A DNA stretch of 64,000 nucleotides, taken from positions 186,001 to 250,000 of IMG/VR virus record IMGVR_UViG_3300020172_001601; one strand, 5' to 3'. The number at the start of each line of letters is the position of its first letter. Position 1 is the stretch's first letter. A model generated the notes under the pieces. That model saw only the letters and a list, made by a program, of their open reading frames with translations, was not told where the DNA came from and did no database searches. This document shows positions 1-64,000 of this stretch, in pieces. The position numbers were made by a program, and so were the translations under genes.

Positions 1-1
1 C

Positions 2-40
2 CCTAATCCTTGGTTCATTGGCGCACTCGATGACGAATAG
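2..40 (+). CDS. 3' end of a CDS entering from the left (...PNPWFIGALDDE*)
   Basis: Open frame from base 2 to TAG 38-40; carries the same WF/YxGAL motif as the next two ORFs. Confidence 0.55.
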   Translation, partial: PNPWFIGALDDE

Positions 41-302
41 GAGCGTGCATGATTCGTGGCCCGCCGCCGTGAATATGTAAAGCAAGATATAGTTTACTGA
101 AAACCCTTGCTTTGCAGCCTGCCTCACCAGCAGTAAGATTGCTGCCGGGGTTCCGATTAGATTTCCGAAAAGACTATTGAACATCACCCGATTCTGAGGA
201 ACCAATGACGAAGGCTCGTAGCCCTCCTGTTTCAGTTTGACTCCCATCATTGCTGAGGCCCAGGATTTCCGCTTCCTGGGCCTCTTTTACTTGCGAGAGA
301 TC

Positions 303-713
303 ATGTTCTCTTTGTTTCGTCTTCATCCCGATATGACAGGTCAATGGGAACAACTAATTACAGTTGATTCCTGGGAGCAGATGATTAGAGTTGTCGAACA
401 ATACTTTGACATTATTCAAGTTGTTGATGGCAATTGGTTGCCTGTTCCAAGTGATTACGAAACTGCGTTCAAGGACGAGCATGGCGATGTTTATGTCGTT
501 TATCGCATGATGCGGTCCCGATGGGACACAGATCGTTACTACGACGATTACTACGATGACATTGACAGGCAAACTCAACAAAGACGGGAATTAGAAAGAT
601 GGGAATACATCTTTCGCAATCCCGATCTCTTGATTAAGAAATACTGGCCGAAGCCAGCGTTGATCGAGGCAAATCGAAAAAACGAATGGTATGTTGGTGC
701 ATTGCATGATTGA
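303..713 (+). CDS. hypothetical protein ending KNEWYVGALHD
   Basis: Track ORF 237..713; ATG 303 taken as likelier start; stop overlaps ATG 706 of next ORF. Confidence 0.65.
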   Translation: MFSLFRLHPDMTGQWEQLITVDSWEQMIRVVEQYFDIIQVVDGNWLPVPSDYETAFKDEHGDVYVVYRMMRSRWDTDRYYDDYYDDIDRQTQQRRELERWEYIFRNPDLLIKKYWPKPALIEANRKNEWYVGALHD

Positions 714-936
714 ATTTGATGTTAAAGGCGATCAGTTGTACGCCTGCTACAGCGATGGCTCTTTCCCGGCATTCTTTGCACACGTTGCTTTGCCGGTTGT
801 GTTGACAGCGTTTCCAGATTCAAAAAACGAATGGTTTATTGGCGCACTGAGGGAGAGCGAAAATGAAAATGCGATACCACCTAGACAGGAAACAGGATGG
901 CCTTGTGGTGCTGGAAGCAGAGCCGCAACTGCGTAG
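706..936 (+). CDS. hypothetical protein containing KNEWFIGAL
   Basis: ATG coupled to previous stop; shares motif with neighbours; overlaps next gene by 74 nt. Confidence 0.5.
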   Translation: MIEFDVKGDQLYACYSDGSFPAFFAHVALPVVLTAFPDSKNEWFIGALRESENENAIPPRQETGWPCGAGSRAATA

Positions 937-1534
937 CATTTTCGTGTATAGCCAAACTCGCAATACAATTCGAGTCCCACTGCCGTACATTCTTTTCACT
1001 GTTCGATATGTGAAACTATCTTCGGGTAAGTTCTCATATCCTGGCATTTATGGTTCAGGACTCAGTGTATATGGGAACCTGAAGCCACTCGCCGATGTAT
1101 CCGATAATGTGGTGTATTTGCCTACTGACTATGCTTCCAATAAAGGGCTGGTTTGCACTGAACATAGTTCGGACAATAAGAAGTTCAATACTGTGACTGA
1201 ATTGGTCAACTTCGTGGTGACGCATTGGTGGGGCCACCTTCACTATATTGACTATCAGCCGTTTGGTGCGACTGCATGGCAGGAAGCCAAGCTGGAGCAG
1301 ATTCCAAAGGGCAAATGGCAAAAGGCTGGCGACTTCCGCAGTGCATTGCTGGAGCCAAAGTCCTATGGCTCGCCAGAACAACGGTCTATTCCAATGGATG
1401 CCAAAGTTGTAGACCTGCAATGGCCTGCCACGTTGGAAATCACGCCGTTTGAGGGTCCAGCAGAGCCAGAAAAGCAAGAATCGGACCCGTATCGGTGCGA
1501 CTGCTACGATTGTCGGGTAGCACGAGGCGAATAA
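863..1534 (+). CDS. prokaryotic E2 family D-like protein (paralog of 44901..45506)
   Basis: LRSIFV..PLPYILF..LSVY..KPL..VVYLP..GLVC..VVTHWW pattern resembles Prok-E2_D; by-eye only. Confidence 0.45.
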   Translation: MKMRYHLDRKQDGLVVLEAEPQLRSIFVYSQTRNTIRVPLPYILFTVRYVKLSSGKFSYPGIYGSGLSVYGNLKPLADVSDNVVYLPTDYASNKGLVCTEHSSDNKKFNTVTELVNFVVTHWWGHLHYIDYQPFGATAWQEAKLEQIPKGKWQKAGDFRSALLEPKSYGSPEQRSIPMDAKVVDLQWPATLEITPFEGPAEPEKQESDPYRCDCYDCRVARGE

Positions 1535-1549
1535 AATTGGTCATCCGGC

Positions 1550-1578
1550 TTTACAAAGCCGGAAACCGATGGTAGAAT
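1550..1578 (+). promoter_or_regulatory. class I sigma70-type promoter
   Basis: TTTACA-N17-TAGAAT. Confidence 0.75.
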
Positions 1579-1633
1579 GATTGCGGTGAAGAATAGATAA
1601 TCGCAGTAACCCACAAGAATTTTGGAGAAAGCC

Positions 1634-1996
1634 ATGACTCACTAGGTATCAACTTCGACCCGCAAGAGCCACGTTTACATCTTTGTCCGTCGTGACTTGC
1701 CGCCAGCACAAATTGTTGTGCAGGCTTCGCACGCTGCTTTTGAAGCAGCCTCTCTTCGCACCCCTGAACTCGACCACCCGCATTTCGTCTTGCTTGGATT
1801 CCGTAATCAGCAAGAACTCGAACGGGCGCTTCGTCGTGTTCAATCTTCGGGGTTCCAGGTCTGCCCATTTTTCGAGGCCGACCGTGGTGACGAACTTACC
1901 GCTTTCGCCACCCAGCCCATTTTCGAGCATCAGCGTTCGTTTTTTCGCCGGTATAACTGCCTGAGCGACGATCTGCTGTTTTCTGGCTTCACATAG
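1634..1996 (+). CDS. Pth2-like peptidyl-tRNA hydrolase with in-frame TAG at codon 4 (1643-1645)
   Basis: GGAGA SD then ATG ACT CAC TAG; frame continues VSTSTRKSHVYIFVRRDLPPAQIVVQASHAAFEA (Pth2 VRxDL..Q..HAA motif) to ELTAFAT; no ATG/GTG/TTG in frame between 1646 and 1697. Confidence 0.7.
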
Positions 1997-2088
1997 GGCA
2001 AATCAAAAAATATATCCTCAGCCGAAGGTCCGTCCGTTGTATTGGACGCTGATCCCGGAGAGGGTGCGCACTTACAGGAAGCAATAGC

Positions 2089-3135
2089 ATGACAGAACCA
2101 TATAAGCGAATTCACGTCTCCACCTTTGAGGAATTCTTCAAGAGTGAAGACTGGCGAAGAAACTGGATCGCCACTAATCGTCCAGAGAATGAAGTACAAG
2201 CACATGATAAACGAATGTCCGACCGTGACGAAAAGAGAAAGGAATTCAGGAAGCGATTTCCGTTCACGGTAATTCTTCAAGGGGCATATCCAGAACACGA
2301 TTTTGTAAATCGTTGGTGTTGGCAGAACATTGGTCCGATGCAATGTGAAGAATGCCATGACTCATCATCGGAATATCCCGGTTGCCCGTTGGTATTGGCG
2401 ACCGAGTATATTCAAACTGGCTGGTATCACAATCAAGCTGGTCGAAGGGTGTATTGGTCTGAGAAGGCGTACATCGAAGAGAAAGTACCAAAACACAGCC
2501 ACGAAGGAACGTGGATGGGATATTGGTTAGGGAAGACCGGATACGACTATGGTTATAGTGAGTATTACTTTCAGAATGAATCAGATCGGGATAAGTTTCT
2601 CGCCGCAACCCCGATCTTTACCCTTGGCGAACGATACGAAAAGGAAAATGAGATGACTACGACAATGACCGCAGAGAAGGCCGTTCACCAAAGCAAATGG
2701 GGTTTTCACCCTATCAGCCGTGAGGCCAGCAAGAAGCTCCGCTTCATCAACGGAGTGTATGCAAAGGCACAGCACTTGGCTGGTGCCTGGGAGCGATGGG
2801 AACGCAAGCTGCCTGAGAACCGTGTGGTGAAGCGGGCAGTTAAGGGTGCCAATGGAATGAAGATCGGAACGGAAATCGTCAAGGATGCCGCTGGCAATCC
2901 TGTGCCGTGGAGTGAACCGCAAATTTGCTCTCTGTTCCATGAGAAGGTTCCGGGCCATGTGAAGTATGGCAGCTTTGTCCGTGGCTTTGCCAAGGATAAT
3001 GGCTTCGGTGACAAGATTCTGTTTGCCTCTCGTCAGGCACGAACTCCTGAGCCGACTCCTGAAGACGTGAAGCCCTTCCCCTTCACCGAGGAAGAGATTG
3101 ATCGCCTTTACGAGACGGCCAAGGCGTGGAAATAG
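2089..3135 (+). CDS. hypothetical protein, probably two fused domains (possible internal start 2653)
   Basis: 348-codon ORF; AGGA SD; internal AAGGA..ATG at 2653 in frame. Confidence 0.75.
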   Translation: MTEPYKRIHVSTFEEFFKSEDWRRNWIATNRPENEVQAHDKRMSDRDEKRKEFRKRFPFTVILQGAYPEHDFVNRWCWQNIGPMQCEECHDSSSEYPGCPLVLATEYIQTGWYHNQAGRRVYWSEKAYIEEKVPKHSHEGTWMGYWLGKTGYDYGYSEYYFQNESDRDKFLAATPIFTLGERYEKENEMTTTMTAEKAVHQSKWGFHPISREASKKLRFINGVYAKAQHLAGAWERWERKLPENRVVKRAVKGANGMKIGTEIVKDAAGNPVPWSEPQICSLFHEKVPGHVKYGSFVRGFAKDNGFGDKILFASRQARTPEPTPEDVKPFPFTEEEIDRLYETAKAWK

Positions 3136-3232
3136 TTGAACTTGGCGCTGGACGCCAATACCGAATTGCAGATTAACTTTCAAAGGTTTATCGGCAAGAT
3201 CGGAAGCCAAGCAGTCAGATATATCTGATTGT

Positions 3233-3265
3233 AAAGCCCACTGGTTATAACCAGTGGGCTTTTTT
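3233..3265. terminator. intrinsic terminator, perfect 30-bp palindrome
   Basis: AAAGCCCACTGGTTATAACCAGTGGGCTTT followed by TTT. Confidence 0.85.
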
Positions 3266-3341
3266 ATTTATCAGACTTGATCGACCTCGATATTTTGGAG
3301 ATATTGCCTATATCCAGCAGCCCATATCGGAGGTTTCAAAC

Positions 3342-3626
3342 ATGAACTTATTCCTGCCCGTCGTAAAGCCAGAAATTGGCGGCTCTCTTCAACAAGAGAT
3401 GGTCGAGAAAGCGAACGACCTCAAATACGTCAAGCAACAATTGCGGCGACTCGATACTGAAAATCCCACAGTTGCGTATTTTATACGCAACTTTGCGAAG
3501 ACGACAAAAGATAAAGTCGGTGCAGCATATTGTGGCCTGATTGTATATCGTTTGTTGGAAAGTCAGGCCGAGGCAAACCGAATGCACCAAGAAGAACTTG
3601 AAGCCGAACAATCGGTAATGAAATAA
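3342..3626 (+). CDS. hypothetical protein
   Basis: GGAGG SD, 94-aa ORF. Confidence 0.75.
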   Translation: MNLFLPVVKPEIGGSLQQEMVEKANDLKYVKQQLRRLDTENPTVAYFIRNFAKTTKDKVGAAYCGLIVYRLLESQAEANRMHQEELEAEQSVMK

Positions 3627-3671
3627 CAGGCTCTTTGGTCAAAAGGGTTCTCAAACCAGTAGATAGGTTAT

Positions 3672-4133
3672 GTGAAACTTTATGACCATCAAAGGAGCCA
3701 AATGGAAGCAGATGAGCGTACATTCGGGGAAAAAGTCAGCGATGCTGTCGCTAAATTTGGTGGCTCTTGGTGGTTCATAATCACAGGAGCCGTAGTGATC
3801 GCACTTTGGGTGACGATCAATATAGTTCCGTTTTTAGGTTGGATTAGATGGGACGATTATCCATTTATCCTACTGAACCTTTTCCTATCGCTAATCGCTG
3901 CGTTTCAAGCGCCATTTATCTTAATGGCACAACGCCGGTGCGAAATAAAACAAGACATGATATACCGGAGTCTTTTCCGGGAGATCAAAGAGCTTGTGGA
4001 GGCTGACTTGAGCCTGGAACACGAGATCATCGAAAAAAATATAAGCCTTGAAGCTGAATTGAAGGCCGTCCGTAGGGAACTACGGTCGGTCAAAAGGATG
4101 CTCCGTGGACTGATAAAGGAGAAGGGGGTCTGA
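3672..4133 (+). CDS. DUF1003 family membrane protein
   Basis: TFGEKVSDAVAKFGGSWWFI..DDYPFILLNLFLSLIAAFQAPFILMAQRR signature. Confidence 0.85.
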   Translation: MKLYDHQRSQMEADERTFGEKVSDAVAKFGGSWWFIITGAVVIALWVTINIVPFLGWIRWDDYPFILLNLFLSLIAAFQAPFILMAQRRCEIKQDMIYRSLFREIKELVEADLSLEHEIIEKNISLEAELKAVRRELRSVKRMLRGLIKEKGV

Positions 4134-4134
4134 A

Positions 4135-4163
4135 TTTACAACTCCAACATCCAGTGGTACAAT
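4135..4163 (+). promoter_or_regulatory. class I promoter, likely leaderless mRNA
   Basis: TTTACA-N17-TACAAT, ATG 5 nt later. Confidence 0.75.
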
Positions 4164-4168
4164 AAAGT

Positions 4169-5107
4169 ATGAGATACCGAGCGACTGCGACGATTGTGTG
4201 GGACTTCGACACACAATTACCGCATAACGAAGCCCAGGAGCTTGCGAACAAGCACCTGGGAGAATTTCCCAATCAGGATGGCCTCAACGACTTACGACTT
4301 GTAGTTCGCTTAGACAAACTCAAGGAGAAGGTCGAGAAGGTCAAACTTGGGGAATTCACAATCGAAGAAGTTATCCCCTTCATCACCAAAGAAGACAGTA
4401 AACGAGAATACGAGTACGAGGGAGCCAAGCACGCAGTCAGGATGAATTCTCACAGGTATTTCATATTCCGTGAGTGCATGACCTGTGTATCGTGTGGATT
4501 GCCTGGAACTCGAATGTTTTTGGAATGTCACCCTGCGGATAAAAGCCCCCACTTCAACCTATATGGCGAAGAAGATGGCAAGCTGATATTGATGACCAAG
4601 GACCATATTCACGCCAAGGCATTCGGTGGCGAAGACCGGCACTCCAATTACCAAACCATGTGTCTGGTATGCAACAACTTAAAAGGTCACTCCAATTTGA
4701 CCTTGGAGGGCGTTCGGGAACTGCGAAATGTCTATAATGAGAATAAGAACAAAGTCACCAAAAAGAAACTGCATTTGCTCATTGAAGAAACACGAGTAAA
4801 GCTGGAACAGCCCTGGCCTAGTGCGAAGCTATCCGGGACTCAGCGAAGGAAGCGGCTGGCGAAGATGAAGGCCACTGCTGATGCAGTAATGACTGCCTGC
4901 GACATTAACCTATATTCGGCTCAAAACATAGAGATATACGGCAAGTCTGTTTATGATGCAGTAGATGATGGCCACAAGCACGTTGGCTGCATTAAAAAGG
5001 GAACTTGTCTGGAGCCTCTGGTTGCGACTAAAGAAAAGGTGATGTGCAAATTGTTCGAGCATGATGTTGTGGTATTGCACCACAGTCTCGTTAAAGCAAA
5101 GGAATAG
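4169..5107 (+). CDS. HNH endonuclease-domain protein
   Basis: CVSC..LMTKDHIHAKAFGGEDRHSNYQTMCLVCNNLKG. Confidence 0.8.
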   Translation: MRYRATATIVWDFDTQLPHNEAQELANKHLGEFPNQDGLNDLRLVVRLDKLKEKVEKVKLGEFTIEEVIPFITKEDSKREYEYEGAKHAVRMNSHRYFIFRECMTCVSCGLPGTRMFLECHPADKSPHFNLYGEEDGKLILMTKDHIHAKAFGGEDRHSNYQTMCLVCNNLKGHSNLTLEGVRELRNVYNENKNKVTKKKLHLLIEETRVKLEQPWPSAKLSGTQRRKRLAKMKATADAVMTACDINLYSAQNIEIYGKSVYDAVDDGHKHVGCIKKGTCLEPLVATKEKVMCKLFEHDVVVLHHSLVKAKE

Positions 5108-5110
5108 GCA

Positions 5111-5674
5111 ATGCCTATCTCAATCAGAGGCGTCAGCGACCATTTCCCACTCAAAGAACTCCGAGTGATGCAGGATGATCTGCGTCATTGGGACACAATG
5201 AAAGAAATGGTCGCCTTCGTTAAGGAAGGTGGTTTCTGGACTCAGGAGTATCTTGAAAAATATTCCAAGAAAAAGAAACTAACCAGGGTTTCCCCTTTGA
5301 TTGCCATTTCTCGGTTCGAGGATGGCCTTGATTTTGTTCACGACGGACACCATCGGTGTGTCGCCACTTGGCTGGGTGGACGTGAATTCCTGATACCAGA
5401 AGAGTTTCAGATCACTCCCTGGGTATATGACGATTACCTGGATATTGCCCCACAAAACAACTGGTATACGCCATTTAACCCCAAAACCCACGTCCGCACC
5501 GCCGACTTTGCAAAGTTCAAAGCCGAGGCCAAGGAACGCTTCCAGAAGGACCAAAAAGAAGCTGTTGATTGGCTCTACGATCATCTTGATGATTTTCGTG
5601 CAGTTCGCACTATTAAGAATGTGCCGGAACTGGCTGCTATTATCAATAAACAAAAACGATTGGTGACACACTAA
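5111..5674 (+). CDS. ParB/Srx-like domain protein
   Basis: PLIAI..FVHDGHHRCVATWL motif. Confidence 0.55.
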   Translation: MPISIRGVSDHFPLKELRVMQDDLRHWDTMKEMVAFVKEGGFWTQEYLEKYSKKKKLTRVSPLIAISRFEDGLDFVHDGHHRCVATWLGGREFLIPEEFQITPWVYDDYLDIAPQNNWYTPFNPKTHVRTADFAKFKAEAKERFQKDQKEAVDWLYDHLDDFRAVRTIKNVPELAAIINKQKRLVTH

Positions 5675-5677
5675 ATA
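5671..5677 (+). promoter_or_regulatory. class III (late-type) motif CTAAATA
   Basis: Matches motif upstream of capsid-targeted genes. Confidence 0.4.
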
Positions 5678-5705
5678 TGAGTGCATGACTACTAAAGGAG
5701 GAGTA

Positions 5706-6308
5706 ATGGCACTCGAACAGTGGGAAATTGACCTTCGCCGACAACTAGAAGGTAAAGTCAACAACACCAAGCCGACACAAACTTGGGAAGAAAAACTGGT
5801 GGAAGAAATTCAACCTCTGCCTCGCAATACAGAAAAGCCGAAAGATACGAACAACACAATTGTAATGTTAGTGCTGCTCATTATCCTGGGCTGTGCTACG
5901 CTTTTTGCCTATGACGCCAAGAGTGGCGGCAGGATTCAATCCTGGTTTGCTTCATTAGGTACAAAATCAAGTGATGAGCCTATTGTTCAGCAACCTTCTG
6001 TAAGTGGCGGGCCGAATAACTACGACGCCGAGATTGCATCGTTGCGTTCTGATATTCAAAGAATAGACGCTGACAATAAAGCCAAGCTAGACAAGCTGAC
6101 CACTAAGGTTCAATGGAACAGTGATCGCTTGACCCTAATGGGCTTATTGTTAAACGAAAACTTCATGATTGTTCGCAACAACTACAACAAGGGTCACTTG
6201 ATATTTTTCAATCGTGATTGGACCCTCGATCAGATGCCGCACTATTTGGAACTATCGGATGACGACAAGGAATACTTGAAGAAGTTCGTAAAGCCAAGCG
6301 GTCAGTAA
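5706..6308 (+). CDS. single-pass membrane protein with coiled coil
   Basis: GGAGGAG SD; TM IVMLVLLIILGCATLFAY; track start 5685. Confidence 0.75.
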   Translation: MALEQWEIDLRRQLEGKVNNTKPTQTWEEKLVEEIQPLPRNTEKPKDTNNTIVMLVLLIILGCATLFAYDAKSGGRIQSWFASLGTKSSDEPIVQQPSVSGGPNNYDAEIASLRSDIQRIDADNKAKLDKLTTKVQWNSDRLTLMGLLLNENFMIVRNNYNKGHLIFFNRDWTLDQMPHYLELSDDDKEYLKKFVKPSGQ

Positions 6309-6991
6309 GCCTTGTAGCTTTTGCTTGGGCTGAAGCTCTTAACAGACAACATATCTTTCACGGCAGCAGCAATATACTCTGCCGTTAGGATTGCCATATC
6401 CTTGCAATTCCTTAAATCATGCACAATCTCTATTTGCATAGAATGCACATCAGGTTCAGGATACCATTTTCTGAATAGCTGATTCATGTTCGATCTGGCC
6501 CAGCCACTCATTGGTCCACCCTTCTTGCCCTCGAAGGCATTGATGCCAGACTCGTGCAATAAATGGCAAAGTAAATCCTTATGCCAGACTTCGCAGGTGT
6601 GGCTATTGGGAGCGCCTGCTCCATATCCGATTACCATGTCCATATCATCACCAGCAATTTTGCGGTGCCTGTTTCCCATTCCGTGGATGTGGTAAATGTA
6701 CACAGCCTCGTGGGTTTGCAGGATTCTGTTCTTATATCGCAAAATTGGGTCTAGGAACTCTTCCTTGACCACATCTTCATGGCAGTGGTTCACATCGTTG
6801 CAGTCGGCCTTGTCGAGCATATAATCGACCTCATCGGCCCGCTCCCAGCCTCTATTGATGACCGCATAAGCATTGATGCTCCTGGCGATATGCTCTGCGA
6901 CGATTGATGTATTTTCATCATTGTCATTGAAGCCGTGGGGAGCCACAATGATAATGGGCAGTTTCCCCGAAATGATGCTGACTCTTTCCAT
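6302..6991 (-). CDS. Zn-dependent hydrolase, N-formylglutamate amidohydrolase/PghP-like
   Basis: IIVAPHG..E, YHIHG, MQIEI motifs; GAGGAGG SD. Confidence 0.55.
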   Translation of the reverse strand: MERVSIISGKLPIIIVAPHGFNDNDENTSIVAEHIARSINAYAVINRGWERADEVDYMLDKADCNDVNHCHEDVVKEEFLDPILRYKNRILQTHEAVYIYHIHGMGNRHRKIAGDDMDMVIGYGAGAPNSHTCEVWHKDLLCHLLHESGINAFEGKKGGPMSGWARSNMNQLFRKWYPEPDVHSMQIEIVHDLRNCKDMAILTAEYIAAAVKDMLSVKSFSPSKSYKAY

Positions 6992-7044
6992 TTTTTGCCT
7001 CCTCGACCTTTTATATCGAAATATCTATCCCCACTCAATATGAG

Positions 7045-7434
7045 TTATGGGTTCGTAGGTAATTCTGGCAGCAAAGCACGAATCGCTTCAATTCCATATT
7101 CAGCAGCAGAGGCAAGCTGTTCGTCGTGATCGTCATAGTGCTTTACAGCCCCAATTTTCTTTAAGTATGGGCCTTTTGGTTCATGGTTGGTGAAATGGCA
7201 TTGCTTGATGGGTAGTTGATGATCTTTGATGAAGTCTTTGACTCTGACTCTGGTGCCGCCATTCTTGTTGATCCATTTCACAGACTCGTGTGCCTTGTTC
7301 CGAGCAGTCACGATATAGCACTTGAATCCCTCGGCAGCATATTTGTGAACAAGACCCATCATTACAAGATTAGGCGTTCCATCTTCCATGCAAAGGGTGT
7401 CATCAAAATCGAAGGTGACAATTGGCTTGGGCAT
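7045..7434 (-). CDS. HAD-superfamily phosphatase
   Basis: FDFDDTL (motif I), IVTAR (II), HYDD (IV). Confidence 0.8.
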   Translation of the reverse strand: MPKPIVTFDFDDTLCMEDGTPNLVMMGLVHKYAAEGFKCYIVTARNKAHESVKWINKNGGTRVRVKDFIKDHQLPIKQCHFTNHEPKGPYLKKIGAVKHYDDHDEQLASAAEYGIEAIRALLPELPTNP

Positions 7435-7445
7435 AAAGCTCCCCT

Positions 7446-7865
7446 TTATTGTTTAATTGTATTGTATTCTTTGTCTAACAGGATGGCATATTTTAACCAA
7501 TCCGGTGGGAGCAAAACATAACCTTGTGGAGATATTGAACCAGGAGTTTCGTCTTCCGGCAGAATGCCAGATTCTTTTGCTATTGAGCCGATCATAAGAC
7601 GTGCCTTTTGATCTCGCACCAGATACTCACTGCTGCCAGGAATTGGCGCTACAAACTTGGCTCCATATCCAATGAGCTTGTTCCAGTCGAACCCACCTTT
7701 TGGATAGAACTCAAACCGCATGTCGATCATGCCAACTTGTTGTCCAGGTACGCAAGGTAGCTCAAGTCCAGCAGCAATAAGCGCCGGACATGGTATGGTC
7801 ATGTCACCACTTACAGAGAAGTGGGGCATCTCGTCTAATCGTAGCCAATTCTTAAACTTCATCAT
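7446..7865 (-). CDS. hypothetical protein with capsid-targeting-like N-terminus (MMKFKNWLRLDE)
   Basis: ORF plus CTAAATA 5 nt upstream on minus strand. Confidence 0.75.
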   Translation of the reverse strand: MMKFKNWLRLDEMPHFSVSGDMTIPCPALIAAGLELPCVPGQQVGMIDMRFEFYPKGGFDWNKLIGYGAKFVAPIPGSSEYLVRDQKARLMIGSIAKESGILPEDETPGSISPQGYVLLPPDWLKYAILLDKEYNTIKQ

Positions 7866-7870
7866 GCGGT

Positions 7871-7877
7871 TATTTAG
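7871..7877 (-). promoter_or_regulatory. class III (late-type) motif CTAAATA
   Basis: 5 nt before ATG 7865, no SD. Confidence 0.65.
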
Positions 7878-7896
7878 GGTTTTTGAATTGAAATGT

Positions 7897-7903
7897 CTAA
7901 ATA
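7897..7903 (+). promoter_or_regulatory. class III (late-type) motif CTAAATA, divergent partner
   Basis: Upstream of small ORF 7937. Confidence 0.5.
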
Positions 7904-7936
7904 ATAGTCCAACCCTAAACAGGAGAAAGGTGGTTA

Positions 7937-8116
7937 ATGCAAAAAGGTTCAGTTAATAGTCCCATCCGTATAGATTTATCCGAAAAAGCACCGGATGAGA
8001 TAGCTGAATATCTGCAAGCCCTCCTTGCTATCCGCTATGCCCTGCACAAAAAGGGCCTCAAATTGAAAATTGACCGCCGCCCACGGCCCGCCAAGGTCAA
8101 AATTACTCCCGCTTGA
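7937..8116 (+). CDS. small basic protein, 59 aa (below track cut-off)
   Basis: AGGAGAAAGG SD; MQKGSVNSPIRIDLSEKAPDEIAEYLQALLAIRYALHKKGLKLKIDRRPRPAKVKITPA*. Confidence 0.65.
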   Translation: MQKGSVNSPIRIDLSEKAPDEIAEYLQALLAIRYALHKKGLKLKIDRRPRPAKVKITPA

Positions 8117-8133
8117 GTTTTTCAAAATCGCAT

Positions 8134-8161
8134 TGAACCAAAGCGATTTTCGCTCTCTAGG
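8134..8161 (+). promoter_or_regulatory. class II motif
   Basis: TGAACC-N13-CTCTCTAGG. Confidence 0.6.
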
Positions 8162-8201
8162 TTTGTGAACACTCTTTTCACAACTCACCGAGAGGTCCAT
8201 C

Positions 8202-8525
8202 ATGTCTACTGATCGTTCCGTTCCAGACGGCGGTATTAAGGTTGGTCAAGGTGCCACTTATGGCATCGGCAGCGACCGCTACCCGTATACCGTCATTGAA
8301 GTCTCAAGCCCAACTCGTGTTGTGGTTCAGGCCGACAATTATCGGCGAACCGACAATAATGGGTTCTCCGAGTCTCAGACCTACGAATACACCCCTAACC
8401 CGGATGCTTGCCAAACCATCGTGACTCGTCGTAAAGACGGTCGCTGGCGAAAGAAGGGCGATACCAAGGGTGGCGGCGTATTTTCGTTCCACGGTCGAAA
8501 TGCCTACCAAGACCCCAGCTTCTAG
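8202..8525 (+). CDS. phage hypothetical protein (ends YQDPSF)
   Basis: GAGAGG SD, 107 aa. Confidence 0.8.
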   Translation: MSTDRSVPDGGIKVGQGATYGIGSDRYPYTVIEVSSPTRVVVQADNYRRTDNNGFSESQTYEYTPNPDACQTIVTRRKDGRWRKKGDTKGGGVFSFHGRNAYQDPSF

Positions 8526-8542
8526 TCAATTTGGAAAATACC

Positions 8543-8588
8543 AGAGAGGCGACGTGAACTAAACTCACGTTCGCCTCTCTTGGTTTTT
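8543..8588 (+). terminator. hairpin plus T-tract overlapping a class II motif
   Basis: AGAGAGGCGA..TCGCCTCTCT stem then TGGTTTTT. Confidence 0.55.
8555..8583 (+). promoter_or_regulatory. class II motif
   Basis: TGAACT-N14-CTCTCTTGG. Confidence 0.7.
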
Positions 8589-8621
8589 GTGGACAGCACA
8601 ATACTCCAAAAAGGCAATACC

Positions 8622-9248
8622 ATGTCGAATGTAACGAAACAATTCGTTCTTGCGGGTCGTTCGATCTTCACTATTGAAATCCCCGAAGGCTACCGAGCCG
8701 AACATAATCTCAAGCCACACTACACTTTCCGAGTGGACCATAAGGCCCCGGAAGGCAAGTGGAAGGAAACGTGGTTCGTCAAGTACCTTACCGGGTCTGA
8801 CAATACTCGTGACTACTCCTATCTCGGCCTATTGAATGTCGAGAACGGACAGGTTCGGACTACTGCCAAGAGCAAGTTGAACGACAACAATCTTGTTGTG
8901 AAATTGCTCAATCGCACCTTGGCTCTTATTTGGGCCGGTGATGTAAACCCCATGACCGAAAAGGGGTTCGGGCTTCACCATGAGGGTCGATGTGGCAAGT
9001 GTGGTCGGGTATTGACCACGCCAGAAAGCGTTCAGCGAGGCATTGGTCCAGAATGCTGGATCAATATGAATGGTGGGCATTATCCTCATTTAGCTGTCAA
9101 AGGCGAATTTGAGGATCAGGCCCGCCAGGAAATGGAAGCCGAAGATCGTGAAGAACAACGGGCTGAAGACGGTGAATATGAGGCCGATATTGCCGAGCGT
9201 GAGGCCGTTCGGAATGCTTACTTGCATCTTTCTAACGGAACCGTGTGA
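8622..9248 (+). CDS. DUF6011-domain phage protein
   Basis: GRCGKCGRVLTTPESVQRGIGPEC. Confidence 0.75.
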   Translation: MSNVTKQFVLAGRSIFTIEIPEGYRAEHNLKPHYTFRVDHKAPEGKWKETWFVKYLTGSDNTRDYSYLGLLNVENGQVRTTAKSKLNDNNLVVKLLNRTLALIWAGDVNPMTEKGFGLHHEGRCGKCGRVLTTPESVQRGIGPECWINMNGGHYPHLAVKGEFEDQARQEMEAEDREEQRAEDGEYEADIAEREAVRNAYLHLSNGTV

Positions 9249-9817
9249 TGGACGAAGACGAATTCATCTTTGGATATGACAACGACAATCCTTATTATGC
9301 CATTCATGATTATGCTCGAAGGAATGGCTACGGCAAGTATAAGCGTCCGGTCATTCGCAGTGAAGACGCTGTTCTTGAAACCTACACGAATTGGAATTCG
9401 CCACAGGCCGATAAAGAGCGAACCATCTTCGGCGACAAGGAAGCCGATCTGTTCTACAACTATTCAGATCGCCTAGCTCAATGGGACTACGACAAGGATC
9501 GCCGGGCCAATGAATATGCAGCGTTAGTGGCACAGCCAAAAACCGCTAAGTATTTCACTGCCATGTTGTCGTATTTTCACGACGGGGCTGAAGTATCTCT
9601 CCGGCATATTGTTGCTGGCTGCAATCGCTCAAATGGTTTTCCGTATTTGGTTTACGGATACAAGTATACGACAAAGCCAGAAGATGCTGGTCGCCTTGCT
9701 GAATACGACAAGATTCGGCTGGGCAGGACCGCAGCACTGGAACAGGCAAAAACAGAATTCACTGCCAAGTTCGATGAAGCGATGGCAGACGTTTTGAAAA
9801 ATACCAATTCGGCTTGA
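9245..9817 (+). CDS. hypothetical protein
   Basis: GTGA-coupled 190-aa ORF. Confidence 0.75.
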   Translation: MMDEDEFIFGYDNDNPYYAIHDYARRNGYGKYKRPVIRSEDAVLETYTNWNSPQADKERTIFGDKEADLFYNYSDRLAQWDYDKDRRANEYAALVAQPKTAKYFTAMLSYFHDGAEVSLRHIVAGCNRSNGFPYLVYGYKYTTKPEDAGRLAEYDKIRLGRTAALEQAKTEFTAKFDEAMADVLKNTNSA

Positions 9818-9843
9818 ACCAATAGCGTATTTGGTTCTCTAGG
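9815..9843 (+). promoter_or_regulatory. class II motif
   Basis: TGAACC-N14-TTCTCTAGG. Confidence 0.65.
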
Positions 9844-9887
9844 TGTCTGTAACGAACTTAACCCCTTCAGTTTCTCGGAGAATGGTC

Positions 9888-11015
9888 ATGTCGCAGCGAG
9901 TTGTCAATTACACGGCTGGTGAAAAGGTTGAAGAATTGGTGGCTCTTGGCGATATTACCGTCAGCCACAATCCTCGTGCTTCTCTTCGTGGTGTTCTCGA
10001 TCTCTTCCACAGCGACGGTAGTGCGAGCCAGTCGCCGGAAACTCGGCAGGCATTCGTCTCGTATATGAAGGAAGAACACCCGGAAATTGACGGCCTTCGT
10101 CATTCCATCGAAGAACACGGTCTGCTTCAGCCGCCAGTGGTTCGTGCCTTCCGTGCCAAGCAGGATGGTGAATATGTCCAACGCTATGGCATCGTATTGG
10201 GCGAAGGGCGTATTCTTTCTTACGCTCTGACCGAAGCGATTACCGGCGTGGCTCAAAAGGTTCGTGTCCGTATTGAATCTCGTCTCGGCGTCGATGCCGC
10301 TTTCGAGCAGGGTTTGGCCGAAAACCTTGACCGCAACGACATGAACCCCGTCGATCTGGCGACGGCATTCCACGAGATGTTGACAATCCGCATCAATCCG
10401 GCTACAAAGTCCCCCGAAGTAAATGGGGAACCCAACCCGCTGTATTCTTCTGACAGCCCGAAGGGTCGCCCATATACGCTCAAGGAACTGGCCGAACGTG
10501 TCAATAAGACATATTGGTGGGTTCGGGATCACGAAGCGATTTCGTACCTCCCGGATAACCTGAAGTCACAGTGTATCAAGTCGTGGCAGTCGGGCAAGCG
10601 CAATGTCACCCGGTTCTGCAAGTTGGGATTGAAGTACAAGGCTCAGGTCACGGGACAGCCGGAAGAAACCGGGCTTGACAGCCAGACTGGAACAAACGAT
10701 ACTGTTGTCGCAAATGACGGAACCACGACGCAACTTGTCGGAACTTCGTCGGAAACAACCCAGGTTACGCAGCTTACCGCTGCCGTGGAAACTTCGATTT
10801 CCCTCGAACCTGCACAACGTCGTCGTGTCCTTAGTCTGAAGTCGGTGGTGGGACTGTTCGACGGAACGGCATTGGAAAACAAGGAGCGGCTGGCAACGCT
10901 GGCTGAAGTGATGGGAATCACGCTTGAAGAAGCACTGACCGAACGAGATTTACGTCTCGCTAATCAGGCCGATACCCAGGCTCGCAAGCAGCAGCGACAA
11001 CTGGCAACTGCTTGA
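9888..11015 (+). CDS. ParB/RepB/Spo0J family protein
   Basis: NPRA, LRHSIEEHGLLQPPVVR, GEGR, AENLDRNDMNPVD, HTH YTLKELAERVNKT; GGAG SD 7 nt before ATG 9888. Confidence 0.8.
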   Translation: MSQRVVNYTAGEKVEELVALGDITVSHNPRASLRGVLDLFHSDGSASQSPETRQAFVSYMKEEHPEIDGLRHSIEEHGLLQPPVVRAFRAKQDGEYVQRYGIVLGEGRILSYALTEAITGVAQKVRVRIESRLGVDAAFEQGLAENLDRNDMNPVDLATAFHEMLTIRINPATKSPEVNGEPNPLYSSDSPKGRPYTLKELAERVNKTYWWVRDHEAISYLPDNLKSQCIKSWQSGKRNVTRFCKLGLKYKAQVTGQPEETGLDSQTGTNDTVVANDGTTTQLVGTSSETTQVTQLTAAVETSISLEPAQRRRVLSLKSVVGLFDGTALENKERLATLAEVMGITLEEALTERDLRLANQADTQARKQQRQLATA

Positions 11016-11033
11016 AATAAACCAAGAGAGCGC

Positions 11034-11062
11034 TGAACCAAACGGCATCGGCGCTCTCTTGG
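11034..11062 (+). promoter_or_regulatory. class II motif inside a 14-bp perfect inverted repeat (11020-11064), upstream of sigma gene
   Basis: AACCAAGAGAGCGC-TGAACC...-GCGCTCTCTTGGTT. Confidence 0.75.
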
Positions 11063-11089
11063 TTCATAGGATGACCGAACTTAATCAGG

Positions 11090-12145
11090 ATGAATCCCCA
11101 ACCGTCAAAGGAGAAGATCGTGGACTTTCAAGAAATTCCTTACGTCAAGTTGTCAGGTGGCCAGAAGAAGAAAGCCCTCGAAATTCTTGGTCGTGGAAAC
11201 GTCCTCTTGAAGAAGTGGGCTGCGTTCTTCCCACCGAAGAAGTATCGCCTGTTTCGCAACGCAGTGATGGAAGGCAGCACGAACCCTCAGCACGATGGCA
11301 AGGCGGCGATCCCGTCCAATATGCTGAAAGAGTTCCACTCGGACTTACCGTTCATGACGGCGATCCGTCACAACAAATACGATGATCTCGACGGTCGTTC
11401 TGTCGAACAGGCGATCCTCGAAGGGTTCAGCGCTCTCGCCAAACGGCACGCCCGCAAGTGGTCACTCGAAGGTGATCCGGTCGGATTGACCAAGCAAGAC
11501 TTCCTACAGGAAGCCTACATGCAGGTCATCGAAGCGATGTACTCGTGGATGCCCGAACACAATGTCGATATTTCGACGTTCATTTGGGTGTCGTTGAAGA
11601 ACCGGATGAGCAATGTCGTCAACCAACAGGGCAATATGCTCTGTCCGTTGACCAACTCCGACTTGGAGTTGATGAGCCGATTCGAGCAGACGAAGCGTGG
11701 TATGCCACAGTATGTCACGTTCGATCAGATCATCAACCAACTTGGGTTGTCGGCTGAAGAAGGGAAGCATCTGAATACGCTGTTGACTCGTGTATTCGCC
11801 GAGAATCAGTTGGGTGGTCAACAGGGCGATCAGCACGACGATATGAGCGCCACGGGCAACGATTACACCGGGCATCGTGTTGGTGTGGATCGTGAGTCGG
11901 AAACCGAAACCGTTCTGCAAGAGCAGCACGTCTTCGATACTCTGAGCCGGGCTGGACTGTCGGTACTGGAACGACAAGTGATTGAAGCGGCGATGGAACC
12001 ATTCCACGGATGGCAGACTGAATTCGCCAAGACACACATCAATCCGGCTACCAACAAGCCATACTCACGAATGAGAATCACACAGGTTCTCGAAATGGCA
12101 CGAGAAAAGGTCGCAAAGACCTTAGAGCGACAAGAAGCGGCCTAA
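11090..12145 (+). CDS. sigma70-family RNA polymerase sigma factor
   Basis: Region 2-like DFLQEAYMQVIEAMYSW..ISTFIWVSLKNRM; region 4-like LSVLERQVI..YSRMRITQVLEMAREKV; alternative GTG start 11120 with AAGGAG SD. Confidence 0.85.
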   Translation: MNPQPSKEKIVDFQEIPYVKLSGGQKKKALEILGRGNVLLKKWAAFFPPKKYRLFRNAVMEGSTNPQHDGKAAIPSNMLKEFHSDLPFMTAIRHNKYDDLDGRSVEQAILEGFSALAKRHARKWSLEGDPVGLTKQDFLQEAYMQVIEAMYSWMPEHNVDISTFIWVSLKNRMSNVVNQQGNMLCPLTNSDLELMSRFEQTKRGMPQYVTFDQIINQLGLSAEEGKHLNTLLTRVFAENQLGGQQGDQHDDMSATGNDYTGHRVGVDRESETETVLQEQHVFDTLSRAGLSVLERQVIEAAMEPFHGWQTEFAKTHINPATNKPYSRMRITQVLEMAREKVAKTLERQEAA

Positions 12146-12164
12146 CCGATGATGGGTCAAAGAG

Positions 12165-12193
12165 AAAGCCGGGGATAAAACCCCGGCTTTTTT
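12165..12193 (+). terminator. intrinsic terminator
   Basis: AAAGCCGGGG-ATAAAA-CCCCGGCTTT TTT. Confidence 0.9.
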
Positions 12194-12202
12194 ATTGCGC
12201 CG

Positions 12203-12231
12203 TGAACTAAAGAGAGGTTTGACTCTCTAGG
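12203..12231 (+). promoter_or_regulatory. class II motif, likely leaderless mRNA
   Basis: TGAACT-N14-CTCTCTAGG, ATG 5 nt later. Confidence 0.7.
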
Positions 12232-12236
12232 ATTTT

Positions 12237-12929
12237 ATGAACTACCAAATCATCACCGACGAAGCCAAGCTGGACGAATTCATCAGCTTCCTGCCCGATA
12301 TTGAAGACACAGAGGTTTACTACCTCTGTCTATTCGGTCGGCACAAGTATGCTGCTGAGTTTCCCAATACAAAAGACAGTGGGCAACTGGCTCGTATTGC
12401 TTCTCGTAAGAGTGATCTCAAAGAGAAGATTCGTCGGCTGGAATCCCCGCTGGGTTCTTTCTCACGGGACGGTGCTGTGGCTCCGCAGGAAGCATTGGCT
12501 GTCTATATCGGCCTGAACCCCAGGTCGCTTATTCAGGCCAATAAGAAGCTATTGGTTGAATTGGCGACTCGTATTGCCGAAGGCGATCTGAGTTTCAATC
12601 CGATCTCTGCCGCAACCACCGAAATTCATCGTGCCGTTTCTCGTAAGTTCTTTGTGGACTTCGACTACGATCATGTTGAGCCTGCTGATTATCTTCCCAA
12701 AATCAAGGAAATTCTGCCTGCCGGGGCTTATAAAGTCCTGAAAACACGGGGCGGTTTTCACCTGATTATTGAATTGGCGAAGATGAATAAGCCTCTCAAG
12801 AAGGATTGGCATAAGCTATTGGCTTCTCTGCCAAATTGTGATGTTCGAGGGTCTAAGAATCTGACCCCGGTTCCCGGATGTACACAGGGAGGTTTCACGC
12901 CGTATTTTGTCGCCTTGAACCAAGAGTGA
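12237..12929 (+). CDS. hypothetical protein with AEP primase-like motifs
   Basis: FFVDFDYD (hhhDhD) and KTRGGFHL (sxH-type) motifs. Confidence 0.45.
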   Translation: MNYQIITDEAKLDEFISFLPDIEDTEVYYLCLFGRHKYAAEFPNTKDSGQLARIASRKSDLKEKIRRLESPLGSFSRDGAVAPQEALAVYIGLNPRSLIQANKKLLVELATRIAEGDLSFNPISAATTEIHRAVSRKFFVDFDYDHVEPADYLPKIKEILPAGAYKVLKTRGGFHLIIELAKMNKPLKKDWHKLLASLPNCDVRGSKNLTPVPGCTQGGFTPYFVALNQE

Positions 12930-12944
12930 ACTTCGCTCTCTTGG
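12916..12944 (+). promoter_or_regulatory. class II motif
   Basis: TGAACC-N14-CTCTCTTGG in CCAAGAG/CTCTTGG stem. Confidence 0.65.
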
Positions 12945-12945
12945 C

Positions 12946-12952
12946 CTATATA
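12946..12952 (+). promoter_or_regulatory. class III (late-type) motif CTATATA
   Basis: 5 nt before ATG 12958. Confidence 0.6.
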
Positions 12953-12957
12953 CCAAC

Positions 12958-13596
12958 ATGATGACCTTCAAGGAATTTTTAATGGCCGACACCGTAAACC
13001 TTCGGGAAGTTGCCCTGTTTGACTCGCCGTCTTTGTTCAAGGAAATGGCCGTTCTGAACCAGAACGCTATTGCCAAGACTCAGACGGCGATGCAATTCAT
13101 TCATAACAACAATATCCCCGGTGTCATTATCGGCGGTATTGCCGTCGCCAACTATACCCATGACCGGGCGCTGACCCCGGACGTGGATTTTTTGACGCCC
13201 AATATCGCTGGTTTGAAGACCCTGCTACAACAGCAGAATATTCCTTTCCAGCCATTAGCTTCCAGTGGTGAGTTTGGTGGTATCTATGTTCCGTCGCTCG
13301 ATGCCGACTTCTTGGACGTGTCCGAGGGCAATGTCGGATTGAACCGTTATATCATGCAGACCGCTACGACTGCCAAAATTGGTGGCGTGTCTTTCCCGAT
13401 TATTGACGCAGCAGTATTGACCATCATGAAGTTCATTATCGGTCGTGACAAAGATCAGACTGATGCCTTCAAACTGCTGCCTACTGTGCCGAAGGCGACT
13501 CTCAAGACTCACCTGAAGGCGTTGGGTCGATACTTGCCGGAAGACATGAATGCACAAACGATCTGGAGCTATGCCAAGGCAATGTCTCCAGGTTAA
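12958..13596 (+). CDS. nucleotidyltransferase (Pol-beta fold) with capsid-targeting-like N-terminus MMTFKEFL
   Basis: VIIGGIAV..RALTPDVDFL and K..GRDKDQTD motifs. Confidence 0.75.
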   Translation: MMTFKEFLMADTVNLREVALFDSPSLFKEMAVLNQNAIAKTQTAMQFIHNNNIPGVIIGGIAVANYTHDRALTPDVDFLTPNIAGLKTLLQQQNIPFQPLASSGEFGGIYVPSLDADFLDVSEGNVGLNRYIMQTATTAKIGGVSFPIIDAAVLTIMKFIIGRDKDQTDAFKLLPTVPKATLKTHLKALGRYLPEDMNAQTIWSYAKAMSPG

Positions 13597-13597
13597 T

Positions 13598-13626
13598 TTT
13601 ACAGTTCCCTTATTCTGTGGTAAAAT
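13598..13626 (+). promoter_or_regulatory. class I promoter
   Basis: TTTACA-N17-TAAAAT. Confidence 0.75.
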
Positions 13627-13646
13627 CCCAAATAAGGGGCATTGCG

Positions 13647-14465
13647 ATGCCTTTTTCAAATGCTCAAGAAAGACCAACAATGCCTTCGATCCATATCAGC
13701 AATTTCGTGCGCCGTCAGACCGTTCAAAGCGGTTTCTCTCATTGGACTCTCACTGACGAGGAATTGCTGGCACGCATTCAGGCCAACTTCGACAAAGCCA
13801 AGCCGGGCTATCGGCCCGATGTATTGCTTGTGCCTATTGAGCCAGACGGCTTCTTCAGCAGCACTGTATTGCTCCGTGAGGGCGACAAGTTCGTGGGCGA
13901 GTATGTTGCTCGCAAGGCCGGGGAAGACCCCCGCAAGTCCACCTACGTCGTCTCCAACAGCCTTGGCGAGCCTGTAGAGAAGATTGAGGCAGTTCGTGTC
14001 GATGTTGTTCTCTATTCGCACGCTGCACTGGCCGAAAACAACGAGAATGACACTGACGCTGACTATGAAATCATTAGCGTCAATGCCAGCGCCACGGACG
14101 AAGAGGCTCCGATTCCTACTGGTGCATTGATTGCTAACCACTTGCAACTGAGTGGTGGGACTTCTACCAAAATGACCGACACTGAATTTGTGGAATTGCT
14201 CCGCAAATCAGTGATGTACTGGAAAGACAAGTCACTGGCTTGCCCCGAACATCTGAAGCCGCCGAAGGATGATCGCATTGATCGAATCAACGGTTTTATG
14301 CAAGAAACCGTTGCCCGGCTTTATGATGATATTGAAAAGTTGGGGACCAAGGTTCAAGATGAATTAGGGCATTTGCTGCCTCAGCCGCAGAACGACCGAG
14401 AACGGGTAATGTTCCTGTCTGGTCAGATTAGTTTGGGATTGTTCGTTCAGGGAGCTACGTCGTGA
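13647..14465 (+). CDS. DUF3228 family protein
   Basis: FVRRQ, GYRPDVLLVP, ARKAGEDP, DVVLYSHAALAE, YEIISVNA, GGTS. Confidence 0.7.
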   Translation: MPFSNAQERPTMPSIHISNFVRRQTVQSGFSHWTLTDEELLARIQANFDKAKPGYRPDVLLVPIEPDGFFSSTVLLREGDKFVGEYVARKAGEDPRKSTYVVSNSLGEPVEKIEAVRVDVVLYSHAALAENNENDTDADYEIISVNASATDEEAPIPTGALIANHLQLSGGTSTKMTDTEFVELLRKSVMYWKDKSLACPEHLKPPKDDRIDRINGFMQETVARLYDDIEKLGTKVQDELGHLLPQPQNDRERVMFLSGQISLGLFVQGATS

Positions 14466-15082
14466 AGACTACAGAGGTTGGCGTGGTTTGTTCTTCGTCA
14501 TTTTGCAAGAAAGTTCGTGGCAAGGGCGCAAAGCCTTGGCGATGCTGTAATCAGTGTGGCTCTCCCGTTTGTTTCAATTGTCGAGGGAGTCATATTCCTG
14601 AAGAAGAAATTCTATGCAACGCTTGTGATAAGATTGCATATGAACAAAAAGTCGCTTTAAGAAAAGCGACTCCTGTGGAATGCAAAGGGTGCAAAGCAAA
14701 TGTACTCCCCGATGAAACAAAGACGCATTATTTTCTTGGCACACACGGATTTCAACTTTGTAAATCCTGCATTCAGGTTGTCGAAAATGTTCGTGACTTC
14801 GAGGCGAAAGAAAGCAGGAAGTTAAAAGCCCAGCCCGGTCTAGTGGAAGTTACTTATGGAATTTGTCAACCAAAAGAAGACGGCGGCACAGGCTATGCTT
14901 ACCGTAAAGGCAATCTCGATTTGCAACTTGGAGACATTGTTCTGCTTCCTCCTACTTGCCTGGATCGAGAAATAAATGGCAAGTACGACAACCACGAGGG
15001 AACGGTGGTGTCCACTTACTCGGACTATTCTGGAATTGCTTCATCAATCGTTGGATTGGTAAGAAAGGCACAAAATGGCTGA
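14462..15082 (+). CDS. Cys-rich (multiple CxxC) hypothetical protein
   Basis: Several CxxC pairs; GGAG SD. Confidence 0.7.
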   Translation: MKTTEVGVVCSSSFCKKVRGKGAKPWRCCNQCGSPVCFNCRGSHIPEEEILCNACDKIAYEQKVALRKATPVECKGCKANVLPDETKTHYFLGTHGFQLCKSCIQVVENVRDFEAKESRKLKAQPGLVEVTYGICQPKEDGGTGYAYRKGNLDLQLGDIVLLPPTCLDREINGKYDNHEGTVVSTYSDYSGIASSIVGLVRKAQNG

Positions 15083-15617
15083 TACTATTCCAACACGCAT
15101 CGTAGTTAATGGTCAAGAAATGACCCTCGATGCCGCTCCACGTTTCACTTGTATTGTTCATCAGCAGGGCTTCCGGGTAAACATCCCGGAGTTCGTTGAG
15201 ATCAATAGTCGCAATACTATTGAGTGCATGGAGAAGATGAGTCAACGTGCCTGGGAGCATATCAGCACCGGGCAATTGTTTCAGGTTCTTTTTCGTGAAA
15301 TCTTCCCCGAAGAAGATTGTTCTGTGCCGATCCCAGCAACTATTGCCGAGTTGAATGCTGGTGACTTTGGTGTTGTCCACGCAGCCGGGATGATTACATT
15401 GGGCTGTGAAGCCATCTTTGAGGGCAAGACCAAACTGTTCTTTCGCACGCCAGAAGATCATCTTCACCCGAAGGCCGAACGTCGTATCATCGGAATGTTC
15501 AGAAAGATGCAAGAGCTATTGGCTCCTGATGAAGAAGCCGGAGTAGCTACTACTGAGTCACCAGATGATGAAGATGGCGACGAAGACGCCATTGAATCAG
15601 AACAGAAGGATACATAG
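15075..15617 (+). CDS. hypothetical protein, acidic tail
   Basis: Overlap-coupled 180-aa ORF. Confidence 0.7.
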   Translation: MADTIPTRIVVNGQEMTLDAAPRFTCIVHQQGFRVNIPEFVEINSRNTIECMEKMSQRAWEHISTGQLFQVLFREIFPEEDCSVPIPATIAELNAGDFGVVHAAGMITLGCEAIFEGKTKLFFRTPEDHLHPKAERRIIGMFRKMQELLAPDEEAGVATTESPDDEDGDEDAIESEQKDT

Positions 15618-15621
15618 TGTT

Positions 15622-16500
15622 GTGTCAAATCAACAAAAAATCCGCAGTGACATTTCTGATCGGGTGCTAGAAGCACTCAAGGCTGGCGCACCGCCTTGGC
15701 GTTCTAAGTACAACCGTGGATTCCCTACGAACCCTCAAACGGGTCGTAAGTTCACAGGCATCAATCCACTTATATTGGATGCCGTCGCTGATAAACACAA
15801 ATACCGTAGCAGGTATTGGGCCACTTATCATCAATGGCATGTATTGGGCATTCAGGTGCCTAAGCGTCCAGCAAACATTGAGGCTGGCGACTTCGGCATC
15901 TGTATCGTCAATTGGCAATCGTTTGTCAAGACGGTTGACCGAGGCGACATTCTACGAATGGAGCGATTTCCATTATTGCAAACACACTTGGTATTCAATG
16001 CCGAGCAGTGCTTTGGTAAGACCTGTGGGAAATATCTAATCCTCAAGGAAAACACACAAGAGCCGGATTACACCCAGGCCGAGGCCATTATTGAGGCGAC
16101 ACGGGCCAATATCCGTGAACATGGTTCCGTTAGGAAGCCTCGATATGATCGCCCTACGGATCGCATTCTCTTTCCGACTCGGAAGAACTTCTTGAATGAT
16201 GCCCAATATTGGGCAACCAAATTTCATGAAGTAATTCACTGGACAGAAGGTCGCATTGGGTGGGTTGGCACTGTCGATCAGGGCGAGTTGATTGCAGAAA
16301 TCGCCACTGGCTATCTGGAATCGGAATTGGCTCTGCCGCACGACATGGATACGGCAAACCACGACAAGTGGATGCCGACGTGGATTGAAAACATCGAGAA
16401 GAATCCCAAGTATCTCTTTGATGCAGCGGCCCAGGCCGCTCGTGCCGTGGATTATATCCTTGGCTTCACTAGAGTTCAGGAACGAGAAGACGTGATTTGA
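15622..16500 (+). CDS. ardC: ArdC-like antirestriction ssDNA-binding protein with zincin-like C-domain
   Basis: LKAGAPPWR..NPQTGRKFTGIN..WATYHQW; FHEVIHWT..ELIAEI; start approximate. Confidence 0.85.
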   Translation: MSNQQKIRSDISDRVLEALKAGAPPWRSKYNRGFPTNPQTGRKFTGINPLILDAVADKHKYRSRYWATYHQWHVLGIQVPKRPANIEAGDFGICIVNWQSFVKTVDRGDILRMERFPLLQTHLVFNAEQCFGKTCGKYLILKENTQEPDYTQAEAIIEATRANIREHGSVRKPRYDRPTDRILFPTRKNFLNDAQYWATKFHEVIHWTEGRIGWVGTVDQGELIAEIATGYLESELALPHDMDTANHDKWMPTWIENIEKNPKYLFDAAAQAARAVDYILGFTRVQEREDVI

Positions 16501-16506
16501 TCTGGT

Positions 16507-16535
16507 TTTACAACAGACTTTTTCCGTGGTATAAT
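16507..16535 (+). promoter_or_regulatory. class I promoter
   Basis: TTTACA-N17-TATAAT. Confidence 0.8.
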
Positions 16536-16590
16536 CTGTCGTTTTCCCCTTGAACATAGACATTGGACTATAACCAAAAGACAAGGTGCT

Positions 16591-17952
16591 TTGATGAAAG
16601 ACATGCAAACGTGGGTTGATTTCGCCAAGCAACAGAAGAGTTGGGCGGTCGATTCCACAAATCGTGGAGACATTCCTCCGACCATTATTGTTGAGCGTGA
16701 TGGCGAAGTTCTGGCCATCGTGATTTCGCCGGAGATTGACAAGCGATACGGTCTGCAAGCTGCATCCATGTGTCAGGCTGGGTTCGACCCCGACGCCTTG
16801 ACTATGGTTGTGGATGCTCACATCCATCAAGGCAAAAGCAAGGAAGGCCAGACAATCGAAGAGGCCAAAGAGGAATATCATAAGAAATTCCCCAAGGGTA
16901 TGCAACATGCCTGTGACAATGAAGACGCATGTGCCACTGGTGAAATCACCGATTGTCTGGTGTGCCACCGCATCACTCGTGATGGCAAGATCACGATGGT
17001 AACACTGCCATATTCATATCACGGCAAGGACGGCGGCGTGCCATTCAAGTGGCTCGATGAAGATGAACGCTACAAGGACATGGGCAATATGTCCGAAAAC
17101 AACGAAGGCGTTCGGTTGGAAGGCTTCATTCCCGACAGTCTTCGTCAAATCATGCAGACTCCTTCCATCCTTGAACACATTCCTCAGTTGCAGCAGATGG
17201 CTGATGCCAACGAGTTCACGCCAGAGCGTGTTCGTTACCATACGGCACGAGCTATTATGGCGATGATGACCGCCAAGAAGTTCGTGGTCGCCGACTTCCT
17301 TTCGGGCAGACACCCGGAATGGACCGGAGCCAAAGAGACTGGCAAGGAAATGCTCTCCAAGATGATTGAAGGCGGCATCTTCCCGAAGGAAGCCTACGAA
17401 CCGATCAAAGACATTATCGACAACCATATTGGCACCAGAGCGTTCGCTGACAAGTTGACGGCTTTGCTTACAGCCAACTCGTATTGGTTGCCGGGTGAAA
17501 TCCGTGAGGATATTCCCAAGTTCGTTTCGGAACTCGAAAGCATCTGCATGTCTCCTGTCATCCCGAAGGGCTTTGGTCCAGATGGCGACGGAGACGAAGA
17601 AGACGAAGAAGATGAAGACGATGACTCCGAACCGCAGCGGGTCCGAGTTTGGAATGGCGATCAGAGTGAGTTTTTGGGCGAAGGCAACTATGTCGGCAAT
17701 GTGGCAATCTATGCCATTGAAATGCCAGATGGTTCCCTCCGATCCAATACGAATGCTGAAGTCGAACCTGAAGAAGTGCCTGAAGGTGGTGTTGTTCGGA
17801 AAATGAAGAACAATCCCAAGATCGTTCTGGACAACGGCCAGACTGTGTATGGCTGTCAGGTCTGGTGGGAACCAGTTGAAGATGAAGGGCCGGGTGCTGC
17901 TAGTGCAGCCAGTCCTCACCAACACGGTCCTGGGTGTAAGCACAATCACTAA
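16591..17952 (+). CDS. multi-domain hypothetical protein with acidic linker
   Basis: 453-aa ORF after promoter. Confidence 0.8.
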   Translation: MMKDMQTWVDFAKQQKSWAVDSTNRGDIPPTIIVERDGEVLAIVISPEIDKRYGLQAASMCQAGFDPDALTMVVDAHIHQGKSKEGQTIEEAKEEYHKKFPKGMQHACDNEDACATGEITDCLVCHRITRDGKITMVTLPYSYHGKDGGVPFKWLDEDERYKDMGNMSENNEGVRLEGFIPDSLRQIMQTPSILEHIPQLQQMADANEFTPERVRYHTARAIMAMMTAKKFVVADFLSGRHPEWTGAKETGKEMLSKMIEGGIFPKEAYEPIKDIIDNHIGTRAFADKLTALLTANSYWLPGEIREDIPKFVSELESICMSPVIPKGFGPDGDGDEEDEEDEDDDSEPQRVRVWNGDQSEFLGEGNYVGNVAIYAIEMPDGSLRSNTNAEVEPEEVPEGGVVRKMKNNPKIVLDNGQTVYGCQVWWEPVEDEGPGAASAASPHQHGPGCKHNH

Positions 17953-17965
17953 TTGAAGGGCAACA

Positions 17966-18259
17966 ATGGAAATCGAGATTAAAGTTAGTCCTCGATGGGA
18001 AGAGGCTGATCTTGCCAAGCGTATTGCTCGCATTGTTGCCAGTGACGATACCTGTTGTGAAAAGAAGTCTGGCGGCTATGAATGGGCGCTAGACTATCGT
18101 GGCAACGATTGGTGGATGACCGGCATTCAAGACGTTGAGGGCCAGAAATACAAAATCGTCAAGGTGGCATATCGCTACGGTGGCGGCGGCAGCAACAAAG
18201 ATATGATGGAAGCCCTCAAGGTCTTTTTGCAATGGGAGGTTGGGATTCATGAAGATTGA
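17966..18259 (+). CDS. hypothetical protein
   Basis: Packed co-directional ORF. Confidence 0.7.
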   Translation: MEIEIKVSPRWEEADLAKRIARIVASDDTCCEKKSGGYEWALDYRGNDWWMTGIQDVEGQKYKIVKVAYRYGGGGSNKDMMEALKVFLQWEVGIHED

Positions 18260-18452
18260 ATACATCGTGATGGAAGGTGATCCTTGTAGTGGCACGCAGA
18301 CACTATTTGAGTCCTTGCCTATTGACAACACCTTCACTAGCGAAGAAGCAGCGGAAGCTGCAATCGCTAATTACTTTGAGAAAGAGGCAGGCGGTTTGCT
18401 GGGTCCAGGCCCGGTTTTGTTTGTCTTGAAGGTTTTCAAGGGAAAAAACTAA
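18249..18452 (+). CDS. hypothetical protein
   Basis: Packed co-directional ORF. Confidence 0.6.
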   Translation: MKIEYIVMEGDPCSGTQTLFESLPIDNTFTSEEAAEAAIANYFEKEAGGLLGPGPVLFVLKVFKGKN

Positions 18453-18512
18453 AGTTTGGCAATACTCAGCCGATATAACTTTCAACCACTAAACACTAAA
18501 CAAGAAACAATC

Positions 18513-19700
18513 ATGGCTAACGATCACGAACAACAGCAGCAACTACTCATTCCCACGACCATTAAGGTCGGCTATCAAAACCGCAGCGACACATACACCG
18601 GCAAGTTGGCCTATGTGATTTACACAGATCACAAAGGCGTACTCCGCAAAGAGAAGTCCTGGGAAAGCTGGCGAGATAAGAAGATCAAAGCCAGTGATTA
18701 TGACAATGAGCCTACTGATGGCTTCGTTCTCAACCGTGGTGTGGGTGGCGCTCGTCGTTCCTATGGTTGGAATGCTCGCAACGAATACATTCGGGTCTAC
18801 GATCCCCGTGGATTCGAGTTCGAGATTTCCATTGCCAACCTTCTCTTCATTCTTCGAGAAGGTGCCTGTAGCCCCGGCAAAGGACTCGAAGGCCAGTTCG
18901 TCTATGCTTGGGACGGCACGGAGCTAGTGTTGCTCCCCGTCGCATCGCAGGACTATCAGAACTGCAAGAACTTCACCGATCTTCAGTCTCAAGGCGTTCA
19001 CGCAAAAGACCTTGTTGACGGAGCCAGCTATACAACCAAGAAGCAGGACGTTCTTACTTATCTCGGTAAGTTCGACTACCATTTCATGCTGGAAATGCAG
19101 CACCGTTCTGATTACTCCAACGGCAATCGCTCGGTTACTCTTCAGCCAAGGACCAAGGCCGATACCAAAGGCCAGATTAAGGTGTATGTGTTCTGGAGCG
19201 GCAAGGAATTTGTTTACCTGAAAGAACTGAAGTCACTGGCTGTTCGCAATGGCGACACCATTGCCGATGACTACGCCAAGCTGGTTGACAAGTACAACAA
19301 GTCAGCCCACGGTGCCAAGGCCGTCAAGATGTTCTTGAAGGATGTTGCTGAGTCCAAAAAGGACAAAGACGGATATTACTACAACGATGATCCTTGGTAC
19401 ATCGAGGACGAAGACGGTTCTTTCATTGAGTGTCGAACCAACTACGATAGAAAGTGGAATCACACCACCGGCAAATACGACGACCACAAGATTTCTGGAA
19501 TATCGGCAGTTCATCGTTATTACATCAATGATGATGGAGTGTTCACTCAAGAGCCTTGTTCTCGTGATGTGCCGAAATCAACAAAGCCTACAATCGCTCG
19601 TCTCTTTGTTGAGACGGAAAATGGTGGCAAAATCCGTGTGGATAAAGTCACTAACACTCTTTACGGATACCGCAGCAACTCCTTCTCAAAGGACATTTAA
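18513..19700 (+). CDS. phage hypothetical protein
   Basis: About 395-aa ORF; no function recognised. Confidence 0.8.
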   Translation: MANDHEQQQQLLIPTTIKVGYQNRSDTYTGKLAYVIYTDHKGVLRKEKSWESWRDKKIKASDYDNEPTDGFVLNRGVGGARRSYGWNARNEYIRVYDPRGFEFEISIANLLFILREGACSPGKGLEGQFVYAWDGTELVLLPVASQDYQNCKNFTDLQSQGVHAKDLVDGASYTTKKQDVLTYLGKFDYHFMLEMQHRSDYSNGNRSVTLQPRTKADTKGQIKVYVFWSGKEFVYLKELKSLAVRNGDTIADDYAKLVDKYNKSAHGAKAVKMFLKDVAESKKDKDGYYYNDDPWYIEDEDGSFIECRTNYDRKWNHTTGKYDDHKISGISAVHRYYINDDGVFTQEPCSRDVPKSTKPTIARLFVETENGGKIRVDKVTNTLYGYRSNSFSKDI

Positions 19701-19705
19701 CCACT

Positions 19706-20149
19706 ATGGCAGCTACAGACAAAAAGACGCTTGAACTGATTGCTCAGGTCAAGGCAAAGAAGGCGGCAATCGCCAAGGCCGAGAAGCCTGCATACAAGAC
19801 CAACCTATCTTTTTCCTACATTGAAGGGAACAAGAGCAGCGCAACCAATCTGAACATCGAAACCGATGTAAGGAAGTTGATCTGTATTGCAGCTTTTCTC
19901 ACCGAACGCAGTGCCACCTACTCGATGGTCGCCACCAAGGTATTGGGCGTTGACAAGCCGCCTGAGTTTACCTGGGATGGCTACACGGTGGACGATTGGA
20001 TCGGCGATCTGAAGTTGAAGATTACGAAAATCCAAATCGTCGCCGAAAAGAAGAAGCTGGAAGCGTTGGAAGAACGCCTCAACAAGATTATCAGCCCTGA
20101 AAAACGTGCTGAACTCGAACTTGAGGCCATTGCCAACGAGTTGGGATAA
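19706..20149 (+). CDS. phage hypothetical coiled-coil protein
   Basis: 147-aa ORF directly after previous gene. Confidence 0.75.
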   Translation: MAATDKKTLELIAQVKAKKAAIAKAEKPAYKTNLSFSYIEGNKSSATNLNIETDVRKLICIAAFLTERSATYSMVATKVLGVDKPPEFTWDGYTVDDWIGDLKLKITKIQIVAEKKKLEALEERLNKIISPEKRAELELEAIANELG

Positions 20150-20166
20150 TTTTCCCAATTCTCACG

Positions 20167-20173
20167 CTAAATA
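20167..20173 (+). promoter_or_regulatory. class III (late-type) motif CTAAATA
   Basis: 5 nt before ATG 20179. Confidence 0.65.
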
Positions 20174-20178
20174 AAAGC

Positions 20179-21531
20179 ATGAGATTTAGTTTCCGCAAAT
20201 GGCTAGAAGCCGAAGATAACCCACAAATCCAGTGGCGTAATGATGTTCCCACCTACCATCGAGGTTTGGTTCGGGCAAATCAATTACGCCCTGGATTTGT
20301 GCATGTATATGATCCTGACCACTATAACTTGGGTGGCCGAAAGGTATTTCATGATGAACACGGCGAAGTCGGATATTCTCTATTGCCGCAAGAAGGCCCT
20401 TTACAAACACCAGAGAATCCAGGTAAGATAGAAATAGCTGGGGTGTACAACCACGGTGGGGATCGAACAAAAGGCTGGGGAGTTCATGCCATCAAGCACG
20501 CCGTCCAACAAGGCGGCAATTACTTAGAAGCCTTTGAGGGCAATGAACGATTTTCTCTGCCTTTGTATTATCATGCCCACTTAGGAGTTGAGCCAATTGG
20601 CTATTTGCCTTGGGATAATCAATATGCCCCAGCGGGTTGGAATGCCGAAAGAGACAATGAGCCAGGGATTGTCCAGATGCAAATCCCGCCAGAAGGATTG
20701 GCTGATTTAGACACTTGGCTAAGTACAAGGCATGATGACGATCAAGCTCTGTTTATGGCCAAACTAAAACGATTGAAGCAACAAGCAGGTGTTCAAATGG
20801 ACGAAAACAAAAAGCGTGGTGGTCATGATGCTAAAAAGCATAGGGACCATTGTGCATCTCCAGAGGAATACAAGCGATTGGTCGATGGAGTTGACGAATT
20901 CTATTTCGGTTCTGGCGATGACACACCTATGCCTGATCCAGACGACAAGATTGGCCGCTTCATTCATATGAAGGCCCATGAATGGAACGTCGGCATCACC
21001 GAGGCTGCTGAACGCTCTATGGCTCGTCTTTATGGGCAAATTGCCAAGAACGACAAGACCGTGATTATTCTCACTGCATTCCGGCACGAGAATGACCTGA
21101 AGACCAATCGTCAACTGAATGTATCCTTGGGTGCCGACCTTCGTAAGTTGGGCTGGGGATATACACCAGTCATGGGTGGTTTTGTCGAGAAGGGCGAAGG
21201 CGGCAAAGACGTTCACGTTCAAGAAGAATCTATGTTCGTCAATGCAACTGGCGATCCAGGACAGGTTGTATCCACGATTCATAAGCTGTTACAGAAATAT
21301 CAGCAGCAGGCCGCATTGGTTAAGCTGCCTGATGATCCTGTAGCTGTATTGCTTTGGGATGATGGGCATACCACTCCAGCCGGTCAATGGCACGCTGACC
21401 CTCAGCAAATGGCCCAATACTACACTCAGATGAGAAGTGGCCCTCCGGGTCGTCAATTCAAGTTCGAGGCCGCAGGCGACGATTCAGTGATGACTCGCAT
21501 GGCAGTCGAGAACTACTTCAAATCGCTCTAA
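20179..21531 (+). CDS. capsid-targeting-like N-terminus (MRFSFRKWLEAE), GNAT-like domain and DUF3293-like C-domain
   Basis: GVYN..KGWGVHAI..GGNYLEAF..YY..G; ILTAFR..N..L..GYTPVMGGFVE..EESMFV; domain calls tentative. Confidence 0.6.
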   Translation: MRFSFRKWLEAEDNPQIQWRNDVPTYHRGLVRANQLRPGFVHVYDPDHYNLGGRKVFHDEHGEVGYSLLPQEGPLQTPENPGKIEIAGVYNHGGDRTKGWGVHAIKHAVQQGGNYLEAFEGNERFSLPLYYHAHLGVEPIGYLPWDNQYAPAGWNAERDNEPGIVQMQIPPEGLADLDTWLSTRHDDDQALFMAKLKRLKQQAGVQMDENKKRGGHDAKKHRDHCASPEEYKRLVDGVDEFYFGSGDDTPMPDPDDKIGRFIHMKAHEWNVGITEAAERSMARLYGQIAKNDKTVIILTAFRHENDLKTNRQLNVSLGADLRKLGWGYTPVMGGFVEKGEGGKDVHVQEESMFVNATGDPGQVVSTIHKLLQKYQQQAALVKLPDDPVAVLLWDDGHTTPAGQWHADPQQMAQYYTQMRSGPPGRQFKFEAAGDDSVMTRMAVENYFKSL

Positions 21532-21540
21532 ATGTTGTCC

Positions 21541-21569
21541 TTTACAATGAGCGGATTTTACGGTAAAAT
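21541..21569 (+). promoter_or_regulatory. class I promoter, likely leaderless
   Basis: TTTACA-N17-TAAAAT, ATG 6 nt later. Confidence 0.75.
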
Positions 21570-21575
21570 CCTCCC

Positions 21576-22235
21576 ATGAAAGGCTACATCCTCCCCAACG
21601 AAAATGTCGATTATCTGGACGATCTGTTCCTTGTGAATGGATTGCTCCAGGTTCTTCCGGCATCTGTTCTCGCAGCGATCCCCCAACTCCATCTGAGCAT
21701 TTGGGGAAACAAGCGTGGCGTATATTGTTTTCCATCCACCGAACTAATCGAGTGGCTGAGAGAGCAGGTCGCTGGTCGCAGTGCCATTGAAATCTGTTCT
21801 GGCACTGGTGTTATCGGTCGGGCATTGGGAATTACCAGCACCGACTCGTATATCCAAACCACGCCCGAAATGATTGCATATTATGCTCTGTATAATCAGA
21901 AGCCCATCTTCCCGCCGCAAGACGTGCATAAGTTTGAAGCCAACGAAGCAGTGGATAACTTCAAGCCTGCCGTTGTTCTTGGCTCATATATCACGCAGAA
22001 ATATCTGCCCGGTGATGAAGACGCCGTGCCAAAAATTGGTTCATCCTTTTACGGGGTTGATGAACTAGCTCTGTTGCCCAAGGTGGAGACTTATATTGCC
22101 ATTGGCAATAAGACTTCGCATGGCGATAAGCGAATTCGTAAATTCCCACACACAACACATCAGTTTCCTTGGTTGTTTACCCGGTCGGTAAAGCCAGAGG
22201 AAAATGAAATTTCAGTCTGGAACCGAAATGAATGA
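21576..22235 (+). CDS. SAM-dependent methyltransferase-like protein
   Basis: AIEICSGTGVIGRAL glycine-rich motif I. Confidence 0.55.
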   Translation: MKGYILPNENVDYLDDLFLVNGLLQVLPASVLAAIPQLHLSIWGNKRGVYCFPSTELIEWLREQVAGRSAIEICSGTGVIGRALGITSTDSYIQTTPEMIAYYALYNQKPIFPPQDVHKFEANEAVDNFKPAVVLGSYITQKYLPGDEDAVPKIGSSFYGVDELALLPKVETYIAIGNKTSHGDKRIRKFPHTTHQFPWLFTRSVKPEENEISVWNRNE

Positions 22236-22497
22236 GCCTTTGAGCAACGAACAAATTGAGTGTCTGAATAGCTGGCCTGAGATTTGTCGTGGACATGCCA
22301 AGGACCAAAAACTCGTTCAACTCTTGAATGAGTTGTGCATCAATCACGGCTATGGTCGTATTAGTCAGCTTGCCCAGGCTCTCGAAGAAATCTGGAGGAA
22401 TCCAGAAGAGGGCGGCAAGAAGTGGCAGGAATTCCACGCTGAACGAATGGAATTGCTCAAGGGAACCATCGAGCATTTCAATAAAGCGGAGAAATAG
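22228..22497 (+). CDS. hypothetical protein
   Basis: Overlap-coupled ORF. Confidence 0.65.
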   Translation: MNEPLSNEQIECLNSWPEICRGHAKDQKLVQLLNELCINHGYGRISQLAQALEEIWRNPEEGGKKWQEFHAERMELLKGTIEHFNKAEK

Positions 22498-22698
22498 TTG
22501 ATGTTATTGATTATGTTGGGTGTGTTTTTAGGGAACTGGCTAATTGTTCCTTACTTCACCAGAAGCAAGCAGCATAAGTCGATGTATCCCAATAGTGGCC
22601 CTTCTCGTGTGGACCATACTAAGGGATTCTTCGTCGGCTTAATTGCTGCTGCTATTGTTTTCTTATTCTCTTGGCTCTTTGGGTTAAGGATGTTATGA
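22498..22698 (+). CDS. small two-TM membrane protein
   Basis: Two hydrophobic segments. Confidence 0.6.
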   Translation: MMLLIMLGVFLGNWLIVPYFTRSKQHKSMYPNSGPSRVDHTKGFFVGLIAAAIVFLFSWLFGLRML

Positions 22699-23297
22699 GA
22701 AACGTAGCGCTATTCGATTTGGATGGTTCTCTTGCGAACTATGTTGACGCATTAGTGCGTGACGTGCAGTTGTTGGCTAGTCCCGAAGACGAACCAATAA
22801 CTGCTGAGAATTTATACACGCTCGAAAAACAACAACATATTCGCAATCGACTGCGACTCATCAAGCGACAGACCAATTGGTGGTTGGACTTGGAGCCTAT
22901 TGAAGCTGGCATGAGGGCAATGCACATTGCCAAGCAGATTGGCTTTGACATTCATGTGTTGACCAAAGGCCCTAAGAAGGCCCCGATTGCCTGGAAAGAA
23001 AAGCTGGAATGGTGTCAGCGTCACATCCATGAAGACGCCGATGTTCACATTACCAGTGACAAGGGCCTCGTGTATGGCAAAGTGTTATATGATGACTATC
23101 CCGAATACATGGACACATGGTTGAAGGATCGTTCTCGTGGATTGGGCATTATGCCTATTACTTCATACAACAAAGACTATACGCATCCCAATGTGGTCAG
23201 GTGGGACGGCACCAATGTTGAAGAATTGACTACTGCGTTGACAATAGCATTTAACCGTCAGTCAGGAGAAGAATTGTGGCTACCCGTAAAAAAGTAA
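22695..23297 (+). CDS. 5'(3')-deoxyribonucleotidase, HAD NT5C family
   Basis: FDLDGSLANY, LTKGP..AWKEKLEWC, DKGLVYGKVLYDD. Confidence 0.8.
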   Translation: MRNVALFDLDGSLANYVDALVRDVQLLASPEDEPITAENLYTLEKQQHIRNRLRLIKRQTNWWLDLEPIEAGMRAMHIAKQIGFDIHVLTKGPKKAPIAWKEKLEWCQRHIHEDADVHITSDKGLVYGKVLYDDYPEYMDTWLKDRSRGLGIMPITSYNKDYTHPNVVRWDGTNVEELTTALTIAFNRQSGEELWLPVKK

Positions 23298-24094
23298 AAG
23301 AAGAACAGCCCCTCAGCCCATTCGCCAGCACGGAAAATCACAGCAGCAATGAACCGCTGTTGATTGATGCCGATGCCAGGGCTTCTTCTTTGGAATCGCT
23401 CAAGAGCATTATTGGCGCTCTGAGTTTTTTGCATGAATTGATTACGAAGGGAACGGCCACGGTTGGCACTCGGCATAATACGCTCGGAATTAGCCGTGCC
23501 GAACTGAGTCATCTTGAGAAGTTCCTTGGCGCAAAGGACGATCTGAAGCAAGAAGAGGAATTGAAAAAGAATCTTCTTCGCCAAGCCAATATGGAAGTCC
23601 ATCGCCTTCGTGAAGAAATGGGCAAGGGCGTCACCATCGAGGCTATTGGCAGTAAGCTATATCAGCTTGATCGGTCAATTTACAACTGGTGGCAGAACCT
23701 TGGGTTCACCTACAGCAAGTCTAGCTTGCAGCCCCATTCCCGTGGTGCTTCTTTTCATGTAGAATTTTCCGTTAGTGTGGAACGGCACATTGGCAGTCAT
23801 GAAGCGAAGCCTGTGACTGCCAGAGCCAGAGTTGATGCCAAGCGTGCTGCTTTGGGTGCCGAGTTGGAAATCGTATACAAAAGCGATGAACCATATGTGG
23901 TGGACAATGCCAATAACCGGGCATGGCTCACCAATAAGTTCAAAGAACGATTTCCGACGTGTCGTATTTGGAAGTGGGAAGCGATCTCTGCCCACGGCCT
24001 GGACGGTGTATTCCAGATTCGGCATGTAGAAGTTAACATCGACATGACTGATGTTGGAGACGTGATTGAAAAAAATGAAAAGTATGACGAGTAA
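23276..24094 (+). CDS. hypothetical protein
   Basis: 272-aa ORF; AGGAG SD. Confidence 0.75.
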   Translation: MATRKKVKEEQPLSPFASTENHSSNEPLLIDADARASSLESLKSIIGALSFLHELITKGTATVGTRHNTLGISRAELSHLEKFLGAKDDLKQEEELKKNLLRQANMEVHRLREEMGKGVTIEAIGSKLYQLDRSIYNWWQNLGFTYSKSSLQPHSRGASFHVEFSVSVERHIGSHEAKPVTARARVDAKRAALGAELEIVYKSDEPYVVDNANNRAWLTNKFKERFPTCRIWKWEAISAHGLDGVFQIRHVEVNIDMTDVGDVIEKNEKYDE

Positions 24095-24164
24095 CCGAAC
24101 CTGAAGGTCGAGTTGAGCGTCTGTCTTATTGGGTTCCCCCTCTACTCATTAAAGGACAGTAAGC

Positions 24165-24401
24165 GTGAAAGATGTAGATCAGGCAGTACGCCTCCATTAC
24201 AATGGACACACTGGTAAATGGACGGCTATGTGCAAGAAGGATGGAGCCGTGCTTTGTCACGGTTCCAAGCAAAATATCGAAGACTTCCTTGATTTTCAAG
24301 AGAATCAAGAGGCCGAGAAGGAGCGCAAAAGACAAGCCAGAATTCGACGACGTATGTGCAAGCTCTTGAATTGGCTTTACAACAACAAAAAACGACGGTA
24401 G
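24165..24401 (+). CDS. hypothetical protein
   Basis: AAGGA SD, GTG start. Confidence 0.6.
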   Translation: MKDVDQAVRLHYNGHTGKWTAMCKKDGAVLCHGSKQNIEDFLDFQENQEAEKERKRQARIRRRMCKLLNWLYNNKKRR

Positions 24402-24404
24402 AAT
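24376..24404 (+). promoter_or_regulatory. class I promoter
   Basis: TTTACA-N17-TAGAAT. Confidence 0.7.
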
Positions 24405-24442
24405 CTCGACAGGGCAAATACCTTTAACCTGGAGAGAATGTT

Positions 24443-25087
24443 ATGCCGAAGAGTCGAAACGATTACATCCGTGAAGAGTTGGAAAAAGACTTCGATGCGC
24501 CTGCTGCCGACATCGTAGATCGGGTCACAAAGAAGGGGCATCGCTGTGCAGCACAGCATGTCTATCAACTTCGCAGCACGTTGCGACACTCTCAGAGTCG
24601 TATTCGTGAACAGCAGGCCGCAACCCTTGCCGCCGCTCGTCAGACTCGTGAGGAAAATGCCACGTCTCTCGGCCAGCATATCCTCAACATTTTGACTGCC
24701 CATCCTGAAGGTCTTTCTGACCGGGATTTGGCAGCAGCCATTCAGAAGGCTGGCTATAGCAGCCGGGCGTCCGATTTCTTGACGGTTGTTCGTCAGAAGT
24801 TGTATGACATGGTTGAGAAGGGGCATATCGCCAAGAACGGATTGCAGTACAAACTGCAAGGCTCGGCTTTGGAAAAAGCCCAACAGCATGTTGCCCAGGT
24901 CGCCGCCGAAGCGTCTGATTACGCTTTGCTCCGAGAAGCAGTGGTCGATCTCGCCAGGGCCAAAGGCTTTGCCAACCCGGATGTTTTCCCCGATATTCTG
25001 ATTACTCAGCGACGGGAATTTACCCAGGTGCAGAAGCAATACTTCACTTTGTTCGAGGCTGGGTCAACCAATGGCATCGTCAAGTGA
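24443..25087 (+). CDS. winged-helix-like DNA-binding protein
   Basis: ILNILTAHPEGLSDRDLAAAI..VRQKLYDMVEKGHIAK..YKL. Confidence 0.55.
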   Translation: MPKSRNDYIREELEKDFDAPAADIVDRVTKKGHRCAAQHVYQLRSTLRHSQSRIREQQAATLAAARQTREENATSLGQHILNILTAHPEGLSDRDLAAAIQKAGYSSRASDFLTVVRQKLYDMVEKGHIAKNGLQYKLQGSALEKAQQHVAQVAAEASDYALLREAVVDLARAKGFANPDVFPDILITQRREFTQVQKQYFTLFEAGSTNGIVK

Positions 25088-25310
25088 GTTTTTCCCAAAG
25101 GATCGTCACCCCCAATCATTGGTTCCCCGACCCGGCTTTTTGAGGCGACTCTATTGCTGGACCACCGGGGGCCATGTTTGGAGGAAGTTTCTTTGGGGCG
25201 GCGTCGATCACCCGTTCGACTGCGATTGCTGCACAAAATGCTTCAAATTCAATGGTCCTTTGGACCCCAATAGAGACACCGAAATATTTCCGTGTCATAT
25301 TCCGTGGTAG
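25071..25310 (+). CDS. small Cys-containing hypothetical protein
   Basis: Overlap-coupled ORF. Confidence 0.55.
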   Translation: MASSSEFFPKDRHPQSLVPRPGFLRRLYCWTTGGHVWRKFLWGGVDHPFDCDCCTKCFKFNGPLDPNRDTEIFPCHIPW

Positions 25311-25313
25311 CCC

Positions 25314-25342
25314 TGAACTTGGGGAACACTTCACTCTCTAGG
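25314..25342 (+). promoter_or_regulatory. class II motif
   Basis: TGAACT-N14-CTCTCTAGG. Confidence 0.7.
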
Positions 25343-25353
25343 CAGTTGACAGA

Positions 25354-27558
25354 ATGAGCAACTCAACCGGAGCCAGTGATATGTTCACCAACAAATTTGC
25401 GGGAACTTGTAATAATCCTACTTGCAAGTGCAAAGTCGAAGCCCAAGCTGGCTTCACTCAGAAAATCAACGGTCGATGGGCCGTATGGTGCAAGCAATGC
25501 GTTCCAGGTCGTATTGAGGCTGCGCCTGCTGTCCGTCGTATTCTTACGACTGATGGAAAGATCATTACGCCGTATGAGCCTCAGAATCTTGATCTTATTC
25601 GGTCAATTCCAGGCGCACGCTGGGAAAAAGACAATCAGTGGTGGAGCGTCAGCCTCGAAATGGCCGACCGTCACCGTCTTTTGGAAGTGGCCGAGAAAAT
25701 TGGCCTCGAAGTTCCTCCGTCTCTTCGTATCATTGAAGTGACCGAGGAAGCACAGAACGCCACCAATGCCGGTCTGTATCCCTTCCAAGTGGAAGGCGTC
25801 AACTTCCTTGCCCACAAGGACAAGGCGTTGCTAGGCGACGAAATGGGCCTTGGTAAGAGTGTTCAGTCACTCATGGGCATTCCTGCTCGTGGTGCTGCCC
25901 TTGTTATTTGCCGTGCCGGTCTGAAGTACAACTGGCTCGATGAAGTCAGCAAGTGGCGTCCCGACTTGAAGCCTGTTGTTCTGAACGGTCGCAAGAGCTT
26001 CCGTTGGCCTGCTGCTGGCGAAGTCGTTATCATCAATAACGATATTCTGCCTGAAGAATTCAATACGCCCAAGAAGAACAAGGGCGAAGCAATGCAAGCC
26101 TATTGGGATCGTCTCAAGACGTATCGCAATGGCCTGAAGGAACGTCACCCACAAGCTGCCAGCGTCAACCTTATCGTTGACGAAGCACACGATTACAAGA
26201 ATCGTGATGCTGCACGCAGCCGCAAGGTGAAGGAATTCTCCAAGCTGGCTCGCAAGCTGACTGGTTTGACTGGTTCGCCGTTGACCAATCGTCCTGAAGA
26301 CCTGTTCGGTGTATTGGATGTATTGGGATTAGCAAAAGAAGTGTTCGGAACGTGGGAACGGTTCCAGCTATTGTTCAATGCCTACTCGGAGCGGGTGTGG
26401 ACTGGCAAGGGCTACATTAACAAGATTGTATGGGGTAAGCCTCAGCCTATTGTTCCTGAATTGCTTCGTCGTTCGATGCTTCGTCGTCGCCGTGCCGATG
26501 TATTGCCGGACCTTCCTGCTAAGACCTACACTAACCTGTTGGTCGGGCCGGTTGACCCTGCACTCCAGAAAGCACTGGATGAAATGTGGGAAGAATGGGG
26601 AACCGCTGTTCAAATTGAAGGCGAACTTCCTCCGTTCGAGAAGTTCAGTGAAATTCGTGAAAAGCTGGCCCGCAGTCGGGTCGATGCTATGATCGAATAC
26701 GTTGAAAACGCTGAAGAACAAGACGTTCCTTTGGTGGTGTTCAGCGCTCACTTGGCTCCGCTTGATGCCCTATTGGGTCGTCCGGGGTGGGCAGTGATTA
26801 CTGGTGTGACTTCTCCATTAAAACGTCAAGAAATTGTTCGGGCCTTTCAAGCCGGGCAATTGAAGGGCGTCGGAGTTAGCATCAAGGCTGGTGGTGTTGG
26901 GATTAACCTAACTCACGCTTGGAAGGCGTTGTTTGTTGACCTTGATTGGACTCCTGCTGCCAACTGGCAAGCAGAAGACCGTATTGCTCGTATTGGGCAA
27001 TTGTCCAATAAAGTGGAAATCATTCGCATGGTGAGCGATCACCCACTCGATCTGCATATTCAGAACATGCTGGTCGATAAGATCGACACGATCATCAAGG
27101 CGATTGATTCGTCGGTCCACGGTGAGAAGGTTGAAGTCAAACCCGGCGTACAGGGCGAGACTGAAGAAGAGTTTCAAGCCCGTATTAACAAACTATTGGA
27201 GCGTGCTGAGGCCGACATTAAAGAACGCAAGGCACGAGCCGAGAGTGATCGTAAGATCGCAGCCAAGGGCAAGGTGGGCGTCATCCATAGCCGTGAGAAG
27301 GCACGACTAACGAAGAAGGTATTGCCCCTGACTGCCGAAAGAACCGAAGCTGTTCGTGATTCTTTCAAGTATATGCTGTCCGTTTGTGACGGGGCGCATA
27401 CTTGGGATAACGTCGGCTTCAATAAACCTGACGCATCGGTGGCACACTGGTTGTTGTCGGCTGGTCTGGAAACAGATCAGGAAGTTGAAGCAGCATACTA
27501 TATGCTGACTCGATACCACCGACAGCTTGCTCCCAAGTACCCGGTGCTTTTCAAGTAA
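25354..27558 (+). CDS. SNF2/SWI2-family (SF2) helicase/ATPase
   Basis: GDEMGLGKS, VDEAH, LTGSPLTNRPEDL, QAEDRIARIGQ. Confidence 0.92.
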   Translation: MSNSTGASDMFTNKFAGTCNNPTCKCKVEAQAGFTQKINGRWAVWCKQCVPGRIEAAPAVRRILTTDGKIITPYEPQNLDLIRSIPGARWEKDNQWWSVSLEMADRHRLLEVAEKIGLEVPPSLRIIEVTEEAQNATNAGLYPFQVEGVNFLAHKDKALLGDEMGLGKSVQSLMGIPARGAALVICRAGLKYNWLDEVSKWRPDLKPVVLNGRKSFRWPAAGEVVIINNDILPEEFNTPKKNKGEAMQAYWDRLKTYRNGLKERHPQAASVNLIVDEAHDYKNRDAARSRKVKEFSKLARKLTGLTGSPLTNRPEDLFGVLDVLGLAKEVFGTWERFQLLFNAYSERVWTGKGYINKIVWGKPQPIVPELLRRSMLRRRRADVLPDLPAKTYTNLLVGPVDPALQKALDEMWEEWGTAVQIEGELPPFEKFSEIREKLARSRVDAMIEYVENAEEQDVPLVVFSAHLAPLDALLGRPGWAVITGVTSPLKRQEIVRAFQAGQLKGVGVSIKAGGVGINLTHAWKALFVDLDWTPAANWQAEDRIARIGQLSNKVEIIRMVSDHPLDLHIQNMLVDKIDTIIKAIDSSVHGEKVEVKPGVQGETEEEFQARINKLLERAEADIKERKARAESDRKIAAKGKVGVIHSREKARLTKKVLPLTAERTEAVRDSFKYMLSVCDGAHTWDNVGFNKPDASVAHWLLSAGLETDQEVEAAYYMLTRYHRQLAPKYPVLFK

Positions 27559-27565
27559 CCGACAC

Positions 27566-27599
27566 GAGAGGGGATGTTAAACCATCCCCTTTCGTCTTT
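27566..27599 (+). terminator. probable intrinsic terminator
   Basis: GAGAGGGGATG-TTAAAC-CATCCCCTTTC then GTCTTT. Confidence 0.7.
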
Positions 27600-27610
27600 G
27601 AGGGTAGTGA

Positions 27611-27823
27611 ATGATTCCGGGCAATTGTCTGGTTTGCGCACTAGCAATCTGGCTAGTGCATGGCGGGGAAATCATTAGGAGTTATCGACCGGGAACGAGA
27701 ATACCGCATTGGCTAGTCAAGTGTCGAGACGGCCTGATTAGGCACTTCACGGTTGAAAAGAACATACTCCCTAAGCCATTTTGCTATCTCGTTTTCCTTG
27801 GCCGATTTGAAAGATCGGGTTGA
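27611..27823 (+). CDS. small hypothetical protein
   Basis: GAGGG SD, 70 aa. Confidence 0.6.
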   Translation: MIPGNCLVCALAIWLVHGGEIIRSYRPGTRIPHWLVKCRDGLIRHFTVEKNILPKPFCYLVFLGRFERSG

Positions 27824-27849
27824 ACCAACCGTGGCGTCTGCTCTCTTGG
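27821..27849 (+). promoter_or_regulatory. class II motif
   Basis: TGAACC-N14-CTCTCTTGG. Confidence 0.7.
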
Positions 27850-27889
27850 TTTACAGGAAGAAACCAACCTTAACTAAGAAAGCAATCAA

Positions 27890-28201
27890 ATGCCTCAGCA
27901 ACTTGCAGTTCAGCCCGCACGATTCATCAATGCTGAACCCGGTATTCTCCCCTTCGCCGAGGGACCAGTGCCGGTCGTGCTTCTGTCCTTTGGTGCAGAA
28001 GAAGGCCCAATCGAAGATCGAGCCATTGGCATCATTGAAGCTCGTCAGATGGTGATGGACATTTTGGAATCGCTGGCTACGATGGGCGATCCGCTGGCCC
28101 AGGCTATTGGCAGTCAATTCTTCGGACAGGGCAGCGAGGCTCCTGATGACGGTGGCCAATACGACGATGGCTATTCCGACTGTGGCGATTGTGGGCAATA
28201 A
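27890..28201 (+). CDS. hypothetical protein
   Basis: ORF after class II motif. Confidence 0.65.
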   Translation: MPQQLAVQPARFINAEPGILPFAEGPVPVVLLSFGAEEGPIEDRAIGIIEARQMVMDILESLATMGDPLAQAIGSQFFGQGSEAPDDGGQYDDGYSDCGDCGQ

Positions 28202-28202
28202 C

Positions 28203-28433
28203 ATGGTTAATCCAAAGAACGCATCTTCTGCAAAACAAATGCTCGAACTCATTGCTCAACGTAGCGGTGAGGATCGGGCTAATGTTTTTTTAGACATCAT
28301 CATCGACACGATATTGCACAAGGGCGATGATGATGTTTGGACGCAGCAACAAGTTCTCAATCGTATTGCTGGAATATATGGCGTTGCACCACCAACTCTC
28401 AAGTTGAGTGCCAATAACGATATTCCGTTTTGA
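28203..28433 (+). CDS. hypothetical protein
   Basis: Packed ORF. Confidence 0.6.
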   Translation: MVNPKNASSAKQMLELIAQRSGEDRANVFLDIIIDTILHKGDDDVWTQQQVLNRIAGIYGVAPPTLKLSANNDIPF

Positions 28434-28462
28434 TTTACAACATACTGATTGTGTGGTACAAT
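28434..28462 (+). promoter_or_regulatory. class I promoter
   Basis: TTTACA-N17-TACAAT. Confidence 0.75.
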
Positions 28463-28484
28463 CCTGTTGGACGAGGGAAATTCG

Positions 28485-28961
28485 ATGAACAATTCGGCAT
28501 ATTGGATTGCCGTGAGAGGCATTGCGAAGAAAGCACTGTACGCATTCGGCACCGGCCCGCTATACGACTTTGTTCATGGAACCGTTACCAGAAGTCCTGA
28601 ACATGGAGAAAAGGTTCGTGCCTATTTGCGTGAACAGGTTGAATATTCAAGCTGGGTTGTTTCCCACAGAGTCGTTCTTGAGTCTATGCAAGAGGATGTC
28701 CGGCAGCAAGCTGACTTGTTGTTGAAGGCCAATGCTCCTACTTACTATCGCCTCCGATTTGGTGGCGTGCGGTTTGTAGTGGCTCCAGATTTCGATGACA
28801 CCGATAGTGATGATTACGAAACACCGATGCGGTGGAACCATCCCGATGAAATCGGAACGGCGATGGTTAAGTTGGAGAATCAATACAAGCAGGCCAAGTT
28901 GTCTTTGCCCACTATTGAAATCGTGGCATTCAACAAAGAACATCAGGAAATACCAAAATGA
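28485..28961 (+). CDS. hypothetical protein
   Basis: GAGGG SD. Confidence 0.7.
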   Translation: MNNSAYWIAVRGIAKKALYAFGTGPLYDFVHGTVTRSPEHGEKVRAYLREQVEYSSWVVSHRVVLESMQEDVRQQADLLLKANAPTYYRLRFGGVRFVVAPDFDDTDSDDYETPMRWNHPDEIGTAMVKLENQYKQAKLSLPTIEIVAFNKEHQEIPK

Positions 28962-29842
28962 AAAACAAAATTGATCCAAGCTGGATTTCCTGGGCCGAGA
29001 CTCAAGTTCGCTTGCTGAAGGATGGTGGATATATCATCTTCCCGTCTGACGGCGCTATCTTCCAACTCAACAAGACCAGCCAGACTCTCACGTTGGTTTG
29101 TTGCGTGCCGTCGTGGATTGGCTCGGACATTGAGACGATCAACCGTCAAGTGTTTGCCAAGATTCAATACCGATACGAGCGGCCTGTTGATGTGCCGACT
29201 ACTCCTGACGCCATCATTGACAAGATTTTCGCTAACCTACAAAAGTATGCGTCGGATATTCCTACGCTGCTACATGGCATTGGCGTGATCTTCAAACTCA
29301 AGCGAGAGAATGAGTCGCAGGACGACAAGGTATTGGACCTGATTGCCAAGAAGGGCAAGAAGCTGCCCATCAATCCCGTGACCATTAGGGGCGAAGGAAA
29401 CTTCACTGTCGGTCGTTTGTGGATCGGCGTGGACTCTGTGCCTGATACGGCTCACCGCTTCAATCCAGCGGTGCAGCGTGGTCCACGATGGGAGAAGCCC
29501 GTCACTATCCTTCTGTGGAAGGAAGGGCAAAGCCTCAACGTCGATGACCCTAATCGCCCGGCGATGATTGTGGACGAGCCAGACTTCATTCAGTTCGTCA
29601 ATTCACTGAATGATTCACTGGCAGCACACGTCAAGCTATGGGGGCAGGCTGATCGAGTGAATGAACATCAGAAGATGTTTGCTCTATTCGATAAGCATGA
29701 AGAGGATTCACGCCTTGAAGTCAAGTTGTATAGAACCAACGATGACTACACTGAGCAAACTCTGGTCGGTGAGGCGGTCCTTAACTCCAAGAAGTTCTTT
29801 GAAGGGCTGGGGCATTTATTCCCCAATGGAGAATTGTCGTGA
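28958..29842 (+). CDS. hypothetical protein
   Basis: ATGA-coupled 294-aa ORF. Confidence 0.75.
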   Translation: MKNKIDPSWISWAETQVRLLKDGGYIIFPSDGAIFQLNKTSQTLTLVCCVPSWIGSDIETINRQVFAKIQYRYERPVDVPTTPDAIIDKIFANLQKYASDIPTLLHGIGVIFKLKRENESQDDKVLDLIAKKGKKLPINPVTIRGEGNFTVGRLWIGVDSVPDTAHRFNPAVQRGPRWEKPVTILLWKEGQSLNVDDPNRPAMIVDEPDFIQFVNSLNDSLAAHVKLWGQADRVNEHQKMFALFDKHEEDSRLEVKLYRTNDDYTEQTLVGEAVLNSKKFFEGLGHLFPNGELS

Positions 29843-30204
29843 TACCACTTGGAATTTTCCTAGCAATAGTTGTTTTGATTTTTGCTGGGCTATTTTTACT
29901 TATGTGGTTCTTGGTCAGAGAAGAACCACCTTGCCTTTCACTAGGCGAACCAGAAAGAGTTACAGGTGGCTTTTCTGTAATTTCACGACCAAAGATTGTT
30001 GATTATCTGATCGACCCCGATACCAGATTATCGCATATCTTTGTAATGCCTGATGCTTTGGCAACAGGACAAATAACTGGATATATGCCCTTTACTGAAG
30101 AGGCACAAGGCATCAGCAATATCAAGCTGGTGCGATCTGGCACGGGCTTCAGGGTCTATAACCATCCGACCGTCAAAGAGGGGCAATGGTTGCCATGTCG
30201 ATAA
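29839..30204 (+). CDS. N-terminally anchored membrane protein
   Basis: TM segment residues 3-25. Confidence 0.65.
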   Translation: MIPLGIFLAIVVLIFAGLFLLMWFLVREEPPCLSLGEPERVTGGFSVISRPKIVDYLIDPDTRLSHIFVMPDALATGQITGYMPFTEEAQGISNIKLVRSGTGFRVYNHPTVKEGQWLPCR

Positions 30205-30650
30205 GGAACTACCAAGTCCGAGATTTGGTAAATACTACTGACGAGTTCGGCGCACGAACTTTCGCCTTGGTTTCCATCACCGAAACCGGCTATCGTGCTG
30301 TTGCCATGAAGGACAAAAAACGGTATAACCTAACCGACGAGCAGATCGCTTGTAAAGTTGGAACTATATCAGAAGACAGTCCTTTACTCATCGAAGACGA
30401 ATATGATGCTCAACGAGGCAAAGAATATTGTCTTCAACAGGCTCGTGAGTTTCCAGCCGAGGCCGTTAAATGGCGTGCCTTGGCGAACCTCAAACCCGGC
30501 AGCACGGTCTGTCTTGTTCACCGGCGCACGATCTTTCGAGACGCCGTGTTCCTCGCAGTAAATTTCAAAAAGCCTCTTTATCCGATTCGGGCCAAGATCA
30601 AAGGTCTGGCCCATGACTTCCGGCTTGACGCCATGCTCCCTGAAGATTGA
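30195..30650 (+). CDS. hypothetical protein
   Basis: Packed ORF. Confidence 0.7.
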   Translation: MSIRNYQVRDLVNTTDEFGARTFALVSITETGYRAVAMKDKKRYNLTDEQIACKVGTISEDSPLLIEDEYDAQRGKEYCLQQAREFPAEAVKWRALANLKPGSTVCLVHRRTIFRDAVFLAVNFKKPLYPIRAKIKGLAHDFRLDAMLPED

Positions 30651-30679
30651 TTTACAACCAATCGAAATCAGGGTATAAT
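30651..30679 (+). promoter_or_regulatory. class I promoter
   Basis: TTTACA-N17-TATAAT. Confidence 0.8.
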
Positions 30680-30702
30680 CGACTGAAACGAAAGGGAACC
30701 AC

Positions 30703-31077
30703 ATGCCAATTGAATTTGAAGATGGCTCGTCGCTTGCTACGGAAGACTGGTTCCGAATTATGTCCGTCATCAAACAACGGGCAAAAGAAGGCAAGCCGAA
30801 GCCTGTTGAGATCAAACAGAACAACGTCACCGTGAAGGTCAAGGGATTCGATCCTGTCGCAACTGGCGGCAAGGTTGTCAGTCCAGAATATGCCAACTAT
30901 ATCGAATCGACACACAATGGATGGAAAGTCCGTGTGTGGCGAAAAGAGGAAGAAGGTGTATATGGCTGCAATTACTTTCAGGGCGAAGACATTCGTTACC
31001 TCGAAGTGCCATTCGGTGATGTTCGGGACGAGAACGGGGTATTCAAATACGCTTCCTCAATCATCGACGATATTTGA
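30703..31077 (+). CDS. hypothetical protein
   Basis: AAGGGA SD. Confidence 0.7.
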   Translation: MPIEFEDGSSLATEDWFRIMSVIKQRAKEGKPKPVEIKQNNVTVKVKGFDPVATGGKVVSPEYANYIESTHNGWKVRVWRKEEEGVYGCNYFQGEDIRYLEVPFGDVRDENGVFKYASSIIDDI

Positions 31078-31087
31078 AAGAAATGAA

Positions 31088-31462
31088 ATGAACAAATCCA
31101 AAACCAAAATTTGGTTATATGTTGTAGCTGCCATCTTTCTGTTTGGGTTCGGCATTCGTGGTTGCATGTATGTCGGAACCTTCACATATTCCGAGGGCGA
31201 GCGAACCGGCACTATTGCCAAATTCAGCAACAAAGGTTTGTTCATCAAAACCTGGGAAGGCGAACTTCATCAAGGTGGCTTGGACCAAGGTGGTGTGGCC
31301 AAAGTGTGGAGCTTCAGTGTAATTGACCCTGGCGTTGTCGAAAAGATTCATGCAGCCCAACGCTCCGGTGGTCAACACACTCTGAAGTATCGTCAACAAA
31401 TGATGAAGCAAAGCTGGCGAGGCGAAACAGACTACTTCATCGTTGATGTGATAGCAGAATGA
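31088..31462 (+). CDS. membrane-anchored phage protein
   Basis: TM then YSEGERTGTIAKFSNKGLFIKTWEGEL. Confidence 0.7.
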   Translation: MNKSKTKIWLYVVAAIFLFGFGIRGCMYVGTFTYSEGERTGTIAKFSNKGLFIKTWEGELHQGGLDQGGVAKVWSFSVIDPGVVEKIHAAQRSGGQHTLKYRQQMMKQSWRGETDYFIVDVIAE

Positions 31463-31755
31463 AACCTCAAAAAAAGTTCGACATGACGATCCGAGATAAG
31501 TCCCAGGTCGCTCATGACGGTCAACATAGACATGGCAATGAACATGCCACGATTGAAGTTGAAAACGAAGGCTTGAGGTTGGTCGCCCGCCACATAAAAG
31601 TGAGCGGGTGCTTGCCTTTGCCGATAACGCCAGATATGCAGTTGCCGCTCCATTTTGAAATGAACAGTGACATGACGGGGTTGGCAACTGTCATTTGCGG
31701 GATATGCAGGAAGAAACTCGGCACTTGTTCCGTCAGACACATAAAGAAGAAATAA
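31459..31755 (+). CDS. hypothetical protein with DGQHRH motif
   Basis: ATGA-coupled; CxxC near C-end. Confidence 0.65.
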   Translation: MKPQKKFDMTIRDKSQVAHDGQHRHGNEHATIEVENEGLRLVARHIKVSGCLPLPITPDMQLPLHFEMNSDMTGLATVICGICRKKLGTCSVRHIKKK

Positions 31756-32093
31756 TGTCCAAAGTATATCACGACAAGCAATTTCCCGCCATTGAAGCAC
31801 AGGAGCGTAAGTTCCCTGATGACTTCGTGGAAGTCGCTGAGTGTGCTACTGAAGACTTGGGTGAGATATTCCAACTCACGAATCACATTGACAAAGCATG
31901 GTGGTTGAACGAGGGCGTTCTCAAGACAGTTGATGCCCAAATCCGATCCACTTCGGTTGGTGATGTTGTAGTGCTGTCGGAAGGCACTGCGTATGTTTGC
32001 CGTACTTTGGGTTGGACCGCTATTGGCAAAGTCAATGACGGCCCATTGCCCCTTGTGTTCACAACCGGGATGGGAATATTCGATGGACAATAA
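31755..32093 (+). CDS. hypothetical protein
   Basis: TAATG-coupled; RSTSVGDVV motif. Confidence 0.7.
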   Translation: MSKVYHDKQFPAIEAQERKFPDDFVEVAECATEDLGEIFQLTNHIDKAWWLNEGVLKTVDAQIRSTSVGDVVVLSEGTAYVCRTLGWTAIGKVNDGPLPLVFTTGMGIFDGQ

Positions 32094-32535
32094 TCAAAAT
32101 CATTCCAAGCCATTGCCTAAATGGACCGAGAAACTGTTTGCCTTGATTCACAAGCATTGGCAGTATCACGCTCCATGTGTGCATATCAACATTCAGGCGT
32201 TCTTTGACCATGAAAATAAGGTGTGGCAGGTGAAGGCCGCACCTGTATATCAGGAGGTCTACGGGGGCGACGAGGATGGCAAGAAGGTATGGGCTGGGTT
32301 CGTCTTCGACATGGGAGACTTCAGCCGAGAAACCGGCGTATGGATTCAAGAATACGCAATTTCCTCTTTCTGTCTGGAGTGTACGCAACACCCAAAATTG
32401 ATGGCACGAGGTAAGTTCCAAGGCCATCAGATGTTCTTGCATATTTTCTTGGAGCCGGTCGCCGAAACTGATGCTGTTGAAGTGATCGACACCATTCAAC
32501 AGGAAATTCGGGACATGCCTGATAGGGAAGAATGA
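32083..32535 (+). CDS. hypothetical protein
   Basis: Overlap-coupled ORF. Confidence 0.7.
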   Translation: MDNNQNHSKPLPKWTEKLFALIHKHWQYHAPCVHINIQAFFDHENKVWQVKAAPVYQEVYGGDEDGKKVWAGFVFDMGDFSRETGVWIQEYAISSFCLECTQHPKLMARGKFQGHQMFLHIFLEPVAETDAVEVIDTIQQEIRDMPDREE

Positions 32536-32960
32536 TGCAAGAGCCTGAACTAGAAGAAATGTTGAATGAAATGACTCTCGATGAACGAGAGGCCCAAGTA
32601 TTATTGGGTGGGCGTCTTTGGACGCCCAAGCCCGATTATATTCAATATTTTCCTCAGACCCTATACACTGACGCCGAACTGGTGGACGCTTTTGTTGATA
32701 CCACATACACTTGGTATGCGGATCAAACAAACACCATGTACGGCTGGCAAGATGAAGTACGGGCAGAACTGATTCGCTGCCTTGCAGAAAACGACGAACC
32801 AGAATCGACCCACCAGTTAATCTATGCTGAAATGAAATTCAGCAAAGAGTGGACAGGTCCAGAAGGAATGTTCACGGAATACCACCCGAAAGGAATGCTT
32901 GATGTTATATGCAAAACTGAAAGAGCGATTGACGCAGGCCATGAAAGCCAGCGACACTAG
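32532..32960 (+). CDS. hypothetical protein
   Basis: ATGA-coupled ORF. Confidence 0.65.
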   Translation: MMQEPELEEMLNEMTLDEREAQVLLGGRLWTPKPDYIQYFPQTLYTDAELVDAFVDTTYTWYADQTNTMYGWQDEVRAELIRCLAENDEPESTHQLIYAEMKFSKEWTGPEGMFTEYHPKGMLDVICKTERAIDAGHESQRH

Positions 32961-33378
32961 CGCCAAGAACGCCGTGCGAGCGGTGCTGTCGAAACTTCAA
33001 ACCTCCGGTCAAGAAACCGACGAGGCTGTGATTTCTTCTGTCAAGATGCTCATCAAGCAAAATGAAGAAGAAATTGAGACACGCAATGGTCGAGTCAAGA
33101 TGGCTGACGGTTCCATCAAGGAAGTTGCTATCTCCGGCCAGGAGAATGAGATCGCACGTCTCAATGCTGAGATTGTGGTCTACAACGAGTTCTTGCCTGA
33201 CTTCTTGAGTGCCGACAAGATCAAAGAGATTTTGGCCTTGCCGCTCCACCAGTCGCAGATCAACGCCGCCAAGAATGCTGGTGCTGCTACGGGTGTTGCC
33301 ATGAAGATTCTGAAGCCGCATGGTGCGGTGGAAGGTGGCACTGTCAAAGACGTTGTTGCTGCTATTTACGGGCAATAA
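32902..33378 (+). CDS. YqeY/GatB C-terminal-like (tRNA-binding) protein
   Basis: LKERLTQAMKASD..VRAVLS..E..VYNEFLPDFLSADKI..G.AMKIL..VEGGTVKDVV. Confidence 0.75.
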   Translation: MLYAKLKERLTQAMKASDTSAKNAVRAVLSKLQTSGQETDEAVISSVKMLIKQNEEEIETRNGRVKMADGSIKEVAISGQENEIARLNAEIVVYNEFLPDFLSADKIKEILALPLHQSQINAAKNAGAATGVAMKILKPHGAVEGGTVKDVVAAIYGQ

Positions 33379-33659
33379 TGAAGGACAATATCATGAGCGA
33401 CACACCAGATAATGTCAAAGAAATTGCTTTGTATGCGTGGCTTGGCGAAGATGAGTTCGGCTCTGGTGTAGTCGGACTCAAACAGGCATTAGTGCCTGCT
33501 GGGATGATCCCTTTGGTTGCGGTGGATAACAACAAGATCGACAGGGAATATATCCGACAGGCCATGCAAGCACAGGCTAATGCCTATGGCAAAACCATAC
33601 GCTTCTGCAAATTCACTTTTGTAGAAGAAATCATCACGATTGAACCGGAGAAGAAGTGA
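33378..33659 (+). CDS. hypothetical protein
   Basis: TAATG-coupled ORF. Confidence 0.7.
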   Translation: MKDNIMSDTPDNVKEIALYAWLGEDEFGSGVVGLKQALVPAGMIPLVAVDNNKIDREYIRQAMQAQANAYGKTIRFCKFTFVEEIITIEPEKK

Positions 33660-34342
33660 TGTTTGGAGCAATGGGCAGCATACGAAAAGACAAAATCCCC
33701 GAAGGAACCAAAGTGGATACTTTGCATTTGCCCGGCATTGCCGAGCGTAGCAACGAATCTTTGGTTGTGCAGGGGAGAGACACCAGTAAACTTCATTTGA
33801 TTGTGGATATGAGCCGCATCGGTGCGGGTCTATTCAACGTCAAGATGGAATATACTTACTTCGCTCCCAGGTCGGGCAGGAACTACCTGTTTGAAATGGT
33901 GATGATGCGGTGGCCGGACGCCAATACTTTCTTGTGGGCTATTGCTTCGTTCCCCATCGAGTATCGGCCCCAGGCTGAAGCGATGGCGAAAGAGTGTGGT
34001 CTTCGGTTGGCTGATGGCATTCCTACCATCTTCGATCATAAAGGCGCACACCAGTTCCCATTGGAAGGCCCTACGGTCTTTACCCTTGAGAACGTCAATG
34101 GTCATCAAGTGTATGGAAATGACAGAGATGCAGTCGAGAAACTGAAGAAGGAAGAACACGCCGCTATTGATGCCATCATCGGTGCTGATCGGGCCAAACT
34201 TCATGCTGAAATGAAGGGGCAAGGCTACACCGATGAACAGATCAAACGTATCCTGAATCATTGGGAATCAGGCGACGAAGCATATGACGAGCCGCCAGCC
34301 GCAGCCAGTGATGGTCAGCATCGTCACAAGGCTCCGTTGTAA
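33656..34342 (+). CDS. hypothetical protein ending SDGQHRHKAPL
   Basis: GTGA-coupled 228-aa ORF. Confidence 0.75.
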   Translation: MMFGAMGSIRKDKIPEGTKVDTLHLPGIAERSNESLVVQGRDTSKLHLIVDMSRIGAGLFNVKMEYTYFAPRSGRNYLFEMVMMRWPDANTFLWAIASFPIEYRPQAEAMAKECGLRLADGIPTIFDHKGAHQFPLEGPTVFTLENVNGHQVYGNDRDAVEKLKKEEHAAIDAIIGADRAKLHAEMKGQGYTDEQIKRILNHWESGDEAYDEPPAAASDGQHRHKAPL

Positions 34343-34377
34343 GAAATGTGCCTAACATTGGCACTAAGGAATGTACT

Positions 34378-34590
34378 ATGTCCGTCGAGAAGTTCAGCAA
34401 AGCCTTTGGCATTTACCATTGGGATACGTTCGACAACGAAACGATCCTGATTGGCGAAGCCGATACGCTTGTAGAAGCACAACAATTCGTTCAAGAGAGG
34501 TACAAGGGTAGGCTTGGTTCCGATGGAGCAGATCGAGTTGATATTGTAGATCAACTTGGCGAAGTTGTGGACCATTATTCAACCCGGTAA
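34378..34590 (+). CDS. hypothetical protein
   Basis: AAGGA SD. Confidence 0.65.
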   Translation: MSVEKFSKAFGIYHWDTFDNETILIGEADTLVEAQQFVQERYKGRLGSDGADRVDIVDQLGEVVDHYSTR

Positions 34591-34602
34591 GGTGGGTGTA
34601 GC

Positions 34603-34839
34603 GTGAATGACTTTCAAAGATATTTTGCTCAAAAGAATCGTGCTGCCACTTTGCCACAAGTCAGAGTGAGCAAGGACGAATTTGTTCGTCGTCTTGTACT
34701 GCAAGGCGAGTCACAAGACAAAGCAGAGCAGATGGCGATGGTCGCCGAGTCATTGGGAAGCCGTATCGAAATAAACAATGAAATGGTCGGCATCAACACC
34801 AAGTACGATGAACTTTTGGAGTCTTCGACCAATGACTGA
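34603..34839 (+). CDS. hypothetical protein
   Basis: Packed ORF. Confidence 0.6.
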   Translation: MNDFQRYFAQKNRAATLPQVRVSKDEFVRRLVLQGESQDKAEQMAMVAESLGSRIEINNEMVGINTKYDELLESSTND

Positions 34840-35278
34840 CAAAACCGAGTTTGAAAAGATTGGCGTGAATACTATTCGCCCGTTCAAGTCGAACGGGCGA
34901 TGGGTGTTTAAGCACAACAATCAAACATACGATATGGCTCCAGCCGGTATTATGGATACCGTATTGAGTCCGTTGGTTATTGGCGCTGATCGGTTGATCG
35001 CTCTCGGCTGTCAGATGAAAGGCATACCGAATCCTGAAGCTGGCTTTAATTTGTTGTTTTCGGAAGAATATTTTCCGAATGCCGATGTTAAGTTCAACTT
35101 CTTGGAAGTCAAGCATAGTGGCTGGATTTATGCCGTTGAGGAACTGAACCTCAAAGGCTTAATGCCCGGTCAATCTGCCTGGATTTGCCCGTACATGACG
35201 TTCTATTACCCTCAGCCGCCCAAGACGTTATATCTCAAGGTCGAACCATTGGAGTCTGGTGATGGAATTCCTGAGTGA
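34832..35278 (+). CDS. DUF6717-like protein
   Basis: IRPFK..RWVF..GAD..FNLLFSEEYFP..GWIY..WICP..PPKTLY. Confidence 0.6.
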   Translation: MTDKTEFEKIGVNTIRPFKSNGRWVFKHNNQTYDMAPAGIMDTVLSPLVIGADRLIALGCQMKGIPNPEAGFNLLFSEEYFPNADVKFNFLEVKHSGWIYAVEELNLKGLMPGQSAWICPYMTFYYPQPPKTLYLKVEPLESGDGIPE

Positions 35279-35585
35279 CGGCCAGCATCGGCACGGCGGC
35301 GAGAGAATGAACTGTTTCTTCTGTGTCAAACAGAAACAGAACTGTCAGTTGTTCCGATTGGGCGAAAATCCTTCTCATCCTCCTGAGTATGCAGCACTAT
35401 ATAAACAAAGATTTGTCATCTGTCCAGAATGCCATGCAAGAGGGCCAAAACATCTTGCACAGCATTTGATGCACTGGATAAAGGTACAAGGGTTCTTGGC
35501 CGATCACGGTGTTGGACTCCCCGAAATTGAACGACATAAGACAACCGGGGAACTGCCTATGCTCAATAAGAGGAAAAAAAGATGA
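35262..35585 (+). CDS. CxxC hypothetical protein beginning MEFLSDGQHRHGG
   Basis: GGAG SD 7 nt before ATG. Confidence 0.6.
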   Translation: MEFLSDGQHRHGGERMNCFFCVKQKQNCQLFRLGENPSHPPEYAALYKQRFVICPECHARGPKHLAQHLMHWIKVQGFLADHGVGLPEIERHKTTGELPMLNKRKKR

Positions 35586-36082
35586 AGTGCTTCGTTCACG
35601 TTGGGTTTGACCCTAAACCCCACGAGGCTGACGACCCCGCTGAAGCAATAAGTTTGGCCGAAAGGCGATTGCTTGCCAGCAATGAAGGAGAAGAGGAACA
35701 TTTACCCGTCAGATGGAGACGGGATGATTTATATCCAGATAACTTTCTGGAATACACACAAGACCAACTGGTATCTCACCTAAGCCAGAAGGGTGAAGTT
35801 GTTTTGCAACTCGCCGAACTCGATTCGGACGGCTTGCCAATTATGGGTGAAATTGCTAACATCTTTACGGCTTCTGAAGAAGAGAAGAACGCACAAGAAG
35901 CTGATGAGGCTTTGGAAAAATTGTTGGCGATTGATTCCGCAGTTGCCTCCACTTACAAAAAGCCCAAGTCGTTACCAAGAGCAAAGCCCAATCCTCCTGG
36001 AAACAAACAACGTGTTCTCAACAAACGAACCATGAAGCCTAACACGAGGCGTGTCAAGCGAAGAAGCAATCCATCCAATTAA
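35582..36082 (+). CDS. hypothetical protein with basic tail
   Basis: ATGA-coupled ORF. Confidence 0.7.
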   Translation: MKCFVHVGFDPKPHEADDPAEAISLAERRLLASNEGEEEHLPVRWRRDDLYPDNFLEYTQDQLVSHLSQKGEVVLQLAELDSDGLPIMGEIANIFTASEEEKNAQEADEALEKLLAIDSAVASTYKKPKSLPRAKPNPPGNKQRVLNKRTMKPNTRRVKRRSNPSN

Positions 36083-36092
36083 GGACAGAATC

Positions 36093-36560
36093 ATGGGTCG
36101 TGAGGACTATGAAGTTTTTAAGCTCTTGCAGCAAGATCGAATTCAAGAGGGCGCTGAACGGCGTGCGGTGAGCAATAACGAGTTCGGCGCAGCCAGTCAA
36201 TTGGCGACTCAATCAGGGATGACTCTTGTTCGTCACAGCGAGGTTCACTATCAATTGCGAGGTCAAGCTGGTTGGTTGCTCAACATCTATCCGGGCAATC
36301 GCAGGCTGTATCATGACCGTAATAGACCCAAGCCACCATACTTGAAGGTTGATCCTAATTGGACTCTTATTGACATTGTTCGCACCGCTATTGCTGCATC
36401 GAACAATACAGATTCCTTCGCTAAGGAAATCGCCAAGAGGGTTGTGACCGACGATCAAATCCAGATTCGTGCTTACTACTTGTGGGAAGCGGCTGGTTGT
36501 CCTGGTGGGGACGGCAAAGATTTCTGGTTCCAGGCAGAGAAAGAGATGCGAGGCCAATAA
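36093..36560 (+). CDS. DUF2934 domain protein
   Basis: IQIRAYYLWEAAGCPGGDGKDFWFQAEKE. Confidence 0.8.
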   Translation: MGREDYEVFKLLQQDRIQEGAERRAVSNNEFGAASQLATQSGMTLVRHSEVHYQLRGQAGWLLNIYPGNRRLYHDRNRPKPPYLKVDPNWTLIDIVRTAIAASNNTDSFAKEIAKRVVTDDQIQIRAYYLWEAAGCPGGDGKDFWFQAEKEMRGQ

Positions 36561-37087
36561 TGGACTTGTTGTGTTTATCATTGGCTACTGATATGACAGA
36601 CGCCGAGATCAAGGAGTGCATTCAGGAAATGATTCCTGTATGCACTGTTAAGGGTCAAGGATTTTGTTTAACCATCAGTGGATACGATGACGACCATCGT
36701 GAATTGTGGCAGATTCCAGAGGCCCTTGGCTTCATGAAGCGTCTTTGTGACCTGGGATTTATATCCACACTCGAAGTGTCTACGACCTGTCCCGATTTAT
36801 TGCGGGAAGAATACAAGATCGACAAATTGCCCGGCTTTGGCGCACTCGAAGTCTGGATGTGTGCCACCAATAGAATGGGTACGGGCAAGAACGATATTGA
36901 TAAAGCAACTATGGATTCATTTCAAGAAGACCTTGGCATCTCCAATAGGCGTGCTGAAGCAGTAATGAAAGAACCATCCTACCGAACTGGCATCAAGAAG
37001 TCTGGTTATCGAACACAAATACCAGATGCCTCAATCAAACACCACGGCTTCAATAAAGATCGTGGTCCCCGTTGGAAACCCAGGTGA
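36560..37087 (+). CDS. hypothetical protein
   Basis: TAATG-coupled ORF. Confidence 0.7.
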   Translation: MDLLCLSLATDMTDAEIKECIQEMIPVCTVKGQGFCLTISGYDDDHRELWQIPEALGFMKRLCDLGFISTLEVSTTCPDLLREEYKIDKLPGFGALEVWMCATNRMGTGKNDIDKATMDSFQEDLGISNRRAEAVMKEPSYRTGIKKSGYRTQIPDASIKHHGFNKDRGPRWKPR

Positions 37088-37090
37088 TAT

Positions 37091-37300
37091 ATGATCCCAA
37101 CAATCACTGACTCCAGAGATATGGTGATGCTTCGGTGTATGACCAATTGCACAATTGGTGGTAGAATCACTTTGCCGTCTGGTTTGGAAATTCCACCACC
37201 ACCAGCAGGCAAAGTGTGGCACGTCAATAACGGCGTCATCACCGAACAAACCAAACAAGAAAAGCGGCACGATCACTGCCATACTTGCAAAAGGCGATAA
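37091..37300 (+). CDS. small hypothetical protein
   Basis: Packed ORF. Confidence 0.55.
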   Translation: MIPTITDSRDMVMLRCMTNCTIGGRITLPSGLEIPPPPAGKVWHVNNGVITEQTKQEKRHDHCHTCKRR

Positions 37301-37301
37301 C

Positions 37302-37679
37302 ATGCAATACCGGACACGGAAGCTGGTAAAGCCCGGCGATCTCAATGGCGAAAATACACTCTTCGGTGGCCGTCTCATGGAGTGGCTTGATGAAGAGTGT
37401 GCGATATATGCTATTTGCCAACTTGAATCAACAAAGTTGAGAACCAAGATCATTGGCGAGATTGATTTCAAAGCTGCCGCCCATCAAGGCGAAGTAATCG
37501 AGATTGGTGTAGAGGCAATTAAATTTGGCACCACCAGTCTCACCATGCGTGCTGAGGTTCGTAACAAAACTACTAAACAGGTCATCGTCACAATTGACAA
37601 GATTGTGATGGTAATGGTGGATGAAAATGGAAAGCCAACACCCCACGGAAAAACTGCTGTCAAAGCCGAGGTCAATTAG
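37302..37679 (+). CDS. acyl-CoA thioesterase (hotdog fold)
   Basis: VKPGDLNGENTLFGGRLMEWLDE..EIDFKAAAHQGEVIEI..GTTSL. Confidence 0.85.
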   Translation: MQYRTRKLVKPGDLNGENTLFGGRLMEWLDEECAIYAICQLESTKLRTKIIGEIDFKAAAHQGEVIEIGVEAIKFGTTSLTMRAEVRNKTTKQVIVTIDKIVMVMVDENGKPTPHGKTAVKAEVN

Positions 37680-37680
37680 T

Positions 37681-37953
37681 GTGACAGGTTGTTTGTCCCC
37701 CTTCAGGGATGGACAACCTTGTTTCATTCAGATGCCCGGCAACCCACATTTTTGGGTTGCAGTTTTTACCACAAAAGATAAACTGGAAGAATCGTGTGCC
37801 GACCTTGGCATTACAGATTACACCATTAAGCAAGTGACTGATGGAAAAGATTTCATCGAGTCAATTGTTGAAGGTGGCGTAAGGATCATGCTTGATCCAT
37901 ATGCAGTTAGGAGTGAGAACAAGACTCGTTGGACAGAAATCATATTGGAGTGA
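37681..37953 (+). CDS. hypothetical protein
   Basis: GTG directly after previous stop. Confidence 0.6.
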   Translation: MTGCLSPFRDGQPCFIQMPGNPHFWVAVFTTKDKLEESCADLGITDYTIKQVTDGKDFIESIVEGGVRIMLDPYAVRSENKTRWTEIILE

Positions 37954-37955
37954 CC

Positions 37956-38264
37956 ATGAACGAACCGTTTAATTACACCGTGGTCATTCGTGGCCTTGAC
38001 GGTGTTCCATTGAGGACTACTTCTCAAGGCGCAAAAGCATTGATGAAGTCTTTCCATGAAGAACCCAATATGGAACAACTCTTGTTGGAAGCGGTGGACT
38101 CCGGTACGCCGTTCAAGAACAAGCTGGTCAGCGTTACTGCTGTGTTTCCACGTCCAAAGATCAAACAAGCCACTGTTATGACAGCGGCGGTTGCTGCGAA
38201 GGCCAAAGCAGCACCGAAGAAAGCTGTTAAGAAGGCCGTCAAAAAAACCACTAAGAGGAATTGA
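37956..38264 (+). CDS. hypothetical protein with histone H1-like AKK tail
   Basis: C-end AAKAKAAPKKAVKKAVKKTTK. Confidence 0.7.
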   Translation: MNEPFNYTVVIRGLDGVPLRTTSQGAKALMKSFHEEPNMEQLLLEAVDSGTPFKNKLVSVTAVFPRPKIKQATVMTAAVAAKAKAAPKKAVKKAVKKTTKRN

Positions 38265-38268
38265 ACAC

Positions 38269-38562
38269 ATGGCGAAGGTTACAGTAACATTTGAAGACAT
38301 TGACGAAGGCGTAAGCGTCAAGGTTGAATCGGACCCAGCATTTCCCGGTCCTGCGGCTACTCAAGAGGAACAAGACAGCCTCACTGACGCCCAACAAATG
38401 GGTTTGCGTATGACTCACCTATTGACCGAAGAAATGGCGTCCCAAGAAGGACACCATCATGAACACGACCACGATCATGAACACGACGAACATTGCACCC
38501 GCCATCACCATGCCGCCGAGGTTCCGAGCGACGGGACGCCTGCGGTACAGTCCAACGAATAA
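38269..38562 (+). CDS. hypothetical protein with His-rich tail
   Basis: GAGGA SD; GHHHEHDHDHEHDEH. Confidence 0.7.
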   Translation: MAKVTVTFEDIDEGVSVKVESDPAFPGPAATQEEQDSLTDAQQMGLRMTHLLTEEMASQEGHHHEHDHDHEHDEHCTRHHHAAEVPSDGTPAVQSNE

Positions 38563-38938
38563 TGGCAAGATTATTCGTCGTGATGGCGGCACAACCAAGT
38601 GGTGGCTCGTAATCGACTGTGATCCCAATATCGGCAGGTATTATCGTGAACTATATCGAATTGACAATTACAGTGTTAGGACAATACAACGTCCTGCCTG
38701 GGATGCTCACATTTCGGTAATTGCAAACGAACGACCGCCTGATGAGACTCACTGGCGAAAATACGAGGGGCGACGGATTGAATATGAGTATATCCATTAC
38801 GCACAAAGCAATGGCACATATTTTTGGTTGCCTGTTTGGTGCGAAGAAGCCCTCGATATACGGGAAGAATTGGGACTGAAAAGAACCCCATACCATCCGT
38901 TGCACTTGACCGTGGGAAATTGCAAAGAGACTCAATAA
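38510..38938 (+). CDS. 2H phosphoesterase superfamily protein
   Basis: Two HxS/T motifs: DAHISV and LHLTV. Confidence 0.75.
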   Translation: MPPRFRATGRLRYSPTNNGKIIRRDGGTTKWWLVIDCDPNIGRYYRELYRIDNYSVRTIQRPAWDAHISVIANERPPDETHWRKYEGRRIEYEYIHYAQSNGTYFWLPVWCEEALDIREELGLKRTPYHPLHLTVGNCKETQ

Positions 38939-38968
38939 AAGAAGGGGACGTGCCGACACGTCCCCTTC
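38937..38968 (-). terminator. intrinsic terminator oriented on minus strand
   Basis: GAAGGGGACGTG-CCGA-CACGTCCCCTTC 12-bp stem; T-tract only on minus strand. Confidence 0.7.
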
Positions 38969-39003
38969 AAGCGTTTAATGTGATTATATCCTTGGTGGAT
39001 ACT

Positions 39004-39010
39004 TATATAG
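39004..39010 (-). promoter_or_regulatory. class III (late-type) motif CTATATA on minus strand
   Basis: About 35 nt upstream of the minus-strand terminator stem. Confidence 0.4.
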
Positions 39011-39039
39011 CTACTCGATCTGTAAATCTGCGGATCGGC

Positions 39040-39069
39040 TTTACAAGAATACCATAATCGTGGTAGAAT
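39040..39069 (+). promoter_or_regulatory. class I promoter
   Basis: TTTACA-N18-TAGAAT. Confidence 0.7.
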
Positions 39070-39082
39070 CCAAAGGAGCCTC

Positions 39083-39319
39083 ATGAAGTTCAAGATCACT
39101 GTGGAATTGCTGCAAGGCGACGTGCCGGTTGCACCAAAAGACCTCAAAGCCTTCGGTACAATCAACTTCGTCAAGGCTGCTCCCAAAGCCTTTAAGCGGG
39201 CTATGAAGGCGACTTGTTGGCCCTTCAATGCGAATGTCACGGTGGACTTGGTTGACGAACATTCCTCCCCCAAGAAGCGAAAGAAAAAGGGCAAGAAAAA
39301 TGGTGGAGAAAAAATTTAA
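39083..39319 (+). CDS. small basic hypothetical protein
   Basis: AAGGAG SD. Confidence 0.7.
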   Translation: MKFKITVELLQGDVPVAPKDLKAFGTINFVKAAPKAFKRAMKATCWPFNANVTVDLVDEHSSPKKRKKKGKKNGGEKI

Positions 39320-39752
39320 CCGAATTGGTCTTCGGGACCAACGTGTGGCAAATATTGAGTCGCATGAAGTAACCGATCTCAATAAGACCTATTGCCCTTG
39401 CTGCACTGCCGGTCCTATGGACGGCGTGACAGGCGCAGAGATCGAAGATGTTGATCCTTATTTGGACGACGCTTCAATCCGACATGCTGGATACAAAGAG
39501 CCACGGAAGGTATTTCCCCACGATGGCTCGCCAACCATTTGTGCATATTGTGGTGAACTTCTGGTGTTTCGTGTCGTTGATAACGCCCTTACTCTGGCGT
39601 ATCCGACTGACGCCGAGCTTGATGTTTGGAAGTCTGATTCGCAAGCATGGAATTTGATTTCCAAGATACAAGAAAGAATGAAGCAAGAGGCCCGTGAGGG
39701 TCGATTACGGGGAGACAAACGATATGCAAAATCAAAACCAAGACGATTCTGA
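39300..39752 (+). CDS. zinc-ribbon hypothetical protein
   Basis: CPCC..CAYC pairs. Confidence 0.7.
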   Translation: MVEKKFNRIGLRDQRVANIESHEVTDLNKTYCPCCTAGPMDGVTGAEIEDVDPYLDDASIRHAGYKEPRKVFPHDGSPTICAYCGELLVFRVVDNALTLAYPTDAELDVWKSDSQAWNLISKIQERMKQEAREGRLRGDKRYAKSKPRRF

Positions 39753-40143
39753 GCGGCTGGCACTTGATCTGCCGCCACTTCCTAAGTTGCCACCAATGCC
39801 GCCGATGATTCCCACTAGCACAGTGCTGATGATTGTATTTGTGGGATCAATAGCCGCATGGTGCTTCTCACGATCCAATTGGATTGGTGGATGTGCTGAC
39901 CTGGGCATCATTGCTTTGAGTGTCACGTTTGCTGTGATACGATATAGAAGCATGAAGGAACTCTATCGACACCACCGCAACCTACTTACTATTCAGAAAA
40001 TCCTGACGAAACCAGTAGAAATGGTCGAGGAAGGAAATTCTATGATCCTGACATTCCTCAGACCGTCTGATCGGCTCATGGATGAAATGAATAAGATTGC
40101 TGCGGAAGTCATCAGCAAAAAGAGTCCCAAAAGTGACACCTGA
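39724..40143 (+). CDS. two-TM membrane protein
   Basis: Hydrophobic segments; GGAG SD. Confidence 0.65.
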   Translation: MQNQNQDDSERLALDLPPLPKLPPMPPMIPTSTVLMIVFVGSIAAWCFSRSNWIGGCADLGIIALSVTFAVIRYRSMKELYRHHRNLLTIQKILTKPVEMVEEGNSMILTFLRPSDRLMDEMNKIAAEVISKKSPKSDT

Positions 40144-40699
40144 TGAATTGAACACTCTCTATCAAGAAAGCTGCGCCATCATCATGCCTCATATTCGACT
40201 CGAAGAGTCGGAGCAGGGCGATCCTGTTCAGGGGCAAGCCAATCTACAGAAAGGCGTAGAGGGCCTGGAAACGGTCCTCAAATTCAATCCAACCAACTGG
40301 CCCGCTCGATGGATGCTTGGCAAGGCCAAGCAAGCCCTGGGCCTCCACGAAGAATCGTACACAGCATTCCTTACAGCACACCGCAATGTATTGACCGATC
40401 AAAACGTCATGCGGGAGTTGGCTCTGGAGTGTCTACAAACCAAACGATTCAAGCAAGCCGTCCACTATTGCCATGTGGCGATGGAGTTCGATCCCGACGA
40501 CTATTCGCTGTGGCCCAATATGGCTGTTGCTCAACTGTTCAACGGCAGTATTGATGAAGCTGAATCTTGGGCCAACAAATCGTTGGTAAAGATTCCAGGC
40601 GATGAACCTGCAATGAACGTCTTGAAAATCATTAGTGAAATCAGAGCGGGCAAACGAGGCATCCCAACTGATTTTGCACTTATGGAGAAAGAGTCGTAG
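40133..40699 (+). CDS. TPR-repeat protein
   Basis: NPTNWPARWMLGKAKQALG..EES; A..FDPDDYSLWPNMAVAQLFNG..EA. Confidence 0.75.
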   Translation: MTPDELNTLYQESCAIIMPHIRLEESEQGDPVQGQANLQKGVEGLETVLKFNPTNWPARWMLGKAKQALGLHEESYTAFLTAHRNVLTDQNVMRELALECLQTKRFKQAVHYCHVAMEFDPDDYSLWPNMAVAQLFNGSIDEAESWANKSLVKIPGDEPAMNVLKIISEIRAGKRGIPTDFALMEKES

Positions 40700-40701
40700 A
40701 C

Positions 40702-41001
40702 ATGATGTACTTTCTCAAAATTCTCGACAATCGCTTATTCAAATGCCTGGGAATGCCCATCGTAAGCGGATTGCTTTGCTGGGCATGGTTTGTTTCTCAA
40801 TTCGACAATTTTGAGAATGAATGGCCATATTGCATATTCGGTGCTTTGATTGGTGCCAACATTACTGAAGTGGCCAAGCTATGGAGTAAAAGACGTGAGC
40901 GAAAATTGGAAACTCCACGACCTAGTAATAGTGAAACAACAACCCAAGATGCAGCCTTTTGTGCAGATCGAGGGATTGATAGCAGTAATCACCGAGATTG
41001 A
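40702..41001 (+). CDS. membrane protein
   Basis: Two hydrophobic segments. Confidence 0.55.
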   Translation: MMYFLKILDNRLFKCLGMPIVSGLLCWAWFVSQFDNFENEWPYCIFGALIGANITEVAKLWSKRRERKLETPRPSNSETTTQDAAFCADRGIDSSNHRD

Positions 41002-41302
41002 TGGCGACTACGCTACAATCACCGAATTGCAGCTTTCTGGTCGTGCCGAAGGTGGCAGTGGCGCTGTTGAATTGGCGTGCCTGGAGCGACCTACGAAGGT
41101 CAGCGGCCCAATGCGAGCAGCTTACGCTGTGTACAAGCAAGGCGTCATTGAGGCAATGGACGACATAGACGACAGTGAAGACGCTCGCAAACGTCGCCGT
41201 CGATCCTTAAAGGTTGTTGCTCAAAACAACAATATTGACCCAAAGGCATTACATAAAATACTCAAAGACCTCGATGCCGCAGGAGTCATTAACTATTTAT
41301 GA
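40949..41302 (+). CDS. hypothetical protein
   Basis: Start approximate. Confidence 0.6.
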   Translation: MQPFVQIEGLIAVITEIDGDYATITELQLSGRAEGGSGAVELACLERPTKVSGPMRAAYAVYKQGVIEAMDDIDDSEDARKRRRRSLKVVAQNNNIDPKALHKILKDLDAAGVINYL

Positions 41303-41610
41303 ACGGAAGCGAACTGGACGAGATTTTAACCCGGAGCAGAAACTTCCGCAATAGATTGCTGAGGATTCATGGCTTAACAGTTTTGGCTTTATTGGCTATA
41401 CAAATAACCATTGTTGTATTTGACCTATTGCCAAAGTGGACCATCGGCATTCTTCCAATGGCAATCATCATTTGGGGAGTATTCGTTACGGTTCTATTTG
41501 AAATGCACTCTCGTCGCTCTCAAAAAGAGATTGACGACTACTTCGATAAAGCCTACTCGAAAACCAGAGTCAAAAATGAAAAGCATATTCGATCAAGTCT
41601 GGAGGAATAA
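41299..41610 (+). CDS. two-TM membrane protein
   Basis: ATGA-coupled; hydrophobic. Confidence 0.65.
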   Translation: MNGSELDEILTRSRNFRNRLLRIHGLTVLALLAIQITIVVFDLLPKWTIGILPMAIIIWGVFVTVLFEMHSRRSQKEIDDYFDKAYSKTRVKNEKHIRSSLEE

Positions 41611-42181
41611 TCTCGTCGGCCAAGGGTATTATCTCTTGGACGTTGGGATCGTGGATTCCAAAACACTGCGACAACGCATGTTTGAAGTCAAAGATAAGCT
41701 GAGTGAGTTTGTTCCATTTGGCTTCCGGTCAATGGCTCGATTCGACCAGCAAGAAACCACACGCTACCACCAAGATGGTGGCCCTGATCTCAATATCCTG
41801 ATGCTTGGCTATGAATCATCCAAGGTCAAGAGCAGGCTGTTCATTGCAGACCATGTGTGCGCTGCCAATGATATTCGAGAGATTCCACCAATCAAGGTGA
41901 CGCCCGAATACATCATCACCGAAGCCCTGTTTGGCCGTGATGAACTATTGGACTTCTACACCAGTGAACTGCCTCAACCCAAAGAAGGACACTCATACAT
42001 TCTGCTCATCAATAACTCCAAAGAACTTGGAGTATTGCACAAGGCTATTGTTGAGAAGAACCCAAGCGAACGACGCATCATTAACTCGATCATGCTCTCG
42101 GTAGGCGAAGACGAAGTTGGCATTGAACAACAACAAGACTTCCTTACTACAGACAATATCAGCGAAAAGTCATATGACTAA
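41576..42181 (+). CDS. hypothetical protein, possible Fe(II)/2OG-like HxD...H fold
   Basis: RYHQDGG..LINNS..VLHKA..RRII; tentative. Confidence 0.4.
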   Translation: MKSIFDQVWRNNLVGQGYYLLDVGIVDSKTLRQRMFEVKDKLSEFVPFGFRSMARFDQQETTRYHQDGGPDLNILMLGYESSKVKSRLFIADHVCAANDIREIPPIKVTPEYIITEALFGRDELLDFYTSELPQPKEGHSYILLINNSKELGVLHKAIVEKNPSERRIINSIMLSVGEDEVGIEQQQDFLTTDNISEKSYD

Positions 42182-42776
42182 GAGAGGCCACTTCCCAGGC
42201 AACAACATCTACAGAGGCTTCCGAATTATTCGGGAAGACTCGGTGTTGATTGTAAGCGACTCAATATCCTTCAGTGATGTTGAGTCCGCTATACGCAAGG
42301 TATTGAAGTGCATAAACGGCAAATGCTCCAATCGGCGTATTGAATTTCCAGACGATGAAACAATTGAATCTGTTGTCAATAATAGTATGGGGCTTTATGC
42401 CCTATATGGTCCCGTACCAGAAGTCAAAGGGCAAACATCACGTCTTGCTATTGCATGGTGGACTGATGACAATTTAATCAAACATTTGAGAGTCTTCGGC
42501 GACCGTATTCATTGCACCGAGCCGCACGCCGAAGTGCCTCGATTGTATTCTTTTGGACACGAATCCTATTATGTCATCTACCCTACTAATCATCCTCATC
42601 ATTGTCTTCATTGTAAATGCCAACTCAAGAAGGGCGAGGGAACGTGGCATAAGAATGAGAAGGAGATCGACCCGATGGAAATAGAGCCAATAATTGCATA
42701 TTTCTTATGCAATGGCTGTCAATACGAACACGACACGGGTTTCCGGCAAGGCAATTTGAGAAAAAGAGCTAGATAA
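42174..42776 (+). CDS. hypothetical protein
   Basis: Overlap-coupled ORF. Confidence 0.65.
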   Translation: MTKRGHFPGNNIYRGFRIIREDSVLIVSDSISFSDVESAIRKVLKCINGKCSNRRIEFPDDETIESVVNNSMGLYALYGPVPEVKGQTSRLAIAWWTDDNLIKHLRVFGDRIHCTEPHAEVPRLYSFGHESYYVIYPTNHPHHCLHCKCQLKKGEGTWHKNEKEIDPMEIEPIIAYFLCNGCQYEHDTGFRQGNLRKRAR

Positions 42777-43431
42777 ACTTCTCGCCGAATCGCAATCCGC
42801 AATTAGTTGGATTGGGTAGGTTGTTGTATCCTGAGTTGTATAATCCCACATGCTCGACCAAACTAGGTGCGGCATAATAGCAATCCAATCCTTGATGTAA
42901 AAAGAATTCGCCCAATACAGCATCAGCGGCGAACCACTCGGTATTGAGCTTGGGTGCCTTCGAGAACAACTCCATTGATTTACGTTGCATCACAATGCAC
43001 TGACACCCCCATGTGTCCCAGCCTCGATTGATTCTTGCCCAGCCATGATGCTTTTGTAGCCAAGGCCATGTTTTCACATATGCTTTCGGAGTATACGCTG
43101 AGATAAAACCTATTTGCTTTCTAATTGATGAACATAATCCAGCTATGTGTTTCATTGTGTCTGGCGCACACAATATGTCATCTTCTGCGAACATATACCA
43201 CGGCTCATTGCTTGTTTCCAACAAGCGTTCCATGTTGATCTTCCACTGTTGACAATTTCCAATAGGAGCCTTGTTGTAAAAGATTTCAACATTGTCATGT
43301 TTGCCAATTATCGCACCAGGATCAGCCGAAATGTTTATTTTTTGACTGAAACCACTATGTCGCAATGATGAAATGGTGTTGTCAATAGTAGGCACTGGAC
43401 GGGTGCCGGTAATCACAGTGATCGCTATCAT
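42769..43431 (-). CDS. glycosyltransferase family 2-like protein
   Basis: YMFAEDDIL (DxD-type), WGCQC, AADAVLG, SLVEHVG; AGGAG SD. Confidence 0.7.
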   Translation of the reverse strand: MIAITVITGTRPVPTIDNTISSLRHSGFSQKINISADPGAIIGKHDNVEIFYNKAPIGNCQQWKINMERLLETSNEPWYMFAEDDILCAPDTMKHIAGLCSSIRKQIGFISAYTPKAYVKTWPWLQKHHGWARINRGWDTWGCQCIVMQRKSMELFSKAPKLNTEWFAADAVLGEFFLHQGLDCYYAAPSLVEHVGLYNSGYNNLPNPTNCGLRFGEKFI

Positions 43432-43487
43432 TTGAAGTTCTCCTGGATATATAAGAGTAGGCTATTAGCCGAAGACAAGGAGGTTTT

Positions 43488-43988
43488 ATGCGTCACTGGA
43501 TTTTAGCTTTGTTTGTATTGTCTATTGCAGGTTGTCTGCCTACGGGCCAATCTCAATATGACCCGGTTGATTGGAATTCTCAGGCACCACCAATGCCAGA
43601 GAAGCCACAGCCGACCCCAGAAACCCATGAAGTACCGGCTACGTTACAAGCCCTATTAAAGCTCCACAATGAGCAACGTGAGCTTAAAGGGCGTCCCGGT
43701 TTTCAACTTGACCCATATCTTTGCAAATACGCTCAGAACCACTCAGACTGGATGGCAAAGAAGAATAACTTAAAGCACTCAGACATTGGTGCCTTAATGG
43801 GCAAGTATTCAACAGCAGGTGAGAATATTGCCTGGAATCAAAAAACAGAAGCCGAAGTGGTAGATGCGTGGATGCGCTCGTCGGGCCACAGAGCGAATAT
43901 CATGAACCGAGCGTTCACCAAAGTTGGCTTTGGTGTGGCGTACAACAGTAATGGTGAGCCATATTGGTGTACATGCTTTGGTGGCTAA
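43488..43988 (+). CDS. CAP/SCP domain lipoprotein
   Basis: Lipobox IAGC; LHNEQR..AQNHSDWMA..GENIA..WMRSSGHRANIM..VGFG; AAGGAGG SD. Confidence 0.9.
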   Translation: MRHWILALFVLSIAGCLPTGQSQYDPVDWNSQAPPMPEKPQPTPETHEVPATLQALLKLHNEQRELKGRPGFQLDPYLCKYAQNHSDWMAKKNNLKHSDIGALMGKYSTAGENIAWNQKTEAEVVDAWMRSSGHRANIMNRAFTKVGFGVAYNSNGEPYWCTCFGG

Positions 43989-43993
43989 TGCCG

Positions 43994-44021
43994 GGCCAGT
44001 GATGAAAGTCGCTGGCCTTTT
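43994..44021 (+). terminator. intrinsic terminator
   Basis: GGCCAGTGA-TGAAAG-TCGCTGGCC TTTT. Confidence 0.7.
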
Positions 44022-44028
44022 CTATATA
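44022..44028 (+). promoter_or_regulatory. class III (late-type) motif CTATATA
   Basis: 5 nt before ATG 44034. Confidence 0.6.
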
Positions 44029-44033
44029 CATTC

Positions 44034-44474
44034 ATGCCAATCTTGAAATTCAAACAATGGATATGCGAATCAGCCGACTTCCCGGAGCCTGAAGACCTCA
44101 GTGCGTTCCTGTCTCATGCGGCTACGGTTTGTATTCGCACCCACCAAGAAATGTTCAAGATGGCCCAAACTCAAAAACAAAAGGATTTGGTGGGCGAAAT
44201 AAGCAGCCTTGGTGAATTACTTCAACATATCCATCAGAGTTTGGAAGACAAAATTCCAAATGAGCCATTCGATACTGACAAGTTTCAAGGCAGACCGTCT
44301 CCGACATTGAATAAGCCGCAATATCCCATCAAATATCCTACGTTACAGTCGATCATTCCCATTCTGAGAACTATCGGCGGCAACCCAGCCATCGACAAGC
44401 CAACTTCGCAGGCTCTTTCCGACAAAATCCAGTCGTTGATGCGTGCTTGGAAATCTGCTTTACAGCAAAGCTGA
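44034..44474 (+). CDS. hypothetical protein with capsid-targeting-like N-terminus (MPILKFKQWICES)
   Basis: ORF plus class III motif. Confidence 0.7.
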   Translation: MPILKFKQWICESADFPEPEDLSAFLSHAATVCIRTHQEMFKMAQTQKQKDLVGEISSLGELLQHIHQSLEDKIPNEPFDTDKFQGRPSPTLNKPQYPIKYPTLQSIIPILRTIGGNPAIDKPTSQALSDKIQSLMRAWKSALQQS

Positions 44475-44487
44475 AATACGGTAGAAT
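44459..44487 (+). promoter_or_regulatory. class I promoter
   Basis: TTTACA-N17-TAGAAT. Confidence 0.7.
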
Positions 44488-44502
44488 CTGCTGCAAGGAA
44501 CG

Positions 44503-44901
44503 GTGGAGCCGAACATGGGATGGAAATGGTGGGCGAAGACATATTTCAAAGTGCTTTTCAGCCGTGATTTATGGCTTTCGACCTTTTTCGTCATCTTGGA
44601 AGTCTTGATGGTTCTCGGCTGTTTTGACAGCGATAGATTTCGACAACAACCAGTCATCCATGTTTCCATGTGCCTTGGAAGCCTTTTCGCCCTTGCGGTC
44701 ACATTCACGACCCTGGGGATTGTTCAGGCTTATATCACACACAGAGGTAAAGAGAAGTTTCGTCTTGAACGTGAGCGGCGGGAACAGGAATTTCAGGACC
44801 GAATTCGTCAGCCAGTGCCTATACCAGAGCAACCACCAGAGCCAGAAATCAGTCCGTGGCTTTTAGGTGGTTGGGATAAACATTTGACTAAGGGTGAATA
44901 A
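44503..44901 (+). CDS. two-TM membrane protein
   Basis: Hydrophobic segments. Confidence 0.65.
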   Translation: MEPNMGWKWWAKTYFKVLFSRDLWLSTFFVILEVLMVLGCFDSDRFRQQPVIHVSMCLGSLFALAVTFTTLGIVQAYITHRGKEKFRLERERREQEFQDRIRQPVPIPEQPPEPEISPWLLGGWDKHLTKGE

Positions 44902-45506
44902 TGCCTGCTGAATCCAGTAATGCACAAGGATACGGACTCGTTTTGGTCCCACAGCCACCGATGGTCAGGACCATCTTTTTCGCTGAAGGTGGCAAGCGGC
45001 AGTTGTCCTTTCCTTATACTCTATTCGGGTTGTTCTATTTTAGAACCCCTGAATACAAGTATCACTTGAAGCGACTGCATGTTATTTTTGGACAGAAGCC
45101 ATTTACCGGCACCGATCTGACCGAAGAGTTCTTCGGCCTGCCTCTCCGTAATCACGACGGCGCATTTGCCACCTGCTTCTATCAGTGGGACGTGGAACAG
45201 ACGGCTGAGAAGTTCGCCGAGAAGATCATCGGCCAGTATTGGATGAGTCCTTACGCCGAATATAACGATTGGGCATCATGGTGGACCAATCGTTATGGCG
45301 CTCTGAATCCCAATTTCCTCAAGCAGTGGCAAGAAGCTACCGATAAGAAGGACTATGACTTCATCATGAACGAGCCTTTGCTCAAGGCCGATCACCACGT
45401 TAATCTTGGGAAATTGCTCGAAGCCAATAAGAGCCATTATTCCCAAGGCGGTATTGAAGTCGTGACCCTTGGACCCAAACTGGATTTGGTTAAGGAAATC
45501 GAATGA
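44901..45506 (+). CDS. prokaryotic E2 family D-like protein (paralog of 863..1534)
   Basis: VRTIFF..LSFPYTLF..LHVIFGQKP..LPLRNHDG..C..YWMSPY..QWQEAT. Confidence 0.5.
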   Translation: MPAESSNAQGYGLVLVPQPPMVRTIFFAEGGKRQLSFPYTLFGLFYFRTPEYKYHLKRLHVIFGQKPFTGTDLTEEFFGLPLRNHDGAFATCFYQWDVEQTAEKFAEKIIGQYWMSPYAEYNDWASWWTNRYGALNPNFLKQWQEATDKKDYDFIMNEPLLKADHHVNLGKLLEANKSHYSQGGIEVVTLGPKLDLVKEIE

Positions 45507-45727
45507 CCCGCTTCTTTTACTATTCCGTGGCTAAGTTGCCTGGGGACATGACTCCAGATGAATTGGAACAAGAAATCACAGCAGCACTTCAATACGAAGA
45601 CCGCTGCCGTGAGATCGGCCAAGGCGTCAACACAAAGGAATCGCTCCGTAAACGATCCTGTGAGTTGGAGTTAGTCAAACACCCAAATGGTATCGACCGC
45701 TGGACAGCACTTGTGGTAAACGTGTAA
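45503..45727 (+). CDS. hypothetical protein
   Basis: ATGA-coupled. Confidence 0.6.
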   Translation: MTRFFYYSVAKLPGDMTPDELEQEITAALQYEDRCREIGQGVNTKESLRKRSCELELVKHPNGIDRWTALVVNV

Positions 45728-45729
45728 AA

Positions 45730-46092
45730 ATGGAACTAAAGACTCTTGCATCCGAAATGACGGCGCAAGCTGAGGCAATGCCAATGACCATCGAACGTAT
45801 GATGGAGGGCATTGCCTCGCAGTCATTTCCAGCCGAGCTTAAACGCAAAGAAACAATTGATGGCATTGGTGCTGTTCAGGTGCAATACAGCCATGACCAT
45901 CTAAGTCCCGGCAAATACATTAAGCATTTGTCTTTTTCACGGGATGATTTGGAACGTCCAAGTATTGAAGTCCAAAAGGCGTTTCAAGAAGCGTTCTTTG
46001 ATAACAACAAAGATATTCTCGAACTGCCCTCAACCCTGCCATATGTCATTCAGATGGCAAGACTGGTGAGTTTCGATGTTCGCAATAACTGA
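45730..46092 (+). CDS. hypothetical protein
   Basis: Packed ORF. Confidence 0.65.
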   Translation: MELKTLASEMTAQAEAMPMTIERMMEGIASQSFPAELKRKETIDGIGAVQVQYSHDHLSPGKYIKHLSFSRDDLERPSIEVQKAFQEAFFDNNKDILELPSTLPYVIQMARLVSFDVRNN

Positions 46093-46390
46093 ATTCACTG
46101 AAGGCAAATATTATCTGCTCACTGGCTCAGGAGAGAAGTGGTCGGACTATGATGGCCCATTTGACACTGCACGAGAAGCCGTCCAGCACATGGCTGTATT
46201 GTGCGGTGAATACACGACGCCAGAAATGGTGAATTCTGCCGTATTGACATACTTCAGCAATAACATGCTGGACTTGTTGAAAGACGACAACGGTAGCCCA
46301 ATCAACGGCAACCAAATTTACTGGAAGAACACCATCTGGAAGGATGGGGAAATCATTTGGGAAGGTAGCGATGCACGATCCAACACATGA
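46076..46390 (+). CDS. hypothetical protein
   Basis: Packed ORF. Confidence 0.6.
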   Translation: MFAITEFTEGKYYLLTGSGEKWSDYDGPFDTAREAVQHMAVLCGEYTTPEMVNSAVLTYFSNNMLDLLKDDNGSPINGNQIYWKNTIWKDGEIIWEGSDARSNT

Positions 46391-46664
46391 ATACGATGAT
46401 AACTGCGAAGGTTGTCAGCCAGCGATGATGGACATAAAGACTGGCAAGCCAATGGAGCAAGACCATCCTGTAATGGTTGCTCTTATGAAGGCTTGGAGGG
46501 AAAAAACTACGTTGACTGAGCGTCGTGCGACCAGCCGGGTATGGATGGGACAATCCCAAAACCCCATTGATTTTGAAATCATGCACAGGGTCGGCGGCAT
46601 CATTCAAAAGGCCATAGACGAGGTTGAAGGCAATGCAAACGAAGTTCATGGAAGTGACGAATAA
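46371..46664 (+). CDS. hypothetical protein
   Basis: GAAGG SD. Confidence 0.65.
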   Translation: MHDPTHEYDDNCEGCQPAMMDIKTGKPMEQDHPVMVALMKAWREKTTLTERRATSRVWMGQSQNPIDFEIMHRVGGIIQKAIDEVEGNANEVHGSDE

Positions 46665-47001
46665 CAACAAGAATTGGGGCAAGTTCCTGCTGTTTCGTTT
46701 TGACAACGAATGGCAATACAAGTCTGCATTCACTGGTCGTTCGTTGCTTCATGAAGTTGGTTGGAACCAAGAGAATATTTTCGTCTTGGACCTTCAAACT
46801 GGCGAAGGCGCTCGATTCATGCCCGGTGGCCTCGCCAGTGCTGATTTGGATAAACACAAAATATGGGTTTGTCCAATGTACGAGCCTTTCTTAAACTGGC
46901 TCTACAGACAAAACTTGGAAGACCTTACCAAGTTGCCTGACTCCCTGGATATTCCAGAGGCAGAGTTCGCAATGAGAGGCTACAGAAGGGGCGGCAAATG
47001 A
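46633..47001 (+). CDS. hypothetical protein
   Basis: Packed ORF. Confidence 0.7.
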   Translation: MQTKFMEVTNNNKNWGKFLLFRFDNEWQYKSAFTGRSLLHEVGWNQENIFVLDLQTGEGARFMPGGLASADLDKHKIWVCPMYEPFLNWLYRQNLEDLTKLPDSLDIPEAEFAMRGYRRGGK

Positions 47002-47321
47002 ATCAGCCTGATCTGCACCATGAAGGCCCGCTCACCGTTGAATTGGTGCGTGGCCTCATGGACAAACTCAAAGTGGCATTGGATGAGATTGTGGCGTTCG
47101 TCCCGCCTGATGCCGATATTGAATGGGTGTTCTGCAAGAGCAATTGGGCAGAGGCACTGCAATATGCAGGCATTCGCTGTGCCGCCATATTGACGAAACT
47201 GGAATGCCAAATTGAATATCGCCTGGAAGACGATCACAAGAGTATTGACATTACTTTGTGTATTCTTCGAGACTATGAAGCAGCTAAGGCAAAGGGGTTC
47301 GAGCGTGATAACAACGTATAA
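46998..47321 (+). CDS. hypothetical protein
   Basis: ATGA-coupled. Confidence 0.65.
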   Translation: MNQPDLHHEGPLTVELVRGLMDKLKVALDEIVAFVPPDADIEWVFCKSNWAEALQYAGIRCAAILTKLECQIEYRLEDDHKSIDITLCILRDYEAAKAKGFERDNNV

Positions 47322-47511
47322 CCCAAAGACAGGCAAATGGGAACCTGAATCCAAAGAGGACGTTCTCAAAAAAGAAGACATTGAAGGCAATAGGCCCTGC
47401 GATCTATGCTGGGAAGCAGCCAGAGATCAAGGCGTTTATTCTTTCCCATTGAAGGAAACAGTTACACTAAAGCGATGCCCTTGTGGTCGCATGATTGGAG
47501 TTGAAAAATGA
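47305..47511 (+). CDS. small hypothetical protein
   Basis: CDLC..CPC; start approximate. Confidence 0.5.
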   Translation: MITTYNPKTGKWEPESKEDVLKKEDIEGNRPCDLCWEAARDQGVYSFPLKETVTLKRCPCGRMIGVEK

Positions 47512-47738
47512 CCGATCAATGGTGGTGTTCGAGTTGCCCAAAGTGCAAAGAGAAAAATTGGATCAACAATGGCGATCCATCTGATATGACCGCAATGGAT
47601 GTAGAGGGCATTCGTTGCTGGAATTGCAAGCACTGTTGGCGGCTGTCCGAGGAATTGGACTACGCCGACGAAATGGAAGAAGACGACGATCCGTACTACG
47701 AGGATGGCCGTCACTTTGTAGAGGTCAAACACGAATAG
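47508..47738 (+). CDS. zinc-ribbon small protein
   Basis: CPKC..CWNC; GGAG SD. Confidence 0.65.
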   Translation: MTDQWWCSSCPKCKEKNWINNGDPSDMTAMDVEGIRCWNCKHCWRLSEELDYADEMEEDDDPYYEDGRHFVEVKHE

Positions 47739-47767
47739 TTTACAAGTCTTTTAATGCGTGGTAGAAT
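47739..47767 (+). promoter_or_regulatory. class I promoter, likely leaderless
   Basis: TTTACA-N17-TAGAAT, ATG 5 nt later. Confidence 0.75.
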
Positions 47768-47772
47768 CGGCT

Positions 47773-48162
47773 ATGAAAACACTCACCACTGAAAACATGG
47801 GCGTTTACGTCGGCGGGCAGGTTGAAATCCTGGGGACCGGCGCAAACGAATACCGATACCGAGGTCAGATCAGCAAGATCGAAGTGCTGCCTGAGCCTGA
47901 ACGACCAAAGCCGGTCGGCGCAGGTCAAGACGCCACGCTTCATGTTGAGTTCGAGTACATCTGCGAATTCAAACATGGCGAGGGATACAAGCCGTCCGAG
48001 AATAAGCCGTATGATCTTGGGCTGCTTATTTGCGCACCGAGCGATATAGGCATGGATCGGCTTTGCATCAACTCCAGTATCCTTGGTGAAATGGCGATCT
48101 TTTACCCGCCCGCCCACAACAAGCGGGTGTTGCCAGATGGGGATATGGAACACAATGAGTAA
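47773..48162 (+). CDS. hypothetical protein
   Basis: ORF directly after promoter. Confidence 0.7.
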   Translation: MKTLTTENMGVYVGGQVEILGTGANEYRYRGQISKIEVLPEPERPKPVGAGQDATLHVEFEYICEFKHGEGYKPSENKPYDLGLLICAPSDIGMDRLCINSSILGEMAIFYPPAHNKRVLPDGDMEHNE

Positions 48163-48541
48163 AGTTCGACTCGATATTGGTCGCCCTTCGCCTATGCCCG
48201 GTCGGTATCGCCCTGATTATTGGGTGGTTCGACATGAAGGCACGCTTATTGTTAGATACAATAGCGACCTTAATCGTTTCGGATGGGAACGGCTGAAGGC
48301 AATCGCCGAGAAAGCCCTCAAAGAATGCGACCTGTGGGACTCACACGGTACGCATCGTGCCGAGATCGGCAATCTTGATGGCATTCTCTATATTGCCTTC
48401 CCCATTAAAGACCCTGATGGCAAAGTCAACGTCTGCATTGAAACGCAGGCAGGCTTTGAATCAGGCTTGGGCGTTAAGCTGTCTGACCTTGCGGAGTTCA
48501 ATTACATTAGCGACGGACAACACAAACATGGCAATAACTAA
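48155..48541 (+). CDS. hypothetical protein ending SDGQHKHGNN
   Basis: Overlap-coupled ORF. Confidence 0.7.
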   Translation: MSKVRLDIGRPSPMPGRYRPDYWVVRHEGTLIVRYNSDLNRFGWERLKAIAEKALKECDLWDSHGTHRAEIGNLDGILYIAFPIKDPDGKVNVCIETQAGFESGLGVKLSDLAEFNYISDGQHKHGNN

Positions 48542-48803
48542 AGTCGATGATGTTTGCCCAATATGCAACAAAGAAATAGAGCCAGGACTGGCGATCTATA
48601 TCACCAAGGTCAACTTGACTGATAATGGTCGCACTGGCCCAGGTGATGGTGGTATGTCTTTTGGTGGCACATATAGGCCAACACCAGAAGGCAAACTCCG
48701 AATTCAATATCTTGGTAGTTCCAAACCAAGGGTATGCGTCCATCAAGGATGCTACGAGGCAAAGATCGAAGGCATCCTGTTTGGAAAGAAGAAAAAGAAA
48801 TGA
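48528..48803 (+). CDS. hypothetical protein
   Basis: CPIC..HxxC. Confidence 0.6.
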   Translation: MAITKVDDVCPICNKEIEPGLAIYITKVNLTDNGRTGPGDGGMSFGGTYRPTPEGKLRIQYLGSSKPRVCVHQGCYEAKIEGILFGKKKKK

Positions 48804-49216
48804 GAAAGTCAGAACCATTGTCGCCTGAAGCCCAAGAAGACTTCGGCAAAGCATTGGAAGACGTATGCTCCAATCTGCTCAAGCGAGCCGACGAAGAGCG
48901 CAAACAAACAGAGCCTTGGAAGAACCTGTTTGCTGCTTCTGAGCAAGGACTGAAGGGTATTCTGAGTGAATCCAAGAATCAAATGATGACGATTGCACTC
49001 AATACCACCAAGGTAATTACAGAGAAATTCGGCATCAGATGCAGCGACAAATTGTTCGGTTTGATTAAGGCGTTGCCATATGCCATGAGCTATGCAGGTG
49101 ACGCCATCCACGATCAACAAGGGCTGTCTTGCTGTGTCGATAAGGCCCGTGAGGTTTACTACCGAGAAGTCTTGGAAGAAATCAGGAAGTTGATTGAGGA
49201 AAAGGCCAATGCCTAA
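48800..49216 (+). CDS. hypothetical protein
   Basis: ATGA-coupled. Confidence 0.7.
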   Translation: MRKSEPLSPEAQEDFGKALEDVCSNLLKRADEERKQTEPWKNLFAASEQGLKGILSESKNQMMTIALNTTKVITEKFGIRCSDKLFGLIKALPYAMSYAGDAIHDQQGLSCCVDKAREVYYREVLEEIRKLIEEKANA

Positions 49217-49454
49217 AATCACTGGAGAAATACCAGCCGGGGAACTAGAGATCAAGCATCTTTATTTCCCCGGCGTTGTCATTAGTGATACTTGTCCCAA
49301 TTGCGGCAAGGAGTGTTCGACCGATCTATCCCGCCATTCTACATCGTATCCCGTTGTCAATAAGCCAAGTACATTTGGCATGTATTGTGGCGATGGCTGC
49401 GAACATGAATGGGAAGTCCCAATTCTCTTTACGTTAAAGCTGGAAGCTCAATAG
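49209..49454 (+). CDS. zinc-ribbon small protein
   Basis: CPNC..CGDGC. Confidence 0.65.
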   Translation: MPKITGEIPAGELEIKHLYFPGVVISDTCPNCGKECSTDLSRHSTSYPVVNKPSTFGMYCGDGCEHEWEVPILFTLKLEAQ

Positions 49455-49600
49455 GTCTAATAGTGATTCGATTTCTTATTGGTTGGTTTATCTTGTCTGT
49501 GATTCTTACTTTGTTTCTTGGAAGGCTGTTTGCCATCCAAAAAGAAGGTGATCGGACAGCCCTGCGTCGAGACGACTTGCCCCCAAAGAAAATTGAGTAA
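49409..49600 (+). CDS. small membrane protein
   Basis: One TM; start uncertain. Confidence 0.45.
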   Translation: MGSPNSLYVKAGSSIGLIVIRFLIGWFILSVILTLFLGRLFAIQKEGDRTALRRDDLPPKKIE

Positions 49601-49602
49601 TC

Positions 49603-50151
49603 ATGAAGTATATCGAAGGCGATTTGTTTGACCACGTTCCAAACGACTCAGATGAAGTCGTTATCATTGCCCACGTCTGCAATGATATTGGAGCATGGGG
49701 CGCAGGATTTGTGGTGCCGCTGGGTCGCAAATATCCATCGGCCAGAGAGTCCTATATGACCATGACCGAGAGAAATCTCGGCGAAGTCATGTTCGTGCCA
49801 ATGGCTGAGAAGGTTGTTGTCGCCAATATGATCGGACAAGAAGGCGTAGGCCCGAAGTTCGATGGCAACAAGATGATCCCGCCAATACGCTATGAAGAAC
49901 TCAAGAAGTGTATGCACCATGTCCATGACATGGCGAAGCTACTTCAGAAGCAAGGCAAGAAGGTTCGCATTGCTTGCCCCATGTTCGGTGCTGGCTTGGC
50001 TGGTGGTGATTGGGACACTATTGCTCTCATGATATTTTTGATCTGGTCTGAGCAAGGCATTGAGACTAACATCTATTATCTTCCTCAATTCCTTCCCCCA
50101 GGTTTTACACCCCCAGGAGCAGATGATGGCAAGCAAGAAATCCCCGCTTGA
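49603..50151 (+). CDS. macrodomain (ADP-ribose binding/hydrolase) protein
   Basis: YIEGDLF..IAHVCNDIGAWGAGF..IACPMFGAGLAGGDW. Confidence 0.88.
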   Translation: MKYIEGDLFDHVPNDSDEVVIIAHVCNDIGAWGAGFVVPLGRKYPSARESYMTMTERNLGEVMFVPMAEKVVVANMIGQEGVGPKFDGNKMIPPIRYEELKKCMHHVHDMAKLLQKQGKKVRIACPMFGAGLAGGDWDTIALMIFLIWSEQGIETNIYYLPQFLPPGFTPPGADDGKQEIPA

Positions 50152-50383
50152 ATGGTCGCCTGAAGAAATGGCTCAATATGTCGGCACTGTGCGAGATGCC
50201 GTTGAGTTATTCTTGAAAGAGTCAGGTGTCGGCAGTAAGTTTTCAGACCTTGTGGAATTCATGAATACACGGTTCCGCACTGCGGACGAACAAATGTTCA
50301 AAGAATGGACCCAAAAGGAATTTCCTGGTCAATTCACTTACACCCACACTCACACGGCAACCTACGATGGCGACGAAGATTGA
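50123..50383 (+). CDS. hypothetical protein
   Basis: AGGAG SD. Confidence 0.6.
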   Translation: MMASKKSPLEWSPEEMAQYVGTVRDAVELFLKESGVGSKFSDLVEFMNTRFRTADEQMFKEWTQKEFPGQFTYTHTHTATYDGDED

Positions 50384-50591
50384 TTACACTGAGGCCGCAA
50401 GAGTTGTTGACGAATCCATTGTATGGGTAGATGGAGTCGTCAACCGCCTCAAGACCACGCCTTGGCCGGGTGTAGAAAATCTATTGGAGAATAGATCGTC
50501 TCGTGCTATAAAGGAAGCCGAGATATATTTGACCTCTGCGTTAGAGGCATTACAGAAAGCCAAGCGACGATTGGAGTCCACGGATGAATGA
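50367..50591 (+). CDS. hypothetical protein
   Basis: Packed ORF. Confidence 0.6.
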   Translation: MATKIDYTEAARVVDESIVWVDGVVNRLKTTPWPGVENLLENRSSRAIKEAEIYLTSALEALQKAKRRLESTDE

Positions 50592-50979
50592 CATTGAAGA
50601 GGTATTAGGAAATGCCAAAGTAGTGTTCGGCCTCAAAAGGCAAGGTCACATTCCAGCAATCGAAAGAATGCTCAAAGAGGGCAAGAGTTGGAACGATATT
50701 GGTGAAGCAATTCATTGGTGTCCTATAACGGCCAGAGAACACTATGAACGATACCTACACCGTCCAGAAGCAATACAGACCGTATGGTTTGAAGTTGAAA
50801 ATGAAGTTTGTCCCTTGCTCGCAAGAGCAGTCGAAATGCTGAGAAAATTCGGCAGCAAACCAGACGTGCCAGTTTGGGATCGCAACAACATTGCAAGCCT
50901 GATTTTCGAGGCAGAACAACATCTGCTTTCAACGCCAAGCAAGATACACCCTATTCTGAAGCCTCAAGATGACGAATGA
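50584..50979 (+). CDS. hypothetical protein
   Basis: GGAG SD. Confidence 0.65.
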   Translation: MNDIEEVLGNAKVVFGLKRQGHIPAIERMLKEGKSWNDIGEAIHWCPITAREHYERYLHRPEAIQTVWFEVENEVCPLLARAVEMLRKFGSKPDVPVWDRNNIASLIFEAEQHLLSTPSKIHPILKPQDDE

Positions 50980-51178
50980 CGAACGACTACAGCGGGGACG
51001 ACTGGCTTTTGCAGCCAGTTGTCTCAAGCTGGCACGACAAGAACTGAAGGATCATGGACGTGAGTTCATGAAGCCCGGCGAAGACGTTTATGACTCTGCC
51101 GTGCAATATGGCGGGAAGATTAACCTGACGAGAGATGAAATCATCGAGGCCGAAAAACTCTCCAAGAGGAAGAAATGA
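50969..51178 (+). CDS. hypothetical protein
   Basis: Packed ORF. Confidence 0.6.
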   Translation: MTNDERLQRGRLAFAASCLKLARQELKDHGREFMKPGEDVYDSAVQYGGKINLTRDEIIEAEKLSKRKK

Positions 51179-51801
51179 AAGATTACAACATCATTAGGCG
51201 ATTGTTCCCTGGCCTTGAAGGGGATTGGTCGAAGCTGAATGTCGATGATATTGCAGTTGATGCCTGCAAATTGTTGAACATTGGTCCTAATGATCCTAAT
51301 CCTTTTCTTGATCCTGAAACCGTGGACAACTGGATGGGTTTTGTTCACAAGCTGTTGCGGTGCGATTATTCCTATGGTGGATACCTGGAAGATCGCTCGA
51401 CCCTATGGCGAGGCCACTATCAGAAGCCAGGAGAACTGATTCACCTTGGCGTTGATTTCAATGTATCTGAAGGCGTAGTTGTTACGATGCCCACATGGGG
51501 CAAACTGGTGCATAGCTTTAACGACCCCGATCAAAACGGCGGCTGGGGCGGCAAGCTGATCTTCGAGTGCAAACAAGGATATTTGCTCTTTGGACACCTG
51601 AAGGATATTCCCAATGATATTGGGACCAAATATAGCCCAGGTCATAAGATCGGCGTAGTTGCCGAGGCAGAATGCAATGGTGGCTGGGGGCCACACCTGC
51701 ATCTGCAATTGATGAGAGAATTCAATCCCGATGTAGATGGATATGGTCCGTACTACGAAGGAATTCAAAAAGACTTTTTTGATCCGTTGGAGTTCCTGTG
51801 A
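51175..51801 (+). CDS. M23 family metallopeptidase
   Basis: HLGVDF (HxxxD), LFGHL, GPHLHLQ (HxH). Confidence 0.85.
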   Translation: MKDYNIIRRLFPGLEGDWSKLNVDDIAVDACKLLNIGPNDPNPFLDPETVDNWMGFVHKLLRCDYSYGGYLEDRSTLWRGHYQKPGELIHLGVDFNVSEGVVVTMPTWGKLVHSFNDPDQNGGWGGKLIFECKQGYLLFGHLKDIPNDIGTKYSPGHKIGVVAEAECNGGWGPHLHLQLMREFNPDVDGYGPYYEGIQKDFFDPLEFL

Positions 51802-52136
51802 GCGAATCAAGATTCATGTTCAAAGGCATTGAGTGCGTCTTCAGCGAGAAGGCCGAGGCTATCGTCCCATCTGACGACGCCAAGACATTTTTGCTGGAGA
51901 CTTTCTTTTCTTATGAACCCATTAACTCCATTCGATGGGTAGATGCCAAATCTTTGGATGACGCCAGAAAAGATGATGGATCGTTGCCGATGTATACGAT
52001 TGGCAACGGTGAAAGCGAATTGCTGTTATGGCCTCTTTTGAATGATGGCGATCTTTGGATGGGAATTGAATCTGCTGAAGAAAGACCTGATTTGATTGGA
52101 GAACTTTTTGGGGGTAGATTAAAAACAAAAAGTTAA
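51798..52136 (+). CDS. hypothetical protein
   Basis: GTGA-coupled. Confidence 0.6.
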   Translation: MSESRFMFKGIECVFSEKAEAIVPSDDAKTFLLETFFSYEPINSIRWVDAKSLDDARKDDGSLPMYTIGNGESELLLWPLLNDGDLWMGIESAEERPDLIGELFGGRLKTKS

Positions 52137-52187
52137 CTATAATATCGGTGGCGTCTTAACCCTAGAGAAGAAGAAGGAGATAGAAAG

Positions 52188-52940
52188 ATGCAAGAAGAAG
52201 TAAAACCTGACACCACCAAAGAAATGAAGTCAAATCTCGGTGGCTCCCCCAACGTCGTATTCTCGTTTGATACGACCGGCTCGATGAACCCCTGTATTCA
52301 ACAGGTGCGTCAAAAACTGCGTGATCTCGTTGAAATGATGAGTGCTGATATTCCCGGCCTCAAGATCGGTTTGATTGCCCACGGCGATTATTGTGATGGT
52401 GACAATGCCATTGCATTCCTCGATCTGACTGATGACCTCGAAAAGATCATGACATTCATCAATACTACGCCCAATACAAGCGGCGGTGATGCTCCTGAGT
52501 GCTATGAATACGCTCTCCAAACGGCAAGGCAAATGTCCTGGCCCAAGGAAGGCGGCAGCGTAGTTCTCATTGGCGATGATGAGCCACACGAAGTTAATCC
52601 CAACAATATCAATTGGCGGGACGAAGTTCGGCAAATGCTTGAACTCAATGTTAAAGTGTTTCCGATGCAGTGTCTCTTCCGAGACAGCCGTGCTAAGGTC
52701 AACGCTTTTTGGGAAGAAGTTTCCCAAATTAGCGAAACTCCACTGTTGATGCTTGAATCGTTCGGCGATAGCGCCAATACTCTTGAAGCTGTTGCATATG
52801 CTTCATCGGGCGGTGCAGCATATGACACCTATAAGTCCAAGTTCGCTACGGAAGTCACTAGCGGTCTGCGAGCATGTGCCACCAGCAATCTTGTGGACAA
52901 TCAGTCCAAGCTGGAGGCGTTTGCAAAAAGGGGCGAGTAA
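52188..52940 (+). CDS. von Willebrand factor A (MIDAS) domain protein
   Basis: FSFDTTGSM, GDYCD, GGDAPECYE, LIGDDEPH; AAGGAG SD. Confidence 0.88.
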   Translation: MQEEVKPDTTKEMKSNLGGSPNVVFSFDTTGSMNPCIQQVRQKLRDLVEMMSADIPGLKIGLIAHGDYCDGDNAIAFLDLTDDLEKIMTFINTTPNTSGGDAPECYEYALQTARQMSWPKEGGSVVLIGDDEPHEVNPNNINWRDEVRQMLELNVKVFPMQCLFRDSRAKVNAFWEEVSQISETPLLMLESFGDSANTLEAVAYASSGGAAYDTYKSKFATEVTSGLRACATSNLVDNQSKLEAFAKRGE

Positions 52941-53209
52941 TGAGCATGAGAGAACAGGTAGAAGAAACGCTCAAAGAGGAAAATCCTGATGCTTTGTTTC
53001 TTGATGGTTTCGATGAAGCCATCATCGGCATTGCCAGACGAGCAAACCTTGCTGTCGTTGCATACAACGAATCGGCCTGCATTGATATTTTGATGAAAGA
53101 TCAAGGCATGACCGAGGACGACGCCTGGGAATATTTTGGATTCAATGTCCAAGGTGCCTGGATGGGCGAACACACGCCAGTTCTCATCAGCTATGTTCGA
53201 TGGGCATAG
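52940..53209 (+). CDS. phage hypothetical protein
   Basis: DGFDEAIIG..DDAWEYFGFNVQGAWMGEHTP. Confidence 0.75.
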   Translation: MSMREQVEETLKEENPDALFLDGFDEAIIGIARRANLAVVAYNESACIDILMKDQGMTEDDAWEYFGFNVQGAWMGEHTPVLISYVRWA

Positions 53210-53236
53210 CCCACTTCGCCACAATTCGATCTTCTT

Positions 53237-53267
53237 AAACCACCCGTGTACACCACGGGTGGTTTTT
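53237..53267 (+). terminator. intrinsic terminator
   Basis: AAACCACCCGTG-TACAC-CACGGGTGGTTT TT. Confidence 0.85.
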
Positions 53268-53269
53268 GT

Positions 53270-53298
53270 TTTACAGCCCATTATTTTCGTGGTAAAAT
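53270..53298 (+). promoter_or_regulatory. class I promoter
   Basis: TTTACA-N17-TAAAAT. Confidence 0.75.
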
Positions 53299-53319
53299 CA
53301 GCTTTTCGGAATATCGGGT

Positions 53320-53348
53320 TGAACTCCATGAAGAGTTTGCTCTCTAGG
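53320..53348 (+). promoter_or_regulatory. class II motif
   Basis: TGAACT-N14-CTCTCTAGG. Confidence 0.7.
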
Positions 53349-53349
53349 G

Positions 53350-53586
53350 ATGCAGCAGATGCAATCACCACCACAAGCAGGCGAAGTTTGGATCAACATC
53401 CACACTAGCTCTAAGGTGACGATTCAACGTGTAGAAGAAGTTGCTCAAGCCAGGGGTGGGTTGGTTGTCGTATACGACCAACCCAATTGGAAGAGTCAAC
53501 GATGCAATATTGAAACTTTCAATGTCAATTGGAAGCGTCACAAACCAGCCAGCAAGTGGTTCTTGGGAGCCTTCAATTCGGAGTGA
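53350..53586 (+). CDS. hypothetical protein
   Basis: ORF after tandem promoters. Confidence 0.6.
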   Translation: MQQMQSPPQAGEVWINIHTSSKVTIQRVEEVAQARGGLVVVYDQPNWKSQRCNIETFNVNWKRHKPASKWFLGAFNSE

Positions 53587-53590
53587 TAAA

Positions 53591-54601
53591 ATGGGCATGT
53601 TCAGTTGGAAGTGCAAAGGCTGTGGCCACGAACTCATTGAACGAGAATTAGTCCGTTTGAACGGACAGGTTCAAGAGTATGATGGCTATGGTGGATCAGC
53701 CGCCAATAGTGGCGATTATGATCCTTCTGCATGGCACAACCGCTGTTACAAGAAGGCATCCCGTCCACACCAGCTTGAAGAGTCCGCAAGCAGCCACGCC
53801 CCGAACCAAGGATTCGGCCCATCGAAGCTAGAGTTTTTGTCTGGATACGATGAAAATGTTCCTGTCGGTGAATTCACCGTTATGGTTTATGCAAGTCATC
53901 ATACGGAACAGGAAAGCCGTCAATTTGACTTTTACTACACCAACAACGGAAAGCTGGAAGACCAGCGTGAATATCAGGAGCAATACGACAAGGCTGGCGA
54001 AGATGCCGAATTCGACTACGACGCATGGCTGAAACTGTCAGATGCCGACCGGGAAATCGCACACAAAGAACATCAAGACAAGCTCCGATTGTCTGTTGAG
54101 GTATTGTTAGGCTCGGCTATGCCTCGAATCAATGCCAAGACCTTTGCATCATTGCAAGAGGCAATCGACGCAGTGGACGCTGTGTTGCCAGAACTCCCCG
54201 CTGAATTAGGTGGCGAATACGACTTAACCATTTATGGAAAGCAGGGCAAGATTGAAGGCGCTGTTTACCAACGCTCTGTTAGTCGAAAATACGACCGCAC
54301 TGGCGAGAATTGGGTCAAGTTGGACGTATTGGAAGTCGAAGAATCATATCGTCTCGGCTCAGACAAAGCTGGCCTTGCCGATGAACAGTTGGATTTGGCA
54401 ATAGAACGATTCAACGAAGCCCAACAAGCGCTCAATGATGCTTCCGAGGCACTTGGTCGTGCTGCACAACCGTTCGTCAACACAGACGACAAAGAAAAGC
54501 TACATGAATTGGCTGATCGTCTGCCAAAGGCGTGGTCAGGAGTTCGTAGGGTTTACGAAAAGCTAATTGGGCTTGAACCTGACAAAGAGCAAACTCTCTA
54601 G
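53591..54601 (+). CDS. hypothetical protein
   Basis: 336-aa ORF; N-terminal CKGC. Confidence 0.75.
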   Translation: MGMFSWKCKGCGHELIERELVRLNGQVQEYDGYGGSAANSGDYDPSAWHNRCYKKASRPHQLEESASSHAPNQGFGPSKLEFLSGYDENVPVGEFTVMVYASHHTEQESRQFDFYYTNNGKLEDQREYQEQYDKAGEDAEFDYDAWLKLSDADREIAHKEHQDKLRLSVEVLLGSAMPRINAKTFASLQEAIDAVDAVLPELPAELGGEYDLTIYGKQGKIEGAVYQRSVSRKYDRTGENWVKLDVLEVEESYRLGSDKAGLADEQLDLAIERFNEAQQALNDASEALGRAAQPFVNTDDKEKLHELADRLPKAWSGVRRVYEKLIGLEPDKEQTL

Positions 54602-54632
54602 GAGATTGCAAACCAACAATAGGAGTAGCGAA

Positions 54633-54938
54633 ATGCCTTCAGTATACGAAATGGAACATGAGCCAGAAGTTGCCAAAGTCCTTGATGGGATGCGGCTGAA
54701 AATGGCTGAAGTGTTCGGCGTTACTGTCACAGGCAATCGCTGCACAGTTCGATGGACTATGGATGGGCAGTTGGTCGATGTTCACATGATTATTGAGAAC
54801 GTCACCACGCCCGATGAACATCGCCAACATATGGAGCAATACGCTCGTATGGAGGCCCTGCTCAAGAAATACGAAAAGAAGTTTCCCGATCTCCGGGAAG
54901 AACTCGCTCACGCTGAAACTGGTGAATGGAGCAAGTGA
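54633..54938 (+). CDS. hypothetical protein
   Basis: AGGAG SD. Confidence 0.7.
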   Translation: MPSVYEMEHEPEVAKVLDGMRLKMAEVFGVTVTGNRCTVRWTMDGQLVDVHMIIENVTTPDEHRQHMEQYARMEALLKKYEKKFPDLREELAHAETGEWSK

Positions 54939-55660
54939 TGAAAGACACAATTGAAGTTGGAATCTACTCGCACAATTTGTCAATTTCATTTCATGAAGTG
55001 GAAGGCGAAGAATATCAAGTAAATTTCTACGCCAGTCTAATGGGCTATTTAGGAGAAAGCGACGACGACGTTCAAGTTGCTCATGTGGAAGGAACCATTG
55101 CCACATTGCCTCACAGGGTTGGAAAAGGAATAAACAGAATATTTCCATTAGAAGTTGGAGAGCATTTTTATGCTTATCCGGCACTGTCTCCATTGTATCT
55201 TGCAAACGGTCATTTGAGTGACCGCATGTGGGCAAAAGTTGGTGGAGATGAGTTTTCAACAAGAGCAATCTATGTTGATAAAGTGGTAGTAGAAAAAGGC
55301 TTCACTTCCACCAATCTGGGAGCGAAGTTGGTAATCGCTGCCATGAAACTCATTTACAAAATTCTTCAGGAAGAACTGCCAGTCATTGCCATTCTTGGCA
55401 GTTACGATGGATATGCCGAACGTGGAAAATCGGTAAGAAAATATTTCAAGAGGCATGGGTTCAAACCACTCAAGCCGAAAGAAGAATTGGCTCATTTTTT
55501 GCCAATATCGACTATCAGAATGGCACCTAGCATTGAAGATGTTCAAGTTTTTTTTAGCGAACAAAAGAAAAACAGAAAGCTAAAGAAGAAGTCGCTTACT
55601 TTGCGAGAGCAGCTTGCTCTTGCAAATGCAAATTCAAAAGGAGCAAGTGATGAAACGTAG
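54938..55660 (+). CDS. GNAT-fold-like protein
   Basis: IYVDKVVVEKGFTSTNLGAKLV..RKYFKRHGF; tentative. Confidence 0.5.
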   Translation: MKDTIEVGIYSHNLSISFHEVEGEEYQVNFYASLMGYLGESDDDVQVAHVEGTIATLPHRVGKGINRIFPLEVGEHFYAYPALSPLYLANGHLSDRMWAKVGGDEFSTRAIYVDKVVVEKGFTSTNLGAKLVIAAMKLIYKILQEELPVIAILGSYDGYAERGKSVRKYFKRHGFKPLKPKEELAHFLPISTIRMAPSIEDVQVFFSEQKKNRKLKKKSLTLREQLALANANSKGASDET

Positions 55661-56096
55661 CAAGCCCTACATCGACCCCGAAAGAATCGAAGAACCACCT
55701 GAAGTGGACCTGGCGCAACTGCGTCAACTCACTGAGCAGGCCATTCAGCGGGGCAAATGGAAAGAAGAAAAACGACTGGCTGACATTAAGGCCGAAGAAG
55801 AACGCAAGGCCAAACGTGACCAGTTGTTCGCAGCTACGGTATTGGCCGAGTTTCCCGACAAGTGTGAGAAGGAAGCAGGTCGAGGCCGATCCCACGCCAT
55901 CATCATGGGTCTGAAATACGACCGAGATTACACCTACCAAGGCAGTAATTTCAATACGTTGTCGCATGACCGACTTACAGGCCCAGGAGCAATAGTCTGG
56001 AACTACCTGCAAGCAGCCGGACTCAAACCCACTATTGAGTATTGGCACGACGGCATGGGCATGGACAGTGGCTTTAACATCGTAGTTCATTGGTAA
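55650..56096 (+). CDS. hypothetical protein
   Basis: AAGGAG SD. Confidence 0.7.
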   Translation: MKRSKPYIDPERIEEPPEVDLAQLRQLTEQAIQRGKWKEEKRLADIKAEEERKAKRDQLFAATVLAEFPDKCEKEAGRGRSHAIIMGLKYDRDYTYQGSNFNTLSHDRLTGPGAIVWNYLQAAGLKPTIEYWHDGMGMDSGFNIVVHW

Positions 56097-56107
56097 GGTA
56101 CTAATCC

Positions 56108-56632
56108 ATGTGCATGACTCAACGTGTTGCTTCTGAAAAGCTAGTCTCTTTGGTGCCGCAGAGTGCCTACAAGGTGTTCTCCCGCACCAAAGATGGACAG
56201 CTTCAGTCTGTCTTTGTCCCGACCTTCAAAGCGGGATTGATCTATCCACCCAATCAACGCATTCGAGTGGATACTGAAGACGCCACGTTCTTCGCCTTCG
56301 AGAACTTCAAGAACGCAATATCCATTGCCCGGCAAGGCCGCAAGCGATGGAATATGGTCAACGGCGACCTAATCGTATTGCCTGTCACAATGCACGAAAT
56401 CGTCGCAACAGGCAAGTACCACGTCCCCAGCGAAGACATTCAGTGCTTGGATGGGTATTACCCAGCCTTCGAGTCCAAAGAAATCGAAGTTCACGACTCT
56501 GAGGAAAATCGCAACGCCTTCTACGACGCTGTATTGTCGCAGTGGTTGAAGACAGCACAATATGGCATGTCCAAGATCGACAAAGAGGCTTTTGCCGCTC
56601 GTGTTCCACACTTGGCCGAAGTTTTCAAATAG
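56108..56632 (+). CDS. hypothetical protein
   Basis: Packed ORF. Confidence 0.7.
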   Translation: MCMTQRVASEKLVSLVPQSAYKVFSRTKDGQLQSVFVPTFKAGLIYPPNQRIRVDTEDATFFAFENFKNAISIARQGRKRWNMVNGDLIVLPVTMHEIVATGKYHVPSEDIQCLDGYYPAFESKEIEVHDSEENRNAFYDAVLSQWLKTAQYGMSKIDKEAFAARVPHLAEVFK

Positions 56633-56635
56633 CCT

Positions 56636-56664
56636 TGAACCTGAGAGCTAAGTCGCTCTCTTGG
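56636..56664 (+). promoter_or_regulatory. class II motif
   Basis: TGAACC-N14-CTCTCTTGG with GAGAGC/GCTCTC stem. Confidence 0.7.
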
Positions 56665-56682
56665 TATTCAGGAGATCAAATC

Positions 56683-57063
56683 ATGTGTGGAATACGAGGC
56701 ATCTGTGATGAGTGCGGAATAGAGTGCGATTCCGTCACTGTGGACGAAGGAATCGGCCCCTATGAGTATTGGGGCAGTCGTGGTGTTCATCACGATTACG
56801 TCGAACGCTCGCCATGCTGTCATGCTGAAGTCGTTGAAGGTGGAAACTCACTGGTTCGGATCAGCGACCATACTGCTCGCCGTGACCATAAGCGTGGCGG
56901 CATCAAGAAGGGTGATCGTTATCGAGTTGTTGTTACTCGATGCTGGCGTCGGCATGGGCCACACTGGATTAGCACCCGCAAGATCAAGAGCAATACGCCT
57001 GCTCCGGTGTTTGGGAAATTCAAATTCCTGAAAGGGGCGCAAAGTGAAGGTCAAGTGGGATAA
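56683..57063 (+). CDS. Cys-containing hypothetical protein
   Basis: AGGAG SD; CDEC..PCC. Confidence 0.7.
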   Translation: MCGIRGICDECGIECDSVTVDEGIGPYEYWGSRGVHHDYVERSPCCHAEVVEGGNSLVRISDHTARRDHKRGGIKKGDRYRVVVTRCWRRHGPHWISTRKIKSNTPAPVFGKFKFLKGAQSEGQVG

Positions 57064-57098
57064 ACAAACTCCAACCAAAACAGAAAAGGAACCTGAAC

Positions 57099-57512
57099 AT
57101 GCCTTGCCGATCTGATTACATGGAACCCAATGCACGAGAAATCGAAAGCAAGCGGGTTTGTCAATTGCTCAAGTATCTTTTCGCTGCCGCCAATATCCCG
57201 GCCACCGCTCAGGTGATCGGGCGAGTTGAACAAGGCGCAAAGGAATTCTACGGCAACCCCGACAGCCTCGATGCCGACACCGACCTGCTTTGCCAGTTGC
57301 TACGGACACTTCCAGATGACACGGCGGCGACAGTCGTGTATGATGGTCGTAATCCCGAAGCACGCAAGCTCGCCGATTGGTGGGATCATCACCAAGCCGC
57401 TGACACCGAGCGTGAGGCCGAGGAAGAACACCGTCGCAACAATGAAGTTCTTCGGCAGCAAGCACTCAGCAAGCTGACGCCCGAAGAAATCGCCGCCTTG
57501 AGAATTAAGTAG
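57099..57512 (+). CDS. phage hypothetical protein (MPCRSDY start)
   Basis: AAGGA SD. Confidence 0.75.
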   Translation: MPCRSDYMEPNAREIESKRVCQLLKYLFAAANIPATAQVIGRVEQGAKEFYGNPDSLDADTDLLCQLLRTLPDDTAATVVYDGRNPEARKLADWWDHHQAADTEREAEEEHRRNNEVLRQQALSKLTPEEIAALRIK

Positions 57513-57523
57513 GATCGAGTCAG

Positions 57524-57916
57524 ATGTTCGCTCACGATTTTGCCAGAATAGTTGATGTTTTAACATTCAACACCAATTCTGGACATGACTTTTATATCGC
57601 CACCGTCCAGACCAATGAGGGCGAGCTATACTTGGCTCGCCAAGCTGGGTCTACTCGGTGGAATAAAAGGCTGGCCGATGCCTTGGTGGGCGGCGGGTAT
57701 TTCATCGGAGAGCGATACGCAAGGCAATGTGCCGATGAAATGTGTGGCATTTACAAAGATTTTCAGCCCGAACAAGTGGTTGTAAAGCAACTGGATATTG
57801 ATGATGCAGTGTCTCAATTGAACGCTGCATTTCAACAGGCCGTGTCAGAAATGGCAAAGGCCAAAGAGTTATCCAAGTCACAGAAGAGAACTTACCAATA
57901 TGACACTGGTAATTGA
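57524..57916 (+). CDS. hypothetical protein
   Basis: Packed ORF. Confidence 0.65.
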   Translation: MFAHDFARIVDVLTFNTNSGHDFYIATVQTNEGELYLARQAGSTRWNKRLADALVGGGYFIGERYARQCADEMCGIYKDFQPEQVVVKQLDIDDAVSQLNAAFQQAVSEMAKAKELSKSQKRTYQYDTGN

Positions 57917-58313
57917 CAAAAAAGGCCAACTATGGCAAATCGACAGGCGGGGTCACTATGTTATACATCGTGACCCCGCCCCTGCCGATGCAGTGGTTAT
58001 ACGGGCCGATTTCGAGGATGGCTTCACCGCCACTGCGGAAGAATATGCAACAGCTTTTGGCATAAGGAATTATAACATGCGTGTTTCAGCACAAACAACA
58101 ACATACGAACTGACAGTCACCGAACTCAAGAGCCTAATGGCAAAAGAATTGAATGTTGGTGAAGACAAAATCAACATTCGATTCTTGACTCGTGAGGTTG
58201 GCGACGACCGTTTTGGCCCAACCAGCCAAGAAACCTACGCTCTCGAAGTTATCGTGAGTGGACCCAAAGCAAATAACAATCCACATGACCTTATCAGTGG
58301 ACAGCCTAGATGA
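57900..58313 (+). CDS. hypothetical protein
   Basis: Packed ORF. Confidence 0.65.
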   Translation: MTLVIDKKGQLWQIDRRGHYVIHRDPAPADAVVIRADFEDGFTATAEEYATAFGIRNYNMRVSAQTTTYELTVTELKSLMAKELNVGEDKINIRFLTREVGDDRFGPTSQETYALEVIVSGPKANNNPHDLISGQPR

Positions 58314-58738
58314 TGACACCGCCATGCCCCATATGCAGTGAATATGTAAATGGTGGCATGACGCTCGTGCGTCACCTATGCAATAACCACGGACTCACTA
58401 CTGAAAAGGCCAACGATGTAGTTGATGATCTGTATGCGAAGATCAACGACAAAAGGAGAATAGGCGTGCCACCTGCTGCCCCACGAGAATTCACTGTGAT
58501 GTACGAACACCTGACTGGCGATCAATGCGAAGCATTGAAAGAACGAGTCAGGGACAAAGAGAAGGAATTCACCTGGGGAACCTATGGTCCTGACCGGGAT
58601 GAAGACCTTCAGAAGTACACCATCGACAAACTGTCTTCGCAGCACTTGGAAAACATCCTAATCACCCAGCCACAAATCCCCAATGAATTGGCGGCTGCAA
58701 TCCTCATGCTTTTGAAGAAACGATACGGGGCCTTATGA
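58310..58738 (+). CDS. hypothetical protein, N-terminal C2H2-like
   Basis: CPIC..HL..H; ATGA-coupled. Confidence 0.7.
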   Translation: MMTPPCPICSEYVNGGMTLVRHLCNNHGLTTEKANDVVDDLYAKINDKRRIGVPPAAPREFTVMYEHLTGDQCEALKERVRDKEKEFTWGTYGPDRDEDLQKYTIDKLSSQHLENILITQPQIPNELAAAILMLLKKRYGAL

Positions 58739-58875
58739 GAAAGAATACATCAGCCTTCGCAGGTTTCCTAATCATTTGGGGCTGCTGTATGATTGGCGCA
58801 CACACCAAATGGCAATTGGGACTCGCATCGTTCTTCGTGGCATCTGGTGTTGCATTTTACGCAAGAGAAAAATGA
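58735..58875 (+). CDS. 46-aa membrane peptide (not in track)
   Basis: ATGA overlaps at both ends; MRKNTSAFAGFLIIWGCCMIGAHTKWQLGLASFFVASGVAFYAREK*. Confidence 0.6.
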   Translation: MRKNTSAFAGFLIIWGCCMIGAHTKWQLGLASFFVASGVAFYAREK

Positions 58876-59153
58876 AAAAGAAAAAGAAACGTAAGGAATT
58901 CAAACGTGGCACGGTTGTCGTGTTTGAGCCAAAGAACTTCAACCCGGAGTATTGGGACAAACTCTCCGAGGAAGATCGAGTCAAATACTATGGCGCTCTC
59001 GGCTATGGCAGCAAGAAGCCCAAGTTCTTTGTCTATTTGACTAAGATCAGAAACGCTCCCGGTCATTGTGTACTCGTCTCGCTCGATGACCAGACAATCG
59101 AAACCATGAGACATGACAGTGACTTCAGAGAAGTGGAAGAGGATGAGTTCTAA
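58872..59153 (+). CDS. hypothetical protein
   Basis: ATGA-coupled start replaces track start 58776. Confidence 0.65.
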   Translation: MKKKKKRKEFKRGTVVVFEPKNFNPEYWDKLSEEDRVKYYGALGYGSKKPKFFVYLTKIRNAPGHCVLVSLDDQTIETMRHDSDFREVEEDEF

Positions 59154-59422
59154 TGAATAACTTTTGGGATTATCACGGCTGGCTGTTCATCTTGGCAATG
59201 TTCTTTTTTCCAAGACTCACCATGCTTTTCGCCACCACGGTCGGCGGTGGCTTTCTGTATTGGCTTGGCTGGCTGCTTGCCCCTCGACTGACTGTGGCCA
59301 TCCTCGCCACCATCCTGTTCCATGAACACAATACAGTGTTGCTGATCTTCACATGGATATGGGCCTTGGGCGGCGAAACCACCGAGAAGACCGTGATTCG
59401 ATCCAAAACCTCTTCGAGCTAA
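59153..59422 (+). CDS. small multi-TM membrane protein
   Basis: Three hydrophobic segments. Confidence 0.7.
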   Translation: MNNFWDYHGWLFILAMFFFPRLTMLFATTVGGGFLYWLGWLLAPRLTVAILATILFHEHNTVLLIFTWIWALGGETTEKTVIRSKTSSS

Positions 59423-59428
59423 ACAAGT

Positions 59429-59457
59429 TTTACAACGGCCTGTATTTGGGGTATAAT
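59429..59457 (+). promoter_or_regulatory. class I promoter of smpB, near-leaderless
   Basis: TTTACA-N17-TATAAT, ATG 8 nt later. Confidence 0.8.
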
Positions 59458-59465
59458 CACTCACT

Positions 59466-59906
59466 ATGAGCAATAATCAGGTCGTATGCCAGAACCGCAA
59501 AGCCCGTTTCGAGTACGAAGTTCTCGAAACGCTTGAAGCCGGTATTGTCCTTAAAGGGACTGAAATCAAATCGGTGAGACAACACCACGTCTCGCTCGAT
59601 GGTGCATTTGCCGTCGTTGCCAATGGCGAAGTCACGTTGGTAAATTGCAATATCGAACCATACAAACAGGGCAACGTCCACAACCACGAACCCAAGCGAC
59701 AACGACGACTGCTCCTGAACAAGTCCGAGATCGCCAAGTTCGCTGAGAAGGCCAAAGTCAAAGGGTTCACCCTCGTTCCCCTGTCCATGTACATCAAGAA
59801 TGGCAAGGCCAAGGTCGAACTGGCTGTATGCCGTGGCAAGCAAATTCACGACAAGCGACAGTCCATCAAGGACCGTGATCTTTCAAGGGAACTGAGGCAG
59901 CAATGA
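59466..59906 (+). CDS. smpB: SsrA(tmRNA)-binding protein SmpB
   Basis: QNRKARFEY..EAGIVLKGTEIKSVR..NHEPKR.RRLLL..GFTLVPL..KAKVELA..GKQ.HDKR. Confidence 0.97.
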   Translation: MSNNQVVCQNRKARFEYEVLETLEAGIVLKGTEIKSVRQHHVSLDGAFAVVANGEVTLVNCNIEPYKQGNVHNHEPKRQRRLLLNKSEIAKFAEKAKVKGFTLVPLSMYIKNGKAKVELAVCRGKQIHDKRQSIKDRDLSRELRQQ

Positions 59907-60172
59907 GTGAAGTAAAGTGTGTAAAAATTCGTGATATGGCGATTCTCGTTGACCGAGACATAGAGCCAGTAGGCAACAAATTGATTATCACTGGTTCTTA
60001 CTTTTGCTTTACGATAGACAATGTAAAAGCAAATGAAATTATTCGTTTGGGAAAATACCTTCAACAAGAAGGATTGAAACTCGCCGACGAGGGTGATTTG
60101 CCCGACGAACTTGAAGATGATGATGAGGAAGATTTGCCCGACGAACTTGAAGATGATGAGGAAGACGAATGA
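59903..60172 (+). CDS. hypothetical protein with duplicated acidic tail
   Basis: ATGA-coupled to smpB. Confidence 0.65.
   Translation: MSEVKCVKIRDMAILVDRDIEPVGNKLIITGSYFCFTIDNVKANEIIRLGKYLQQEGLKLADEGDLPDELEDDDEEDLPDELEDDEEDE
60095..60163 (+). repeat. tandem duplication, 36 nt plus 33 nt (DLPDELEDDDEE / DLPDELEDDEE)
   Basis: GATTTGCCCGACGAACTTGAAGATGATGA repeated exactly. Confidence 0.9.
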
Positions 60173-60414
60173 CATTCAAATTTGAAGTTGGACAAGAATA
60201 CCAAACTCAAGCTGGTGAAACCGTCAAGGTTCTCGGAAGAACGGACAACCCTGGATATGAATGCTTGATTTGTAGTGACAATAAGCATCGCTACGATAGG
60301 TCAACGCATTCTGATGACGCTGGACGAGTCACCGGAACCGATCACGATTATTCATGTCCAGATAACTTCGTGAGACAAGCAAATGAACAAGCGGGAAGCG
60401 TTCAAGCAAGCTAA
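60169..60414 (+). CDS. hypothetical protein
   Basis: ATGA-coupled. Confidence 0.65.
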   Translation: MTFKFEVGQEYQTQAGETVKVLGRTDNPGYECLICSDNKHRYDRSTHSDDAGRVTGTDHDYSCPDNFVRQANEQAGSVQAS

Positions 60415-60598
60415 GGCCATCTATCCTGGCCTGAAGCCCACAAGAGCGAGTGGTTTCACCCTGACCCAAGATGGTCAGGGTGTTATCGTTGCGGGATACG
60501 ATGAAGATGTAGTGATGGTCTTGCACAACGAGACTGACATATACAGACTCATGAATATGTGCCAGTTGGCTATTGAACGCAGAAAGAAAAAGAAATGA
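60383..60598 (+). CDS. hypothetical protein
   Basis: Packed ORF. Confidence 0.6.
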   Translation: MNKREAFKQAKAIYPGLKPTRASGFTLTQDGQGVIVAGYDEDVVMVLHNETDIYRLMNMCQLAIERRKKKK

Positions 60599-61317
60599 CA
60601 TTCATATTCTCGCCAGCAACACAAGCCGACTTGGTGATCGCTGAGTTGCCCTTTGAAGACACACTGTCGCAAATCACCAACGAAGACAATTATGTTGACA
60701 TTGATATTGCCGGGAAAGCATATCCTGTCAATATGGGTGCGTCACGGCTACGCATCATCAAGAAAAGCCCTGTTTGCGCCTGCTGTGGCATCCGAGCAAC
60801 TGAATGCTCCCTCGATCTTGATGCCCAATCCACCAAAGAAGCTGGCGAACTCCGCTATCACGTCAATTTCTATGCTGCCACCGGGGTCAAGGATCATGAC
60901 CACCAACATATGATCCTGTTCACCAGGGACCATATTGTTCCGAAGTTCAAAGGCGGCGATGAATCTGAAGAGAATTCACAAACTCTCTGCTTCAATTGCA
61001 ATTGCCTCAAAGACTCCACCGAAATGGACTTGGAACACATGAGGAAGGCCCTCTTCCCGGCCTACCGTGCCTACCAATCGTCCAAAGCCCTGAATCTCGC
61101 CAAAGATCGTCTGCACATGCACTACGTTCGTTTGGAAAAGGCCAATAGAGCCGTCGAGAACATCACACAGGCCCTCACTATTGTCACCGACCACCGGGCC
61201 GAAGGCTTAAAAGACAAGCGGGACAAGAGTGCAGAAACAGCGACGAAGTTGCTCTCTTATATTGAACAAGTTGAACGTCAATCCCAACTCAATGGTGTTG
61301 TTCCAAAGGTAGAATGA
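60595..61317 (+). CDS. HNH endonuclease-domain protein (same family as 4169..5107)
   Basis: CACC..LFTRDHIVPKFKGGDESEENSQTLCFNCNCLK. Confidence 0.8.
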   Translation: MTFIFSPATQADLVIAELPFEDTLSQITNEDNYVDIDIAGKAYPVNMGASRLRIIKKSPVCACCGIRATECSLDLDAQSTKEAGELRYHVNFYAATGVKDHDHQHMILFTRDHIVPKFKGGDESEENSQTLCFNCNCLKDSTEMDLEHMRKALFPAYRAYQSSKALNLAKDRLHMHYVRLEKANRAVENITQALTIVTDHRAEGLKDKRDKSAETATKLLSYIEQVERQSQLNGVVPKVE

Positions 61318-61667
61318 AAATGAATACAATTGACAGAACAAAAAAATTATTGTTAGTTCTTTGGAACGGCAATTATGACCATGCCTTTATTTGCAGTGAC
61401 AAAGTTGGATATTATGACAAGGGCGACCGTCATGAAAAAGAAATTGCAAAACATCTAAGCAAACCCGGCACTCAAGTTGTATTTCTGTCAGACAATACAG
61501 AGCATGATGACACCGAAATCATCTTTGATGAGTATTTGCCCAATATCATTGAAGGGAAAAATTCCCCAGATGATTATGGTTTTGAAGTCACATCGGTCTT
61601 CAATACACTTGGCGAATGGGCTGGAGAAGACGAAGACGAAGACGAAGACGAGGAACTTGACGAATGA
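61314..61667 (+). CDS. hypothetical protein, (ED)n tail
   Basis: ATGA-coupled. Confidence 0.65.
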   Translation: MKMNTIDRTKKLLLVLWNGNYDHAFICSDKVGYYDKGDRHEKEIAKHLSKPGTQVVFLSDNTEHDDTEIIFDEYLPNIIEGKNSPDDYGFEVTSVFNTLGEWAGEDEDEDEDEELDE

Positions 61668-61975
61668 TCGTATTAGAAGGTGGACAATATCGCAAGTTTA
61701 AGAGCAAAAAGCCTAAACTATGCGATTGCACGGTCGGTGTTGACCCTAATAGCCACCAACCACACCTGCTGAGATGTAAGAATGTGGCTCAGTATCTTTG
61801 GTTCTCTAGGCACTGGTTCCTGGAAATCACCAAAGAATCTACTGAGCCTATTTTCTTTAACATTCCAGCAATAGTCTGCGAATCTTGCCTCGAACGGCTC
61901 AAATTGACCAAACCGCCCAGCGACCTAGACAAATACCGGGAACTGCATAAAAAGAACAAAAGTGCGGCTAAATAA
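61664..61975 (+). CDS. hypothetical protein
   Basis: ATGA-coupled. Confidence 0.6.
   Translation: MIVLEGGQYRKFKSKKPKLCDCTVGVDPNSHQPHLLRCKNVAQYLWFSRHWFLEITKESTEPIFFNIPAIVCESCLERLKLTKPPSDLDKYRELHKKNKSAAK
61968..61974 (+). promoter_or_regulatory. class III (late-type) motif CTAAATA
   Basis: 4 nt before ATG 61979. Confidence 0.65.
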
Positions 61976-61978
61976 AGC

Positions 61979-63433
61979 ATGTTGAAGTTCAAGACATGGC
62001 TAGAAGCCGAACAACCAGTAACAAACCCTGCCGCCCCAATCCAGAAAGGCGTCGGATACTACCTGCGCCTTGCCGGACTACCCCAAGGTGTCGCCAAACA
62101 CCCTGATGCCTATAAACTCATTGAGCAGGCATACAAGCAACTCCAAGCCCAAGGCAATCCAGAAGCCCATGAAGCCTATATCCGACTGCACGGCTATCTC
62201 GATAGACAACAGGGCGGCAAACACTTCAATAACTTCTTTACGGACGTAACACAAGGCAAAGAAGCATACGTTCCACACTCTGAGTTCCAGCCAGTCCTTG
62301 ATATGTCACAACAACAAGACTGGATGAAAACAAGAGAACAATACCACGGCAACTTCGACAAGCATATCAAAACCAGCATCCCTACGTTCGGAGAACTACA
62401 GGATAAGAAAGGCCATGCAATATCGACTGCCTTCAAAGACCAAGAACTCGATATGCTCGATATTGGTGGCTCTGAAGGATCATTCGCCCGCACCATCAGC
62501 CATATGACTAATGGTCAAATAAAGACTGAAGTGCTGGACCCTAACGATGCCATGCACGACTTCTACCACAGCAAGGGACAAACCCCAGGCAGCACATATA
62601 ACAAAGCCGCTTTCATGAAGGGCTGGATCAATGACGATGGCTCGAAAACGCCCGAACTCAATAGCGAGACAACAGATAAACGATATGATATTATCCACGA
62701 GTCTATGGCATTCCAGTTCATGAGCAACCAACGTGATGCCCAAGTCGCCGAGGCCAAGGCATTACTCAAGCCAACTGGCATGTTCCTCACCGAACAAAAG
62801 CTAAAGAACGATAATTGGGACGCCAATGAGAAGTTCAAAGACGAAAACCACAAGAACCTCTATTACAGCAATGAGGCACTGAAACAAAAAGAAAAGGTTG
62901 TCGCCTTCGCTGCGGAAAAGAAGCCACAGTTTGCTCAAAATCAAGACGAAGAAGAAGCAGTCGGCATGGTGAATAACATGGTTCACCACAATGAATACGA
63001 ACAAACCCTTGCCAAACACTTCCAAATCGTGTATCAGTATTGGGATAGCGGGAACTTCAAAGGCTACGCAGCCAGCGATCAACCCGATATGGTCACAAAG
63101 TTCCTGCACGCATTGGGCAACGTCAGTAGTAAATTCTCAAACGTCCCGCTCCCAAGAAGAATAACGGTCGGAGAATCCATCATGCCATCCTTCAAAGAAT
63201 GGTCGAAACAACACAGCATCGAAGACGTGACCAACGGCATCCTCCCGCACCGGGACAAGCTGGAGAAAATGACCGGCCATGAGATCAAGAAGCTGTACGG
63301 GGATAAACTCGTACACGCCGCTCGTAAACTCGATATGGACCTCAGCGACGACGATATTGATGAAATCATCGACAAGGCATGTGGAATCGAAGAAATCGAG
63401 CCGCACCACAGCCACTACCATCTGCACACTTAA
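61979..63433 (+). CDS. class I SAM-dependent methyltransferase (CmoA-like) with capsid-targeting-like N-terminus MLKFKTWLEAE
   Basis: FDKHIKTSIPTF, MLDIGGSEG, EVLDPN, YDII, LLKPTGMFL..K, QYWDSGNF. Confidence 0.7.
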   Translation: MLKFKTWLEAEQPVTNPAAPIQKGVGYYLRLAGLPQGVAKHPDAYKLIEQAYKQLQAQGNPEAHEAYIRLHGYLDRQQGGKHFNNFFTDVTQGKEAYVPHSEFQPVLDMSQQQDWMKTREQYHGNFDKHIKTSIPTFGELQDKKGHAISTAFKDQELDMLDIGGSEGSFARTISHMTNGQIKTEVLDPNDAMHDFYHSKGQTPGSTYNKAAFMKGWINDDGSKTPELNSETTDKRYDIIHESMAFQFMSNQRDAQVAEAKALLKPTGMFLTEQKLKNDNWDANEKFKDENHKNLYYSNEALKQKEKVVAFAAEKKPQFAQNQDEEEAVGMVNNMVHHNEYEQTLAKHFQIVYQYWDSGNFKGYAASDQPDMVTKFLHALGNVSSKFSNVPLPRRITVGESIMPSFKEWSKQHSIEDVTNGILPHRDKLEKMTGHEIKKLYGDKLVHAARKLDMDLSDDDIDEIIDKACGIEEIEPHHSHYHLHT

Positions 63434-63435
63434 AA

Positions 63436-63503
63436 GCTATCCTGATAGCCATTAAGCCCCTAAAAGACCGATAATAGCTATCCTGGTAGCTTTTATCGGT
63501 CTT
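63436..63503. repeat. two near-identical palindromic 14-mers, the second inside an 11-bp-arm hairpin
   Basis: GCTATCCTGATAGC (63436-49) and GCTATCCTGGTAGC (63477-90); AAGACCGATAA/TTATCGGTCTT arms. Confidence 0.75.
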
Positions 63504-63547
63504 CTTATTTTGCCTACTTTACTGATGATAAAATTGGCAAGTTATGA

Positions 63548-63577
63548 TTTACAGAAACACCATTACAGTGGTAAAAT
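63548..63577 (+). promoter_or_regulatory. class I promoter
   Basis: TTTACA-N18-TAAAAT. Confidence 0.7.
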
Positions 63578-63626
63578 GCCTTGGTCAACTTTTCGACACT
63601 CTCTGTCCCCCTTCTAGGACTGTCCC

Positions 63627-64000
63627 ATGCGATTGTTCACTGCCCTGATCGTTTCGTTGATTTTGTTCTCCACAGCCTCGACTGCTGAAGCTGGCAGAAA
63701 ACACAGATGCCAGCCCCGATGCGTCCAATATCGTCAGCCTGTTCATTGCCAACCAAGATGCGTCCAATATCGTCAGCCTGTTCATTGCCAGCCCCGATGC
63801 GTCCAGCCTCAGCCTCAGCCTCAGCCTCAGCCTATTTACGTCGATCCAATTCACTCAGAATCTCAAACCAAATACATCGCACAACCACAACTCAATCAGA
63901 ATATCATCGAGAACCCACAGCCTGCTTCTGTTCCTGATAAAGACAAGCCGTTTATGCAGCGGCCATCAGACTTTGGCAGAGTGCCATACAATCAGGGCGT
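63627..64000 (+). CDS. secreted Cys/Gln/Pro-repeat protein, runs off the window (not in track)
   Basis: Signal peptide MRLFTALIVSLILFSTASTAEA; open frame to the end. Confidence 0.75.
   Translation, partial: MRLFTALIVSLILFSTASTAEAGRKHRCQPRCVQYRQPVHCQPRCVQYRQPVHCQPRCVQPQPQPQPQPIYVDPIHSESQTKYIAQPQLNQNIIENPQPASVPDKDKPFMQRPSDFGRVPYNQG
63708..63833 (+). repeat. 39-nt tandem repeat x2.5 (CQPRCVQYRQPVH) plus (CAGCCT)x5
   Basis: Directly visible; unit lengths are multiples of 3 inside the ORF. Confidence 0.9.

What the first reader, a model, noticed from the sequence alone, without database searches (positions are those of the whole stretch)
31516..48529. DGQH(R/K)H peptide near the termini of four unrelated proteins
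Seen: HDGQHRHG (31516-33, N-terminal region), SDGQHRHK (34310-27, last 10 aa), SDGQHRHG (35277-94, first 12 aa) and SDGQHKHG (48512-29, last 9 aa). DNA differences fall mostly at synonymous positions (GAC/GAT, GGT/GGC/GGA, CAA/CAG, CAT/CAC, AGA/CGT/CGG), so the peptide rather than the DNA looks conserved, and the host ORFs are otherwise dissimilar. Three exact hexapeptide hits in roughly 20,000 codons is far above rough chance expectation. Inference: an unrecognised short linear motif, such as a metal-binding HxH tag, docking or localisation signal, degron, or substrate site for a phage enzyme.
Basis: partly seen in the sequence, partly recalled or inferred. Interest (0 to 1): 0.7.

Follow-up and report, generated by a model that had tools for sequence, protein, structure and literature searches.

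The report
Shared peptide tag on huge-phage proteins
A short peptide, roughly [D/E]-G-Q-H-[R/K]-H-G, sits on the floppy ends or an exposed loop of at least eight unrelated proteins in one group of freshwater huge phages and is kept by selection, so it is most likely an address tag read by a common partner that has not been identified.

Summary
The window lies in a 340-kb huge-phage record. DGQH[RK]H occurs four times in the window and a fifth time elsewhere in the genome, and a sixth protein carries EGQHKH in an internal loop. About 0.006 occurrences are expected by chance (P ~1e-13). All six are in-frame on the coding strand. The six host proteins share nothing else, and the DNA differs at synonymous sites.

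The peptide is conserved in homologues: 26 of 33 for protein B, 16 of 21 for C, about 25 of 32 for F, and also in relatives of A and E. The neighbouring linkers vary in sequence and length. Other homologues simply stop before the motif or start after it. Relatives add two further carrier families. AlphaFold models place the motif in a coil tail and a low-confidence loop.

The consensus is phi-x-[DE]-G-Q-H-[RK]-[HFY]-[GK]. The last His is often Phe or Tyr, which argues against a strict metal-binding tag.

This is a real, lineage-restricted, modular short linear motif. Its reader is unknown. The phage's own complete ClpX is the leading candidate but is untested. One complex prediction, DUF6717 with C, gave no answer. 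I found no published description.

The parts
31459..31755 (+). Carrier A, a 98-aa ORFan. The motif AHDGQHRHG is at 31516-31533, residues 20-25 in the N-terminal region. The start ATG overlaps the stop of the upstream ORF (ATGA).
   Evidence: The ortholog in L019 (60% identity) keeps AHDGQHQHG. Strain variants 31518 C>T and 31528 A>C are both synonymous. No Pfam or PHROG hit.
33659..34342 (+). Carrier B, 227 aa: a globular alpha/beta domain, two helices and a coil tail. The motif SDGQHRHK is at 34310-34327, and 4 aa separate it from the stop.
   Evidence: 35 homologues were found and 33 aligned, and 26 of the 33 keep [DE]G[QSAP]H[RKQH]H after a variable linker. AF2 mean pLDDT is 87, and the tail 204-227 is coil with pLDDT falling from 73 to 43. 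No known fold.
34832..35278 (+). DUF6717 gene, listed as context and not a carrier. It lies between B and C, overlaps the start of C by 17 nt, and is one of the best-conserved genes of the region. It was tested as a candidate reader.
   Evidence: Pfam PF20475, E 4.5e-6. 76 homologue clusters. Synteny. Also present in outgroup phages that lack the motif. Complex prediction with C scored 0.24, below the 0.32 mark, which counts as no answer.
35262..35585 (+). Carrier C, a 107-aa zinc-ribbon protein (CFFC...CPEC). The motif SDGQHRHG is at 35277-35294, residues 6-11.
   Evidence: 16 of 21 representatives (27-64% identity) keep DGQ-H-x-[HFY]-G at the N-terminus. Outgroup members start MEIEFS with no motif. 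In run X11 a strain replaces the 31 nt before 35277 and resumes exactly at the motif.
48155..48541 (+). Carrier D, a 128-aa ORFan. The motif SDGQHKHG is at 48512-48529, and 3 aa separate it from the stop.
   Evidence: The start overlaps the upstream ORF by 8 nt. The same 128-aa product is on record letter for letter. No homologues found. No Pfam or PHROG hit.

Best explanation
The motif phi-x-[DE]-G-Q-H-[RK]-[HFY]-[GK] is a modular short linear docking motif.

Shown here:
- It is displayed on flexible N- or C-terminal tails or an exposed loop of at least eight unrelated proteins.
- It is confined to one sub-lineage of freshwater and sediment huge phages.
- It has been gained or lost gene by gene.
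- It is held constant by selection on the peptide.

Inferred: all carriers are read by one common partner that binds the motif wherever it is exposed, so the tag addresses a changing set of small accessory proteins, plus the conserved tandem-ACT-like protein F, to that partner.

My best single guess for the partner, at only about 0.2, is the phage's own complete ClpX unfoldase. It has an N-terminal zinc-binding domain, GYVG and RKH pore loops and an MGF ClpP-docking loop. No phage ClpP was found in the part of the genome held. On that reading the tag would be a private recruitment or degron-like signal for remodelling or timed removal of these proteins through the host ClpP.
For: - Enrichment: 5 exact copies against 0.0065 expected.
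- Position: all copies are in coding frames near termini, or in the loop of F.
- Independence: the carriers are unrelated apart from the motif.
- Conservation in five families: B 26 of 33, C 16 of 21, F about 25 of 32, one A ortholog, one close E relative.
- Two further carrier families in relatives: L019 4052-4453 and L023 2129-2494.
- Modularity: some B homologues end before the tag, others extend 30 aa past it. The E homologue in L046 ends just before it. C of the outgroup lacks it.
- Linker against motif: strains change the linker by substitutions and indels while no listed change falls in the B motif, although that list was truncated. Both variants inside motif A are synonymous.
- Disorder: the B tail is coil and the F loop has pLDDT below 50.
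- Lineage restriction: none in about 950 kb of outgroup huge phages, which also lack the F and B families.
- ClpX candidate: zf-C4_ClpX, AAA_2 and ClpB_D2-small domains with GYVG, RKH and MGF loops. No ClpP was found. From established knowledge, ClpX signals occur at either terminus of unrelated substrates, and the ClpX zinc domain binds short peptides of adaptors and substrates.
Against: - No reader was identified. The only complex prediction allowed (DUF6717 with C) gave no answer, and ClpX could not be tested.
- ClpX, the 555-aa AAA protein and DUF6717 are also present in outgroup phages without the motif, so none co-occurs specifically with it.
- The tag lies 3 to about 30 aa from the chain end and is internal in F, unlike classical pore-engaged ClpX degrons.
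- Its polar sequence resembles no known ClpX signal. This rests on my own knowledge and was not tested.
- The genome held is only about 69% complete.
- D has no homologues, so its translation is inferred.
Confidence: 0.6

Rival explanations
1. The motif is a substrate site for a phage enzyme, a post-translational modification site rather than a docking site. One example is ADP-ribosylation of the invariant acidic residue by the phage's PARP-like enzyme, reversed by its ADP-ribosylglycohydrolase.
For: - The genome encodes a PARP catalytic domain with WGR, an ADP-ribosylglycohydrolase and NUDIX. Relatives also carry NADAR.
- Carrier F sits inside this conserved neighbourhood.
- Position 0 of the motif is always Asp or Glu, 15 to 14 in family F.
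- Exposed tails and loops are typical modification sites.
Against: - Only F is near these genes. The other carriers lie 46 kb or more away.
- Nothing links the enzymes to the motif, and no test was possible.
- ARH-type hydrolases are not the usual erasers of Asp/Glu-linked ADP-ribose. This rests on my own knowledge.
Confidence: 0.12
2. The motif is a cargo-loading or capsid-targeting peptide. The tag would bind the inside of the procapsid or a scaffold, so that the tagged small proteins are packaged and injected with the DNA. This would work like the T4 capsid-targeting sequence or encapsulin cargo-loading peptides.
For: - It is a short conserved peptide on flexible linkers at either end of unrelated small proteins, the same layout as encapsulin cargo-loading peptides.
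- The carriers are small accessory proteins of a huge phage.
Against: - No structural gene is linked to the carriers.
- The capsid gene was not identified in the 69% of the genome held: five of the largest ORFs, four of them in 310-340 kb, have no PHROG hit.
- The internal loop copy in F, a conserved tandem-ACT-like protein, fits poorly.
- Nothing was tested.
Confidence: 0.1
3. The motif is a metal-binding tag. Asp and two His would chelate Zn, Ni, Fe or Cu, either as a buffer or to bridge tagged proteins.
For: D-x-x-H-x-H gives three classical ligands. D and both His are invariant in the 26 tagged members of family B.
Against: - The last His is Phe or Tyr in 9 of 21 C-family representatives.
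- The first His is Asn, Tyr, Thr or Phe in several C and F members.
- Gly and Gln are as conserved as the His residues, and Gly and Gln are nearly invariant in F.
- This pattern fits a shaped binding epitope better than a chelate.
Confidence: 0.08
4. The motif is a cleavage site for a phage maturation protease, which would trim short terminal peptides and cut F between its two halves.
For: Terminal position. Residues beyond the motif are short and unconstrained.
Against: - Removing 3-4 C-terminal residues has no obvious purpose.
- F is modelled as one compact fold (pTM 0.86), with the motif in a hairpin loop at the start of its second half.
- No protease was linked to the motif, and no ClpP-type protease was found.
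Confidence: 0.05
5. The motif is a chance recurrence, a DNA repeat, or a remnant of a shared ancestral domain, with no function of its own.
For: The motif is only 6-8 residues long. The genome does contain DNA repeats that create recurrent hexapeptides.
Against: - P is about 1e-13.
- The DNA is not conserved and the codons differ.
- There is no similarity outside the motif.
- The motif is conserved in orthologues while the adjacent linkers drift.
Confidence: 0.02

Closest known systems
ClpX recognition signals and ClpX N-domain docking peptides (ssrA, MuA and lambda O tags; SspB XB tail)
   Same: Short peptides at either the N- or C-terminus of many unrelated proteins, read by one machine. This phage encodes a complete ClpX.
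   Different: The sequence is unlike any of the known classes. The tag is not at the extreme terminus and is internal in one carrier. ClpX also occurs in relatives without the tag. Binding is untested.
Sliding-clamp binding motifs (bacterial QL[SD]LF, PIP-box, C-terminal peptides of T4 gp43, gp33 and gp55)
   Same: A hub-docking short motif on flexible termini of unrelated proteins, including in phages.
   Different: Clamp motifs are hydrophobic and sit on replication and transcription proteins. This motif is polar and His-rich and sits on ORFans. No clamp link was found.
Encapsulin cargo-loading peptides and the T4 capsid-targeting sequence
   Same: A conserved terminal peptide after a flexible linker, portable between unrelated cargo proteins, in an HK97-fold shell system or a phage.
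   Different: There is no genomic linkage to a shell or capsid gene. The consensus differs. One copy is in an internal loop. Packaging is untested.
Viral short-linear-motif mimicry in eukaryotic viruses (for example LxCxE and PxxP)
   Same: Rapid gain and loss of a short motif on disordered parts of viral accessory proteins.
   Different: Here the motif is not known from any host protein. The host is unknown.

Membership tests
Short linear motif (SLiM) in the general sense | 3-10 residues, conserved as a peptide while the flanks and codons vary | tested here: met
   Alignments A2, A3 and A4 and the position counts. Synonymous codon use.
Short linear motif (SLiM) in the general sense | Located in a disordered or exposed region | tested here: met
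   AF2 models: the B tail 204-227 is coil with low pLDDT, and the F loop 110-114 has pLDDT below 50. These are predictions only.
Short linear motif (SLiM) in the general sense | Independent occurrence in unrelated proteins, with evolutionary gain and loss | tested here: met
   At least eight carrier families with no other similarity. Homologues occur with and without the tag.
Short linear motif (SLiM) in the general sense | A defined binding domain or enzyme that reads it | tested here: inconclusive
   DUF6717 with C scored 0.24 against a mark of 0.32, which counts as no answer. No other candidate could be tested.
ClpX degron / ClpX N-domain ligand | A ClpX is available in the same system | tested here: met
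   The phage ClpX has a zinc finger and GYVG, RKH and MGF loops.
ClpX degron / ClpX N-domain ligand | Signal at the extreme N- or C-terminus (pore-engaged classes) | tested here: not met
   The motif lies 3 to about 30 aa from the C-terminus or 5-19 aa from the N-terminus, and is internal in F.
ClpX degron / ClpX N-domain ligand | ClpX-dependent binding, unfolding or degradation | not testable with these tools
   This needs biochemistry.
Metal-binding HxH / His-rich tag | Invariant metal-ligand histidines | tested here: not met
   The last His is Phe or Tyr in 9 of 21 C-family representatives. The first His is Asn, Tyr, Thr or Phe in several.
Clamp-binding motif / PIP-box | Consensus Qxx[LIM]xx[FY][FY] or QL[SD]LF with hydrophobic anchors | tested here: not met
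   The consensus phi-x-[DE]-G-Q-H-[RK]-[HFY]-[GK] lacks the hydrophobic pattern. The known consensus comes from my own knowledge.
Cargo-loading / capsid-targeting peptide | Carriers are packaged in the shell, and the gene is linked to the shell or structural module | not tested
   No capsid gene was identified in the 340 kb held. There are no virion data.
Dispersed DNA repeat or mobile-element footprint | Conservation at the nucleotide level, on both strands or in any frame | tested here: not met
   The copies share only the 18 nt, with synonymous differences. All are in the coding frame of the + strand.
Paralogous protein family | Similarity beyond the motif | tested here: not met
   All-against-all BLASTP aligns only 7-10 residues. 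The models of B and F differ.

The most novel reading that the evidence does not exclude
The peptide is a private addressing code of a huge-phage lineage. On this reading it is a portable tag that the phage adds to or removes from accessory proteins. The tag would hand them to one phage-encoded machine. That machine could be the phage's own ClpX, which would redirect the host ClpP to phage-chosen substrates for timed destruction. It could also be a loading receptor that packs the tagged proteins into the capsid for injection. Either way it would be a new recognition signal with no sequence precedent.
Probability: 0.25. Interest if true: 0.8.

Novelty: new variant of a known kind. Interest (0 to 1): 0.6.

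Why it matters
Huge phages encode hundreds of small proteins of unknown function. A conserved, portable tag shared by at least eight of them offers a direct experimental handle. A single peptide pull-down could identify a hub of the infection programme and group otherwise unconnected ORFans into one pathway.

If it is a capsid or compartment receptor, it would be a natural cargo-addressing tag. A 7-9-residue tag that works at either terminus or in a loop would also have biotechnological use.

Tried and rejected
- **Split gene or target-site duplication.** I considered that B and C were halves of a gene split around the inserted DUF6717 gene, with the two motif copies as a duplication. Rejected: the B and C families are independent, the C of the outgroup has no motif although DUF6717 sits beside it, and the DNA of the two copies differs.
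- **F as a HIT/GalT-type enzyme whose HxH is the motif.** Foldseek's top PDB hits had E about 2e-3 and TM 0.34. This was not upheld. AFDB clusters and the ESM Atlas point to tandem ACT-like domains at TM about 0.5, and VIA-align gave Z of 5.9 at most.
- **DUF6717 as reader.** The complex prediction gave no answer. DUF6717 is also present in phages without the motif.
- **Co-occurrence screen of candidate readers.** ClpX, the 555-aa AAA protein and DUF6717 were searched in outgroup records. All are present there, so none is specific. Only family F shares the motif's distribution.
- **Searches of IMG/VR for carriers.** Families B and D were not found.
- **The 462-kb relative.** It could not be scanned as a whole.
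- **Families, folds and literature.** Pfam and PHROGs gave nothing for carriers A-F. PDB sequence searches with two tail segments gave nothing. The literature holds no paper with the motif or with DUF6717.
- **Fold searches for B.** No known fold.
Full report
**What the window is.** The window is bases 186001-250000 of a single 340,341-bp virus record with 47.8% G+C. CheckV rates the record about 69% complete. An identical copy of protein B lies on a 390-kb contig. Most long ORFs are on the + strand. The genome encodes:
- a family-B-type DNA polymerase;
- an SNF2 helicase, a ParB-like protein and methyltransferases;
- a class-I aminoacyl-tRNA synthetase, a MetRS, an NAD-dependent DNA ligase, Ro60/TROVE with vWA, a PARP catalytic domain with WGR, a CCA/polyA-polymerase head domain, RNA ligases and a ClpX.

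No phage in the INPHARED collection is close to it. Relatives are metagenomic huge phages from freshwater and sediment.

**Checking the observation.**
- A: 31516, residue 20 of a 98-aa ORF.
- B: 34310, with 4 aa between the motif and the stop of a 227-aa ORF.
- C: 35277, residues 6-11 of a 107-aa ORF.
- D: 48512, with 3 aa between the motif and the stop of a 128-aa ORF.

In the whole genome there is a fifth exact copy, E, at genome 97523, 4 aa before the stop of an 83-aa ORF. There is also a near copy, F (SEGQHKHG), at genome 174302 in the middle of a 207-aa ORF.

All six are on the coding strand and in the frame of an ORF. Those ORFs show translational coupling to a neighbour or a good Shine-Dalgarno sequence. 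From the six-frame amino-acid composition, 0.0065 copies are expected, so the P for five or more is about 1e-13. The 18-nt stretches differ at third positions and between Arg codon families, and the flanks do not align. BLASTP among the six proteins aligns only the motif. The other recurrent hexapeptides of the genome are true DNA repeats outside the window.

**Is the peptide under selection?**
- **Family B.** 35 homologues were found and 33 aligned (50-82% identity). 26 of the 33 carry [DE]G[QSAP]H[RKQH]H at the same place, after a linker that varies in sequence and length behind a conserved YDExP. Five end before the motif, and several continue 10-30 aa beyond it.
- **Family C.** In 21 representatives at 27-64% identity, 16 keep DGQ-H-x-[HFY]-G a few residues from the start, just before a conserved zinc ribbon.
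- **Family F.** In 32 sequences down to 42% identity, the motif sits in a variable-length loop between two conserved halves. Gly and Gln are nearly invariant.
- **Families A and E.** The A ortholog in a relative keeps AHDGQHQHG. A close relative of E keeps TTDGQHRHSSLN, while a 52% homologue ends just before the tag.
- **New carriers.** Relatives add two families: an ORF ending VRDGQHRHGDHT (L019 4052-4453) and an ORF ending YDGQNKHGK (L023 2129-2494), with no homologue in the window.
- **Strain variation.** Strains about 90-97% identical show two changes inside motif A, both synonymous. They also show substitutions and indels in the linker just upstream of motif B, with no listed change inside the motif, although that list was truncated. 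One strain replaces the 31 nt in front of motif C and resumes exactly at its first codon.

The pooled consensus is phi-x-[DE]-G-Q-H-[RK]-[HFY]-[GK].

**Structure.**
- **B.** The AlphaFold2 model has mean pLDDT 87. It shows a globular domain, two helices and a coil tail from residue 204, with pLDDT falling from 73 to 43. The motif is at 218-223.
- **F.** The model has mean pLDDT 88 and pTM 0.86. It is two beta-beta-alpha-beta-beta halves, with the motif in a hairpin loop whose pLDDT is below 50.
- **Fold of F.** It resembles tandem ACT domains such as those of GlnD, at TM about 0.5. The weak Foldseek PDB hits to GalT were not supported by VIA-align.
- **Fold of B.** It has no known fold. Its only clear relative is an uncharacterised 160-aa protein that lacks the tail.

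No carrier hits Pfam or PHROGs.

**Distribution.** Outgroup huge phages whose DNA polymerase is 53-71% identical total about 950 kb, and one of them is 91% complete. They contain no DGxHxH at all. The pattern search does recover the copies in the own genome. These outgroups also lack families B and F. They do keep the local synteny of helicase, DUF6717 and C, and there C starts MEIEFS with no tag. Within the tagged lineage, loss is gene-specific: contigs whose B lacks the tag still carry a tagged F. The motif is therefore a lineage-restricted, portable module.

**What it does.**
- *Shown:* it is a peptide-level conserved, exposed, position-independent motif that has been acquired repeatedly by unrelated proteins. 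That is the signature of a short linear motif read by a common partner.
- *Not shown:* who the partner is.

The conservation pattern gives some guidance. Asp/Glu, Gly and Gln are as constant as the two His. The last His is freely replaced by Phe or Tyr. This fits a shaped binding epitope with an aromatic or imidazole anchor better than a metal chelate.

Candidate readers encoded by the phage:
- **ClpX.** It is complete, with an N-terminal C4 zinc domain carrying a 13-aa insert, a GYVG pore loop, an RKH loop and an MGF ClpP-docking loop. No ClpP was found in the 340 kb held. By established knowledge, ClpX reads short signals at either terminus of unrelated substrates, and its zinc domain binds short adaptor and substrate peptides. 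That is why I rank it first.
- **A 555-aa AAA protein**.
- **The PARP-like and ADP-ribosylglycohydrolase pair**, near F.
- **DUF6717.** This highly conserved gene lies between carriers B and C and overlaps the start of C.

Against these candidates: ClpX, the AAA protein and DUF6717 all occur in outgroups without the tag. The tag is not at the extreme terminus. The single complex prediction available, DUF6717 with C, scored 0.24 against a mark of 0.32, which the tool itself says is no evidence either way.

The rivals are a modification site (0.12), a capsid cargo tag (0.10), a metal tag (0.08), a protease site (0.05) and chance or a DNA repeat (0.02).

**Comparison with known systems.** In layout the motif works like clamp-binding peptides, ClpX tags, the T4 capsid-targeting sequence or encapsulin cargo-loading peptides. 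It fails the sequence definitions of the clamp and ClpX classes and the invariant-ligand test for a metal tag. The packaging definition could not be tested. I found no paper that mentions the motif or DUF6717. PDB sequence searches with two tail segments returned nothing. I file it as a new variant of a known kind, a viral short linear docking motif, with an unknown reader.

**Limits.**
- All relatives are metagenomic fragments.
- The genome held is incomplete.
- D has no homologues.
- The structural statements rest on predictions.
- The co-occurrence argument rests on one near-complete outgroup genome and several fragments.

Noticed in passing
Outside the window: genome 149835-151265 (L031:5835-7265): The phage encodes a complete ClpX homologue. 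It has a zinc finger with a 13-aa insert and GYVG, RKH and MGF (IGF-type) loops. No ClpP was found in the 340 kb held. Homologues at 53-69% identity are in outgroup huge phages.
   Followed up: partly
Outside the window: genome about 160-180 kb (L031, L032, L002); relatives L043 and L044: A conserved neighbourhood of ADP-ribose and RNA-repair genes. It holds PARP with WGR, a 555-aa AAA protein, an Rnl1-like RNA ligase carrying DUF2934 and a piece like the L7/L12 C-terminal domain, an ADP-ribosylglycohydrolase, a second RNA-ligase-like gene, carrier F and DUF4139. NUDIX genes were seen only in the relatives, and NADAR only in L044.
   Followed up: partly
window 34832-35278 and 35262-35585: The DUF6717 gene overlaps the start of carrier C by 17 nt. 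The pair stays adjacent in relatives (L016, L019, L023) and in the outgroup G001, where C has no motif. In L023 the gene upstream of DUF6717 ends with the motif, so there DUF6717 is flanked by tagged ends on both sides.
   Followed up: partly
window 35246-35276 (run X11): A related strain replaces these 31 nt, which are the end of DUF6717 and the first codons of C, with 87 other letters. It realigns exactly at the first motif codon, 35277.
   Followed up: no
Outside the window: genome 339.4-340.3 kb, 184-1685, and 267-293 kb: Three repeat features. A 33-bp tandem repeat of about 26 copies lies inside the last ORF, at the contig end. GNQ-rich repeats lie at about genome 184-1685, mostly within ORF 596-1966. 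A dispersed DNA repeat of about 19 copies lies between 267 and 293 kb, where gene orientation is mixed.
   Followed up: no
window 32899-33378; 25354-27558; 9843-11015; 20179-21531; 61979-63433; 43488-43988; 36051-36560: Other annotatable genes of the window are a YqeY/GatB-like protein, an SNF2 helicase, a ParB-like protein, two methyltransferase-domain proteins, a CAP-domain protein and a DUF2934 protein. The last two are annotated through 74-90% identical relatives.
   Followed up: partly
L016 7700-7754 (relative whose B is 82% identical): Carrier A seems to be missing or reduced to fragments in this close relative, while B and C keep their tags. This is an example of fast turnover of carriers.
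   Followed up: no
Outside the window: genome 104332-106077 (L001:14332-16077): A Ro60/TROVE protein with a vWA domain lies 7 kb from carrier E. vWA MIDAS sites bind acidic residues of peptide ligands, so this is one more untested candidate reader.
   Followed up: no
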